Of a stretch of 64,000 bases of DNA, positions 1 through 64,000 are shown piece by piece (positions within the stretch are counted from its first letter, which is position 1; the number at the start of each line of letters is the position of its first letter). The notes below the pieces were generated by a model that saw only the letters and a list, made by a program, of their open reading frames with translations, made no database searches and was not told the DNA's origin. Made by a program: the position numbers and the translations under genes. Origin of the DNA: Octopus sinensis (lineage: Eukaryota); contig NC_043002.1 of assembly GCF_006345805.1 (NCBI RefSeq), positions 23,498,001-23,562,000 of the forward strand, written 5' to 3'.

Positions 1-633
1 GATGTTGGTTATAATGTCATCACACTAGTAACTTAACAAAAATTCTTTAAACTTCTGACAAATTTTTATTCAACTATGAACAGTTTCAAAAATGGACATT
101 TTTCTTATTAAAGAATCAAACAATTTGGAATCAAAGGTTAACTTCAATTTCTAACATTTATTGATCTTTTAACCCTTAATGACAATTATTTAATTAAATT
201 TTTCATAATTATAAAATTGATTAATACAAAAGCTGAGTCTTTCCATATAAAGATGGTAACAAAATTGGCTAATATGCTACATACATTACTCAATGCTAAT
301 TACTCAAGGTGATATAAAGTTTAGTTTAAACATCCAAACATTAAACTCTCAAATAACAAGCAGTGGTAGCACTGCTGAATTGGTGAGTGTTCTAGTAGCT
401 TAAGTCCTGGAGTTTCAGTTCTCTTGTTGGAGAATAGCATCCAAACATAACCTACCCACCTCATATATATGTGATGAGCTTCCTACAGGTTTCCTTCTAC
501 TGTTTCTAGTCCTAAGACATACACAGCTCAAGGTTACATGCACTGGAAACAAACCTGAAATCATGGATTTTATTTTGATATACACAGAAAAATATTTATA
601 TTTTAATATTGTACTGTTTTTCTCTTTGTCCAG

Positions 634-836
634 TGATTTCTAGTACAGTACAGCTGAGGGATTACACACAACCATGGCAACAGAGGAGGAAAGTGAAGCA
701 GAAAAACACTGCCAGATCTTACAAGACTTCACTATGCTGGTTTCATCAAAACCATCCAGATGGTTGCCCTGTCAGCAGAGAAGAGTGTAACTTTGCACAT
801 GGAGAAGAAGAATTGAGAGAAAAGACACATCACTGA
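634..836 (+). CDS. TRMT44: Terminal coding exon of a probable tRNA (uracil-O2'-)-methyltransferase with C-terminal CCCH zinc finger; upstream exons lie outside the window
   Basis: Acceptor ttttctctttgtccAG at 632-633. Frame reads ..VQLRDY..YKTSLCWFHQNHPDGCPVSREECNFAHGEEELR..stop, resembling the TRMT44 C-terminus (KTxLCWF..HPDGC..C.FAHG..ELR) as I recall it. Confidence 0.72.
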
Positions 837-884
837 GATATGGAGGAGGGGAAATTCAGAGAAAGAACATTTTCCCATCTTACT

Positions 885-1630
885 GAGAGAGAGAGAGAGA
901 GTGAGTGAGTGAGTGAGTGAGTGAGTGAGTGAGTGAGTGAGTGAGTGAGTGAGTGAGTGAGTGAGTGAGTGAGTGAGTGAGTGAGTGAGTGAGTGAGTGA
1001 GTGAGTGAGTGAGTGAGTGAGTGAGTGAGTGAGTGAGTGAGTGAGTGAGTGAGTGAGTGAGTGAGTGAGGAGTGAGTGAGTGAGTGAGTGAGTGAGTGAG
1101 TGAGTGAGTGAGTGAGTGAGTGAGTGAGTGAGTGTGAGTGAGTGAGTGAGTGAGTGAGTGAGTGAGTGAGTGAGTGAGTGGTGAGTGAGTGAGTGAGTGA
1201 GTGGTGAGTGAGTGAGTGAGTGATGTGAGTGAGTGAGTGATGAGTGAGTGAGTGAGTGAGTGAGTGAGTGAGTGAGTGAGTGAGTGAGTGAGTAGTGAGT
1301 GAGTGAGTGAGTGAGTGAGTGAGTGAGTGAGTGAGTGAGTGAGTGAGTGAGTGAGTGAGTGAGTGAGTGGAGTGAGTGAGTGAGTGAGTGAGTGAGTGAG
1401 TGAGTGAGTGAGTGGAGTGAGTGAGTGGTGAGTGAGTGAGTGAGTGAGTGAGGAGTGAGTGAGTGAGTGAGTGAGTGAGTGAGTGAAGTGAGTGAGTGAG
1501 TGAGTGAGTAGTGAGTGAGTGAGTGAGTGATGAGTGAGTGAGTGAGTGAGTGAGTGAGTGAGGAGTGAGTGAGTGAGGAGTGAGTGAGTGAGGTGAGTGA
1601 GTGAGTGAGTGAGTGAAGTGAGTGAGTGAG

Positions 1631-1686
<56 letters not shown>

Positions 1687-1708
1687 TGTGTGTGGTGTGT
1701 GTGTGTGT
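885..1708. repeat. (GA)n then long (GAGT)n microsatellite, followed by (GT)n
   Basis: Read directly; about 740 nt of GAGT units with scattered single-base indels. Confidence 0.98.
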
Positions 1709-2872
1709 AAGTGAATGATTGAGTGGGTGTTTTAAATAAATTTAATAAATTTTTGATTTTTCTACATTTTCTTTCATTCATTCTTATAAATAATCACATC
1801 TTGCTGACAGGGAGTCAAATTATCGACTGAAATATTAAGGGTTCATATTGTCAATGTATGAGCAAGGCATAATTGATGGGGATACTTAACTCTGAATAAA
1901 ACTAGAGGTGTAGCCAGGCTCAAGAAAAAGGCACCATGGCACATACCAAACAATTTTTAAGTCATTTCTCTTATATTATGCAAAATATTTCATTAATTAT
2001 AATATACATAATTGTATTCTACATTCATTAATTTCTTGTCTCAGCAATGATGTCATTATGTATGAAACTTATAGCTACTGATGTAGGTACCTAAAGAGTT
2101 AAAAAAAAATATTGAAAAGGCACCAATTTTGAAAAATGTGCTTGTGGAGAGTGATTGCTCCCTTATTTGCTACATCACTGATAAGAACTGGCTCAGGCTG
2201 TAACAACTTGATAAATCCTTCCCAGCATGGAAAGCAGTCATTAAAATGATGAATTGGTTGAGGCAAATTCCATCTGGCCAATGTGAGCATAGAAAAATAA
2301 ATGTTAAATGGTGATGATGAGGAGGAGGAGCCCCCCCCCCTCCAAATAATTACCAAACTATTCCATATCTGTGACAAAACAAAACGTTTTCAGAGACAGA
2401 AGAGGAAGCAAATATAGTTGATTGAATCTCTTTATCCCGACTTTTGAATGCCAACTTTGGCAGGATTTGAGATCAGTATGTGACATAACCACCATTTTCC
2501 ATCACTCATCTGTCACTAAATTATCTAACCAACAAGAGTGAACCTCTATTTGGACATTCATCCTGTTAAAAATAGTAGTTAAATTTCCCTTGAACCACAC
2601 CTTACTGATTGTAAAGAGGTCCTGCACATAGGAAAAAAAAAGCAGGATGGCCACGGTTGGAATGACTTTGATCTGGGATTCAACATAATCAGAATATATA
2701 TTTATGACATAAGCACAAGTCAACCCATTTTGAGAACTGGCATAGTTGATCAAATTTACTCAAGTCCATTACTGGTATTTAGTTTACCAACCCCATCCCC
2801 TAAAGAAAAATGTTGAGTCAAATTCAGTGGAATTTAAACACAAAAATGATGGGGATGCAACTAAATAACCCA

Positions 2873-3360
2873 ATTATTTACAACTGACGAATATTTGTCC
2901 TCATCTTCTTTGTTAACACATTTTGGCTGATATACCCTCCAACCTTCATCAGGTGTCTTGGGGAAATTTCGAACTTGGGTTCTCATTCCTTAGATATTTT
3001 TCAATGTTGTTGTTATTATTCAGGTCACTGCCTGGAGTCGAACTCAGAATCTTGAGGTTAGTGGTCCATACTCTTAACCACTATGCCATATGCCCGTGGG
3101 CATTTGGGGTAGTGTTTAAGAGCACAGCCTACTAACCCAAAGATTCCGAATTCGATTCCAGGCAGTGACCTGAATAATAATAATAACATCGAAAAATACC
3201 TTAGGAATGAGAACCCAGGTTCGAAATTTCCCCAAGACACCTGATGAAGGTTGGAGGGTATATCAGCCAAAACGTTGTGTTAACAACAAACAAGATGAAG
3301 ACAAATATCCGTCAATTGTAAATAATGTACATAATTCCTCATCTCTTAAATATAGAACTG
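2873..3360. mobile_element. Head-to-head palindromic dimer of a tRNA-headed SINE-like element with a hammerhead-like motif
   Basis: Arms 2873-3095 and 3098-3326 are reverse complements around atgccc-gt-gggcat. A/B-box-like heads face outward. Same family at 56434-56956. Confidence 0.85.
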
Positions 3361-5640
3361 TAAATAACCTAAGGTGCTTATGTAATGCTCTTCCAATTCT
3401 GCTATATAGTGCCTCCTGCCATCATCCAAATATTGATTTCTTACATAGATGCTTATACCTTGATCACTTTCCCTCTAATATTCTCCCATCCCTCAATACT
3501 ATACTCCACTCATTTGAAGGGTCTTGTCTTGTGAGTACTTGGTGTTAGGAAAAGCATCCAGTTGTAGAAACCATACCAAAGTACACATTGAAGCTCAGTG
3601 CAGCCCTCTAGCTCATCAAACCTTCCAATCCATGCCAGCATGGTAAAACAGACATTGAATGATAAGGATGTAAGGCCTCAAATTTTGAGGACAATATAGT
3701 CAAGTTTAGCAACCCCTGTATTTCAATAGTACTTCATTTTACCAACTCCAAGAGAATGAAAGGCAAAGTTGACTTTAGCAGGATTTGAACTCAGAACATG
3801 TATTACTGTAACTAAACAGAATTTTGTCCTGCGTTCTAACAGTTCTGCCAATCTACTATCCTAGCAAGCATATTAAGATATAAAAAATATCTACATTTGT
3901 TTTAAACATTGTAAAGAGAGAGGGAAAAAAAAAGAAAGTATGTGTGAGGCTATACACAAAATGAAAATTCTTTTCAAAATTTATTAAAATGGTGTAAGAA
4001 TGAAGTAGTTGGCCAGTAGTTAAAAATGGAATCAAGTTTGTAAATCATATTGACTCCAGTACAAGGTTGGTATGTATTTATTAACTTTCAAATGAACCAA
4101 ATGAAACGATAACTAAGGCAAAACTACTCTTTGAAATGCTAGTAGCCTTGGCATATATGTGCGTGTAGGTAGGTATGTACCTATGTATGTGTGTATATAG
4201 ATAGATAGATATAATCGCTTCTGATTTAGAAACAAGGCCAGTAGTTATGAGGGGAGAGAGTTAATAAATGTATCATCAATACCAGCATTTGACTGGTGAG
4301 CAATCTTATTGACCCTAAAGGGATGAAAGTCAAAGCTGATCCCTATGGGATTTCGCATTAGAATATCAAAAGTCAGAAGAAATACGGAAAGTTGTTTTTT
4401 CTAATACTCTAAAAATTCTATCAACTCACTGCCCTGCAGTATTATATATAATAAACACTAATATAGGGCACCAAAACTGTAGAGGCTTCCTTAAATCACG
4501 ACTGCAAAGTGATAGTTTTTACAAGGAATGGAGGGGAGGTAACCACCAGAAATGCTGTCGTTCCCTCAACACTCGTATAAAATGTTAATGAAGCTGAACA
4601 TTAAATGTATATATCAAATCTCTTTAAACCACAATCTGTGCGTTTAAATATAAAAACAAAAAGAATCATTTAACATTTTTACAAATATTAAAAATTGAAA
4701 CTTGGAATTGTCCAAGGCATTCAAATTGCCTGAATCTTCAAATCATAGATGTTCATTCAACTGAGGCGGCAGTTCTGTAAGAAAAAAATTTTTTTAAATG
4801 GAATTATAAATAATGTCGTATTATACCATCACTTCATCAATATCTGTAATAATAGAAAAATGAACCAATGCTTAGTTGGAGGGTTGAGGGGAGGCAAGAC
4901 AACATAGCTGATATAGGGGTGTTCAAAGATACACAGCTAATATTGATGAAGGTGTGTAGTAGCACTGTTGAGAACACATAAGGGCAGGATTGCAACACAT
5001 TGATATGGTTAAGAGGAGGAATGGCTAGGGGAAGCAATGATACTGATAAGAAAATGGAGCGGAGGGTACACTGCTTAATTAACAGGAAAGATGGGACGTT
5101 TAAAATATTTTTATTGCTATTAATAGATATTGATGATAATGGATTTCATTTCCTATTTAAAATCAGAGTCAAGAGGGCTGATCCTTTTTTCATCAATACT
5201 TTTAATTATATAAGATCAAAATATTGGCGCTTTTATTGCATGGATATACAACGTTTTTGAGGGAACAACATGGAACAAGTAAAAAATCACAGTAGGTGAC
5301 TATCACTATTCTATTTCAAATGTTGATTGAAAACTATTTCACTTGACTAAGCCATGTAAACATTTTTCACTGAGTTAATAGAGTACTGAACAAGCAGCCA
5401 TGTGTTCAAATCTTATCAGTATAATGGCCATGTTTAGATACCTTCGGGATTTCCCTAAGGAACCACATACAAATATGGAATTTTGATACTTAATTGCAAA
5501 CAGGAAAGCCATTCTTTCCTACAAAAAGGCAGCTTCATGTGTGGGTTGCAAAAGTGCATGTGATCTGGAGTCATCTAAAAACAGGATCACCTACTCAATG
5601 ACTTCTGGTCACTAACTACGGGTGTGATAATCATCAGTGA

Positions 5641-5910
5641 GTGGAAGCACATGGCCTAATGGTTAGAGCAGCGGACTCACAGTCTAGGGATCGCGGGTTT
5701 GAATCACAGACCAGGCAATGTGTGTGTTTATGAGCAAAACAGCTAAGCTTCATGTGGCTCCAGCAGAAGCTAATGGCGAACTTTTGCTGACTTTTTTGCC
5801 ACAACTTTCTCTCACTCTTTCCTCCTGCATCTTGCAGCTCACCTGTGACGGACCTGTACGCCAAGGAAACTGGCCCTTATGAGCCAGGTGTGGCTCGAGA
5901 AGGAACAAAC
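5641..5910 (+). mobile_element. tRNA-derived SINE; shares its 5' part with the 18058-18432 family (Octopus OR-like, tentative)
   Basis: A-box-like tggcctaatggttag, B-box-like gtttgaatc; body ccacaactttctctcactctt also seen at about 18255-18275 (reverse strand). Confidence 0.75.
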
Positions 5911-6809
5911 AATCATCAGTGAAACCAGAATTTCCAACACGCATGCTTTGGAGTCCCTTTTTCATGACTGAGATGTATGCATCTCTTAGCCAACCTGAAA
6001 TGATGATGAATGGAGTGGGGATATTTCAGAAAGGCCTGTATCTCGAGATATGTCGATCTTTTTAGACCAGCTGTTTGACAGGTACGAACTGGATTTCTCA
6101 AATGCGGAGATGATAAAAAATCATTGGGCAGAAAGCCCAACTGCTACACACGTAGAATTAGGGGGTACATTTAATTGTTTTCTATTAAGAGGAGATCGAA
6201 AGACAGAAGAGAGCATCAGAAATTGCACTAAGGCACAGACATTGTTTCTCAGGTCGAGATTCCAGAAATAGAGGAAGATAATATTTCATCTTTGGACCAA
6301 AGAACCGACAAAAAGAAAGTGAACGACCAGGAAGAGGATACCCAAGAAACCAAGGGCTCCTTCCCTTTCCAATAGTATAGCTCTGTTTTGATACAATAAG
6401 AATGAAATGTAAAATTGAAAAGGGTATCAAGCTGTCTGTAGAAGCAAGAAAACAGAGGAAAAGACAGGAGAGTATAGAAACGAAGGATGAGCCTAAGCAG
6501 AAGATATACAAAACACAAAAAGTCGTCTAGCCTTATGGAGGTACTCAACTTTATGATGAACTGGAATTCCGTTTAACGGCTTAACCTATAACCCGGAGAA
6601 TAATGAACTAGTTAATGCATTCGTTGGACACAAAATAAAGGATCAGTATCAGCAATTCTAAAAATGTAGTTATATAAATAAATAAATATATATATATATA
6701 TATATATATACATAATTTCAACAATTGAGGGTAAAATTAATTAATTATTAATCAATTTCACCAAGTATTCAGTATGTAAAGGGACCATTTAAGGCGAATT
6801 CAAAATATC

Positions 6810-6963
6810 ACATTTTATAAAGGGCTTAGTAAAATAAATTACTTTGCCACATACTGAACTCATTAGAAATAGCAGCCAAAAAAAATTTTTATAGCCATTG
6901 CTATTTCTAATGAGTTCAGTATGTGGCAAAGTAATTTATTTTACTAAGCCCTTTATAAAATGT
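6810..6963. repeat. Perfect 65-bp inverted repeat with 24-nt spacer
   Basis: 6810-6874 is the exact reverse complement of 6899-6963 (checked base by base). Confidence 0.95.
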
Positions 6964-7425
6964 AATATATATATACATATATATATAAAGACCTCATTGT
7001 TGGTCTATGAATGTTTGGAAGGTTATAGTTCCAAAAATGTAAGACCCTCCGCGGAGATGTTTCTTACTCCGTCCTTAGTTTTTAAATAAATTTCTTTATA
7101 CATCTACCCACATCTTGTAACACTAGTTGGATCAAAGTTCAACTAGGATTAAGCAACAGAAGTTTACCTGCCTCTCGTGCCAACGAAGGAGCCTCTACGC
7201 GGTTACTCAACCTATGGGAAATAATAGCCAGATCACACCCAATTATCTTAAAACAGGACACATTGGGTAATTAAAGAAATTCAACATACAGTCTCTGAAA
7301 AAATTAAAATACAAGATGGCTACGATAGAAAGACTTTTGACCAGAGTGTTAATCATAGACGAGATAAGATTAACAAGCATTATCTACGTTTAGTGTTTTA
7401 GTCACCGCCTTTAAGTAAAAAGGAA

Positions 7426-8168
7426 GTATCTTTTCCTTTTGAATGCCAGTTTTCAACACAATTTCTAGTTAACTAAACACTTTAAAACTTCATATATTGG
7501 TAGAATGTGTCAAAATAAAACATTTTTTTGTCTTGGCTTTCTTAAGAAAATTGTAATTTGTTTAACGTAGTTTAATTTTTCGAATTTTAACCAATGAATC
7601 GCCTCTATTGAGCTAAAATCATTTGCTGCGTCTAAAACTGAGACAACATCCTGTCACTGTTATGTTTACGTTCGGAAAGCGTGTGTATAAAATTATATAA
7701 TTATTTTGTTTGTTAATTGTTTAAATTATTTTCCATTGCTTTCGTTTTAGCTTTTCGTTTGTTTGTTGTTTTTTTCTTAAGCAATGGAAAATAGTTTAAA
7801 CAATACACGTGTATCTCAAAACAAAAGCAAAACGAATAATTTTAGACACACGCGTAACAATTAAGAAAAAAAAACGAAAGGCTAAAATTTAGGGTTAGGG
7901 TTAGGGTTAATGTTAGGGTTGGAGTTAGGGTAGGGTCAGGGTCAGTGACAGGATGTCTCAGTTTTAGACGCATCAAATGATTTTAGCTAAATAGAGGCAA
8001 TCGATTGGTTAAAATTCGAAAAATTAAACTGCGTTAAACTTACAAATTACAATTTTCTCAAGAGAAAAAAATGTTTTATTTTCACACACTCTACCAGTAT
8101 ACGAAGTTTAAAAGTGTTTAGTTATCTAGAAATTGTGTTGAAAACTACCGTTCAAAAGGAAAAGATCC
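7426..8168. mobile_element. Non-autonomous DNA transposon (MITE/foldback) with ~230-bp TIRs, 8-bp TSD and internal TTAGGG-like repeats
   Basis: Arms 7426-7659 and 7943-8168 are imperfect reverse complements; TSD aaaaggaa at 7418-7425 and 8169-8176; TTAGGG-like run about 7889-7942. Confidence 0.88.
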
Positions 8169-8216
8169 AAAAGGAAACTTGTTTACTCACTTGGTTATTA
8201 CAAATCAACGAGATCC

Positions 8217-9371
8217 TCAGTGTATATCAGCAACCGTCTGCACCACTTCTGCTTCTTCTTTCGTCTCTGAGGATATACCAGTCATCGTCAGATAACCATC
8301 GGAGAAATTACTAGAAACAGACATCGGACAGGGAACCAATTCTCCGAAACGTGTGAAATCTACATTCCAGTGACCGTTTTTCTGATCAAACTGGTTGGCA
8401 TGAGCAAATCTGTATCCCCAGACAATCTCTTCAGCAATGTAGGACGTCTTCACTTGACACATTTCTCCGGTCGACTCGATCACGCCGTTAATCCATACAA
8501 TAAGTTCGATTTTCTTGACGAGCAGATCGTCCAGGTTAAGACAGAAGAAAGGGCTGGCATCCGTTATATAGTGCGTCAAAATAACCGGCCACATTAAAAA
8601 CACGTTACTGCCAACGTTGTTTATTTCAAAGTCCACTTTGACTTGATAGAGAGGATGAACGAAACCCTCGAGCGTCACGTACTCGGCGACCAGCATGCCA
8701 CCAACTTTAGCATTGATGAGGTGGGTATGTCGAAGATCGGCCACCTGAATTTGTAACACTGGATGCCCGTTCTCGTAACACAAACACGCTTTGTAGCTGA
8801 ACATCACCGTGTTTGAACGGTTCTTTGGACGAACCATCTTGGCGAATACAAACCCCAAGGAGATCGCTTCGAGAATAAAACCAATGAGGACTTGAAAGAA
8901 GAGCGTTGGAATCGTACTAACACAATCAGTGCTGGGGTACACGAACCCGTAGCCAATTGTGGTTTGAGTTTCAACAGAAAACAAGAAAAAATCTGCAAAC
9001 GTTTCCAGGTCTGGGAGGCAAGGTTTCGAATTAGAATTGTGCGAGTTGAAGTCGCCGTGTATGTAGGAGTTCAGCCACCAAATCACAGCAAATGCAGTAA
9101 AAGTGATAGCATGAGAGGAGAGGAAGACTAGAATAGCCCAATGCCATCGCATTTCAAGAATGGTGTTGTAATAATCTTCGATAAAACTGAAACGATGCCT
9201 TTCGAGGCCTTTCCGGTCGATAAGAGAATTTCCTGCTTTGGTGAGAAGAAAATGACCAGGATCTTCGTCTGTCTTTTCATTGATACAGTTTAAGTATTTA
9301 CAAAAATAATTCCATATTCCACTCAAAATGTAATTTCTGTTCGTCGGCGTGTCTGTGTTTTGGGTAACCAT
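8217..9371 (-). CDS. Inward-rectifier potassium channel, Kir7.1/KCNJ13-like, intronless CDS, 384 aa ('KirA')
   Basis: Slide helix and RWHW, M1, both conserved extracellular Cys, pore FSVETQTTIGYGFVYP, M2 FQ..IG..LEA..LG, KMVRPKNR tether, G-loop ESTGE.CQ.KTSY, EI.WGYRF. Complete uninterrupted ORF. Confidence 0.95.
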   Translation of the reverse strand: MVTQNTDTPTNRNYILSGIWNYFCKYLNCINEKTDEDPGHFLLTKAGNSLIDRKGLERHRFSFIEDYYNTILEMRWHWAILVFLSSHAITFTAFAVIWWLNSYIHGDFNSHNSNSKPCLPDLETFADFFLFSVETQTTIGYGFVYPSTDCVSTIPTLFFQVLIGFILEAISLGFVFAKMVRPKNRSNTVMFSYKACLCYENGHPVLQIQVADLRHTHLINAKVGGMLVAEYVTLEGFVHPLYQVKVDFEINNVGSNVFLMWPVILTHYITDASPFFCLNLDDLLVKKIELIVWINGVIESTGEMCQVKTSYIAEEIVWGYRFAHANQFDQKNGHWNVDFTRFGELVPCPMSVSSNFSDGYLTMTGISSETKEEAEVVQTVADIH

Positions 9372-12300
9372 TATTAAGACTCGAATTTGATGTCTATCAG
9401 TTCGTTATCTTGGGGCTTAGAGTTACTTTTAAAAAATGGAAGGGAAAAAAAAGTCAGCCGACACTTAATTTAGAGCAAGCACCATTTAAAATTCTTAATC
9501 GGAATGCGTGGTTTATAATTTCTACTGATAAATGGATTAAACGTAATCTAAAGATTAATAAAGAACCAAGAAAAAATAATGTTTGCTGGAGTTTTTTAAA
9601 CCTCAAATAATCATGTTCAATTTCCGATTAAATAAATAAATCTACTCTTTCCTCTCAAAAGATTTAATCAATACATACTACTAAAGCTATATGGTCGAGA
9701 TACTCACATAGCTGTCACAGTCGAATCCATTTAGTTGTAATTATGATATCACAAGGAGGTAGAGTCCATTGGACCGCCAACTTACAAATATCGCTTCCAT
9801 TTCCCATTCCCACCCACTCCCAAAACTATCACTGAAAATTTTTTTTGCATTCGTATAATTTTTCTTTCTTTGCTATGATGTTGGACAGGTTTTAAAAGTT
9901 TTAAATCATCTTAAACTTATCAAGCAAAGCGATTTGTCTTCCCCCTTTTCACGCTTCACAGCTCCATCCTCACCTCTATGAGAAATATTGGTATAGTCCA
10001 CCTGGGTAGTAGCAGTATCAATACGAAGTGTAAGGTTAAGAAGTTCATTTGTAATCACGTAGTTCCGGATTCGATCCTATCGGACGACAGCACCTTGGGC
10101 AAATGTCTTCTAGGTCGAATCAAGGTTTGTCAGTGCAGTTGGGTCGATGAAAACTGGATGCACTGCACTTGTTGGCCCATTGCCCAAAGCATTCAACCCA
10201 AGTCTACGATATGAGAATATCTTAATACATCGCTGTTTATGGCGACAATCTATGAGGAGTTGAGAAGTCAGGTGAAATATTTGAACAACATAGACAGATA
10301 CAGGTATACCAAATACCATAGAACATAAAATTTTGATTTATAAAAATTATCACCTCCTCTTGAGGATGTGTTATAATTACCAAACGGCATTTAAAGACCA
10401 TCCATCAAAAACAATCCCTTAATTACAAACTCAGGATAGAGATGGAAGGGGACATTGTCAGAAGCCGATCAAAGTAGATTTTCTCTTTCCCATGATTGTT
10501 TATCAGATCCACAGAATAATTTTGAACTCAGGAATGTGAAATAACGAATTTAACATAAACTTCTTTTTCCATATCACAATGGTCGATGGAGCAGATATTT
10601 ACTTCTGGTCTCCACGCCAGATAACTCTCTTCCAGAATGGGTCCTGGTATTTTTCCATAGGAAACATTGAACTGAATACTACAAATTTATACATCATTTG
10701 CCAGTTGCACAACAGTTCCAAGGTACCCACTTTAGGTATACAAATATGAGTAATCACCTGCAACATTTACAACAGAAGTAGCAGCTAAATTTACTCAAAT
10801 TACACCCTACCGTCTTTAGGAAAGGACACCGGATAAAGTAGTTCTAGATATACTGAAAAAAATGATCGACAAGGCTAAAATGTCTTTAACCATAGGTTTG
10901 CTTGATCAGGGCTAACCTGGGGCTAAACAATAACACGCATAGATGACAAAAATGTAACAGAAGTACACTAGAGTTCACGTAGATATCACACCGAACTAAC
11001 AGGGGAGCCTCTACGTATGCGCTTGACCTGACAATGTCTGAAGTAGAAGGCAGGAATGCTTTTCGTCATAGCTCTGTTTGATCAAGATTGATTTGGAGCT
11101 AAACAACAACAGGTACAGCATTTAGTCAATACAGAAACAACAGCATTAATGCAGACCAATATCTTAGATAAATCACAGAATTAAGCCTGTTCTACCTGGC
11201 TGTACCAATAACAAACTATGGTGAATACAGAGCAATATATTGTCTATCATCAGTGGAGGCTGTAAAACAAATCATGAACATAGAGAAATAAAAATACTTA
11301 AAATGAATGACCACTTATCTGGACATTCTGGGAGCAAAGTCTGTTGTATCAAGCTCCAAGACACCTCATGTTCAGTAACTCCACATATACGCTGACATGT
11401 CTACAATCCCATCAGAATACTATCCGTCCTATGCGATCCTAACCTTCTTAACCTCAAGCACCGTGTTGCGACGTACAAAAGCCCAGAGAAACAGGACATT
11501 CTTTTTTTTTTATGCTCTCACAAAGCTTGACTTCTTTCTGTCCGCTAACAAAACCCACTGGCTGAAAGATCGAGCTAGCGAAGAAGTTTATATGCAGTCT
11601 CTCGGATAGAGAAAGCACTCACAACAGCCTTCAAAATCACACCCTATCATCTTGAATAAAGAATACATTAGACAATGTAGTCTCTGGTATTCGTAAGAAA
11701 GACGCAGTAGTCAATCTGGAACATCTTTGATTTTATGTCTGCTTGATGGCTAACTCGGGGTTAAAAACAGCAGAACAAATGCAATATATCCATACAGTAC
11801 TTCTTTTCGCTAATCCATGGTCCTTAAGTATATTGGAAAAGCATGATCTGTGGATTGTACCCCACTGTTCGAGGAACTATCTATATGTCATGGGTCTTTT
11901 CGATGAGGAACCTGGAAGAACTAAACTACTTTAACCTCGGTGAAATGAGCCGTAAAAAGTTAGAGTTTTATACCTGAACATTGTGCAGTGCCGCTGATAG
12001 TGTACGAACCGATAACCTTTCGTTTCGATCCAAGAAATCAATAAATATAAGAGTATTTATAAAAATGGTCACTCAAGTTTAATTTAAAATGAAGGTCAAG
12101 AAGAAATTTCCTTCATCCAGTTTCCATCCCACACCATAAAACAATATAATTATAAGATAACATACGAGGGAACAAGTGCACAGCTATCAAAGGACGAGAT
12201 CTTGAAATCTTTACGATCAAATAAACGACACGGAAATAGTCGTAAATACTTCAGTTCATATCCACACCGGAAGTGGGAGTGTACTTTCGAACTTGAAACG

Positions 12301-12520
12301 TGCAGGTGTGCTCAAAAAATGGTTATGCCTCACACAAAACAGAATAAAGCCAAATTAAATTAAAATATAACGATTCACACATACAATACTCAACATGTTT
12401 CTGGAGATAGAAAAAAAAACACAGCTGGTAAAATAGGGGAAATATTTTAAGTGTTTTCTTCAACCACTAAGCCTTAAAATACACAACATAGACATTCGAT
12501 TTGAAAACTGAGGAACAATC
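9372..12520. promoter_or_regulatory. Intergenic region between the divergent Kir start codons; candidate shared or bidirectional regulatory region
   Basis: Gene orientation; ETS-type CCGGAAGT at 12267-12274 and TATA-like TATAAAA near 12058; acceptor-like tract upstream of the KirA ATG suggests a 5'UTR intron. TSSs not determinable. Confidence 0.35.
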
Positions 12521-13186
12521 ATGGAAAATATATCTATGAGGGAGAATTCAAAACGTCACGTTTACTGTGAATCTGAATCTGTGACTGAATCAGCAACAAA
12601 GGATAGAAAAAGGAGGCATTTATGTCACTATTTTTTCACACAATGTTTGAACTATTTTCGCAGAAGTCCCCTTCAACAAAAACGCAAGGCTCTAGTAAAC
12701 AAATCTGGTCAGTACAGCATTGACTACAGAGGACGGAAACCCATCTTCTTTATCAAGGATATCTATCTGACTTTGCTTGATCTCCAGTGGCGATGGGCAA
12801 TTCTTGCGTTTTTCATTATGTACTTTACGGTATTTATTTTTTTCACTCTCGCTTGGTTCGCTGTTTGCTGGATCAATGGCGATTTTATTCACTTGGGAGA
12901 TCCGAGTTACGAACCGTGTGTCAAAGGTATGACCAGCTTCGTAGGTTTACTTCTTTTCTCTATTGAGACACAGACTTCAATCGGGTACGGTTTCGTTCAT
13001 CCAAACACGTCCTGCGCCGGTTCCTTGGTCATTCTGTTTTTCCAAATAACAGTTGGACTCATCGCAGACACTTTTCTACTCACCTATATTGTATCCAAGT
13101 TTTTTCGACCTTCCAAACGGGCTAAAACAATTCGCTTCAGCGAAAATGCGGTGATTTGCCAAGAGGACGGCATTCTTTGTCTCCAG
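12521..13186 (+). CDS. Second Kir channel ('KirB') exon 1: N-terminus, M1, pore, M2
   Basis: LVNKSG, QWRW, FSIETQTSIGYGFVHP, FQITVGLIAD, KFFRPSKR; strong donor CAG|GTAAGT at 13187 (phase 0). Confidence 0.93.
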
Positions 13187-14513
13187 GTAAGTCTTTCAAT
13201 CCTATTTTATGAAATTCCACAACTTTTAGCCTTCAAACCATTTATTTTCCGCTTTTTAATCTTAAGAGAATCTATTACTTTCACTTTTTTATTTAACCTT
13301 AAACTAAGTTCTATAACACTTTTAAAATTTATGATATTATTTGAAGACGAAAAAGTGTATTACATTGTGTAATCTTATAAAGATTCATATTAAACAACTT
13401 AGCTTTCAGATAACGTACATCGAACCTTACAGATATCTTGTATCAGACCGTTTAGAAGCGTACGACAGAATTTCAACTATTGAACAAAATGGTATCCGTT
13501 GATGCAGCTCTGTTGCTCTCCGTCTAGCTGTTACATCTTGGACGTGCCGCTCTTATCCAATATCTCTTATTCAATATATCCCAATAAAGTGGATGGTGAC
13601 TTTCTACAGGGGAAAAGCCATATATATATACGAGCAAAACGCCCCCCGTCCAGTGGACGGTGCTAAGTTGTCGAACATTTAAACCAAATTTTCTCAAAAC
13701 AACTTGTCCAACCGTCCCATAGGCCTCCCCTTTGAGAAACACTGACTTAACCTAAATTTGGGACACCGTGCATTTTTCTCACGTACGCGTAGTATCGATC
13801 GCAACAGCTAATGTACTTGCGCGTACAAATGCACGTTCCCACGGCTTTATCGATCGCATTCTCACCTGGAATCGATTTTTGTAAGTTTTTCAAGACTTAT
13901 ACACGCCCTGATACCATCGGTATCTACATATCAAATTTGAGCACAATCGGATGGAGGATGCCCGAGATTCTAGAAGACACACACACACAGAATGGATTTT
14001 ATATAATAGATATATAACGTGTGTGTGTAGTGGTTCATGCAAGCATGGCGTGGCTTCGATCCTCGATAGCCAAATTTCACTTAACAGTTTCAACAGCACT
14101 TTTCTCACGGCAAAACAATAGTTTTTCTGTAAGTGATAGCAGTTACATTTACCAGAATAATGTATTTGCCACTTGACCCTTCTAACCTATTCTAGGCCAC
14201 CAAAAGCTAGAATAGAGATAACAGACCGCCAACAAAATTTATTGTTCTCAACAATATGTCTATCCTTCTGGTTGGTTTTGGATAGTTGCAAAAACAAGAA
14301 CTCCGTAAGCCAAAGCAGTTAGTGAGAACTCTTTGTTCGAGCTAGTTATTTGATTAGGAGTAAAATTTAAAATATCCCCCCTGATGTGGAAATAGTGTAG
14401 ATGGTGGTTACACTCCTATATGTGAGGGAGGAAAAGATAAACATTATACAGGTATCCTGAGACGCCCCACAAAACAGGCGAGGACAAACTCTAGCGATCT
14501 TAGTCCAAGCTAG

Positions 14514-14833
14514 TGTAGCCGGTCTGAACGGAAAAGAAGGAAAAAAACGAAAAATTATGAATTATAAATAGGAAAAAAAAACCGGCGGGTTGAACACAAA
14601 CCCAGAAAAACTATATATTATCATTTAATTTTTAGTTCATTTTAATTTGATTCATCATTTCGATTTCATTATACTCGATTTTTACCCCGACTAACTAATG
14701 CTAGTCCCTAAATGTTAGTTCCCAGTCCCTAAATGTTTTTGTTTTGTCCTTGTGCTTTCCCATCTATGTTAGCCATGTATTGGCAATAAAGAAATTGGTT
14801 AATGAGAGCCGAGTCTGGCTGACCGGCTGAACA
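14514..14833 (+). mobile_element. Possible solo LTR
   Basis: Starts TGTAGCCGGTC, ends GACCGGCTGAACA, AATAAA about 45 nt before the end; no TSD found. Confidence 0.3.
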
Positions 14834-15299
14834 AAACCCCAACTATGGTAACTCACCAACGAAGCAGTTGCTTCGTCCTACCACTCTCACTTTTCTCTGT
14901 AACATTACCATATCTCTCTATATAGTACTATGAGAATATGTACACACTTATCGGCCGATTCAACTTTTTTTACCTTGCATGTTTTTCCATTTACTAATTA
15001 TACATACCAACCCGTCGTGGTTTGGGACATATACAAAGTAACGATGAATATTTCTTTACAACTTCAATTACTGTTCTTCTTCCATCTTAGCATCTTAACA
15101 ACAAGAGAAAATTGTACAAGTAAAAATCTAGAAAGTAATTTTTGCCATAAATAAAAATCCATTGGTGGTAAAAGAATTGTAGGTTTAGATTCAATCAAAA
15201 TAAGGATGAATAATATCAGAAAACTAATAAAAAGAATTTATATTGAAGAAATTAGTTGCAAGGAAGCTCTGAAAGAGGAACTGTAGTGGTCTTGCTAGG

Positions 15300-16874
15300 T
15301 CTCTCTTACATACTTTTAGAAGGATTGCTGGGAATCCATCTGGCCGGCAAACTTCCATGAAAACTGAAGGAAGGTAAAATATGCCCTATTCATAAAGGAG
15401 GTAGCAGAGCGGAGGCCAAGAACTACAGACCTATTTCTCTGACCTCACACATCAGCAAGGTCATGGAACGAATATTCAGAAAGAAACTAATCACCTTCCT
15501 TGAAGAAAATGACTTGCTGCCTGACACCCAACATGGTTTCCGACCAGGAAGAAGCTGCTTAACTCAGCTCCTGCAACACTATGACTGGGTGCTGAAACGA
15601 CTGCTCAACCACTCAAATGTGGAAGTCATATATCTCGACTTTGCAAAGGCCTTTGATAAAGTCGATCATGGAATGTTATGTCACAAACTGCGTGATCTTG
15701 GCATTGTTGGAAAATTGGGAGAATGGCTTCATGACTTTCTGAAGGATAGAAGTCAGGTGGTAGTAGCCAATGGGGCCACTTCCGCTAACACGCAAATAGT
15801 AAGCGGTGTTCCGCAGGGCACTGTTTTGGGACCACTACTGTTCATAATGGCCCTCTTAGACATGCCCTCAGCCACCACGATCACAAGTTATGCAGATGAT
15901 ACAAAAGTTTCACAGGCAATACAGAACCCTGAAGACACTAAGCACCTGCAATGTGAGCTGGACAAAATATACAAGTGGGCTGAAAAGAATAGCATGCAGT
16001 TCAATGCTGAAAAGTTTCAAGCTCTATGCTATCAGCACGCAAAACTAAATGCAATACCCAATAAATACACTGGACCTGGAGGGACTGCAATCCCAGAGGC
16101 ACAATCAGTGCGAGACCTGGGTATTTACATGAGTGATGATGCAACCTTTCATGTGCATGTTGCTAAATTGGCAATGAAATGTAGGTGGCTGACCGGATGG
16201 ATTCTTAGAACCTTCAGAACAAGAGACCAAGAAACCATGATGGTCCTCTGGAGGACACTTGTCCTAAGCCACTTTGACTATTGCTTTCAGCTATGGTCAC
16301 CATCCAGTGTCAAGTTAATCACAGAACTTGAGGCGATCCAACGAAGCTACACGAAGAAGATAGCCTCTGTGCAGCATATAAGCTATTGGGAAAGACTCAA
16401 GAGATTGAGACTCTATTCTTTAGAGCGTAGGCGAGAAAGATATGCCATAACATACATCTGGAAGATCCTAGAAGGACTTGTCCCAAACTTTGGCATCGAT
16501 AGTTACATAAATGCCAGAACTGGGCGCCCCTGCATAGTACCAAGGACTCCAAATTTGCCATCAAGATATAGGACAAGATACTGTGATAGCCTGGACTTCC
16601 AGGCCCACAGCTCTTCAATATCCTCCCGAAGAACCTAAGAGACCTGCATGGGGTGGATGCATTGTCTTTAAAATGAAACTGGATCTCTTCTTGTCAAGTA
16701 TCCCAGATGAACTTCACGGCAGGAGGTGCAGATGAGGGCAGCTGAATCGAACTCTCTCATGCACCAAATGGCAGTTGCTAAAAAGCATTCGTGAAGTAAA
16801 ATCATGTAGCAACACCAAATGGCAGTGCCCCAGCATGGCCACAGCTTGCGAGCTGAAACTAGATAAAAAAAAAA
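15300..16874 (+). mobile_element. 5'-truncated CR1-type LINE (RT and C-terminal region, 3'UTR, A-rich tail) in KirB intron 1
   Basis: KNYRPISLTS..KVMERI, QHGFRPGRSC, YLDFAKAFDKV, SGVPQGTVLGPLLF, YADD, RDLG, LERRRER; upstream stop near 15358 and frameshift near 16607. Confidence 0.92.
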
Positions 16875-17541
16875 TATCAAGTAATGAGAAATATTTCGTT
16901 GAAAACATGTAACGAAGACCACTAAAATTCCATAGAGCTATTTTCGAATATGATGCAGGAGCTGTTGTGCGCATAGATGCACCTAGTAAATTGTCAAAAC
17001 TAGTCAAATGCGAATTAGAGTTCATCAAAATTCAGCACAAGTCAAATTTAGTGAACGGAGTTCGTAAAATTTCAATGAGACAATAGAAAACATTTAAATT
17101 GAGACTGATTGTCTCAAAAGAAGATTCTTCATAGACATAACTTTATTGATACTTAAAGATATTTGTACAATACAAATCGACAAAACAATTTAACCCTTTG
17201 CCTGTCCAAAGCATTTTCGTAAGTTTGTCCTAAATGCCCATGCTTATTTTCAGGCATTTCGTAAGCCCTTGTTTCATACGTTCAGCGTAATATGAATTTT
17301 TCCTTCCATAAATCTCAAGTTAATTCGGTGGATGAAAAGAATTGCGAATGTGTATCATATATGATGCATGAACTCCAGGGAAATATGTTCTGTGTATTAC
17401 AAAATTCACAGGACATACATGAAATACAGCAAGGTACAAAAATTTGAATAGGAAAACTAAAGGATGGATGATTATAACTAGACTTTTGATCATACGGCTT
17501 TGAATCAGGGTTGACCCGGAACTAAACAACATAAGGCCTTG

Positions 17542-17767
17542 AACTGAAGGAAGGTCAAATATGCCCTATTCATAAAGGAGGTAGCAGAGCAGAGGCCAAG
17601 AACTACAGACCTATCTCTCTGACCTCACGCATCAGCAAGGTCATGGAACGAATAGTCAGAAGGAAACTAATCACCTTCCTTGAAGAAAATGATTTGCTGC
17701 CTGACACCCAACATGGTTTCCGACCAGGAAGAAGCTGCTTAACTCAGCTCCTGCAACACTATGACTG
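17542..17767 (+). mobile_element. Internal fragment of the same LINE
   Basis: Matches 15362-15587 with 7 mismatches in 226 nt (manual count). Confidence 0.93.
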
Positions 17768-18057
17768 TATAATTAGGGAAGTTATGTTCTTTTGCGGGTT
17801 TTTTCTTTAAATAAATTTTTGGGCCGTCCTACACAAGTGAGCCCCATGCCATCTCCAATTTTTCTTACCGCATAACTTCAGAAAAATTGATATTTCTTAA
17901 TGAAATTTTCTGCAAATACCTTTCGTATGGTGTAAAGTACGAGTATATTTAATGTAAAAAAGTGGTGGGCGCATGCACAAACATCTTCGCACATATTACA
18001 TAATTTTCTCTCCCCACCCCCCACACCATTAAATTCCGATACAATCGCCTAATCTAC

Positions 18058-18432
18058 ACTCCGTCTGTTACGACGATGAGGGTTCCGGTTGATCCGAATC
18101 AACGGAACAGCCTGCTCGTGAAATTAACGTGTAAGTGGCTGAGCACTCCACAGACACGTGCACCCTTAACGTAGTTCTCGGGGATATTCAGCGTGACACA
18201 GAGAGTGACAAGGCCGGCCCCTTGAAATACAGGTACAACAGAAACAGGAAGTAAGAGTGAGAGAAAGTTGTGGTGAAAAAGTACAGCAGGGATCACCACC
18301 ATCCCCTGCCGGAGCGTCGTGGAGCTTTTAGGTGTTTTCGCTCAATAAACACTCACAACGCCCGGTCTGGGAATCGAAACCGCGATCCTCTGACCGCGCG
18401 TCCGCTGCCCTAACCACTGGGCCATTGCGCCT
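18058..18432 (-). mobile_element. Full-length young tRNA-derived SINE (Octopus OR-like, tentative)
   Basis: Head GGCGCAATGGCCCAGTGGTTAG..GGTTTCGATTCC with A and B boxes, CpG-rich body; tail fragments recur (e.g. 25820-25860 on +). Confidence 0.85.
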
Positions 18433-19119
18433 CCACTAACACCAACTAAAAAGTATTTGTGTGAAAATTTCCTTAAAAGCCATTCATTTTTCTGAAGGTT
18501 ATGAAGAAAATACGTCGTGGGTGAGAAACTCTTATATAGGTCTGTCCTTTTTTCTTTTCTATTTTCCCCCCTTTTTTTATTTACACACTGTTTTCTGAAA
18601 ATTACTCTTCAGTATAAAAAAAATATTGTAATGTGCTGTATTTACCCATCGATAATGTAAATTATAAATGAATTCAATTAAATCAATTTCTGATTTTGAT
18701 TTTTGTTTATTGTTCCACTGTCTTCTAAAAAAGAAAGCAAACCTCCGTTTATCACATCAGCCATTAAATGAAGCAAGATAATTTGAGTAAATTTGATTTA
18801 CGTTAATGTAAATGTATTGATCTATAATTGATAAAAATTTATTTCGGAAAGGGTGCATTTAATGATTTAAGAATAATATAAGTTCATTTGGGGAGGGACA
18901 TAGCATTTATTGATTTATGAGATAAATCTATTGGAAAGATTCATCGATTTGTAAATAACTCTGCCGGTGCTATTTATTGATTTATTAATGATGTAAATTT
19001 ATTGGATAAATTAATTCATAAATACATACATAAATATATATATTGAACAGTAACGAATAAAGTGATTTATCAATTAAATAAATTCAATAGGATCACTCAT
19101 TGACACTGATATCACCTAC

Positions 19120-19531
19120 GTTTGCTCTCTCTCTCTCTCTTTCTCGCAGGCGCTCTCTCCCTCTCTTTTTCGTTCTCTCTCGCTCTCTCTCTTTTCCTCT
19201 CTCTCTCCCTTTCTCGCGCGCGCTCTTTCTCTCCCTTTCTCGCGCGCGCTCTTTCTCTCCCTTTCTCGCGCGCGCTCTTTCTCTCCCTTTCTCGCGCGCG
19301 CTCTGTCACTCTCTCTCTCTTTGCCGCACGCTCTCTCTCTTTGCCGCACGCTCTCTCTCTTTGCCGCACGCTCTCTCTCGCTCTCGCGCTCTTTCTCTCT
19401 CTCTTGCGCGCTCTTTCTCTCTCTCACGTACTCGCTCTTTCTCTCTGTCTCTCGCTCGCGCGCGCTCTTTCTCTCTCTCGTGCGCGCTCTTTCTCTCTCT
19501 CTTGTGCGCTCTCTCGCTCTCTCTCTCGCTC
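19120..19531. repeat. (CT)n/(CG)n compound low-complexity tract directly upstream of KirB exon 2
   Basis: Sub-repeats ctttctctccctttctcgcgcgcgct and ttgccgcacgctctctctct (x3). Confidence 0.95.
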
Positions 19532-19600
19532 TTATGTTGCTCATTTCTACTCTCATTCTCCATCTTTGTTTTTATTTATTTATTCTTTTTTTTTGGAAAG

Positions 19601-19865
19601 GTCCGTATTGGAGACCTGCGTGGTAAATCACTGCAATCCGTTTCGGCCCATGGTGTACTGGTACTTGAATCAATAACTGACGAAGGCTCCGTATACCCTC
19701 TCTACCAGAATAAACTCTCCTTCACCGTTGACTGTATGCAGGGAGATATTTGTCTCTTGTGGCCAGTTTTGCTGACGCATCAAATCACAGAGTCCAGCCC
19801 TTTCTGGACCAGTGGTCCGTTGGACTTGGAAAAGGAACGATTTGAAATCATAATATTCCTCGAAG
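19601..19865 (+). CDS. KirB exon 2 (cytoplasmic domain)
   Basis: AG at 19599-19600; VRIGDLR..YPLYQ..LLWPVLLTHQITESSPF..FEIIIFLEG continues exon 1 in phase; donor G|GTAGGT at 19866 (phase 1). Confidence 0.92.
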
Positions 19866-19880
19866 GTAGGTTGCTATTAT

Positions 19881-20083
19881 TCTTTTACTTGTTTCAGTCA
19901 TTTGACTGCGGCCATGCTGGAGCACCGCCTTTAGTTGAGCAATCTCAACCCCGGGACTTATTCTTTGTAAACCCAGTACTTATTATATCGGTCTCTTTTT
20001 GCCGAACCGCTAAGTGACGGGGACGTAAACACACCAGCATCGGTTGTCAAGCAATGCTAGGGGACAAACACAGACACACAATT

Positions 20084-20116
<33 letters not shown>

Positions 20117-20288
20117 CATATATACGACGGGCTTCTTTCAGTTTCCGTCTACCAAATCCACTCACAAGGCATTGGTCGGCCCGGGGCTATAGCAGAAGAC
20201 ACTTGCCCAAGATGCCACGCAGTGGGACTGAACCCGCAACCATGTGGTTGGTTAGCAAGCTACTTACCACACAGCCACTCCTGCGCCT
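19881..20288 (-). mobile_element. Full-length tRNA-derived SINE with internal (TA)/(TG) microsatellite (Octopus OK-like, tentative), 15 nt after the exon 2 donor
   Basis: Head GGCGCAGGAGTGGCTGTGTGGTAAG, body TTGGTAGACGGAAACTGAAAGAAGCCCGTCG, tail GGTGCTCCAGCATGGCCGCAGTCAAATGACTGAAACAAGTAAAAGA. Related copies at about 20655-20955, 23560-23720, 30175-30520, 30960-31273, 31329-31750, 32090-32240, 35640-35789, 37553-37880, 38712-38905, 42850-42995, 60495-60712. Confidence 0.88.
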
Positions 20289-21234
20289 ATGGAGACAATG
20301 TGTGTAAAAAGAAATATAATTCCGTGTATCTGTGGGTGTACGAGTATTAAATAAGTTAGTGGGGGTGGGCAGTATGCATGCATATGTCCTTAAATCCTTT
20401 AAAATGTTTTAGCCCGAAGGCCGCGGCCATGCTGGGGCACCACCGCTGTGTGAATGTTTTTTTTTTTTGTTTTTTTACTCATTTTGTACTTTATTTTTAC
20501 ACAGCCATTCATATATTTTGCGGATCTTTTTTTAACATGGGCTAGGGTTGTTGTTTGATCTTAGATCTGCTCTGATCGAGCTGTCATAGGATCAAAGTCA
20601 TTCCAACCATGGCCATCGTATCTTTTCAGAAGTATCTAATGTGTTCCCAGAAGTTTGCTTCTCAACCACATGATTCCAGGTTCAGTCCCACTGCGTGGCA
20701 CCTTGGGCAAATATCTTCAACTATGACTTCGGGCCAACCAAAGCTTTGTGAGTAGATTTGGTAGACGGAAACTGAAAGAAACCCGTCGTGTGGGTCGTCC
20801 CTGTGACTTAGCAGTTCGGCAAAAGAGACCAACAAAATAAGTACCAAGCTTCAAAAAGAATTAAGTACTGGAGTGGATTCATTCGGCTAAAAATTCTTCA
20901 AGGTGATACCTCAGCATGGCCGTAGTCTAATGACTGAAACAAGTAAAAGATAAGACTAGGGTTTGAGAAAGATTTGGCGGCTATTTCTAGCAGGTTGAGC
21001 AACCACGTACACTCATTCGTTAGCTGTTAGGGTGAATAAAAGAAGATAAATCTTTTTATAAACCAACAAATTATACATATTTCCATAAATTTACTTTTAA
21101 TGATTTATTCGTTAAACACTCAACAAAATATGAAACTAAACACCAGCCAACGATTTCCAATTATATCGAATTATGCTTGGAAGTTGTCTCCCGTGTTTGC
21201 CGATCAGAAAAAAAATTCTTTTCTACTCTGGGCA

Positions 21235-21800
21235 CAAGGCCCGAATTTTGGGGGAGAAAGCCAGTCGATTAGATCGATCCCAGTACGCAACTGGTACTTA
21301 ATTTATCGACCCCGAAAGGATGAAAAGCAAAGTCAACCTCGGCGGAATTTGAGCTCAGAATGAAAAGATAGACGAAATACCAATTTCTTTAATACCCACA
21401 AGGGGCTAAACACAGAGAGGACAAACAAGGACAGACAAACGGATTAAGTCGATTATATCGGCCCCAGTGCGTAACTGGTACTTAATTTAATCGACCCCGA
21501 AAGGATGAAAGGCAAAGTCTACCTCGGCGGAATTTGAACTCAGAACGTAACGGCAGACGAAATACCGCTAAGTATTTCGCCCGACGTGCTAACGATTCTG
21601 CCAGCTCGCCGCCTTCAGAAATGAAATATTACATCTTTAATGGATTAGCAGCTTTGTAAAAACACCAGGCGAAATTGCTTCATGGTATTTATTCCAGCTC
21701 TTTACGTTCCGAGTTCAATTACAACTGCAGTCAACTTTGCCTTTCATCCCTCGGTTTAATAGAATAAAATGCCAGTCAAGTACTGTAGTCCGTGGCGTCG
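21235..21800. mobile_element. Cluster of a third tRNA-SINE family: partial minus copy, full minus copy (about 21380-21615), decayed plus copy (from about 21642)
   Basis: Head GGCGGCGAGCTGGCAGAATCGTTAG..GAGTTCAAATTCC; core ACTTTGCCTTTCATCCTTTCGGGGTCGAT repeated. Confidence 0.8.
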
Positions 21801-22529
21801 ACACACCTCCTCCTCTCAAAATTACTTCATTCATTGCATCGAAGCACTAGACACGCTCTCCTTCGCTTCACAGCTAGTATTCTTCTCAATGTTTTGAAGT
21901 AAAAATGCCTCTTTGAATAGTCTATCAATATTTGCGTGCGTTTATAATAATCCTTTGTTGAATAGGACAAACGTAACTGCCATCATCGCTGTTTAACGTC
22001 CGTTTTCCATTTTGGCATGGATTGGGTACTTTGCCAGATGACTGTGCCAAGTGCTAACATCTACTTTGGCATGGTTTTTATGGCTGGATGCCCTTCCTAA
22101 CACCAACCATTCAAGGGTCTACTAGGCGCCTTTCACGTAGAACTGCCACTAGTGAGATCACAACTCGCAAGACAAGACCCTTTCAACTGAGGGAGTGTAT
22201 AGTAATTTTTCATCGCACTTGTACCGTTTTAGGTTCGGTCCCACTGCACAGCCCCTTGGATGAGTATCTTCTATTAATTCACTTGAAAGTGGAATTTGCT
22301 AAACGAAAACTATGTAGAAACGTGTGTGTACTGTGAATCCACCGGTGTGTATACCCTGTGGTACTTGAAGGGGAAATAACTCTAAATAAGACCCATCAAT
22401 AACTAGTGTTCAAAATTGAGTATATAAGTATCGGAATTAATAGAAAATTGACTAAAATTTTTGAAGTACGGCTTCATCTTTATTTGCCAAATATTTTTGT
22501 GAAGTGAAATCCTTGATAATACAGCTAAG

Positions 22530-22579
<50 letters not shown>

Positions 22580-24059
22580 CGTTGTCCGTGCAACATCGAT
22601 ATTCTTCCCTGTGTTTGTGAAATTTTTGTATCTCTGCCATAAGGCTTCATTTCCACACGCGCCAGCTTAATTCAATTCGTCCTTAGTCGAAAGACACTTG
22701 TTATGTCCTATTATTACTTTTATTTTTATTGTATTTATATTTGTGTAACATTGTCCGTTTTTTCCGTCCTTGTTTTTGTATACATTCGCTGCTTTCTTCC
22801 AAGGAATCTAATGCTCTTAGCTTAGTTTTTCCTTGGGGCTGGCCAGATTGGAGCAATCTCAATAATAATCAACCGAAATTGCGAGGATAATCTGGTGCTT
22901 CACTGAGGAAAAAAAACTTCGAATGACCTGTCCTTGTTTTCTTTGTATCGTCTATCTGGATGTTTTGTGTTCTTGTTCCATTTTGTAATATATATATATA
23001 ACGGGAAGCTTTATGAAAATAGACAAAAGACGAAGGCAGGTGGAAAACAAACGAACAATTGTATTAGTATGGCGCTCAGGAAATATAAATAAATATATAT
23101 ATATATATAAGGTTTGGCTGTATTATCAAAGAAATTAACATATGGCTATTGACATAATACCTAATGGTGAAATATTTGGCCACAACAAACAAATCAACCT
23201 TGGTCTTTGCTTGCCTTTCATCCTTTCGGGGTTGATAAATTAAGTATCAGTTGCCAGTTGCATGCATACTGGATCGATCTAATCGACTGGCCTAGAGTAG
23301 AAAACAATATTTCTTTTCTGATCAGCAAACCTGGAAGACAGCTTTGATGTGTGTTATATTTTATTTGCCATTGTATTGCTAAATGACTGTTGCCATTGAG
23401 CTTTTGATAGGGAACTTGGCTATATTATATATATAAGAAAGAAAATGGAGATATAGCATTTGATAAAAATTTATTATCTGCAAAAATCAAACACTCCCTT
23501 ACTGCTGTAATTGAATTTATATATATACATATACGGCTGTAATTGAATTATATATGCATGCAAGTATTGCTGTGTAGTCGAGAAGCTTGTTTCCCAACCT
23601 TGTGGTCTTGGGTTCAGTCCCACTGTGTGGCACCTTCGGCAAATGTCTTCTATAGTACTCAGCTGACAAAAGCCTTCTGAGTGGATTTTTTTTATGGAAA
23701 CTAAAAGAAGCCTGTCATATTTGTGCATGTGTTATCATATTCCTTGTCATAATGTCATGTAATGGTTGTAAACAAGTATCTCCAACAGACAAGCTATGTT
23801 CCTTGTTTCCAATCTTCCACAAAAATGTCAAGCCATAGAGAAATATTACCTTGCTTGGAAACAGTTGAAGGTTAGCAATAGGTAGGTCATCAGGTTATAA
23901 TGAATCTGCCTAAAAAAATTCTGTCTGATCCATGCAAGCATGGAATAGCCAATGTTAAATATATCTGATGATGGTGACATTTTCAAGCAATATATTGCTT
24001 GATGATAATAAAAATTGAATGTGCTTTTGTTTCTGACTTATGAACTACTGATTTTATCA

Positions 24060-24392
24060 TCATATGTCCATTTTCCATGCTAGCTGGGTTGGATGGTCTG
24101 GCAAGAGCTAAGAAAAGGCTAGGAGTTGCACCATCTCTCCACTGTTTTGGGATGGTTTCTACAGTTGAGAGTTGACCATGTGTACAAGGTTCGGTTCTCA
24201 ATCCCCTCATATTCATCATAGTTCTCCTAACCATAACAGAGGAATTCAAGACTGGTTGCCTGTGGAAACTGCTATATGCTAATGACCTTGCTCTCATAGC
24301 AGATTCTGTAACAGAACTAGAAAAGAAATTCCAGGTGTGGAAGCAAAACCTGGAATTGAATGGCCTTATGGTTTATTTAGCAAAGACCAAGG
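24060..24392. mobile_element. Rearranged RTE LINE fragments (3' tail on minus, RT fragment on plus)
   Basis: VQGSVLNPLIFIIVLLTITEEFKTGCLWKLLYANDLALIA parallels the RTE ORF at 52914-53411. Confidence 0.8.
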
Positions 24393-24559
24393 TTGATTTG
24401 TTGTTGTGGCCAAATATTTTACCATTAGGTAGTATGCCAATAGCCATATGTTAATTTCTTTCATGTGTGTTATATTTTATTTGGCATTGGATTGCTAAAT
24501 GACTGTTGCCATTGATAGAGAACTAGGCTATCCGGCATCCACACAAAGCTAGTGTTCAC

Positions 24560-25420
24560 AGAATTGACACCATTGACGAAAGTAATGTACACAGATGGAC
24601 ATAAAGCTTTAAAAATGGGAAAAAAACAATATTTAAAACCAAGTCATGCAGGAGATCATCAAGTGCTTCTACTTATACAAATCACCTGTGAGGGGATGAA
24701 TTGTTTGCACAAATGACTCAAAATCTGTGAGTTTACTGCATGACAGGACTGTGGTCACAATGCATTGCAGAAGATGGCAGAAGGCTATGGGTATCAAGAA
24801 ATGTGTGCAAAGAGAGTACCTTATCAGATGTCACCAAATTTGAAGGACACAGGAGAAAGTCTGTTTGAATCTGCTGGAAGCATTTGCAGTCAAGGATTTT
24901 TTTTCTTCTTCTTTAGATGAGTGAAATGCAGGTGTATTTTAAATCAACGCTCAAGCCATACAATTGTATCACATCTTTTCTCCAAATCCTAAAATGTTCA
25001 AGAGTAGCAATTGGCACAGAAAGTTCTGGGGACATAGTAAGGGTATCATTCTCCTCGATTTTTCTGAAACATAACTGTACTGTGAACAGTGAATAGTATA
25101 CAGAAATCACTCAAAGAACTTGGAGAAGCCATAGGGAGGAAGAGACCAAACAAGACAGAAAATGATCCACATTCACTAGGACAGTATGTGACATCTTTAG
25201 TAGTAAATCAAGCAATCAGCAAATTAGTTTGGTCAGGGGTCCTCCATCCACTACACAACTTAGATCTGGTATCCTCTGAACTTTCACCTATTCAGTTCAA
25301 TGAAGGACAGTCTTCAGAGGCAATGATCTGATTACACAGACATGAAAATGACTTTGAAGAAGTATGCACAGCAGTGCATACCTGAAGTTTTTCAAATAGA
25401 ATTAAAGGTTGAGATCAATG
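24560..25420 (+). mobile_element. Highly decayed mariner-type transposase relic
   Basis: Residual GY..CAKRVP (WVP-like) and HPLHNLDLVSSE (HPPYSPDLAPSD-like) motifs. Confidence 0.5.
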
Positions 25421-25993
25421 ATGGTACAAATGCATTGCTTATGGTTGGAGACTGTTGAACAGTACTATCGTATAGTGGAAGAATTACAATACCATTATGT
25501 GCAATTTGAACAACCTATGCCTGTTAAAGTTCTGCCCACTTCTGCATTACTTTCAGGCAACACTTATACATTCACATGTGTATGTGTTCATATGTGCAGT
25601 ATGGCCAAATGGTTAAGTTTACTTCATATTTGAGTTTGAGTTCAATCCCATTGCATGGCATTTAGGACAAATGTCATTTTCTATGGCCTCAAGACAACCC
25701 ATAACTTGTAAGTGAAACTAGGTAGGCAGAAACTGTATAGAAACTCATCAGGTGATTCAAAAAGTGTAGCCTTGTCACAGACTGTCAAGTTGATTCTGTG
25801 TGATAATTTCATTAAGTTTACACCTGTCTGTGGAATACTCAGCCACTTACATGTTAATCCAGTTGATCAAACTCAATCCTTGTTGAACAAAAATTGTGTT
25901 TCTGTATGTGATTTTGAATTCTGAAAAAAATATTTTAAGCAGTAAAGTACCCAGTGTCTTATTTCTTCCTCTCTCATTTGTATTTTCTGCTAG

Positions 25994-26197
25994 GTTTTAT
26001 TGAGACAACAGGAGAACTGTGTCAAGCCAGAACATCATACTGCCAAAATGAAATCTTTTGGGGTTACCGTTTCCAGCAAATTCTTCAATTTCATGAGTCA
26101 ATTAAGCGTTGGTGTGTCAATTTTAAAGACTTTGATAAAATAATTGAAACTCCAGTACCAGAGATGAGTGCCAAACATATAACAGCCATATGCACAG
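25994..26197 (+). CDS. KirB exon 3 (G-loop to end of Kir domain)
   Basis: Acceptor tattttctgctAG at 25992-25993; G-FIETTGELCQARTSYCQNEIFWGYRF..VNFKDF; donor AG|GTTAAA at 26198, or in-frame stop at 26200-26202 if not spliced. Confidence 0.92.
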
Positions 26198-26407
26198 GTT
26201 AAATGCTTTCACATCAATTTTAAAATTACTTGGTTTTTATTATTTATATTTTTATTTGTTAACCTTTGTATTCAGCTGACATCCTTCTTATACATTACAT
26301 CTGCCTGTACCAATGTCATCTTCCTCAGTCTACCTCTTCCACAGATCCTGTCAACTCAAGAACTTGACCCTTCTTTACATAATTGACATCATGCCCATAC
26401 CATTGAA

Positions 26408-26652
26408 CTCTCAGTATTTCCGATTCCTCTTAGATCCATTTTTCCCTCCACTCTCTCTCTCAGTATTTCCGATTCCTCTTAAATCCATTTTTCTCTCATC
26501 TCTCTCTCTCAGTATTTCTGATTTTCCTCTTAAATCCATTTTTCCCTCATCTCTCTCTCTCAGTATTTTCGATTCCTCTTAAATCCATTTTTCCTTCAGC
26601 TCTCTCTCTCTCTCAGTATTTCTGATTCCTCTTAAATCAGTTTTTCCCTCAG
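26408..26652. repeat. Pyrimidine-rich minisatellite, about 5 units of 49-53 nt
   Basis: cagtattt recurs at about 26412, 26461, 26510, 26561, 26614. Confidence 0.92.
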
Positions 26653-26729
26653 TTACTTGTACTCCACCATTCATACACATTAGTATTGCACACCCATCAT
26701 ATTTCTTCCCAGTCTTCACCAATGTTCCA

Positions 26730-27110
26730 CATTCAGGAACAGCATCTCTCTACAATGCAGCATTCTACTCCATTCACAAACATTATACAGTCTATTCTCC
26801 CCTCAGTAAGGCAAACTTATTGCCATAATCCAAGATACATTTTTATTCGTGCAACAGTACTTTTAGATCACCCAGCAACATCTGGTAATTAGGTCACCTC
26901 AGTAACAAAAACTATCAGCTATTCTTAAGGAATCATCTGAACATTTGAAAGAATTTCTCACATCTTGGTAACTTTTCCTGTACATATGCCACATACAAAG
27001 TCCATCTTCTTGGCATTCGTACCCACTTCTTTTTCATGCTCACTAAAACTTCCGTCTTTATTAGGTTTACTTTGAGGCCACTCAATTCTGGGTTTTGCTC
27101 TCAAAATTTG
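26730..27110 (-). mobile_element. Old RTE LINE fragment
   Basis: GLKVNLIKT, CGICTG, IADSFCY motifs parallel the 52 kb RTE. Confidence 0.55.
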
Positions 27111-28109
27111 AAATTATTTTCTCAAGACCTTTGGCAGATCTGAAACAATTTGAACAATTATCCTTAGAACCAGTCCTTGCACTCCCATCATTAAAACTTC
27201 TATATTTACTTGATGGACCCATCAACTCTTCACTTACAATCCAAGTAACTAAATCACTTACAGAGAAAGGTTCATATGGTCAGCCAGTCTTAATCTTGTT
27301 TGTAATGGCCTGGAGGATTATCATCAACAGGAGACTGAGCCCTCACGAACACTAAACTATAAACAAAATCTGTGCTGAACTCATTTCTAGTTCTCACCTT
27401 GCTGACAACACTATTGTACATGGCTTACATGGCTCTCATAAACTTTCATCTCCTAGTTTTCTTCCTAACCACCAGACTACAGAGCATGGAATCCTATGAA
27501 AGGCCTTCACTGAGTCGATGAGTGCTAAGAGTTAGAAGCTTTTCTTCCAGATCAGTTTCCCTATAACTCTTTCAGTAGCTTACATAACCTAATTTGATAT
27601 CTGTAGCTGCCTTTAGTGCACCTCCTTTGCTTGTATACCTGTCAGTACCATCATAAGGCACAGAGATACTGGGTGATTTGCCCAACGCCACATGGGTCTA
27701 GGGGCCCAATCCTGATCTATAAATACTAAAGTTTGCTGTCAGTAAATAAAATAAGGCCCAATGCATTCATTTGCCAGAGGGCCTATAATGTTAACATGGC
27801 CCTAGTCCTAGTTGACGATACAGCTACATTTGTCATGGGTATGACAACTCCCTGTATTTCTAACTAACCAGCAAATGACCTACTCCATTAGTTAACCCTG
27901 AGACTCCAGCTCCTGTTCCTACCAGGATATCCTTAACTATGCTTTCATCTATACAGCTGTCAACTTCCAAGATTGAACCCTCTGTCGGGTTTCCTAGGAG
28001 TAACCATTCTTTCCTATACATTTTCCTCAGTAGTAACAATTTCAAGCCTCTGTCTTTGGGAAATCAGTGATGGCAACTGTGTAGCAGTTCTTCTGTAATT
28101 ACTTCTCAA

Positions 28110-28522
28110 GCATTTGTCTTATGAAGAAAGGCTGAAGACGCTTGACCTTTATTCTCTAGAAAAACAACAATGCTGTAATGATCTCATTCTTGCTCACATC
28201 ATAAGCGGAAAGTCTAACCTCTTGAAAGAGCTGTTCTTCACTCCTGCTTCAGAGCGTCGGCTGCGGAGTCACTCCGAAAAGCTCTATCTGTGACGATTTC
28301 ATCTCAATCGAAGGAGAGGGGCTTTCTCCGTCCGGGTTGCGGATCCGTGGAATAAGCTGCTGGACGAGATAGTGAAGATGCCGACGACCGCTCGGTTCAA
28401 AGTCTCTCTTGACCAGAAATGGCCTAAACTCTTTGCATGAACACCCTCCCTGTACATAACTCCATGTCCCCCTACATGGCCTTGCTTTTTGAGCCAAAAA
28501 CTTAACTAACTTAACTTAACTT
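28110..28522 (+). mobile_element. 3' end of a second CR1-type LINE with (TAACT)n tail
   Basis: EERLKTLDLYSLEK..LRSHSEKL..FSVRVADPWNKL..FKVSLD, then cttaactaacttaacttaact. Confidence 0.8.
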
Positions 28523-29153
28523 CTCTCAAATGTGAATGTAGGCACATACCATACTCACAATGACACATTCACTTACACACAAATACATACTCACACACAT
28601 GTGCATTCTCACATATACATGCCATGTGTATATGAACACATATACACATGCATTCATCATGTGCACACCTACACACATTCACATGCACTCACACACGTAC
28701 ACTCATGTATGCTCATATACATGTGCATATATGCTCATACTGATATGCAGACACATAAAACCTTACACACATACTTATGTCCATTCATTCACATGCATTC
28801 TATCAACATTCAGACATTCACATACACATTGGAGAGAATAATAAAACACATACACATCAGACAATAGCTACAAGCCAACTTCTATATGGTCATTTAACCT
28901 GCTAGAAATAGCAGCCAAATCCCCTTCCAATTACACCTTTATCATCTAATAGAAAGTGCTCCTTATACAAGGCAGATCTAGATATACAATGTCTGAATAA
29001 AAAGATGACACTTACAGTTTGGACATCTTTTGATCATAGGTTTGTTGAATCAGGCAAACCTGGAATCAAACAACAACATTTTTCTATTTCATTTTTAAAT
29101 AACCAAAATGTCTCTTTCTTGGCTTCAACAAGTTGTAATTAATTTTCTTCCAG

Positions 29154-29325
29154 GTAAAGACGTTTTGGAAAATCCTCATTTTTCAACATCATTTCCTGGA
29201 GAATTCTCAGAGCAAAACCTGAAAGTCTTTGAGTCCATGTCAGTGATGAGCTCTCCTGGGAACCAGGCAAGAACCTATGCTGAAACACAAGACTTGGGCA
29301 ATCAACCAGAAATTCATGAACGAAG
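29154..29325 (+). CDS. KirB putative exon 4 (non-conserved C-terminal tail)
   Basis: Acceptor aattttcttccAG at 29152-29153, phase 1 matches exon 3; open frame GKDVLENP..IHER; donor AAG|GTAAAT at 29326. Confidence 0.6.
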
Positions 29326-31914
29326 GTAAATTACGTTGGTTTTGTGTGTGTGCGTTTTAATGAATGATTAGATTTTCAGTTGAAAACAGAAAAAGAAAAT
29401 CTATACATATAAAGCTGATCATCATCATCATTGTTCGACCGTGGTCGAGACAATGGAATTTACCATGCTACGCCAGACTTCACGTTCCATCATGGCATTA
29501 CGGAGGTCCTGTTGCTGGATGCCTTTATCCCTGGAGATTACATCAGGGTAGGAGAGTGTGCGCCCTCTGGTATTGTGAGTAGATGGCTTCCAGAGGAGAA
29601 GAGTAGAAATGACCTCTTTTTCTGCTCTACAACAATGTCCAGCAAACTGGACTCTCCTACCTTTCACAAGAGATGACACAGGTGGTAGTTACCCATATAT
29701 ATAAAGCTGAAGTTGTCTGTGTGTGTGTGTGTGGAAGGTTTGGTAGCCTTCAACTAACACTATCTCCTCCGAGACCCTGCGGCACAAGTTGACCAAACTT
29801 GAGAGTATGACAGAAGAAGGCTTCCTCTTCATTCCGTAGAAGAAAAAATTCAAATCAGACCATGTTAAGACCAAAAATTATTTACATCAAAAAGGTGCTT
29901 TTTCTTCTATGAAAATCCCTATTTTTTACGATTTTTTGACTGTTGTGTTGCTATTTTTTGGTGCATTTCAACCAGAAAAATGTTCACTAAAAGAGAATAA
30001 CAAGCTACATAATGCAAAATTTTTACTTTTCAAAAAAGATGGAAACTATGTCAAAACTTTGTTAACGCGACATCAAAGTCTGCCGTTTTAAGCGCAACTA
30101 AAAAACAAACCCAAGCAATGCCGGGCTATACTGCTAGTTGTCATTATTAACAAAAAAATATTAACTATATATGTACAGGCATGGCTGTGTGGTTAAGAAG
30201 CCTGCTTTCCCACCACGTTCTTTTGGGTTCAGTCCCACTTCACTGTACCTTGGGCAAGTATCTTCTACCATAGCCCCAGGCTGACCAAAGCCTTGTGAAC
30301 AAATCTAGATGGAAACTTTGTGGATGCCCTGTGTGTCCGTCTCCATTTATCCCCCTCCCTCACCACTTGGCAACTAAAGTTTGTCCACGTGACTTAGCAC
30401 AGTTCAAAAAAACAAAGTTATAAAAAGCAAAATGTATTGGGGGTCAATGTGTTTGACTAAAACCCTTTCAAGGCAATGCCCCAGCAAGACTGCTGTCTAA
30501 TGACCAGTCAAAGATGAAACCTAAAAATATAAACATTTTGCAATTTTATGCTGTTTTAGCAACACATCAAAGTGATACGAAAATAAAATAAAAAGCCAAA
30601 TAAAAAGACTATGTTTAGTTCCTGTTTCTACAGCTACGTACTTTGTGTGTGACAGAGTACTGAAGAGTTCCTGGCTTTGGGTAAAAGAAAGTACAGGAGG
30701 ATCAGTTAATTATGATTTTATACAACATATTCCCCTCTCAGATTCATGCACACATTGCAGCAGTCCTTCAGTTTTTCTAAGCCCTGTAAAAGAACTTGGA
30801 AGGTTGGGTCTCCAGTCAGGCCTTTCATGATACTCTTAAAGCCAAGAACTTTTCAGCCCCCCTTCGTATATACAATGTGTGTGTGTGTGTGTGTGTTGTG
30901 ATAAACTGACTGGATTGTCACAGCAGGAACATTCTCTATGGTATTTTCTGTTATAGCAGTTATCTTTTAGACTGTGGCCATACTGGGGCACCACCATCAA
31001 GAATTTAGTCAAACACGTCAACCCCTGTACTTATTTTTTTTTTTATTTAAGTCTGGTACTTTGTTACAGGGACATAAACACACAACACCAACTGTCAAGC
31101 AATGGTGGGGGGACAAACACATACTCTGGTACAATGCTCCCCCTTTATTTTCCATCTTCCAAATCTTCCCATAAGTCTTTAGTTGACCCAAGGTTATAGC
31201 AGAAGACACTTGCCCAATGGGTCAAACAGTGAGACTAAAACGATGTGGTTGGGGTGCACCTACACAGCCACACTTAATGAAATGTAAGCAAAATTAAGAT
31301 ATGTCCTGAATCGTTTCAAATTGTAACTAGGCATGGCCGTGTAGTTAAAAAGCTCATTTTGCAACCAAGTGGTTTGGGGTTCAATCCTATTGTGCGGCAC
31401 CTTGAACTAGTTTCTTCTGCTAAAGCCCTGGGCCAACCAATGCTAAAGAGTGGATGGATTTTGCAGACAATTCTGTGTTGAAGCCCACTGTGTATGTTTG
31501 CATACATGCACGTATGTATGTGTGTGCATACATGCACATATGTATGTATATATGTGTGAGTGTTCATGTTTGTCCCCCACTGTATGACAACTGATGTTGG
31601 TTGTTTAAGGCCCCATAATTTAGTGGTTGGGCAAAAAGAGGCCCGGCAGAATAAGTGTCTGATCAATAATAATTCCCGAGTTGATTTGTTATAGTAAACC
31701 CTTCAAGGCTGTACCCCAGCATGATCACAGTACTGAAATAAGTAAAATATTAAACAAAAATGATATCTTAAATATAACCAAAAAAAAAAAATGTTATTAA
31801 CAAAAATGCAGTATCCAACTATGAAAATTATCACATCTTTCAGAGAATATTGTTTCCACACACACACAAAGCCAATGGGGTAGAGATTCCTGGCATGGTG
31901 TTTGTGAAACACGT

Positions 31915-32076
31915 CAGAGGTAATAATGTAAATTTTAAATAAGGTTTAACGGCAAAGAAGCACTGGAAAGTATTTTTTTCAAGCTGTAGCAACTGACGTT
32001 GCTACAGCTTGAAAAAAATACTTTCCAGTGCTTCTTTGCCGTTAAACCTTATTTAAAATTTACATTATTACCTCTG
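31915..32076. repeat. Perfect 79-bp inverted repeat with 4-nt loop
   Basis: 31915-31993 is the exact reverse complement of 31998-32076; loop TGAC. Confidence 0.97.
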
Positions 32077-32489
32077 CAGCCAGCCACACTTGTGCCTGTG
32101 TGGTTGAGGAGCTTCGTTCTCAGTTATGTGGTCTTGAGTTCAGTCCCACTGTGGCATTGAGCAAATGTCTTCTACTACAGCACTGAGCCAACCAAAGCCC
32201 TGTGAGTAAATTTGTTGGATGGAAACTGAAAAAATGTGTGTGTGTATGTGATCGTTTATATTTGTGTTTCTCCAATAATTGCTGAACTACAAGCAGTGGC
32301 ATTGTTATTTCCCCGATCAATGCATCCTCTGCTGACATTGCACTTTCAATGTGTGAGTTAAAAGATCCTTTATTAAAAATAAAGGTTAAGTTTAGCAGCA
32401 GGAAGGACACCTGGTCACAAAATAATACCTCGAAGTCTGACCATTGAAAAAAACACATAAAACAAACGAATGCATATAATCACTCTTAA

Positions 32490-32710
32490 CCCTTTAGTGT
32501 TCAGAATATTCTGTTAAATGTAATACTTTTTCACTCAAATTGTTTTGAATTAATCATGCATTATCTTATAGCTTTGAGGTTTCAATGATGTGATTGTTTA
32601 TTTTCAGAATGGCATTGTAAGTTAGGAGTGAGAGGCTAGATATGGCCAGTTTGAATATAAAACATGTAGAATATATTGGGCCAGATATGGCTGGTTTAAA
32701 CACTAAAGGG
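32490..32710. mobile_element. piggyBac-type MITE
   Basis: TTAA at 32486-32489 and 32711-32714; perfect 12-bp TIR CCCTTTAGTGTT/AACACTAAAGGG. Confidence 0.85.
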
Positions 32711-32739
32711 TTAACAGTCATACAATTTATTTTCAACAG

Positions 32740-32752
32740 GTTCTCGATATAA
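32740..32752 (+). CDS. KirB putative terminal coding exon (..RRFSI*)
   Basis: Acceptor tttattttcaacAG at 32738-32739; phase 2 from exon 4 gives R-F-S-I-stop; total CDS 666+265+204+172+13=1320 nt. Confidence 0.45.
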
Positions 32753-33993
32753 CAGCTCCCAGGATGAAGAAAACTTTACCAACCACAGACAGATCTGATC
32801 ATCTATCACTGATTGAGACAACTCGTTTTTTAGTCTTTTGACAACAATTTCATTCTAACTTAGCATTTGAATTGAAATAATCCTCTTTATTGAGGGTCAG
32901 CTTTTAGACATTAATAAATTAATTTGTCATTCCCTTTTATATTTTAATAATACTTGAGGGTGATAAGGGGGTAGAAACAATGCCACTTGGTTATATATCT
33001 TTTACATTCTGAATTTAAATTCCTCCAAATTAGATTTAGCTGTCTTATCCACCAAGTGTTGATAAAATAAATACCAGCTAATTCAGTAGTTCTCAACCAT
33101 ATTTTACCTATCAAACCCTTTGATTACTATTTTATTCTTGTGGACCCCTCCCATACCCATTTGGTGTTTAAAAACTAGTTTTATAGACACATCTTTCAAA
33201 ATTTCTATTTTGATTTTTATCCATTCATTTGTTTAGGCTTGAAATTGCACTTGCAATAAATATATCTCATGGAAAATTTTTTTTCATTGACCCCTAAAAT
33301 ATTGTGGATCTTCAATTTACTACCTTACTTGCATGGACCCTGGTTGAGAACTACTGAGCTAATTTAATCAACCCTAACCCTTCCACTTAAATGTACGTTG
33401 TACCAATAATGAAGAGAATTTCTGCTTCAAAAATTCTCTCTCTCTTGTGTGTGTGTGTGTAGAAGGTTGAAAACGAACGAGTAAACAAGAGACAGAAAGA
33501 AGGAAAATGCCACTTGTATGCAAATATTCTTTTAAAAACTTTTTTAATTTTTCCAAAATTTTATTGTTTTCCATACTTACAGTTGAAAAAGTCTCAATGA
33601 CTGCAACTGGTACTGAAATGTTTTTATAAAATTATTTTAGCATTTTCTACCTTGACTTTATATATACAGATGTATGTGTTAATAGATATGTTATATTTCA
33701 ATTTTTCCTACATGAAAATGTAAATCTTTGTGCCAAGTGGAAATGAAACCCCTTAAACATAATTGACAGAATGGTAGGCACAATAGCACCTTTGACATTT
33801 CAGGACATTCACTTCTAATTTCACAAGTGGTGCTTTCATCCTTTCTTGAAGTCAATAAAATGAGTACCTGTTAAGAACTTCACATCTATCTTTTTTTTCG
33901 TTTTTTATGTGAACTTAAACAAAGGTGAAGAAGGGGAAATAATAAAACTATATTTACCTCCCTTGCACTGATAACTTAAAACCTCTTTTTGGC

Positions 33994-34817
33994 GGTCGGC
34001 GAATTTTTTTTTTCTCACGAGAGTTCCAGACCCCAGTAATGAACCCATTTGCATACAGTCTATCAGAGATCACCTTGACCTTGTTGAACACAAACAACTA
34101 CGCAGAGACAGCCATGCAGATAACGAACGATCAGATCCGTTCAGCTCTGAGATTATGCCTAGACACAAAGCCCAACATAACATTCGTGAACGTGTTAAAA
34201 ACAACCAATCTACTATCGGTAAGTATTTGTGTTGTTGTTTACTTTGTAAAACAGTAAGGGGAGAGGGTTGCTCGCACATCACCCTCATTTCCCATCCACA
34301 TCTTTACCAGCAAACCTAATTACTTGTCTCCTAAAATAAGGGATAACTTGGCGATCGGTCGACTTACAATACCATTCTTCGTCTTGACTTTACTTGGTAG
34401 AGCACCAAGAAAACTCAAGACTAAGAACGGTGTTGTAAGTCGACCGATCGCCAAGTGATGCCTGATTTTAGGAGACAAGTAATTAGATAGATTTGCTTCT
34501 ATACCTATGGGATTTTGTTAGGGCCCCATATGGTAAAGATGTGGATGGGAAAATGTGGGTAGAGAGTAATGTGCTAGCAACCCTCTCCCCTGTTTTACAA
34601 AGTAAAAAGCAACACAAATACTTACGCAGAGGCAGCCATGGTTGAAACAAGAACAACAAGCATTATTAAAAAGAGGAAAGAAGCATGGTCTGTCCTAATC
34701 CAAGTGACCTTATCTTATCGCCCATCACTTGTAAAGCGCTCATAAATTAGTTTGATAGTTGAGTTCTGATTCGTACTGGGATCTGGAACTCTCGTGGGGG
34801 AAAAAATTTCGCTGGCC
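33994..34817. mobile_element. Foldback element with nested inverted repeats
   Basis: Outer IR 34016-34038 / 34774-34796 (1 mismatch in 23, extends imperfectly); inner IR 34219 to about 34385 / about 34416-34625. Confidence 0.75.
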
Positions 34818-35967
34818 TCAGTCTAATGACATACAATTTGAAAGAAAGTGTAGATGGCAGAGGTGACCGAGTAGAGGAAAACATTGCTTGCATTCAGTCT
34901 CCCTTTACATTATAAGTTGAAATACAGCCAGCCTGGCATTGATTCTTTGAATAGTCTCTAAAATAGTTATGTATTCGCGATCAATTAAATCAGCTACAAT
35001 CCTCCCCAAAATCTATAGCCTCCATATAAAGTCGTTACTAATAGAATTGTAGAACTGACAGAGCGATAATCAAATACACTTCGCTGTTCATCCTTCCAGG
35101 AATTAGCAAAATAGGTACTAACTTAACGTTATACGACCCACACACAACATACATAGACTCATCTGCAGATGACTTTATAGAAATATCCTATCACAACTCG
35201 GATAAATCTAATCTCACTATTGGCTAATGCAACTCCTTAATCACAGACATAGAGCACCAAATAAAGTCTCATGTTTCCCAAAATAATTGAGAATAATAAT
35301 TTACAACTAGCCATCACATTCAGAGCAACACACACGCAAGAAACATTTAGTATTCAGTCTTTTCAAGCTTTCAGTATTCTGATTTTTAGCTCCTTTCAGT
35401 TTGTTCTGACACTCTTGCATGTGTTGTGTGTGTGTCCTTCCACCACGATTTGACAACTAGTATAGGTTTGTTTGGCAAAAGAGAGTGATTAGGCCTTAAA
35501 AAGCAGTTACTGGGGTCAGTTTCGCTAAACTGTTCAAGTCAGTGTCCCAGCGTGACTGCAGTCCAGTGACTGAAATAAGTAAAAGATAAACTGATACCTA
35601 TTGCTTAGTTACAAGTCATTCTAAATTAAACACTTAAATCTATGACAGGCTTCTTTCAGTTTCTATCTGCCAAATCTACTAACAGTTTTGGTTGGCCCAG
35701 GGCTATAAAAGACACTTGCTCGAAGTGTCACACAAAGGGGCCGAACCCAGAACCCTGTGATTGGGAAGCTAGTTTACTTACCACACCTGTGGAAATAATA
35801 ATTATGTGGCTGTGTGGTAAGTAGCTTGCTTACCAACCGCATGGTTCCAGGTTCAGTCCCACTGTGTGGCACATTGGCCAAGTGTCTTCTACTATAGCCC
35901 CGTGCTGACCAAAGCCTTGTGAGTGGATTCAGTAAACAGAAACTGAAAGAAGCCGGTCGCATATATA

Positions 35968-36013
<46 letters not shown>

Positions 36014-38129
36014 CTCTGTGTGTGTGTGTGTGCATGTTCGTGTTTGTGTTTGTCCCCACAACATAGCTTGACAACCAATGCTGGTGTGTTTACGTCCCCG
36101 TAACTTAGCGGTTCAGCAAACGTGACTGATAGAATAAGTACTAGGCTTACAAAGAATAAGTCCTGGGGTCGATTTGCTCAACTAAAAGGCAGTGCTCCAG
36201 CATGACCAGTCAAATGACTGAAACAAGTAAAAGAGTAAAGAGTGTATGTGTTAGGAAGATGATATAGAGCTTCCCCACCTCTACCCGAACTTTCGAGGAG
36301 TTTCCTTTCAGCCCATTTCTGAGATTGAACACCCATCTTACAGCTTCATATCCACCAAACTCTGGTTCCAGTGAGACAGAGACTTGTATGGAACTACCTC
36401 CTCAGTATCAAAGTTTAAAGCCTAATAAACTTTCATTGTGATTTCTGAGACATCAAACAGCATTATAGTAAGATTACCTGCATATGCCGATATAACATCC
36501 TATGTTCTGGTTTGTGCAGAGTGCCCCTTCAACACAGTTTAAACAGTGGATCTAGAACCAAAACATACAGGACTGAGGAGAGGGGACACCTTTGGACTGA
36601 ACTAATTTGAAGCAGTTCTAAAATGTGGTGATCCAAAACCGCCAAGCAAATGCCAAAGTACCAAGTTACGCAACTTTAATAATGGGATGAAGGTTGAATG
36701 CATTTAAGACAATCTTCATTTAGTGAGGGCCAGAAAACCTTAGATTGACTAAATTTGATCAGAACCCCATAAAAGGTAGATATATTAGCAACCCTTTCTA
36801 TGATGTATTACATGGGGCAGTGGCTAGCCTGGATAGTACTGCTGGTCTATGCAGCCCTGTGAAAAGCACCAACCTCTCCAAAAATTTGGTCAAAATAACT
36901 CTACATTTAGCAGAGGTTACTGACCTGAAAGTGTCAGCCGCACTCTCCCTCTTTTTCTCCAAATCTTTCAACAGTGCTTCTCCCCAGCTCACATAACTGA
37001 GAATTTTCCCAGCCTGTTGCCAGTTATGATGGATGTCTGCCAAGAGAGAAGCAAATACATCTAACATACAAACATAAGGCCTATAGGTAAAAGCAGCCAA
37101 AGCCATCAAATTGCCCTTCACACAACCACTCAGTACTTCCTGTTTCTCAGCTGTCATTACTGACTTTTCATGACACTTCAGCTCTTCTGAAGAAAATCAT
37201 GTAGCTTTTGAATGATATCACCCATAGCTAGACAGGCAAGCCAACACTGCCTGAATGCTATGCCAGCCCTTCATATGGGTTACCTACTTACAGCTGAATG
37301 GACTGGAGCAATACAAAATGCAGTGTTTTGCTCAAGAACACAACACCCCCACCCATCTACACAAATAAATTTAATGTGTGTGTAATATATATATATAAAT
37401 GGAGTTAAACACAGGTGTCATTCAAATTCTTTTACTTCCAACACATTTCAAAGATATCACAGGTAACTATATATTTTTCCATGTTAATTGTTAACAAGGG
37501 AAAAATACACAGATCTATCTTTATACATATATATATATATATATATATGCACAAGTATGGTTCTGTGCTTAAGTTCACTTCACAACCACATGGCTTCACG
37601 TTCAGTCCTACTGTACACTACTATAGCCCTAAGCTGACCAATGCCTTGTGAATTAATTCATGAATTTGGTAGACAGAAACTCAGCATGTATGTGTATGCA
37701 TAGTGTTTATCTGTCACCATTTGACACTGGTGCTGTTTTGTTTTGCAAAAAGAAAATGAGAGAATAAGTAGCAGGATTAAAAGTACTGAAGTCGATTTTC
37801 TTTTCTTTCCCCTGCTTTCTCAACTAAAGTTTTTAATGTGGTATCCTAGCACGACTGCAGTCCAATGACTGAAATAAGTTAGGAAGGAAAAGAATTTTAA
37901 AGAGGTAAAAAAAAAATATCATACGAAGCACATTCTTACAGTGTATTCAAATTTTTGTTATGCGTGTAAGGGACACAGCCTGGCCATATGATCAAGATGT
38001 TCGCTTTAAAATCATTTGCAATCCATACAAGCATGGAAAAGTGGACGTTAAAACGATGATGATGAAAAACTGAACAAAAACCTTTCACATGGATTGCACC
38101 AGCATTTTAAAGCCACAGCCTTGTCATAC

Positions 38130-38490
38130 ATTGTTATACTGAGAAAGAGAGAGAACAATGACAACAGAATAGGAGAGTAAAATAGCAAGAATATGATGGA
38201 AAAGGTAGGGTTATTTGGGATGGAGTGATTAGTAATAGTAGACAAATCCAAAAATAAGGTGATGGATTGCAAAGTAAGTGGTCCAGTGGTGAGTGATGGC
38301 TAGCCGTACAGAAGGAAATTAGTGTATTTGGATAGGGGAAGGATGGTAATTCGACGCAGTCTTTATATGTAGCTCTAGTAAAGGGCAACTGTCAGGGCTG
38401 CGAGGATGATGCAGTCAGCACAGATAGTGGGGAGATGGAGGGTTATGAGTGGTAGAGAGACAGGCGAAAGGATAGGGATGGCGATAGTCC
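38130..38490 (-). mobile_element. Decayed LINE C-terminal fragment; a similar relic lies at about 4840-5075
   Basis: Residual SLYH/FYYYRY-type and TRATY..VELP..SF motifs typical of LINE ORF2 ends. Confidence 0.4.
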
Positions 38491-41400
38491 CATGAATAAG
38501 CAAGAACCAGAAAACGTTTGCAAGTTAAAGAAAACTGCTCCGTCTCTTACAAGAAGTAGAGTAGACGTGTGGAATATCTTACAAAAACGTACACCCAATT
38601 GATCGGGTAGTGTAGAGAAGGAAACAAATGAGATATAATTTAACAAATGCAGGCGTGTATGTGTGCGCGCGTAAACATTTATTCACTCATTTAATTGTAT
38701 ACATACATACTCTCTTTTACTTGTTTCAGTCATTTGACTGCGGCCATGCTGGAGCACCGCCTTTTAATCGAGCAACTCGACCCCGGGACTTATTCTTTTG
38801 TAAGCCTAGTACTTATTCTATCGGTCTCTTTTTGCCGAACCGCTAAGTAACGGGGACATAAACACACACACGCATATATATATATATATATATACATATA
38901 TACGACGGCATGTGTATTTATTTTTATGACAGTACGACCAAATAGTTAAGTTCGATTCGCAATCACGATGTCTGACATATACGCCACTGCATGGCATGTC
39001 GGGCAAATGTCATATACCATAGCTTCGGATCGATCAACATCTCAGGTAAAACTACAGATAGGAACTGTATTGAAGCCCGTTGTATCTTTAACGGCCTTCA
39101 ATCGATGGATTGTATCTTTAATTGTATCAAAGGTTCTGCTTTGTGAGTGTGATAACTGATTTCTTCCTAAGGATCTAATTAAGAGCATACATGTTTGAGG
39201 GACACTCAATCATTTATCTTATATATGGTGTAGGGAGGTCAGTTGATGGATCAACTGAATAATCATCAAAACAGATCGTTACTTTTTTTTTTTCGGATTC
39301 AATTTGACTACACAGATACGTCTGTGTGTGTGCAACTATTTTTCTTTAATTACTAATTTGTCTTTGTTAAAAATATAACCGATCGACAAAAAAAGGATAA
39401 ACACAAAAAACAGAGAGGGAGAAACGAGAATTTAAAGGTAGTCTGACAGGTTGATAGCAAAAGGAAAACCATCAGCCATCACATTACAAACAGGGCCGGG
39501 ATGGCAGTTATACAATAAAACCCTTAACAATAAAGCTTAGGGAGCCGGAATTTAAATCTTAAACAGGCAAGCTGATTGGTTGAAAGAAGAACGCCTCATG
39601 AACCCGACACGAACATCTTCCTCGCCAACCATTACGATATGGCAGAATTATTTTTTTTAACTACGATAATTGAAACCAAATGAATAACCATCAACGAATT
39701 AATTTTATTGCTTTCAAACAGGCATGTGCGCCCACACACACACACTAGCTCGACCTGCTAGAAATAGCAGCCAAATATCCCTTGATTAAAACACTGTCTG
39801 AGAAAAAAGTTATAGACAGGTTAGATAACCTAACCAAACTAAATTAGTCACGTCCAGGACGTAAGCGACAAGGAACCAGAGAGATGGTCGTTTTCCTTTT
39901 CTTAATGTCTATTACAAGACAGCGGCAACTTTTGATCTTTTGTCAATAAACACATACTGAATCTGGTCGCATATCCTTCATGGATATTATGCCATTCATT
40001 AATATAGTTTATTTAAAAACCGAAATTTAAAATATACAAAGAACTTTCAAAAGATTAAAAATACAAAAATACTACCTTCATGAATAAAGATGGTGAAAAG
40101 TTTTGTTTTTTTTAAATTGAGGATAGAGTTATGTGTCAATGCGTTGAGGGGGAAAATATTTAACGCTTCGAAAGGAGGACAAGACACGAGTCGAAAATTG
40201 TAAAATTCGACTAGTTTTACATTCCCGCAATAACCTACATTACTAATAGCCGTATGCGTGTGTGTCCCTTTACTGGCGGAAAATTTTGATGAGATAGTAT
40301 TTTAATTGAAGCTGCTCCAGCTTGTCTTAGCTACTTAAAACACATAACGGTTATATTACTGCTACACCAACCGTTGCATTGTTATTTATGCATGAATCAA
40401 CAACAACGAAGGAAAAAAAAACAGTTCAACCGTGACTAACCTCTATTCCGTCATTTTACTGGTATCTAGGACATAATCTAATAAATGCTTTTCCACTTAA
40501 AACGATAGAAAATAATGTGGTTTTTATTTCTTAGATCGGGCGATCTAAATAGCGTTGGTTAGCCTGTTAGAAATAGCAGCCAAACTTCGCTGAACACACA
40601 CCGCACAAGCTTTAAAAAGAAAGAGCAAGGATACATAAAGACAATGTAGTTCGGTATACAATATATCTATTATATATTGCTTTTGTAACAAACTTTTAAC
40701 ACATGCAAACACTATTTAACAGCATGTGCGGTGGCTAAAATACAATTTCTATATATTTTCATAGATTGATATGCAGATGATTATGAATTAAGTTGTTATA
40801 TTAACGCGAGCTAGGAATATCTCTATCCCGTCATAGACGGATGAATGGAGCCAAAATAAGAATAAGACCTAACAGTACCACAGACTCCATCCATTGAGAT
40901 CACTGAGCCTGGAATTCATAATGGCAACCTTCACATTTAGCGTCCTAAATGGATCTTTCATTTCGCCGTTTTAAAAGCATACGAATGTAACAAAACTAGG
41001 ACTGACAATGAAAGCCAATTTAATAACTCATTTGCTAATTAATAAACAACCTATGTTCTATAATTGTTTAAACAAAATTATTTTTTCTCAAAAGCCTTTC
41101 GCCTACTACTAATATACACCGTCTCTATTCAAACTTTTGCAACTACGATATTCCAATTCTTCGACTTCAACATTTTATAACTGAGATTTTGCTAAGTTAT
41201 CTTGGTTAATGGACAGAGGGAAACATGAAACTATAAAATAGTTATTTTAAGCATTGAATACAAGGTCGCCTCCATAAAACCACGAAAAAGCTAAAGACAG
41301 ACTGCTTCCTTTCCTCTTACCCGAATTTCGTATAGGTTTAATGACCACTGATTTTGTTTCTTCTTAACTTTCTTCATGCATATTTCTTTCAATGAAATTT

Positions 41401-44400
41401 GGCAGATGTGTTTTCGAACATACGCACTAAGATTATGAGAAAATAGTTTTTCGCTTTACAATAATTTAAGCAACTTGCAGATCGTGTCCACCAAAGCAGT
41501 GACTCATTTTATCATAGCAGTATCACTCACCAAACATGTTTCTGTCTGTCAAAGATATCTTTATCTACGTCCAAGTTTAGCTCCTGTAAATTAGCAGCAG
41601 AAGCCTGAGACACTAATAGCTGACAGAGATATATAAGAACAGTTAATCTACACTTTTGGAAATGTATCTGCAAACTTACATTTAATAAAATCGTTGAAGT
41701 TTAGTCGGGTGAGGCTGTTCACACAAAGTAATAGCCTTAATTTTTTTAATTACAATACAAACGAGAATCTGAATCCTAAAACACTGGATTCTTTTCAAAG
41801 ATTGAAATTATTTCAGTAGAAATATAATCAGGAAACGTAGAGAGCAATGAATGAAACGATATACAGTCGCTCAAAAACACTCGTTCTTCATCTGGAATTT
41901 GATGAAACTGACTCAGAGTTATTTTCATTCCCCACAGCCACTCGCATCCATGTCGCTGCACTGCGGACAACAAAAACCGTGTCCACAAACCATCAGGAGA
42001 AACTCCGCGGTGGTATGGCAGCTCTGGAACGAGTTGAGCGCTGTTGAATTGCAATTTCGAGTTCAGATCATTCTGTAGGAAATGCGATCTCAAAAGATTT
42101 CTATCATGATTACTTTCAAATGATTAACACCGAAGCTCGGAATAGTCGTAAGTGGGCCTAGGTAGACAAAGAGCTTAGTAGCGGTTTCATATCGTGGATT
42201 TTAAATGTTAAACACTTCCTCATAGACAAGCAGTCATTTCCTTTGTATTATCACATAACTACCCAAAAAGTTTAAATTACCTGAGTGAATTGTGAAGCAA
42301 ATTAAAAAATACTCTGACAACCCATACCATCTTCAATGAAACGTGGCAACCCAAGAGTATATTTACAGAACCTGCTCAGTTTTTCGTAACTTAAATGATG
42401 CAATTCACCTAATGCAACAATGTTCTTTCTCACTTTTGCTCCACGATTTTAGCTTGTGTTTGAAACAAAAAAAAGACCAATTGTAGAACGTCACACGCTT
42501 AACAAATACCATAATAAAGATTAAATACAATCTATGACTCAGACATAACCAGTTATAGATCGATGGCAACTAACTAGAAGGTACCATGTGTTGCGTTTTA
42601 ATATTGTTGACCTAGTTCAAGTAACTTCAACAAACATCAACAACCACAATTCAGCAAGCATACCGCTCCAATTCCAAAAATGCTTTGCTTCAGTCACTAG
42701 ACTATGTCCATTCTGGCGGAGGGAACAGCCTTGAATTCTTTAGTCGATCAAATCGACCATAGCACATTTTATGCCCAGGGCATCCCATAAGGCTCGAACC
42801 GCTAGATCACGGGAATGTTAAACCAATACCCGTTATCAAGCGATGAAACCACAACGGGCTTCTTTCAGTTTCTGTCTACCAAATCCAATCAGCTTCTGGT
42901 TGACCCAGAGATATAGTCGACACTTGCTCAAGGTGTAGCGAAACTGAATCCGAAACCACACTGCTGCAAGACCAGTTGCTTAACCACACAGCCATTGCTG
43001 GCGGCCGTGTACAAAGTTAAAGGCGATTTAATAATTAAGTCGAAATCACATACATATGAAATTGCTAGAAAATCTGTAACAAGATCTGTGGGAACCACAA
43101 TTGCTATACACGAGTTTGGGATCATAGCCGTTAAAGGACGAGTAATACATACGAGTATGAACACCATTGTTTCAGTCAGGGTCAGTGATACAAGGCAGAG
43201 CGAAAATCTAATCCACGTGGATTTTATAAAACACGGCAATGAGATCGACTTTATTGAAATCCCATGAACTCGATAGCATATTCGTTTTCCACACACTTGT
43301 TTGTACCCACCAGGCTGGTTTATTATTTTTTTTTTTGTTCCCGGGTGAAGGTCTTTATTGGGCCGGATATTCTGAAAGTATCTGTCATGGGCAAATTCTG
43401 ATTTCTCACACGAGAAAAGTTTCAGTCTTTAGAGAAGATTCGATCCACTATCACAACAGCTCACTAGTTTGTGGCAAGCTGTTACGGCTAAAAATTACCA
43501 TTATTGTTTGCTTACCCAAGATGCCTGGAACGTGCAACATATCTGAACAACAAAAAGGAAAAAAAACTGCGCAGAATAGTTTCCCACGACCTTAATGAAA
43601 GAATACTTAGCCGACCATTGCAGAAGTCCTATAACAAAGAGTGATGCTTCAATTACAAAACTGAAAGCGGGGTGCTAATCACCTAGTCTCTTTCAATGAG
43701 TTCTCAAAACAGTCCTTAGAGAAGGTCAATACAACTTTTCTAATTTTTTTTTTAATTTACGAATCAATTTCAATCACTTTTGGTCACTTATTAAGGCGTG
43801 ATTTTCATAATTTCACTGGTAACCTCATTAATCACGTTGTCAGAAAATAAACTATTTGGATTAGTTTGTTAGTATTTTTTCACTACCCACTCGAGACAAA
43901 CAAAGCCAGTGAGAAAGGAGTCAACCAGCTAATATAATAAAGAAAAAATATGAAATAACGAATACAGAAATAACTTAACAAGAATACGTCTTATATTTAC
44001 AAGAAGATGATTTTAATTTTATTTTTTTTTTTAAATTTACATTTTTGGTTTGGAAAAAAAATATATATAAAAACTTAGGGGTTAGGGGCGACCCCTGGCT
44101 GTTTTCACAACTGTTTATAAATGGGGAATATACAAGATCTCCTTTTTATGTCTTCCTCCCTTTCAATTTTGAAGTTATCTTAAAAATAAAGATTAAAAAA
44201 TATATATATAATGTATACATAAAATAAAACAATTTCATTAAGAATGTTGAAAGAAAGTTAAATTTTAACGTGAAGGTGAAAGGGTTTTCAAAAAGGGCAA
44301 GAAAACTATGTGAAAGGGGGTTAGGTGAGTGGTTATAATTCATTCCAGTGATGTTTGAAGAAAATGAGCAGTGATCTGCACGAAGTGGGTCGATTGACCT

Positions 44401-47250
44401 AATGCCATGAGGAGTGTAAAACAACCATTGACCTCAGAAAATGACGTACAACTGAGTTTTTAAATTTTAACGATACTATTCATAAAGGCACAAGATGCAA
44501 GATTCACAGGGGAAGTACCTAAGTATGCTAAGAATAAGTGTTTGTGAAGCCGATCCAGCCTCGAGGTAACACACTATACTGACACGGTGACCAAGTGCAG
44601 TATTGGCCTAATTAGTTCCTTTGACAGCAATCTGAAAGGCATTGCAAAGTCTTTAAGTCCTGAGGAAGGACCGTTTCCAAATGTCACTTCCAAGTCACGT
44701 TGGCACAATACAGAACATGATAATAACGAGTGATATTTTTAATGTAGCGATTGCATCAGGTTGTATTAACATGTTCAAAATATAGATCGATATAGGCTTA
44801 TATGCCGACATCGGACATTTGGTCAATTGTCAGTGAACGAAATATACACTCAAGAATTGACAAACCGAAACAGTCATTACTTACTGACTGAATTTTTAAG
44901 CACTTGTTTGCTAATAGGTAATAAACCTCAAACTGGGTCACAATTTTATACTTCGCCATGTAAAAAATTTGGCTATTTTTCATTCAGATAGTACGTCATT
45001 ACTTCTCTCACTGACCCTCCCATGCACAAATTTAAACCAAAATATCCGGCGTGATTAGAAAAAAAAACACGCTAGCTGCAGCAAGTCACTGAACTACTTA
45101 CTACTATAACAAAAGCAGCCAGACCGGCTCTAAAACCATAAATGTTGCTTTGTATGTGCTGAGAAATAAAATAACTGGATGGACTTAAAAAATTTTTCTT
45201 TCTGGTTAAACAAAAGGACATGAACATTACAAAATGCTCCTTTTGAGCTTTTGTGTTAAGGTCATTTGGCAAGGTAACTGAAGGTTGATGGGGGTATTTA
45301 ACAAGGTTTTGGCAGTGAATGGAGCGGGATTTTATTTCAAAATGGGTTCGATGAACAATGTAGCTAGCATAGGAAAGTGGGCTAAGAAATTAGTAATCTA
45401 GAGTGGCTGACAGACAGGTTTTGTTCAGGTGGAGGGGGATTAAGGATGGGAATGAAGTGTGAAAAATTCAAGAATATATATAAGTACATATAAAATGCTA
45501 CATGTTTCTTAAAATTGCTCCTTCCTAGTACATTTGTAATTCTTTTTTACTAATATAGTTGGCCTAACTGAAGGAACATACATTATACTATCAGCAACAT
45601 CATGCCAAAATGTGTCAATCACTCATCCCACGGCAGCTTTTTTAAGTTCTATTTCTTATGAAGTTAATGAACTTAATGATTCCATCCCCTTACCATATTC
45701 TAACATTTCTGCCGTGAGTGATGTAAAAGCCGGCAGAATACCAAAAGGAATATGTGAGGATATGGACAGAAAGAAAATCGTTATAAGAAAGCTGTGTTAT
45801 CTTAGAACGAAACTAGGCAAGCTGCTTCCAGGGTTATTGTGGCAGTCACACGTAACCATATCCTATTACAGAAAACTTCTAAGCATTTGTAGAAACCTGA
45901 AGGGATTCAAAGGAAAAAAAATAGTAAACTTTAAAATTAAAAAACCTTAAAGAAAACAGAACTACTATTCACGACATGTAGGTTTATGAGACAAATGTTT
46001 CTTTCAAAATATGTACATGAGTGACTTGGGGGGAAAGAGGGGGAGCAAATGAGAATAGGGATTTTTTTTTTAAAATCAACTTTTCCTTTCATTCTCAAAA
46101 AATTAAATATTTTTCTAGGACGATGAAAAAGTTATTTTTCAATCAGTGAATGACTGATAAAAATGAAGGAAGGGGGGGAATTTGGTGATTTATTTTTGTA
46201 AAATTGATTTCAAAATGCCAAAAAGCATTTTTGCTCCAAAAATGCACATTGTCTCTATAAACTGCGGCAAAAAAATTGAATGGAAAAAAAAAAATGCCAA
46301 CAGTCACAAAAAGGCAGACAAAAATTTTCAAATGACTTTCAAATAGGTAAAAAACAAAACTCTTTACAAAGTAACCAATTCATCTCCATACAAATAAATG
46401 TTAAATGTGAGAAGACAAGCGAAAAGTTCAGGTCGGCGGCCATGTTTTTAAAGGCGCGCCAAATAGTTGGCGGGCACCTGCAACAAAACTTTCTCCTCAA
46501 AAAAAAGCTTGTTCACACCATACAACTACTAGAAATACATATTTGCTAAATGTATTAATAGAATGCTTGCGAAAACTACATAAAAACTAAAACTTTCATT
46601 TAATCAGAAAAAAAAAAAAAAAATTACATAAGCAACAAACCACGTATTTTTACAAATTCTAACAATTGTTTGTTTGCTATGTGTATGTACACACACGTGT
46701 GTGGATGTGCACGCAAACAAAACAGCTTCTTCATTTTTCCTAAATACATCTAGAATAAATTACAATTAAAATGACTCCCACCGACTTCATGAGAATTTTT
46801 TTTTTAATGCAGGGAAGAAAATCAGTAATGCGTTTCTTCATTTTTATCCATTTGTTTCACGTGCTTTTATATTGCCATGGAGTACAACTAATGTATTCAT
46901 TTCAATTGGATGGTATTTAAATGAAATTTCAATTTATTCCTGAGTTAACCATGCGTGTAGTTCTTTCCCCGTTTTTTTTTTTTTTTTTTTTTTAGATTTA
47001 TAACTAATTAGTCTAAACAAATTCTAATAACTTATCAAGCGATGGAAATGCAATCTAACCTACATTTTCTAAGGAGTTAAGATAGATACAAATGTTCTGA
47101 AGATTAATATGTCGTAGCTATGTAAAGAGTTTTAACGGAGTGGAGGGAAGCCATGCTCATGTTTTAAATTTTTACAAAAATAAATATTTAAAAAAAAAAA
47201 ATATTACACAGTAGCATATAAACATTTTATCCTAATTATGGAAAGAAATA

Positions 47251-48105
47251 TCACCAATTAGCGCCGCCGCCATATCCTCCGCCGTAAGGTCCCATACCAC
47301 GCTGTGTGTACATACCGCCACCACGTCCTCGGGTAGGGCCGCCACCCGAGCCTTTTCCATAAGCGGTACCAAAATGTCCATATCCATCATAGCTGTCTCC
47401 GTAACCTTGGTAACCACTTGCTCCGTAACTATCTCCATAGCCTTGATGTCCGCCGTAATTCCATCCCTGGCCTGCATAGGGTCCGCCAGAATAAGCACCT
47501 CTCATGCCACCACCGCGAGCACCCATCATACCACCACGACCGCCACGCATGTTCTGGTTAAGTTCGTTCTTCGATACAGCTTTCTTCACTTCGACATTTT
47601 TACCGTTAAGCATGAAGTGTTTCTGTATTACACATTTGTCTACACAATCATGGTCGTCGAAGGTAACGAAACAGAAGCGCTTTGGTTTGCCAGTTGTTCT
47701 GTCTTTGATCATTTCAATTTTTTCCACCTCTCCATAGGCGCAAAACACCTCACGAACTTGCTCCTCCGACGTACTTTCGTCCAAGCCACCAACAAACATC
47801 TTGTTCACGGTCACTTTGTTTTCTTGAGCCTCATCGCGGGGCATTGCTCTTTTGGTATCGACTACTTTGCCGTCTATCGTATGTGGACGCTCTTTTTGGG
47901 TCATATCTAAACTGACTGGGTCTTTGAACGTTACGAATCCAAATCCTTTAGATTTGTGCGTAGTGCTGTCCTTCATTATAACACAGTCGACAACATCACC
48001 CCATTTTCCGAAATGATTCCTTAAATTATCCTCTGTGGTTTCAAAATTTAAACCACCGATGAATAACTTACAGTTCTTCTCGTTTTCTCCGAATTTTTCT
48101 GGCAT
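47251..48105 (-). CDS. hnRNP A/B-family RNA-binding protein (hnRNP A1/A2-like), intronless CDS, 284 aa
   Basis: RRM1 LFIGGL / KGFGFVTF, PHTIDGKVVDTKRAMPR linker, RRM2 MFVGGL / KRFCFVTF, RGG/Gly-Tyr tail ending in an M9-like PY-NLS (RGMGPY). Confidence 0.95.
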   Translation of the reverse strand: MPEKFGENEKNCKLFIGGLNFETTEDNLRNHFGKWGDVVDCVIMKDSTTHKSKGFGFVTFKDPVSLDMTQKERPHTIDGKVVDTKRAMPRDEAQENKVTVNKMFVGGLDESTSEEQVREVFCAYGEVEKIEMIKDRTTGKPKRFCFVTFDDHDCVDKCVIQKHFMLNGKNVEVKKAVSKNELNQNMRGGRGGMMGARGGGMRGAYSGGPYAGQGWNYGGHQGYGDSYGASGYQGYGDSYDGYGHFGTAYGKGSGGGPTRGRGGGMYTQRGMGPYGGGYGGGANW

Positions 48106-48416
48106 TTTCCTTTATGGTGTGAAATGAGAACAAACTTATTAAAAAACCTTAGATTATAAATTGAGCGAGGTGAAACAGAAGTACCTCAACAGGCTGCACT
48201 GAAGGTAATGAGCGTGACTTAACAAAGAGGCGAGTCTAGCGATGAAAATGACAAACCACGTGGATTACCATCTAATCACTAACGGATAAAGACCAGCAAG
48301 TAGCGCGACCACTCTCGTTCAAAAGGCCGCTGCTCAAAGAGACTTGAAAGAGTGGCAGAAGGAGGTAGAACACAAATAGATAGGAGAGGGGGGGAAAGGG
48401 CAAACAAAGCAAGAAA

Positions 48417-48480
48417 AGAGGGAGAAGTCGATGAACAGTAGAGGTAAAGAGGGAGAAGTCGATGAACAGTAGAGGTAGAG
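48417..48480. repeat. Tandem duplication of about 31 nt in the purine-rich region upstream of the hnRNP gene
   Basis: agagggagaagtcgatgaacagtagaggta x2. Confidence 0.85.
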
Positions 48481-49184
48481 AGGGAGGAAAGGTGTATGAG
48501 GATGAAAGGACAAAACTAACTAGAGTGGGAGGAGAGGAAACGCGTTGAGTGTTAGAGTGTGGAAGAAAGAAATGTAAAAGTGCAAGAGAGGGATGGTAAG
48601 AGTGAGAGAAGGAGGACTAATATGAATAGGGTAGATATAGGAAGGGGGCGGTCTAAGGGGAGTAGATGTAGAAAGAGGAGGAGTGCAAAAATAATTGGAG
48701 AAACGAGGTGGAGAGAGGGGGGGTAGGAGCAAAGCATGACAACTTCCGGTACTGGAATTAGAGCTGGAAAATAATAAAATCCAATAAATATTAGTTTGAA
48801 TGATTGTTCATTGTTGTGTGAGTAATTATAAGCATGAACTGCATATATTTATGTGTATATAAATATATTTGTGTGTGTATGAGTATGTATATATATGGTA
48901 TATTATATTTATATCATCTTCGTTTTAACGTCCGTCTTCCATGCATGCATGGGTAGGACGGTTGACAGGAGACGGCCAGGTAGAAAATCTACCCAAGGCT
49001 ACTGTGTCTTTAAATATCTGTGTGTGTGAACGGCGTCCCTTTTCATTCAGATATATATTACAGAAAGATATTGATTATATATATATATATATATAATCAA
49101 TATATTTCTGTAATATATATCTGGATGAACAGTGAAGTAACAAGGGGTCATCAGGTGTTTCGACTCCTCCGACATATATATATG

Positions 49185-49228
<44 letters not shown>

Positions 49229-49844
49229 TATATGTATATAAATATATATGTATATGTATGTATGTATGTATATATATGTATGCATGTATATATATGTATG
49301 TAAATGTATATATTATCATCATCGTTTAACGTCCGCTCTCCATTAAACGATGATGGTGTTATATACATACATATATATGTGTGTGTGTATATATATATAT
49401 ATATATACATACATATATGTGTGTGTGTATATATATATATATACATGTGTGTGTGTGTATACATATATATACTTTTTTATTTTATTGTGGTAGTCTTAAC
49501 TTTATGAGTCCCACCTTGCGTGAGGCATTTACGTATAGTAATGACCTTAATATAAATAAATATATTTAAAGGGAATAATTAATAAACGTTTCCCTTATGA
49601 GATTTTTCACGCTAACTACTTGATAATTTCTTATAAAGATTTTATCCTGTCTTTTAATTGTGTGTATATATATAATATATATATACTTGACAGCTCAACG
49701 AAAGAGATCGACAGAATAAGTACCAGGTTTTTCAAAAATAATAAATAATGGGGTCAATTCATTCAAGGCAGTGCTCCAGCGTGGCTATAGTCTAATGACT
49801 GAAACAAGTAGCAGATAAAAGATATAAAAATATATGTTTCATAC

Positions 49845-49926
49845 CTAGCAGAACCTCAGAAGTAGTAAATTATCTAAACGAGTGGTAGACCATTTGGATA
49901 ATTTACTACTTCTGAGGTTCCGCTAG
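49845..49926. repeat. 82-nt hairpin (33-bp arms, 2 mismatches); possible TA-flanked mini-MITE
   Basis: ctagcagaacctcagaagtagtaaattatctaa versus its near reverse complement ending at 49926; TA at 49846-49847 and 49924-49925. Confidence 0.8.
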
Positions 49927-50313
49927 CCTAGATTTTATCAACTCCATTCCCTAATTTTTGAATGTTTATTTGCATATACAACAACCCCAGTTGCTAACCG
50001 CGAACTATAAAATTAGCTTTTTTCAGCTTATCGTACTTCAATATGGGAAAAATTCACAACTTTCTGTGACAATAAACCACTATTGTTCCTGGAAGTTGTT
50101 TTTTATATCTCCGGCAGATTGCTTGAAGCTCACTAACTACCTGCACCTTGATCCTTGGATCTTACCTTTATATATCTAGATATTTTTCAACAGCATAGTA
50201 TATGTAATTCGATCAAATCCCTAGCAAGTTGACACGGGATCCTCTAACAACAAGGTATCCTTAGCCCGCAGAGTAGCTTGCAGTCTACCGATTGTTTGGA
50301 TAATATATATATA

Positions 50314-50387
<74 letters not shown>

Positions 50388-50391
<4 letters not shown>

Positions 50392-50700
50392 GGTGTGAGT
50401 CAAAAAGTAATACCATTTTGTTTAGGACAGGTATAAATACGAAAACAGGAACATGTATCATACATCAAAATGAAGCTGGTCCTCTCTCCCTTTCACTCAA
50501 TACCAATGTTCCACCTTCGAATGAAAGCATATATCCCTGCCCCGTAAAATTCTGTTGACTACTCTTTGAGACACTTCTTCACTACCTCCACACTCACCAG
50601 ATTTAGTACCTTCAGACTATCATATCTTCAGTGCCATGAAAGAGGGTTTGAGAGGTAAACATTATTCCAGTGACGAGGAAGTGAAAACTGGAGTGAAGAC
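50388..50700 (+). mobile_element. Mariner deletion derivative
   Basis: TATGAGGG start inserted in (TA)n; DLVPSDYHIFSAMKEGLRGKHYSSDEEVK matches a mariner transposase C-terminus. Confidence 0.65.
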
Positions 50701-51260
50701 TCCACCACGTATATTTACTAACAAGGTCTAGAGGAAGGGGCAGTGTAAGATTTGTGAAAATGGCACAAGAAGCAAGGAAAATTCCACAAGGCAGATGTTC
50801 TAAGAAGGAAGGCTTGACCCAGAGAATTAAAAATAAAACAAGAATAATTGAAGTAAGAGAGATAAGTGGAACTCGTGTACCTAAGTGGAGATGGCATGAA
50901 CCTAGCCAACTCCTGCAAGCAGAGGCCTTCATACTAGCAAGATGAAATAGCAGAGAGCATGCCTGTGGCTCAGAAGCTGGAGTAGATCTGTGAGTGACTA
51001 AATTCAAATCAGTCATGGGCTCCTTACTAGATACAATCTAGAATGTCTGCATGTGCAGTAACAGCAGCATTCCAAATGTGAATCCAATATTCTATTGTGG
51101 GTCTCTCAGTATAGAGTATTGTGTATAGAAATATCGTCTGGCCTTGAAGTGAAGGATCAATTATGTGTATGTAGATAGATAAATAGATTGACAGCCAAAT
51201 AGATAGATAGATTAGATTGACAGACAGATAGGTAGATAGATAAATAGATAGACAGACGGA

Positions 51261-51296
<36 letters not shown>

Positions 51297-51551
51297 TGCA
51301 CATACATGTCTACACACATGGATACATACATATGTATATAGATGTGTGTGTATGTGTAAATGTGTACTTGCTAAAAATAGCAAGACATAAGACAAAGTAC
51401 AATCATTATTATTAGTTTGAAGTTTTGTCAGAATGATGAGGATGCCTCTGATGAGAATCCAATAAGGTTTGAAAATTGATTAAGGTTGTTCATGGTTTTT
51501 CCAGTCTCTGGAGAAATGGCTAAAATTTTTCCTTTTTTTATTATACTGTAT

Positions 51552-53923
51552 CATCATCATCATCATTTAGCGTCCGCTTTCCATGCTAGCATGGGTTGGA
51601 TGGTTCAACTGGGGTCTGTGAAGCCAAGAAGGCTGCATCAGGCCCAGTCTGATCTGGCAGTGTTTCTACGGCTGGATGCCCTTCCTAACGTCAACCACTC
51701 CGTGAGTGTAGTGGGTGCTTTTTACGTGCCACCCGCACAGGTGCCAGACAGAGCTGGCAAACGGCCACGGACGGATGGTGCTTTTTACGTGCCACCGACA
51801 CGAGGCCAGTCGGGGTGGCGCTGGCAACGGCCACGAACGGATGGTGGTGCAGACGAGTCTGGCAGACGGCCACGAACGGATGGTGCTTTTTACGTGCCAC
51901 TGGCACGAGGCCAGTCTGGGCGGCGCTGGCAACAGCCACGAATGGATGGTGCTTTTTATGTGCCACCGGCCTGAGGCCAGTCAGGGCGGCGCTGGCAACG
52001 GCCACATTCGGATGGTTCTCTTACGTGCCACCGGCACTGGTAGCTCAGCTGCAATTTCCATTGATCAATTTCGATTCTGATTCTAACTTGCCTCAACAGG
52101 TCTTCACAAGTAGAGTTTTATGTCCCAAGAAGGGAAGGTATGCATAAGTGGGCTGGCTACATCCCATATAGAAGGCCACGGGTTATGGTCTCACTTGTCC
52201 TGCCGGGTCTTCTCGCGCACAGCATACTTCCAGAGGTCTCGGTCTCTAGCCATTTCCTCAGTGAGACCTAAAGTTCGAAGGTCGTGCTTCACCACCTCGT
52301 CCCAGGTTTTCCTGGGTCTGCCTCTTCCACAGGTTCCCTCAACCGCTAGGGTGTGGCACTTTTTCACACAACTATCTTCATCCATTCTTGCCACATGCCC
52401 ATACCAGCACAAACGTCTCTCTTGCACACCACATCTGATGCTTCTCAGGTCCAGCTTTTCTCTCAAGGTACTTACACTCTGTCGAGTATGAGTACCGACA
52501 TTACACATCCATCGGAGCATACTGGCTTCATTTCTTGCGAGCTTACGCATATCCTCAGCAGTCACGGCCCATGTTTCACTGCCATGTAGCATGGCTGTTT
52601 GTACACACGCGTCATACAGTCTGCCTTTTACTCTGAGCGAGAGGCCTTTTGTCACCAGCAGAGGTAAGAGCTCTCTGAACTTTGCCCTAGCTATTCTTAC
52701 TCTAGCAGTTACACTTTCAGCACACCCGCCCCCGCTGCTGACTTGATCACCTAGGTAACGGAAGCTATCAACTATTTCTAGTTTTTCTCCCTGGAAAGTG
52801 ACAGAAGTTGGTCTCAGAGCATTTTCAGTGTTTATTGTTCCTGAGCATCTGCCACATACAAAAACCATCTTCCTAGTTAGCCTTCCTTTGATATTGCTGC
52901 ACCTCTTATGTGTCTATAGCTTACACTGGGTACATCTTATAGAGTTTCTACCTACACCTTTTCTACAGATCGAGCAGGGCCATCTACCTGAAGGCGTTTG
53001 TGATTTGTCTACCTTCCTACTTATTAGGACTTTGGTTTTAGCTAGATTGACTCTAAGGCCCTTCGATTCTAAACCTTGCTTCCACACCTGAAACTTCTCC
53101 TCCAGTTCTGATAGTGACTCATCAATTAGAGCAAGGTCATCAGCATAGAGGAGCTCCCAAGGGCATCCTGTCTTGAATTCCTCCGTTATTGCCTGGAGGA
53201 CTATGATAAATAGGAGGGGGCTGAGGACTGAGCCTTGGTGGACCCCTACCTCTACCCGGAATCCTTCACTGTACTCGTTGCCAACCCTCACCTTACTAGC
53301 AGCATCCCTGTACATGGCTCGCACAGCTCTCACTAACCATTCATCTATCTCTAGTTTCCTCATTGACCACCAGATGAGGGATCGGGGGATCCTGTCGAAG
53401 GCTTTCTCCATGTCAACAAAAGCCAGGTACAGGGGCTTATCTTTGGCTAGTTATTTCTCCTGCAGCTGCCTTACCAGGAATATAGCATCAGTGGTACTTT
53501 TCCCTGGCACAAACCCAAACTGCATCTCATCTAAACTAACTCTCTCTCTAATTAGTTGGGCTATGACCCTCTCCGTAACCTTCATCACCTGATCCAACAG
53601 CTTGATACCTCTGTAATTATTTGTATCTAGGGCGTCACCTTTACCTTTGTAGCAGTTGACTATTATACTGCTACACCAGTCATTGGCTATGACTCCTTCA
53701 TGTATCACCTGATTAACTATACGGGTGACTAGGCTATAGCCGACACTACCAGATATTTTGAGCATCTCTGCAGTGATACCTGATGGGCCTGGGGCTTTCC
53801 CTGTCTTCATGCTTCTAATTGCCTTAACTACCAAGGAACTATCAACTCTGATAGCTGGTCCCTCTGTTGGGTCAACATTCGGCAGACTCTCTTTATCCCA
53901 TTCATTTTCTTTATTCAGCAACC
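51552..53923 (-). mobile_element. 5'-truncated RTE-clade LINE, nearly intact ORF2 3' half (two nonsense codons, no frameshift), 3'UTR with tandem repeats, (TGA)n tail
   Basis: ORFs 53451-53921, 52914-53411 and 52191-52868 share one frame; NYRGIKLL, QFGFVPGKSTTDAIF, HQGSVLSPLLF, LYADD, FRYLG; 8-bp TSD TACTGTAT at 51544-51551 and 53924-53931. Confidence 0.95.
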
Positions 53924-53935
53924 TACTGTATGTTA

Positions 53936-53977
<42 letters not shown>

Positions 53978-54027
53978 AATGTCTACTTACATATAAGAGA
54001 ATATATATATATATACACATATGCATA

Positions 54028-55284
54028 TTGGGTCATCCCATAAATAATGCAGTTTTTTCAATTGCATGAAAAGTTGGGGGGGGGGACAGGATAAACTTGT
54101 ATCAACGTGCTATAAAAGCAGGTAGTAATTTTATCTTATTCTTAATGCAAGTTTTAAAGAGTGCAGTTTGATTTTAACAGTTATTTTTTCAAAGCTATAA
54201 TGGAAATGACAAAAGAGCACATTCGGCATATTTTACTTTATGAGTCCAATAGAGGCAACAATGCAATGGAGAGTGTAAGGAATATTAATGCAGTATATGG
54301 GGATCAGACAATAAGCATAAGCCAGTGTCAATGTTGGTTCTAGAAATTCCAAGCTGGAAACTATAGCCTAGAAGACAAGCCTAATCCTGGAAGATCTGCA
54401 GAGCTCGACAAGGACATCCTGCGAACCCTGGTGGAACAAAATCCCATCATAACTGTTGAGGAACTAGCAAAGAAGCTTGAATTTGGTCATTCAACCATTC
54501 ATCAACACTTATGTGCCATCAGAAAAGTCAGAAAATTGGATCAATGGGTTCCTCACAAACTTTCTGAGTTTAATCACAGGCAGAGTGAATGTGTACTCTT
54601 CTTTGCTGTCACATCTCATGAATGAACCTTTTTGAGACTGAATAGTGACTGGTGATAAGAAATGGGTTCTCTATAAAAATGTCAAGCACCAAAGGCACCT
54701 GGTAGGGAAAGAAGAAATACAAGCACCCCAGGCTAAAGAAGGTCTTCACCCACCTAAGGTGTTGTTATCTGTTTGGTGGAATATGAAAGGTTTAGTCCAC
54801 TTTAAACCCAAACCAAAATGATAACAAAGGAAATCTACTGTGAGCAGCTTAGGTCAGCACTAGAAGAAAAACCACCATCTTTGGTTTCAAGATGAAAGGT
54901 GTTCTTCCATCAGGATAATGCTCAGACACATACAGTGAGGATGACATTCAAAAGGCTGGTGCAGTTTGAATGGGAAACGATATGCCACCCACCATATTCG
55001 CTGAACGTTGCCCCATCTGATTATCATTTATTCCACAGTCTTCAAAATCATTTGGATGGAAAAATATGAATTCTGTGGATGAGGTCAGAACAGTACTGGA
55101 GGAGTATTTTTCATCATGGACAAGTGAATTTTGGAAGAGGAGCCTTGCAAGTGTACCAGAAAGATGGAAGAGTATTGTAGAAAATGAACGCGAGTATATT
55201 TTAAATTAAAAAAGAACTTTCTTTATCTTGATTTTTAAAAATTAAAGAAGTATACAAAACTGCATTACTTATGGGCTGACCTAA
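54028..55284 (+). mobile_element. Full-length decayed mariner transposon (1257 bp)
   Basis: TA TSD at 54026-54027 and 55285-55286; 29-bp TIRs with 3 mismatches; WVPHKL, TGDKKW, HQDNA, HPPYSLNVAPSDYHLF motifs broken by stops and frameshifts. Confidence 0.93.
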
Positions 55285-55482
55285 TATATAGAAATAAATA
55301 TACATACATACATTAACCAAGAATACGTGTGTTTGAAAAGGTTAATTGAAAGCACTAATACACACTACGAAAATACTTGTTCCAAAAAGGTTAACAACAG
55401 CCTGATAAAAGATTTATAATTTTTTTAAAAGAATCCCATTTACACTTAAAAAACTGCATTAAATAATTTTCACAAAGACTTT

Positions 55483-55550
<68 letters not shown>

Positions 55551-56433
55551 CAAGTGAGTAGACAAACAAAAGGAAGGGTACTCAGCACTTACTGGGACCC
55601 TGTTAGGAGCTTAGAAACTTTAAGTAGCAGGCAATCTGAATCAAATTGTTTTTAATAATACACACACACACACACACACACGCATACATATATTATTTTT
55701 ATTTCATTATTTCGTTGTTATGTTTAAACAAAACTGAGCTTATGAAATAGGTAAACAGATTAACATATTACAATAACAAAAAAGATTTTCATACAACAGC
55801 AACTGTTGGTCCTAAACACTGTTGCTTTAGTCATCTGTAAATGTTGACATAACACTTAGGTAATGTTAGTTGTTTTTGATTGTTTCACATATTTCATCAT
55901 AGATTGCATAGTTCACAATGAAAACTTATAACTGCCCTGTCATATCTTATTCCTAGTAACTGCTTTCCAAAACAAGTCAGAGGAGCAAGTCTCACTTGCA
56001 CATTCATGTTTTAGCAAAGTTTCCATAACTGGATGCCCCCCTTAACACCAATCACTTCATAAAGTGTAATGAGTGCATTTTATTGTGACACCAGTGGAAG
56101 TAGTTGTCATATCTTTGATAAGACCAAAAAACTTCTCCACCCTATGTTGCTTTTATCACAGTACCAGCATTTGAGGGTTTCCCTTGTGCCAACTAAAACT
56201 AAAGAGTCTTCTCTATTGATTGTCTCTATTGGTTCAAGACAAATATGAAGTGGTGACTAAAAGAGACAGTAAGAATCAAGAGTGAAAGAATAGAGATATG
56301 ACTATGAGAGTGGTAAGAGAGAGGGGATGTGTGATAGGAGCAAGAGGCTGATAAGCAAAGGAGTAGTGGAAGAGAAATAGTTTCAAAAATACAAATCAGA
56401 AAACTGAATCACTACGCCATATGCCTGAGGGCA

Positions 56434-56956
56434 CAGGCATATGGCATAGTGGTTAAGAGCATGGGCTACTAACCCCAAGATTCCGAGTTCGATTCCAAGC
56501 AGTGACCTGAACAATAATAATTATAATAATAATAATAACATCGAAAAATACCTTAGGAATGAGAACCTAGGTTCAAAATTTCCCCAAGACACCTGAAGAA
56601 GGCTGGAGGGTATATCAGCTGAAACGTTGTGTTAACAACAAACAAAATGAGGACAAATATCCATCGAATGTAAATAAAGTAAATCATCATCATCATCTGG
56701 GTTGGATGGTTCAACTGGGGTCTGGGAAGCCCGAAGGCTGCACCAGGCCAGTCAGATCTGGCAGTGTTTCTACAGCTGGATGCCCTTCCTAACACCAACC
56801 ACTCCGTGAGTGTAGTGGGTGCTTTTTATGTGCCACTGACACAGATGCCAGATGTGACTGGTGAACGGCCATGCTCGGATGGTGTTTTTTATGTGCCACC
56901 GACACAGGTGCCAGATAATAATGTACATAATTCCTCATCTCTTAAATATAGAACTG
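56434..56956 (+). mobile_element. tRNA-headed, hammerhead-containing SINE-like element interrupted by an RTE 3' fragment (about 56682-56916)
   Basis: A box TGGCATAGTGG, B box GTTCGATTCC; colinear with 3098-3360; nested insert flanked by aataaagta (56673-56681) and aataatgta (56917-56925). Confidence 0.85.
56588..56633 (+). ncRNA. Minimal type I hammerhead ribozyme motif (Penelope-type)
   Basis: Stem I GACAC/GTGTT, core CTGAAGA, extra A, stem II GGCTG/CAGCT, GAAA, minimal stem III AC-GT, cleavage triplet GTT (cut after 56628). Confidence 0.7.
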
Positions 56957-57384
56957 CAACAAGCTGTAGTTTTTAGATTGGTGTGGCCTTACAGAGCTGG
57001 CGAGCTCCACCTACCCTAGAGTTTCTAATGGGTTGTCAAAGAGAGTGCCAGATGGCCTAAGGATTCCTCTTCTTGATTTGCTGTCAAGGTTGACTCCCCT
57101 AGCCTTTTCTTTTTCAAAGGCACTTACAAAGCAGTGAGGCTTTGTGCTGGGAATTTCTACCATAACATGCTAATTAACCTACAGCTGGGACCTTGTCAAG
57201 TGCTACTACTCCAGGTCAGAGTAAACCTGGGAACAATAGTGACTAAGAGTTGTTTCCACACTACTCAAAATCCTGAAACTCCCAAACAAGGGCCCCAGTA
57301 CCAGATACAGTGTAAAGTCATGCCCAGAATGTTTTCTTCTATATTAGATATATATCGTGTGTGAGTGTGTGTGTGTGCGTGCGC

Positions 57385-57415
<31 letters not shown>

Positions 57416-57869
57416 TGCGTGCGCATGTGTGTGTGTGTGTGCGTGTTTCTGTGTCTGTGTGTGTGTGCATGCATGGTACTTTTCTGGGTTACACTGGCCC
57501 TGTAAGGAGAGAGAGTTAGAGTGATAAAGGGTAATAGTGAAAGGGAAGAAGGGTAATAAAAGTAATAATGGAGGTAATTTAATACAAATAGATCAAATGC
57601 CATTCCTCTTACAAAACCACAATGAAGATAGACAACAGGGTAATGAGGAGGATAGTAGAGACTTAATAAGGAATATAATGAGTGAGAGATTTAATAAGGA
57701 ATATAATGAGTGAGATGCTTAATATAGATATAATATACATTCCAACCTATATTAGTACCACTGATATAGTTAATATTTTACCATGGTTTCTATGGTAAGA
57801 AGGACTCTTCCAGCACTGCATATCATCACTTATTATTGTTCTTTATCATCTCTTTTGTGAGGTTCAACA

Positions 57870-58230
57870 TCTTGAGTTCAGTCTTCACCACTTCATTCCA
57901 TATTTTTCATATTTTCCTTAGCCTTTGTCTTCTACAGCTTCCATCAACTACAAGCATTTGGCATTTCAAGCACTTCTTTATATGACCAGCATCTTCCATA
58001 TGCATCAGATGTCCATACAATAGAAGACTACCTCTTGCACACTATGCCTGATGTTTGTTATATCCAGCTTTCATCCCAGTTCATCTATGCGCCATCATAC
58101 ATGCACACAAACATGACACATCTAGCATACTTGCTTTGTATCTTTTTTAACCATTGCAAATCTTCCACATTCAAGGCCCACATCTTGCTATTAAGCAGCA
58201 TTGCATTTTGTACACAAGTATCATACAATC
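57870..58230 (-). mobile_element. Old RTE LINE fragment
   Basis: YDTCVQNAMLLNSKMW parallels YDACVQTAMLHGSETW of the 52 kb RTE. Confidence 0.6.
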
Positions 58231-58763
58231 TACCTTTTCCTCTCTAAGAAAAAAAGAAAAAAAAACTTCATTACAAACAAAGACAACTCTCAGTATTTTC
58301 TCTTATGCTGCTATGGTTTTAAATCACCCACCTCCACTGCTAATTAGGTCACACCTCAGTAACAAAAGCCATCAATTACTTCAAATGGATCTTCTGAACA
58401 TTGGAAGGAATGTATATCATGTGTACTCTTACAGCTAACTATTCGTGTGCATCTACCCCATACAAAGTCTACCTTCTCTATCAGCCTGCCTACAGTCTCA
58501 CTACACCACTTATATACACACATAGTTATTAATGGGTAGACTATATGGAATTTACATATATATGCATAAGACTGGGGGGGGGGTACATATAAATATGTGT
58601 GTGTTTGCATATATATTTGTGTGTATGTGTATATACGTATGTATATGTATACACACACTCATATATATATATATATATGTGTGTGTATGTGTGCATATAT
58701 ACCTAAATATATATATGTGTGTGTGTATATATATATATATATTGTATATATATATAAACATAC

Positions 58764-60023
58764 CAAAGGTAGGCACCACTAATTGAAAAGTTAACTTCGT
58801 TAACCATTAATCCATTAACCAAAAAGTTAACTTCAATAACCATTAATCAGTTAATTCTTTAAAAATGTAACAGAAGTTATCAATAAACCATTAATGTTAA
58901 TTTCCAATATAGAAAAAACAAAAAATGAGCTTTTCTTCTAAAACTACCTAAAAACACCTTTAAAAAGTGTCAAAACTATAAAATCAGCCTTTTTTGGTCC
59001 ATTTAAGGGCTTTAGAATCAAAAAAGTTTTTAAAATGCTGGTTTTATAGTTTTAACTTTTAAAAGACCTAAAAAGGGCTGATTTCAGAGTTTTGGCCCTG
59101 TTTTTGGTTTTTAAGGGCTTTTAGACCCAGAAAAGGGTTAAAATAAACTTAAATGAAACACAATATTTGTATTAAACTAAAAAAGTTTGTTGATAAAGGG
59201 GCTGCAAATCTTTTTTTTAATAAATAAATAAATAAACAACAGGATATATACATAATTTTTCCTTTTCTTCTCCATTTTATTCAGAAGATGCCTGTTGCTC
59301 TTCATGAAAATGAGCATGTCAAAGTTTTCATCAGACAAGGATGATCTCTTGGCCTTCAATATGTCTTTGCCCATAGAGAACAAATGCTCCACTACAACAC
59401 TGGAGGGGAAGGCTGTGTTGAACTTGATGAACAAATCCACTAACACTTGCTCACCCAAGAAGGCAGCATCTGTCAGCAAGTCCTTGGAGTTGGTCTCCAA
59501 ACAAGTCTTGACCAAATTGTGGGCCTTCTCTGTGACTCCTGTTGCTCCCTTTTGGTTGGGTGACACCACTGAAAAAGTCATCCCCCTCTTCTTTGTTGTT
59601 GCTGCTCACTTCATCAGACTGCCACCTCATGGCCTCCATCATTACTCTTCATGCTTTTCCTCACCTTAGTGATCTTGGTGTTGTTATACTTATCCAACCA
59701 GATTAGTCAAAATCTGGGGTGCAAGTCAACAGCCAGCTGGCATTCCTCATCCTCCAGAAGGGTCCTAAACCCTTTGTTGATGCCTGCCAAAAGTACATTG
59801 ACCAAGGGGCTGCAATAGATGAGGCCCTAAGACTTCAAGTCCTTCAGACTAAAGATCGTTGCAACAACTTGAAAGTTAACTCAAGTCCACAGAAGTTAAA
59901 TGTAAGGGATGTTAATTAGTCTGATAACGATTTCCAAAGTTAACATAAAAGTTAAATCATTAACAAAAATGTTAACTTCATTAATTAATGATTAAGAGAT
60001 CAATGATTTGGTGCCCAGGTTTG
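58764..60023 (-). mobile_element. Internally deleted hAT transposon relic
   Basis: hAT dimerisation motif LFIKFNTAFPSSVVVEHLFS..KRSSLSDENFDMLIFMKSN; imperfect 14-bp TIRs caaaggtaggcacc / ggtgcccaggtttg; GTTAAC-rich subterminal repeats; no TSD left. Confidence 0.8.
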
Positions 60024-60024
60024 A

Positions 60025-60055
<31 letters not shown>

Positions 60056-60110
60056 CTGTAAATGTAATATGTGACAATTATTCGGTAGCCATGATAATAT
60101 ATATATATAT

Positions 60111-60493
60111 ATCATCACCATCATCATTGTGTAACGTCCGTTTTCTGTGCTAGCACAGATTGGATGGTTCGACCGGGGACTGGGAAGCCAGGAGGCTGCA
60201 CCAGGCTCCAGTCTGATCTGGCAGTGTTTCTAAAGCTTGATGCCCTTCCTAACACCAATCACTCCGTGAGTGTAGTGGGTGCTTTTTACGTGCCACTGGC
60301 ACAGGTGCCAGGTGCTGGTGGCACATAAAGAGCACCCACTACACTCTCAGAGTGGTTGGCGTTAGGAAGGGCATCGAGCTGCAGAAACTCTGCCAGATCA
60401 AGATTGGAGCCTGGTGCAGCCATCTGGTTCGCCAGCCCTCAGTCAAAATCATCCAACCCATGCTAGCATGGAAAGCGGACATTAAATGATGAT
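60111..60493. mobile_element. Inverted pair of RTE 3'UTR fragments with both (TGA)n tails pointing outward
   Basis: 60111 to about 60302 and about 60312-60493 are reverse complements; both match 51552-51740. Confidence 0.88.
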
Positions 60494-61357
60494 GTATGTA
60501 TATATGTATATGTTTATGTGTCTGTGTTTGTCCCTCCAGCATCACTTGACAACTGTTGCTGGTGTATTTACGTCCCCATAATTTAGCGATTTGGTAAAAG
60601 AGACTGATAGAATATGTACTAGGCTTACAAAGAATAACTCCTGGGGTGATTTACTCGACTAAAGGTGGTGCTCCAGCATGGCTGCAGTCAAATGACTGAA
60701 ACGAATAAAAGAATATGTGTATATATATATATATATATATATCATCATCATCATCATCAGCATCATCATCATCATCATCAACAACAACAACAACATCTTT
60801 ATATCCACTTTTTCCATGCTGGCATGGCTTGGATGAGGTATATTGAGGCAATACTCTACAGTAGATACCATTCTTGTTGCCAATTTTTAGGTATTTCTAC
60901 TCCAATAGGGTTTTCATAGGAAACTCATTATGCCATTGAACTTTGGATACTATAGTTTTGGGGAGACAAGAAGACAAACACCTCGTTCTCTCATCACTAA
61001 AATAGTGTGAATGTGAAAAAAGGCAGAGACAAGCATTCCTCTATACTCCTCGGTGTGTGTGTGTGTTTTAAATACTGAATATGTCATTTTTCATATACAT
61101 AAGATAGCAGTTTTGGTTTTCTCTTTGTTTTCTTCGCAAACGCACATGTTCATCTATAATGTTTCTCTCAAAGACAGTTAAACCGTCTTCTTTGTTTGAT
61201 AAATGTGGAATAAATTGATATCTATCTGTGCATGAGCATGAGCATGCATATCGATACACGTGTCCGTGCATGTATAGGAGGGCATGTGTGCAGAAGCATA
61301 GGTGCCTGTGTTTGTATGCACATGTGTGTGTGAGTGTGAGTCTGTGCTCAGTATGTC

Positions 61358-61401
<44 letters not shown>

Positions 61402-62539
61402 TGTGTATTGTACATTCATATATGTGTGAGTTCCTGTGTGTTTGTGCCAACATGTGGACTTCTGTATGCATGTTTCCATGTGTGTATGTGTATATGTGTA
61501 TATGTGTGTGTCCGTGTGGGCATGTGGGCATGTCTCTGTCCTTGTTTGTCTTTGCATGTGTGTGTGTGTGTACGTGTGTGTCCATAGGTCTTTGTAAGGC
61601 CTCTACCTAATGAGAGTATTTACTATTTGAAACCTGTCATGTTTCATTTATCAAGACTAACTCTCGTATCTGTCATAGCGATGTGTCATCCAAGTGTCTA
61701 GACAGGATTTCTATGTTAATCTGGTTCAACATACCACCATGTTCTTTCACCTTACACAGACGATAAGACAGAAGCCAAGACCACTTTGGCTAGAAGCAGA
61801 CTCATGAAAACAATAACACAGTATAAAAGGACTACCCAAAAACAGTATAAGGTGGAGACCTGTAATAGTTGTTGTTAAGGTGTTGGTTGCCAGTGTGCAA
61901 AATGGAAGAAGAACAGTGGTTGAAGTTGTAAAGAGATATTTATTTACCATTACTTTGTATATATCCAAAACCATGATGGGTTGGTATGTATAACTAGTAA
62001 ATGGAAAAACATGCGAGGTAAAATGAGTTAATTTCAGCCAGTATGTGTGTACACAATCTCATAATATTATATAGAGAGAAATATGGTAATGTTACAGAGA
62101 AAAGAAAGTGAGTTAGTGAAAGTAAGAATGATGGGACCAAACAAGTGCTTTGTTGGTGGGTTACCATAGTTGTCCCTTTGTGCTTTTTCTCCTACAGATG
62201 GCATTTTGTTCAACCAGTCAGCCAGATTTGCAACAAACTGACTTTGACTTACAGAGTTCTTATTTTTATAACTGTCCAAAATCAGCCAGAAGGATAGACA
62301 TATTGTTGAGAACAATAGATTTCGTTGGTGGTCTGTTATCTCGCTTTTAGCTTTTGGTGGCCAAGAAGAGGTTAGAAGGGTGAAATGGCAAAGCCATTAT
62401 TCTGCTTAGGAATGGCATCTGGCAAATGTTCACAGAAAAACTATTGTTTTGCTGTGAGAAAAGTGCTGTTGAACTGTTAAGTGAAATTTGGCAATTGAAG
62501 ATCGAATCCATGCCATGCTTGAATGAACCACTACAGACC

Positions 62540-63830
62540 CGTAAATTTGATACAGCGGCTGCGATGGGTATACAAAAACTAAAACATAGAGTTAGGAACA
62601 ACGAAATAGCATGCCTCTCCACAAACAAATCCAACAGGATGTTGGTAGACAGCCTGCATAATTACATCAAAAACATGAGAGAAGTTACACCACAGGAATA
62701 TGAAAGAATAGAGAAAATTCTCAACACACACATGGGAATGTGGTGTAACAGACTCCAACCTAAGAAGCACGCAGTGCAGAACTTCATAACATCACATAAT
62801 GACATCCCTACATTCTATGGATTAAAAAAAGACCATAAGCCCATCGCAGACCCTATTATTGGCCCTCAACAAACCGACCAGTTTGTGGTGCCAATATTGC
62901 CAGCAATTATAGGCTATCATATTTCCTCTCACAAGTGTTAAGACCACTCATTGAGATGTCTCCTGGTATTTGTGAAAGCACAGAGGACTCTCTCAGAAGG
63001 GTTAATGAATGTAACCACTCCCACAACCTGTCAAATTGTATGGTAGATAGTATGGATGTGGTATCATTTGAACGATTAACTGTTTGACAAAGTGTTTAAC
63101 TTATGATTTTGAAAAACTGGTAAAAAAACGGCTGATCAATAAATTGGTTTACAGAGTAACTAAGCCATTAACTAACAATAACAATAAAGGACTGAACCAG
63201 TGCGTGTGTTTATTATTACTAACATAATGCCTCTCCCAAGGTTCAATAGTATTTCTTTCAACATACAAATTCACATCAAGAAGTTTGCAAACCCAATACA
63301 AATACGAACCATATGTATATGTATGTATGTATGTATAAGCGGACATTAAACGATGATGATGTATGTATGTATATATGTATGTGTGTGTGTGTATACATAC
63401 ACATATATATATATATATATATATAACATGCTTAACATATGTATGTTGTTGAAAACTCAAAGGCTGCAGTTTTCGTCTGGGAAAAATTCTTTTATAGACA
63501 TATTGGGTAAAAAATAAACACAATATGCTTCAGTGGTGGTGGTGGTGGTGGTGGTGGTGGTGGTGGTGATGATGATACTTCACAACATACTTCAGAGCAA
63601 GGCAAAACAAAATCACCCAGAAGTGGCTATGAGAGTATCAGATACATATTTTACTGTTCTCAATATCACATATTCATGTCACTTCCAAAATGAAATTGAA
63701 CCAGCTAGAGTGAATGATACACAGATAGTGTATAAACCAGATACCAGTTTGCAAAGGCACCAAATAAGCAGAATAAAATGTGTATCATGCATTACTAGAA
63801 GCTCTATAGTAAAAACTTTATTAATATAAC
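62540..63830 (+). mobile_element. Decayed Penelope-like element (PLE) RT fragment, interrupted by other repeats
   Basis: IACLSTNKS (TDKS-like), PTFYGLKKDHK, frameshift to RPVCGA..LSYFLSQVLRPL..STED..SMDVVS; weaker VLNITY..IVYKPDTSL at 63650-63760. Confidence 0.72.
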
Positions 63831-64000
63831 AAATATAACATGAATAATGTACACATGCAGTTGTAAAGCCAGAAGCTGCAGTTTTTTGTTTGGGAAAAAT
63901 CCCTTTGTAGATGTATTGTCTTAAAAACACCACAGTATACTTTAGAGTCTGGTGAAATAAAATCACCTAAAAAATAGCTATTTCAAAAGTGCCATGAGAA

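What the first reader, a model, noticed from the sequence alone, without database searches (positions are those of the whole stretch)
8217..32752. Head-to-head pair of diverged Kir7.1-like channels: candidate co-regulated heteromeric channel
Seen: start codons are 3.15 kb apart in divergent orientation. The proteins share only 32 of 75 residues across pore/M2 (manual count) but have the same unusual GYGFV(Y/H)P turret and TGE.CQ G-loop, pointing to an old local inverted duplication. Established: Kir channels are tetramers, several need heteromer partners, and vertebrate Kir genes also occur as divergent neighbours (KCNJ9/KCNJ10, KCNJ1/KCNJ5). Inference: these may be co-expressed subunits of one atypical channel.
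Basis: partly seen in the sequence, partly recalled or inferred. Interest (0 to 1): 0.72.

Follow-up and report, generated by a model that had tools for sequence, protein, structure and literature searches.

The report
Head-to-head octopus Kir channel gene pair
Two diverged inward-rectifier potassium-channel genes face away from each other 3 kb apart in an octopus genome. They belong to a mollusc-only branch of the family that independently acquired the odd pore of human Kir7.1. The same kind of gene pair exists in a limpet, an apple snail and a mussel, but nothing yet shows that the two proteins work together.

Summary
Gene A (8217-9371, minus strand, intronless, 384 aa) and gene B (12521-32752, plus strand, five coding exons, 439 aa) are intact Kir genes whose start codons lie 3,150 bp apart on opposite strands. 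They are 38% identical and share GYGFV(Y/H)P and TGE(M/L)CQ.

Both fall in a clade of 28 mollusc Kirs with 100% bootstrap support. Every member has four Kir7.1 hallmark states:
- a hydrophobic residue in place of the pore arginine
- proline at GYG+4
- glutamate in the G-loop
- an acidic residue in M2

Vertebrate Kir7.1 itself groups with Kir4.1 (100% bootstrap; the alternative costs 29 lnL). The resemblance is therefore convergent, not orthology.

Head-to-head pairs of clade members also occur in a second cephalopod (17.6 kb apart), Patella (4.5 kb), Pomacea and Sinanodonta (about 60 kb). Whether these descend from one ancestral pair is unresolved, because the four lineages form a near-polytomy.

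The "co-regulated heteromer" idea is untested.

Verdict: a real and ancient paralogue pair, a new member of known kinds, of moderate interest.

The parts
8217..9371 (-). Kir gene A: intronless CDS, 384 aa
   Evidence: ORF; Pfam IRK and IRK_C; 100% match to a protein on assembly GCA_006345805.1; orthologues in Argonauta at 65% identity and a second cephalopod at 57%.
8934..8954 (-). Gene A selectivity-filter exit, GYGFVYP. V144 replaces the pore Arg (Kir2.1 R148, Kir7.1 M125) and P146 corresponds to Kir7.1 P127.
8454..8477 (-). Gene A G-loop, ESTGEMCQ. E303 corresponds to Kir7.1 E280.
   Evidence: bioRxiv 10.1101/2024.06.07.597981
9372..12520 (.). Divergent intergenic region of 3,149 bp between the two start codons; the candidate shared regulatory region.
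   Evidence: Unique within the window, GC 37%, no CpG island, no detectable similarity to the upstream DNA of Argonauta or of the second cephalopod. Transcription start sites are unknown.
12521..13186 (+). Kir gene B coding exon 1: N-terminus, M1, pore and M2. It ends at ...LCLQ with a phase-0 GTAAGT donor.
   Evidence: The same intron site and phase occur in Pomacea P0076 and in the second cephalopod.
12983..13003 (+). Gene B selectivity-filter exit, GYGFVHP (V159, P161). The filter itself reads SIGYG, with S153 in place of Thr.
19601..19865 (+). Gene B coding exon 2: VRIGDLR...FLEG, ending in phase 1 inside the Gly codon.
25994..26197 (+). Gene B coding exon 3: contains the G-loop ETTGELCQ at 26002-26025. 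The donor lies just before an in-frame stop codon.
29154..29325 (+). Gene B coding exon 4: the C-terminal tail.
   Evidence: tblastn with the P0030 tail, 100% identity; splice reconstruction.
32740..32752 (+). Gene B coding exon 5: 13 nt encoding (R)FSI and the stop codon.
   Evidence: The C-terminus ERR(F/L)S(I/M) is conserved in the second cephalopod protein P0029.

Best explanation
These are two intact, anciently diverged paralogous inward-rectifier K+ channel genes in an octopus genome. They are arranged 5'-to-5', as expected from an old inverted ('palindromic') local duplication.

Both belong to a Kir subfamily whose named members are all molluscs. Every member of that subfamily has four residue states:
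- a hydrophobic residue in place of the pore-loop arginine that follows GYG
- proline at GYG+4
- a glutamate lining the cytoplasmic G-loop
- an acidic residue at the M2 rectification site

These are the hallmark residues of vertebrate Kir7.1. The mollusc subfamily acquired or retained them independently of Kir7.1.

Inferred mechanism: each protein forms PIP2-dependent, K+-selective tetramers that behave like Kir7.1. That means very small unitary conductance, low Ba2+ and external-K+ sensitivity, and conduction through a Glu-lined G-loop. A (M2 Glu; Asn at the Kir2.1 E299 site) is predicted to rectify more weakly than B (M2 Asp; Glu at that site).

Shown here: gene structures, orientation, clade membership, the residue census, and the presence of similar head-to-head pairs in other molluscs.

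Inferred only: the channel properties. Whether A and B co-assemble or share regulation is left open. I put regular heteromer formation at about 0.2.
For: - Gene models and domains.
- The A and B orthologues, their orientation and B's exon structure are conserved in a second cephalopod, with starts 17,569 bp apart.
- NJ tree (227 Kirs, 322 columns, 200 bootstraps): the 28 mollusc sequences, including A and B, form a clade with 100% support.
- Site census, given as mollusc clade / Kir7.1 / other Kirs:
  - Kir2.1-R148 site: non-basic in 28/28; Met in 9/9; Arg or Lys in 187/190.
  - Pro at GYG+4: 28/28; 9/9; 23/190.
  - G-loop Glu: 28/28; 7/9; not among the six commonest residues listed for the 190 others.
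  - M2 site: acidic in 27/28 (Glu 26, Asp 1); Glu in 9/9; Glu in 16/190.
- Conserved Kir features in both proteins: the pore-helix Glu, the extracellular Cys pair, the RP(K/S)xR linker, and the pair equivalent to Kir2.1 E303-R312.
- Literature: Kir7.1 M125R raises conductance about 20-fold and Arg occupies this site in other Kirs (PMC3254186). The pore-lining G-loop Glu280 is described as unique to Kir7.1 (10.1101/2024.06.07.597981).
- Head-to-head pairs of clade members elsewhere: Patella caerulea, 4.5 kb, both intronless; Pomacea; Sinanodonta, about 60 kb.
- The duplication is old: third-codon-position identity between A and B is 0.13-0.33 in nine of ten 15-codon blocks and 0.53 in one.
- B's orthologue P0029 occurs as 1.6-2.2 kb contigs that encode the full spliced protein, so it is transcribed.
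Against: - No functional or expression data were obtainable. All channel properties are extrapolated from Kir7.1 mutagenesis and structures.
- In cephalopods only, B carries substitutions at two nearly invariant sites: filter Thr to Ser, and the lower M2 Gly to Thr (187/190 other Kirs have Gly). It may therefore not work as an ordinary homomer.
- ML cannot assign A and B one-to-one to the two gastropod/bivalve groups. The pairs may have arisen more than once, which weakens the argument for long-term constraint on the arrangement.
- No partner gene lies within 10 kb upstream of the gene A orthologue's start in Argonauta, or within 10 kb on either side of the group II gene in Haliotis.
- The trees use my own NJ and ML code (a Gonnet-derived matrix with four gamma rate classes), with constrained groups and limited taxon sampling.
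Confidence: 0.75

Rival explanations
1. A and B are co-expressed from a shared divergent promoter or enhancer region and co-assemble into one heteromeric, atypical channel. B would act as a specialised partner subunit, by analogy with Kir5.1 or Kir3.1.
For: - The two start codons face away from each other only 3.15 kb apart. Coding starts in Patella are 4.5 kb apart and annotated gene ends in Pomacea are 1.3 kb apart.
- Orientation is kept in a second cephalopod and in a mussel, despite spacers of 17.6 and about 60 kb.
- Cephalopod B has lost two nearly invariant residues, T142S and G177T in Kir2.1 numbering, as might a subunit that depends on a partner.
- At 38% identity the pair is about as diverged as the known partners Kir4.1 and Kir5.1 (that comparison is from my own knowledge).
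- Orthologues of A and B were recovered on similar numbers of assembly contigs, 75 and 69.
Against: - There are no expression, transcription-start or interaction data.
- No non-coding sequence is detectably conserved between the intergenic region and the corresponding DNA of Argonauta or the second cephalopod.
- There is no CpG island or other promoter signature.
- The published vertebrate head-to-head Kir pairs are described as mutually exclusively expressed (PMC1999503) and are not heteromer partners.
- No partner gene lies within 10 kb upstream of the gene A orthologue's start in Argonauta, or within 10 kb on either side of the group II gene in Haliotis.
Confidence: 0.2
2. A and B are true orthologues (co-orthologues) of vertebrate KCNJ13/Kir7.1, so the shared pore and G-loop residues are inherited rather than convergent.
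For: - Four hallmark sites are shared.
- 'RPKNR' is identical in A and in Kir7.1.
- In outgroup-rooted ML, the mollusc clade and the Kir4/7 clade both fall outside the Kir2/3/5/6 plus generic-invertebrate group (RELL 0.92). A sister relation to the whole Kir1/4/7 group is therefore not excluded.
Against: - Kir7.1 from nine vertebrates, including lamprey, groups with Kir4.1 at 100% bootstrap and ML RELL 0.998. The best Kir7.1-plus-mollusc topology is 29.3 lnL worse.
- Kir4.1 has the canonical Arg, no Pro at GYG+4 and no G-loop Glu.
- PMC1999503 suggests that KCNJ13 would be the fourth ATP-regulated-type partner (paired with KCNJ3) in the set of pairs multiplied by the two rounds of vertebrate genome duplication.
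- Against solved structures, A and B score lower against Kir7.1 (180 and 175 bits) than against Kir6.2, Kir4.1, Kir3.2 or Kir2.2 (202-255 bits).
Confidence: 0.04
3. The octopus pair is the mollusc counterpart of the chordate 'palindromic' pair of an ATP-regulated-type Kir (Kir1/4/7) and a GIRK. In this view A is Kir4-like and B is GIRK-like, and the arrangement dates to the bilaterian ancestor.
For: - The orientation is the same as KCNJ10/KCNJ9, KCNJ1/KCNJ5 and KCNJ15/KCNJ6.
- B's best solved-structure match is Kir3.2 (255 bits), and NCBI names it GIRK3-like.
- A's best matches are Kir6.2 and Kir4.1, and its Argonauta orthologue is named KCNJ10-like.
Against: - A and B share one clade with 100% bootstrap support that excludes all vertebrate Kirs, and they share four derived or unusual sites.
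- ML topologies joining the clade to the Kir2/3/5/6 group are at least 17.8 lnL worse than the best topology.
- B's phase-1 intron lies in the Gly of FLEG, six codons upstream of the GIRK-specific phase-1 intron (G307 of GIRK1).
Confidence: 0.03
4. The cephalopod pair A/B and the gastropod/bivalve pair (group I and group II) arose by separate inverted duplications. Head-to-head duplication would then be recurrent in this family, rather than one arrangement conserved for more than 500 million years.
For: - ML over all 15 arrangements of A, B, I, II and the outgroup: topologies with A and B as sisters sum to RELL 0.45, while the one-to-one orthology topologies reach only 0.007 and 0.012.
- Profile HMMs of groups I and II score A and B alike: group II scores 18-27 bits higher than group I for all five cephalopod proteins.
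- Only the cephalopod A and B proteins share the 'GYGFV' filter exit.
Against: - All 15 topologies lie within 6 lnL of each other, so the result is a near-polytomy.
- A few sites link A with group I: loss of Glu at the Kir2.1 E299 site, a C-terminal Cys, and an N-terminal His.
- Two or more independent head-to-head duplications of the same gene is less parsimonious than one ancestral pair.
Confidence: 0.45

Closest known systems
Vertebrate Kir7.1 (KCNJ13)
   Same: - A hydrophobic residue in place of the pore-loop Arg (M125 in Kir7.1; V144 in A, V159 in B).
- Pro at GYG+4.
- A Glu lining the G-loop (E280 in Kir7.1; E303 in A, E318 in B).
- An acidic residue at the M2 rectification site: Glu in A, as in Kir7.1; Asp in B.
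- The RPKNR linker, in A.
- The pair equivalent to E276-R285.

   Different: - Not orthologous: Kir7.1 groups with Kir4.1, and the mollusc genes form their own clade.
- Overall similarity to Kir7.1 is lower than to Kir2, Kir3, Kir4 or Kir6.
- A and B keep the long loop around 'EG..YPLYQ' that is shortened in Kir7.1.
- The function of the mollusc proteins is untested.
Vertebrate 'palindromic' Kir gene pairs KCNJ10/KCNJ9, KCNJ1/KCNJ5 and KCNJ15/KCNJ6 (Tanaka-Kunishima et al. 2007, PMC1999503)
   Same: Two Kir paralogues lie 5'-to-5' on opposite strands, from an ancient inverted duplication, and are kept linked over long evolutionary times.
   Different: - The vertebrate partners belong to two distant subfamilies (GIRK versus ATP-regulated type) and lie 10-450 kb apart. 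The octopus partners belong to one mollusc clade and lie 3 kb apart.
- It is a separate duplication event.
- The vertebrate pairs are reported to be expressed in mutually exclusive cell types.
Gastropod and bivalve group I / group II Kir pairs, for example Patella caerulea SNE40_002601 / SNE40_002600 (uncharacterised, automatically annotated)
   Same: Same clade, same four signature residues and same head-to-head orientation. The spacing is 4.5 kb in Patella; annotated gene ends are 1.3 kb apart in Pomacea; about 60 kb in Sinanodonta.
   Different: One-to-one orthology with A and B is not resolved. Both Patella genes are intronless and both Pomacea genes are multi-exon, whereas in octopus only B has introns.
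Obligate or preferential Kir heteromers (Kir4.1/Kir5.1, Kir3.1/Kir3.2 or Kir3.4)
   Same: A comparable level of divergence between partners. One member (B) carries changes at otherwise invariant pore and M2 positions.
   Different: There is no evidence here for co-expression or co-assembly. From my own knowledge, the genes of the known heteromer partners are not neighbours.

Membership tests
Inward-rectifier K+ channel (Kir/IRK) family | The IRK transmembrane domain (M1, pore helix, M2) followed by the IRK_C cytoplasmic domain. | tested here: met
   Pfam: A matches PF01007 at 3.9e-40 and PF17655 at 4.4e-45. B exon 1 matches PF01007 at 7.8e-34. The annotated B product carries both domains. Full-length matches to solved Kir structures at E = 1e-61 to 1e-75.
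Inward-rectifier K+ channel (Kir/IRK) family | The T-x-G-Y-G selectivity filter, the pore-helix Glu and the conserved extracellular Cys pair. | tested here: met
   A has TIGYG and B has SIGYG. The Glu at Kir2.1 E138 and the Cys at C122/C154 are present in both.
Inward-rectifier K+ channel (Kir/IRK) family | Arg after GYG-x (Kir2.1 R148), forming the pore salt bridge. | tested here: not met
   Val in both A and B. Of 190 other Kirs, 187 have Arg or Lys. Kir7.1 is the known exception.
Kir7.1 / KCNJ13 subfamily | The signature residues: non-basic at GYG+2, Pro at GYG+4, a Glu lining the G-loop, and Glu in M2. | tested here: met
   In B the M2 residue is Asp rather than Glu.
Kir7.1 / KCNJ13 subfamily | Phylogenetic grouping with KCNJ13 orthologues. 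| tested here: not met
   NJ gives Kir7.1+Kir4.1 at 100%. In ML, Kir7.1+Kir4.1 has RELL 0.998 and Kir7.1 plus the mollusc clade is 29.3 lnL worse.
Kir7.1 / KCNJ13 subfamily | Very low unitary conductance (about 50 fS), and weak dependence on Ba2+ and external K+. | not testable with these tools
   Needs electrophysiology. The property is described in PMC3254186.
GIRK / Kir3 (the NCBI name given to gene B) | Grouping with Kir3 sequences, and the GIRK-specific phase-1 intron in the G-loop Gly codon. | tested here: not met
   B lies in the mollusc clade, not with hKir3.2. Its phase-1 intron lies six codons upstream of the GIRK site.
'Palindromic' (anti-tandem) Kir gene pair, in the sense of PMC1999503 | Two Kir paralogues with their 5' ends facing each other on opposite strands, closely linked. 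| tested here: met
   Start codons at 9371 (-) and 12521 (+). The same orientation occurs in four other mollusc genomes.
Bidirectional-promoter gene pair | Transcription start sites less than about 1 kb apart on opposite strands, with correlated expression. | not testable with these tools
   No transcription-start or expression data. The start codons are 3.15 kb apart. There is no CpG island and no conserved non-coding block.
Heteromeric Kir channel | Co-expression in the same cells and physical co-assembly with altered properties. | not testable with these tools
   None obtainable here.

The most novel reading that the evidence does not exclude
The head-to-head pair is a single regulatory and functional unit that has been kept since the ancestor of cephalopods, gastropods and bivalves (more than 500 million years). 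Its two products would be obligate partner subunits of a Kir7.1-like, Glu-gated, ultra-low-conductance K+ channel. That would make this the first Kir heteromer whose partner genes are physically coupled, and a natural convergent replicate of the Kir7.1 pore.
Probability: 0.12. Interest if true: 0.65.

Novelty: new member of a known kind. Interest (0 to 1): 0.38.

Why it matters
- The glutamate-lined G-loop has been described as unique to Kir7.1, and the Met at the pore-arginine site as its exception among Kir channels. A whole mollusc subfamily has both features, acquired or retained independently. It is a natural replicate for testing how these residues set conductance and gating.
- Head-to-head duplication of Kir genes, already proposed to have shaped the vertebrate family, also occurred in molluscs, and the arrangement has been kept in very different genomes. 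This makes the question of shared regulation testable in a second phylum.
- The automatic names are misleading. "GIRK3-like" for B and "KCNJ10-like" for the Argonauta orthologue of A do not reflect where these genes fall in the family.
- The heteromer idea can be tested by simple oocyte co-expression.

Tried and rejected
1. Kir7.1 orthology: rejected by NJ and ML.
2. GIRK membership of B, and homology of the pair with the chordate GIRK / ATP-regulated pairs: rejected by clade support, ML, and intron position.
3. Assigning A and B to gastropod/bivalve groups I and II, using the BLAST score matrix, profile HMMs with leave-one-out controls, and a 15-topology ML test with RELL: no resolution.
4. 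Recent gene conversion between A and B: none, because third-codon-position identity is near random.
5. Conserved non-coding elements or repeats in the 3.1-kb spacer: none against Argonauta, the second cephalopod or the rest of the window, and no CpG island.
6. Finding the partner gene near the Argonauta gene A orthologue and the Haliotis group II gene: nothing within the 10 kb that could be fetched. Bradybaena P0004 also has no neighbour within 10 kb.
7. Flanking-gene synteny between octopus and Patella or Pomacea: none. The AdoMet_MTase neighbour is shared only with Argonauta.
8. Literature on mollusc or cephalopod Kir channels of this type: nothing found.
9. The look-up of P0039 failed.
10. 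Structure prediction was not run, because full-length sequence matches to solved Kir structures already settle the fold.

Full report
**What is in the window**

The window matches assembly GCA_006345805.1, record CM016864.1, near 23.5 Mb. I recall this assembly as Octopus sinensis. A 99%-identical partial protein is named Octopus vulgaris by NCBI.

Gene A is a single ORF at 8217-9371 on the minus strand. It encodes 384 aa with both Kir Pfam domains, IRK at 3.9e-40 and IRK_C at 4.4e-45.

A tblastn search with protein A finds only three further Kir-like segments in the window, all on the plus strand. These are exons of gene B.

- Canonical GT/AG junctions join 12521-13186, 19601-19865 and 25994-26197.
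- The tail of the O. vulgaris protein P0030 shows that exon 3 is spliced just before an in-frame stop, to 29154-29325 and then to a 13-nt exon at 32740-32752.
- The product is 439 aa, the length annotated on the source assembly.
- The same exon boundaries, and the C-terminus ERR(F/L)S(I/M), recur in a distant cephalopod.

The finding's coordinates therefore run exactly from stop codon to stop codon.

**Checking the observation**

- The start codons at 9371 (-) and 12521 (+) are 3,150 bp apart and divergent.
- A and B are 38% identical over 330 aa.
- Across pore and M2 I count 33 of 75 identical residues, and 30-34 in neighbouring windows.
- A has GYGFVYP and ESTGEMCQ. B has GYGFVHP and ETTGELCQ.

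All parts of the observation hold.

**Relatives**

Protein searches found orthologues of A in Argonauta hians (65% identity) and in an unnamed, more distant cephalopod (P0003, 57%). An orthologue of B (P0029) in that distant cephalopod aligns at 58-64% identity.

On an ENA contig of a related species, the A orthologue starts at 264,165 on the minus strand and the B orthologue at 281,734 on the plus strand. They are head-to-head, 17,569 bp apart. The A copy on that contig needs two frame changes. These are probably assembly indels, because the transcript-derived P0003 is intact.

An exhaustive profile search with the A orthologues found much stronger matches in other molluscs than in anything else: Solemya, Patella, Lottia, Pomacea and Sinanodonta.

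**A mollusc Kir clade with a Kir7.1-type pore**

A motif scan of all retrieved Kirs showed that a non-Arg residue after GYG-x, a following (Y/H/W)-P, and TGE(I/L/M)xQ occur together only in a set of mollusc proteins.

An NJ tree of 227 Kirs (322 columns, 200 bootstraps) places these 28 proteins, including A and B, in one clade with 100% support.

The table gives a site census in Kir2.1 numbering.

| Site | Mollusc clade (28) | Kir7.1 (9 vertebrates) | Other Kirs (190) |
|---|---|---|---|
| R148 | non-basic in 28 | Met in 9 | Arg or Lys in 187 |
| Pro at GYG+4 | 28 | 9 | 23 |
| G-loop Glu (aligns with Kir7.1 E280) | 28 | 7 | not among the six commonest residues listed |
| M2 site (D172) | Glu 26, Asp 1 | Glu in 9 | Glu in 16 |

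Each was then verified against chains in the Protein Data Bank before use.

The literature treats these residues as Kir7.1 peculiarities:
- A pore-lining G-loop glutamate is called a unique feature of Kir7.1 (10.1101/2024.06.07.597981).

**Is the clade related to Kir7.1?**

No. KCNJ13 from nine vertebrates, including lamprey, groups with Kir4.1 at 100% bootstrap.

I ran an ML comparison of all 15 arrangements of Kir7.1, Kir4, the mollusc clade, other vertebrate Kirs and other invertebrate Kirs. It used my own code with a Gonnet-derived rate matrix and four gamma rate classes, on 320 sites.
- Kir7.1+Kir4 has summed RELL 0.998.
- The best topology joining Kir7.1 to the mollusc clade is 29.3 lnL worse.

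With KirBac1.1 and KirBac3.1 as outgroup, the Kir2/3/5/6 plus generic-invertebrate group separates from (Kir4/7, mollusc clade, outgroup) with RELL 0.92. The relation between the mollusc clade and Kir4/7 stays open.

KirBacs read GYGDMHP and GYGKLIP. A hydrophobic residue plus Pro is therefore the general K+-channel state. Whether the mollusc clade retained it or reverted to it cannot be decided here.

Against solved structures, both octopus proteins score lower against Kir7.1 (180 and 175 bits) than against Kir6.2, Kir4.1, Kir3.2 or Kir2.2.

**The head-to-head arrangement elsewhere**

Non-cephalopod clade members fall into two groups, I and II. Leave-one-out profile scores separate them by 50-180 bits.

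| Species | Arrangement | Spacing |
|---|---|---|
| Patella caerulea | group II gene (SNE40_002600, minus) and group I gene (SNE40_002601, plus); both intronless | 4.5 kb between starts |
| Pomacea canaliculata | group II-like gene (minus) upstream of the group I gene P0076 (plus); a third Kir nearby | annotated gene ends 1.3 kb apart |
| Sinanodonta woodiana | P0077 (minus) and P0078 (plus), divergent; the pair seems duplicated as a unit | about 60 kb |

No partner was found within 10 kb upstream of the gene A orthologue's start in Argonauta, within 10 kb on either side of the group II gene in Haliotis, or within 10 kb of Bradybaena P0004.

**Do all these pairs share one origin?**

This is unresolved.
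- BLAST scores and profile HMMs place A and B equally far from groups I and II.
- ML over the 15 arrangements of A, B, I, II and the outgroup (351 sites) gives a near-polytomy, with all topologies within 6 lnL.
- Topologies with A and B as sisters sum to RELL 0.45. The two one-to-one orthology topologies reach 0.007 and 0.012.
- A few sites link A with group I.
- B's first intron (phase 0, LCLQ|VRIGD) is shared in position and phase with the Pomacea group I gene P0076.

Third-codon-position identity between A and B is 0.13-0.33 in nine of ten 15-codon blocks and 0.53 in one. The duplication is therefore old, and there has been no recent gene conversion.

**Predicted function (inference)**

Both proteins keep the following:
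- the filter
- the pore-helix Glu
- the extracellular Cys pair
- the basic linker (RPKNR in A, RPSKR in B)
- the pair equivalent to Kir2.1 E303-R312

A has Glu in M2 and Asn at the Kir2.1 E299 site. B has Asp in M2 and Glu at that site. A should therefore rectify more weakly than B.

By analogy with Kir7.1, I expect very small unitary conductance and a Glu-lined G-loop constriction.

Cephalopod B alone has Ser for the filter Thr, and Thr for the lower M2 Gly. This fits a specialised or partner-dependent subunit, but it proves nothing.

**Co-regulation and heteromers**

The 3,149-bp spacer is unique within the window and has no CpG island. It has no detectable similarity to the corresponding DNA of Argonauta or of the second cephalopod. 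Transcription start sites and expression data could not be reached.

The vertebrate precedent was published in 2007. PMC1999503 lists KCNJ1/5, KCNJ10/9 and KCNJ15/6 as palindromic pairs, infers an inverted duplication in an ancestral chordate, and argues that expression of the partners "must be mutually exclusive" (GIRKs in neurons and heart; their partners in epithelia and glia). The precedent therefore supports the idea that head-to-head Kir pairs persist. It does not support the idea that the partners co-assemble.

**Verdict**

This is a real, intact and ancient head-to-head pair of Kir paralogues from a mollusc-specific subfamily that mimics the Kir7.1 pore. It is a new member of two known kinds: Kir channels with an Arg-less pore, and palindromic Kir gene pairs. 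The heteromer model remains an open, testable guess, at about 0.2.

Noticed in passing
window 15463-16638 (+): A 391-aa ORF matching reverse transcriptase (RVT_1, 8.6e-23) lies inside intron 1 of Kir gene B, on the same strand. It is a retroelement insertion.
   Followed up: partly
window 887-1729: A (GAGT)n microsatellite of about 213 copies. It explains the GC skew of 0.52 in the first 2 kb.
   Followed up: no
window 19125-19532 and 26408-26651: A (CT)n / 26-mer low-complexity tract lies directly 5' of B exon 2 and yields spurious long ORFs on both strands. A 49/100-bp tandem repeat lies just 3' of B exon 3.
   Followed up: no
window 47251-48105 (-): An intronless 284-aa ORF with two RNA-recognition motifs (RRM_1, 2.5e-35). 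It may be a retrogene or a single-exon RNA-binding protein gene.
   Followed up: partly
window 52914-53411 (-) and 59177-59581 (-): A further reverse-transcriptase fragment (RVT_1, 9.4e-19) and a weak hAT-dimerisation hit. These are transposon remnants.
   Followed up: no
window about 1-836 (+), inferred from L004 18536-21155: The gene downstream of Kir gene A encodes an AdoMet_MTase (PF07757) protein. The same neighbour follows the A orthologue in Argonauta (L002 13392-21161), so this local synteny is conserved within octopods.
   Followed up: partly
L005 13780 / 25697 (Bradybaena similaris P0004): This group I mollusc Kir has a phase-1 intron inside the G-loop Gly codon (TVEST|GEMCQ). PMC1999503 describes that site and phase as exclusive to vertebrate and tunicate GIRK genes (G307 of GIRK1). 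The intron is either much older than thought or was gained in parallel.
   Followed up: partly
L001 about 9500-10645 (ENA contig ctg122473l): The gene A orthologue on this contig needs two frame changes to be read through. This is either an assembly indel artefact or a pseudogene in that species. The related transcript-derived protein P0003 is intact.
   Followed up: partly
L008 and L009 (Sinanodonta woodiana CM100994.1, 42.95 Mb and 47.73 Mb): The identical group I Kir protein is encoded at two places 4.8 Mb apart, and the group II partner also has two near-identical copies (locus tags 011644 and 011740). The pair seems to have been duplicated as a unit, or the assembly retains a haplotype copy.
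   Followed up: no
L010 1-555 (+) (Pomacea canaliculata): A third Kir gene (439-aa product) lies just upstream of the head-to-head pair, so Pomacea has a cluster of three.
   Followed up: no
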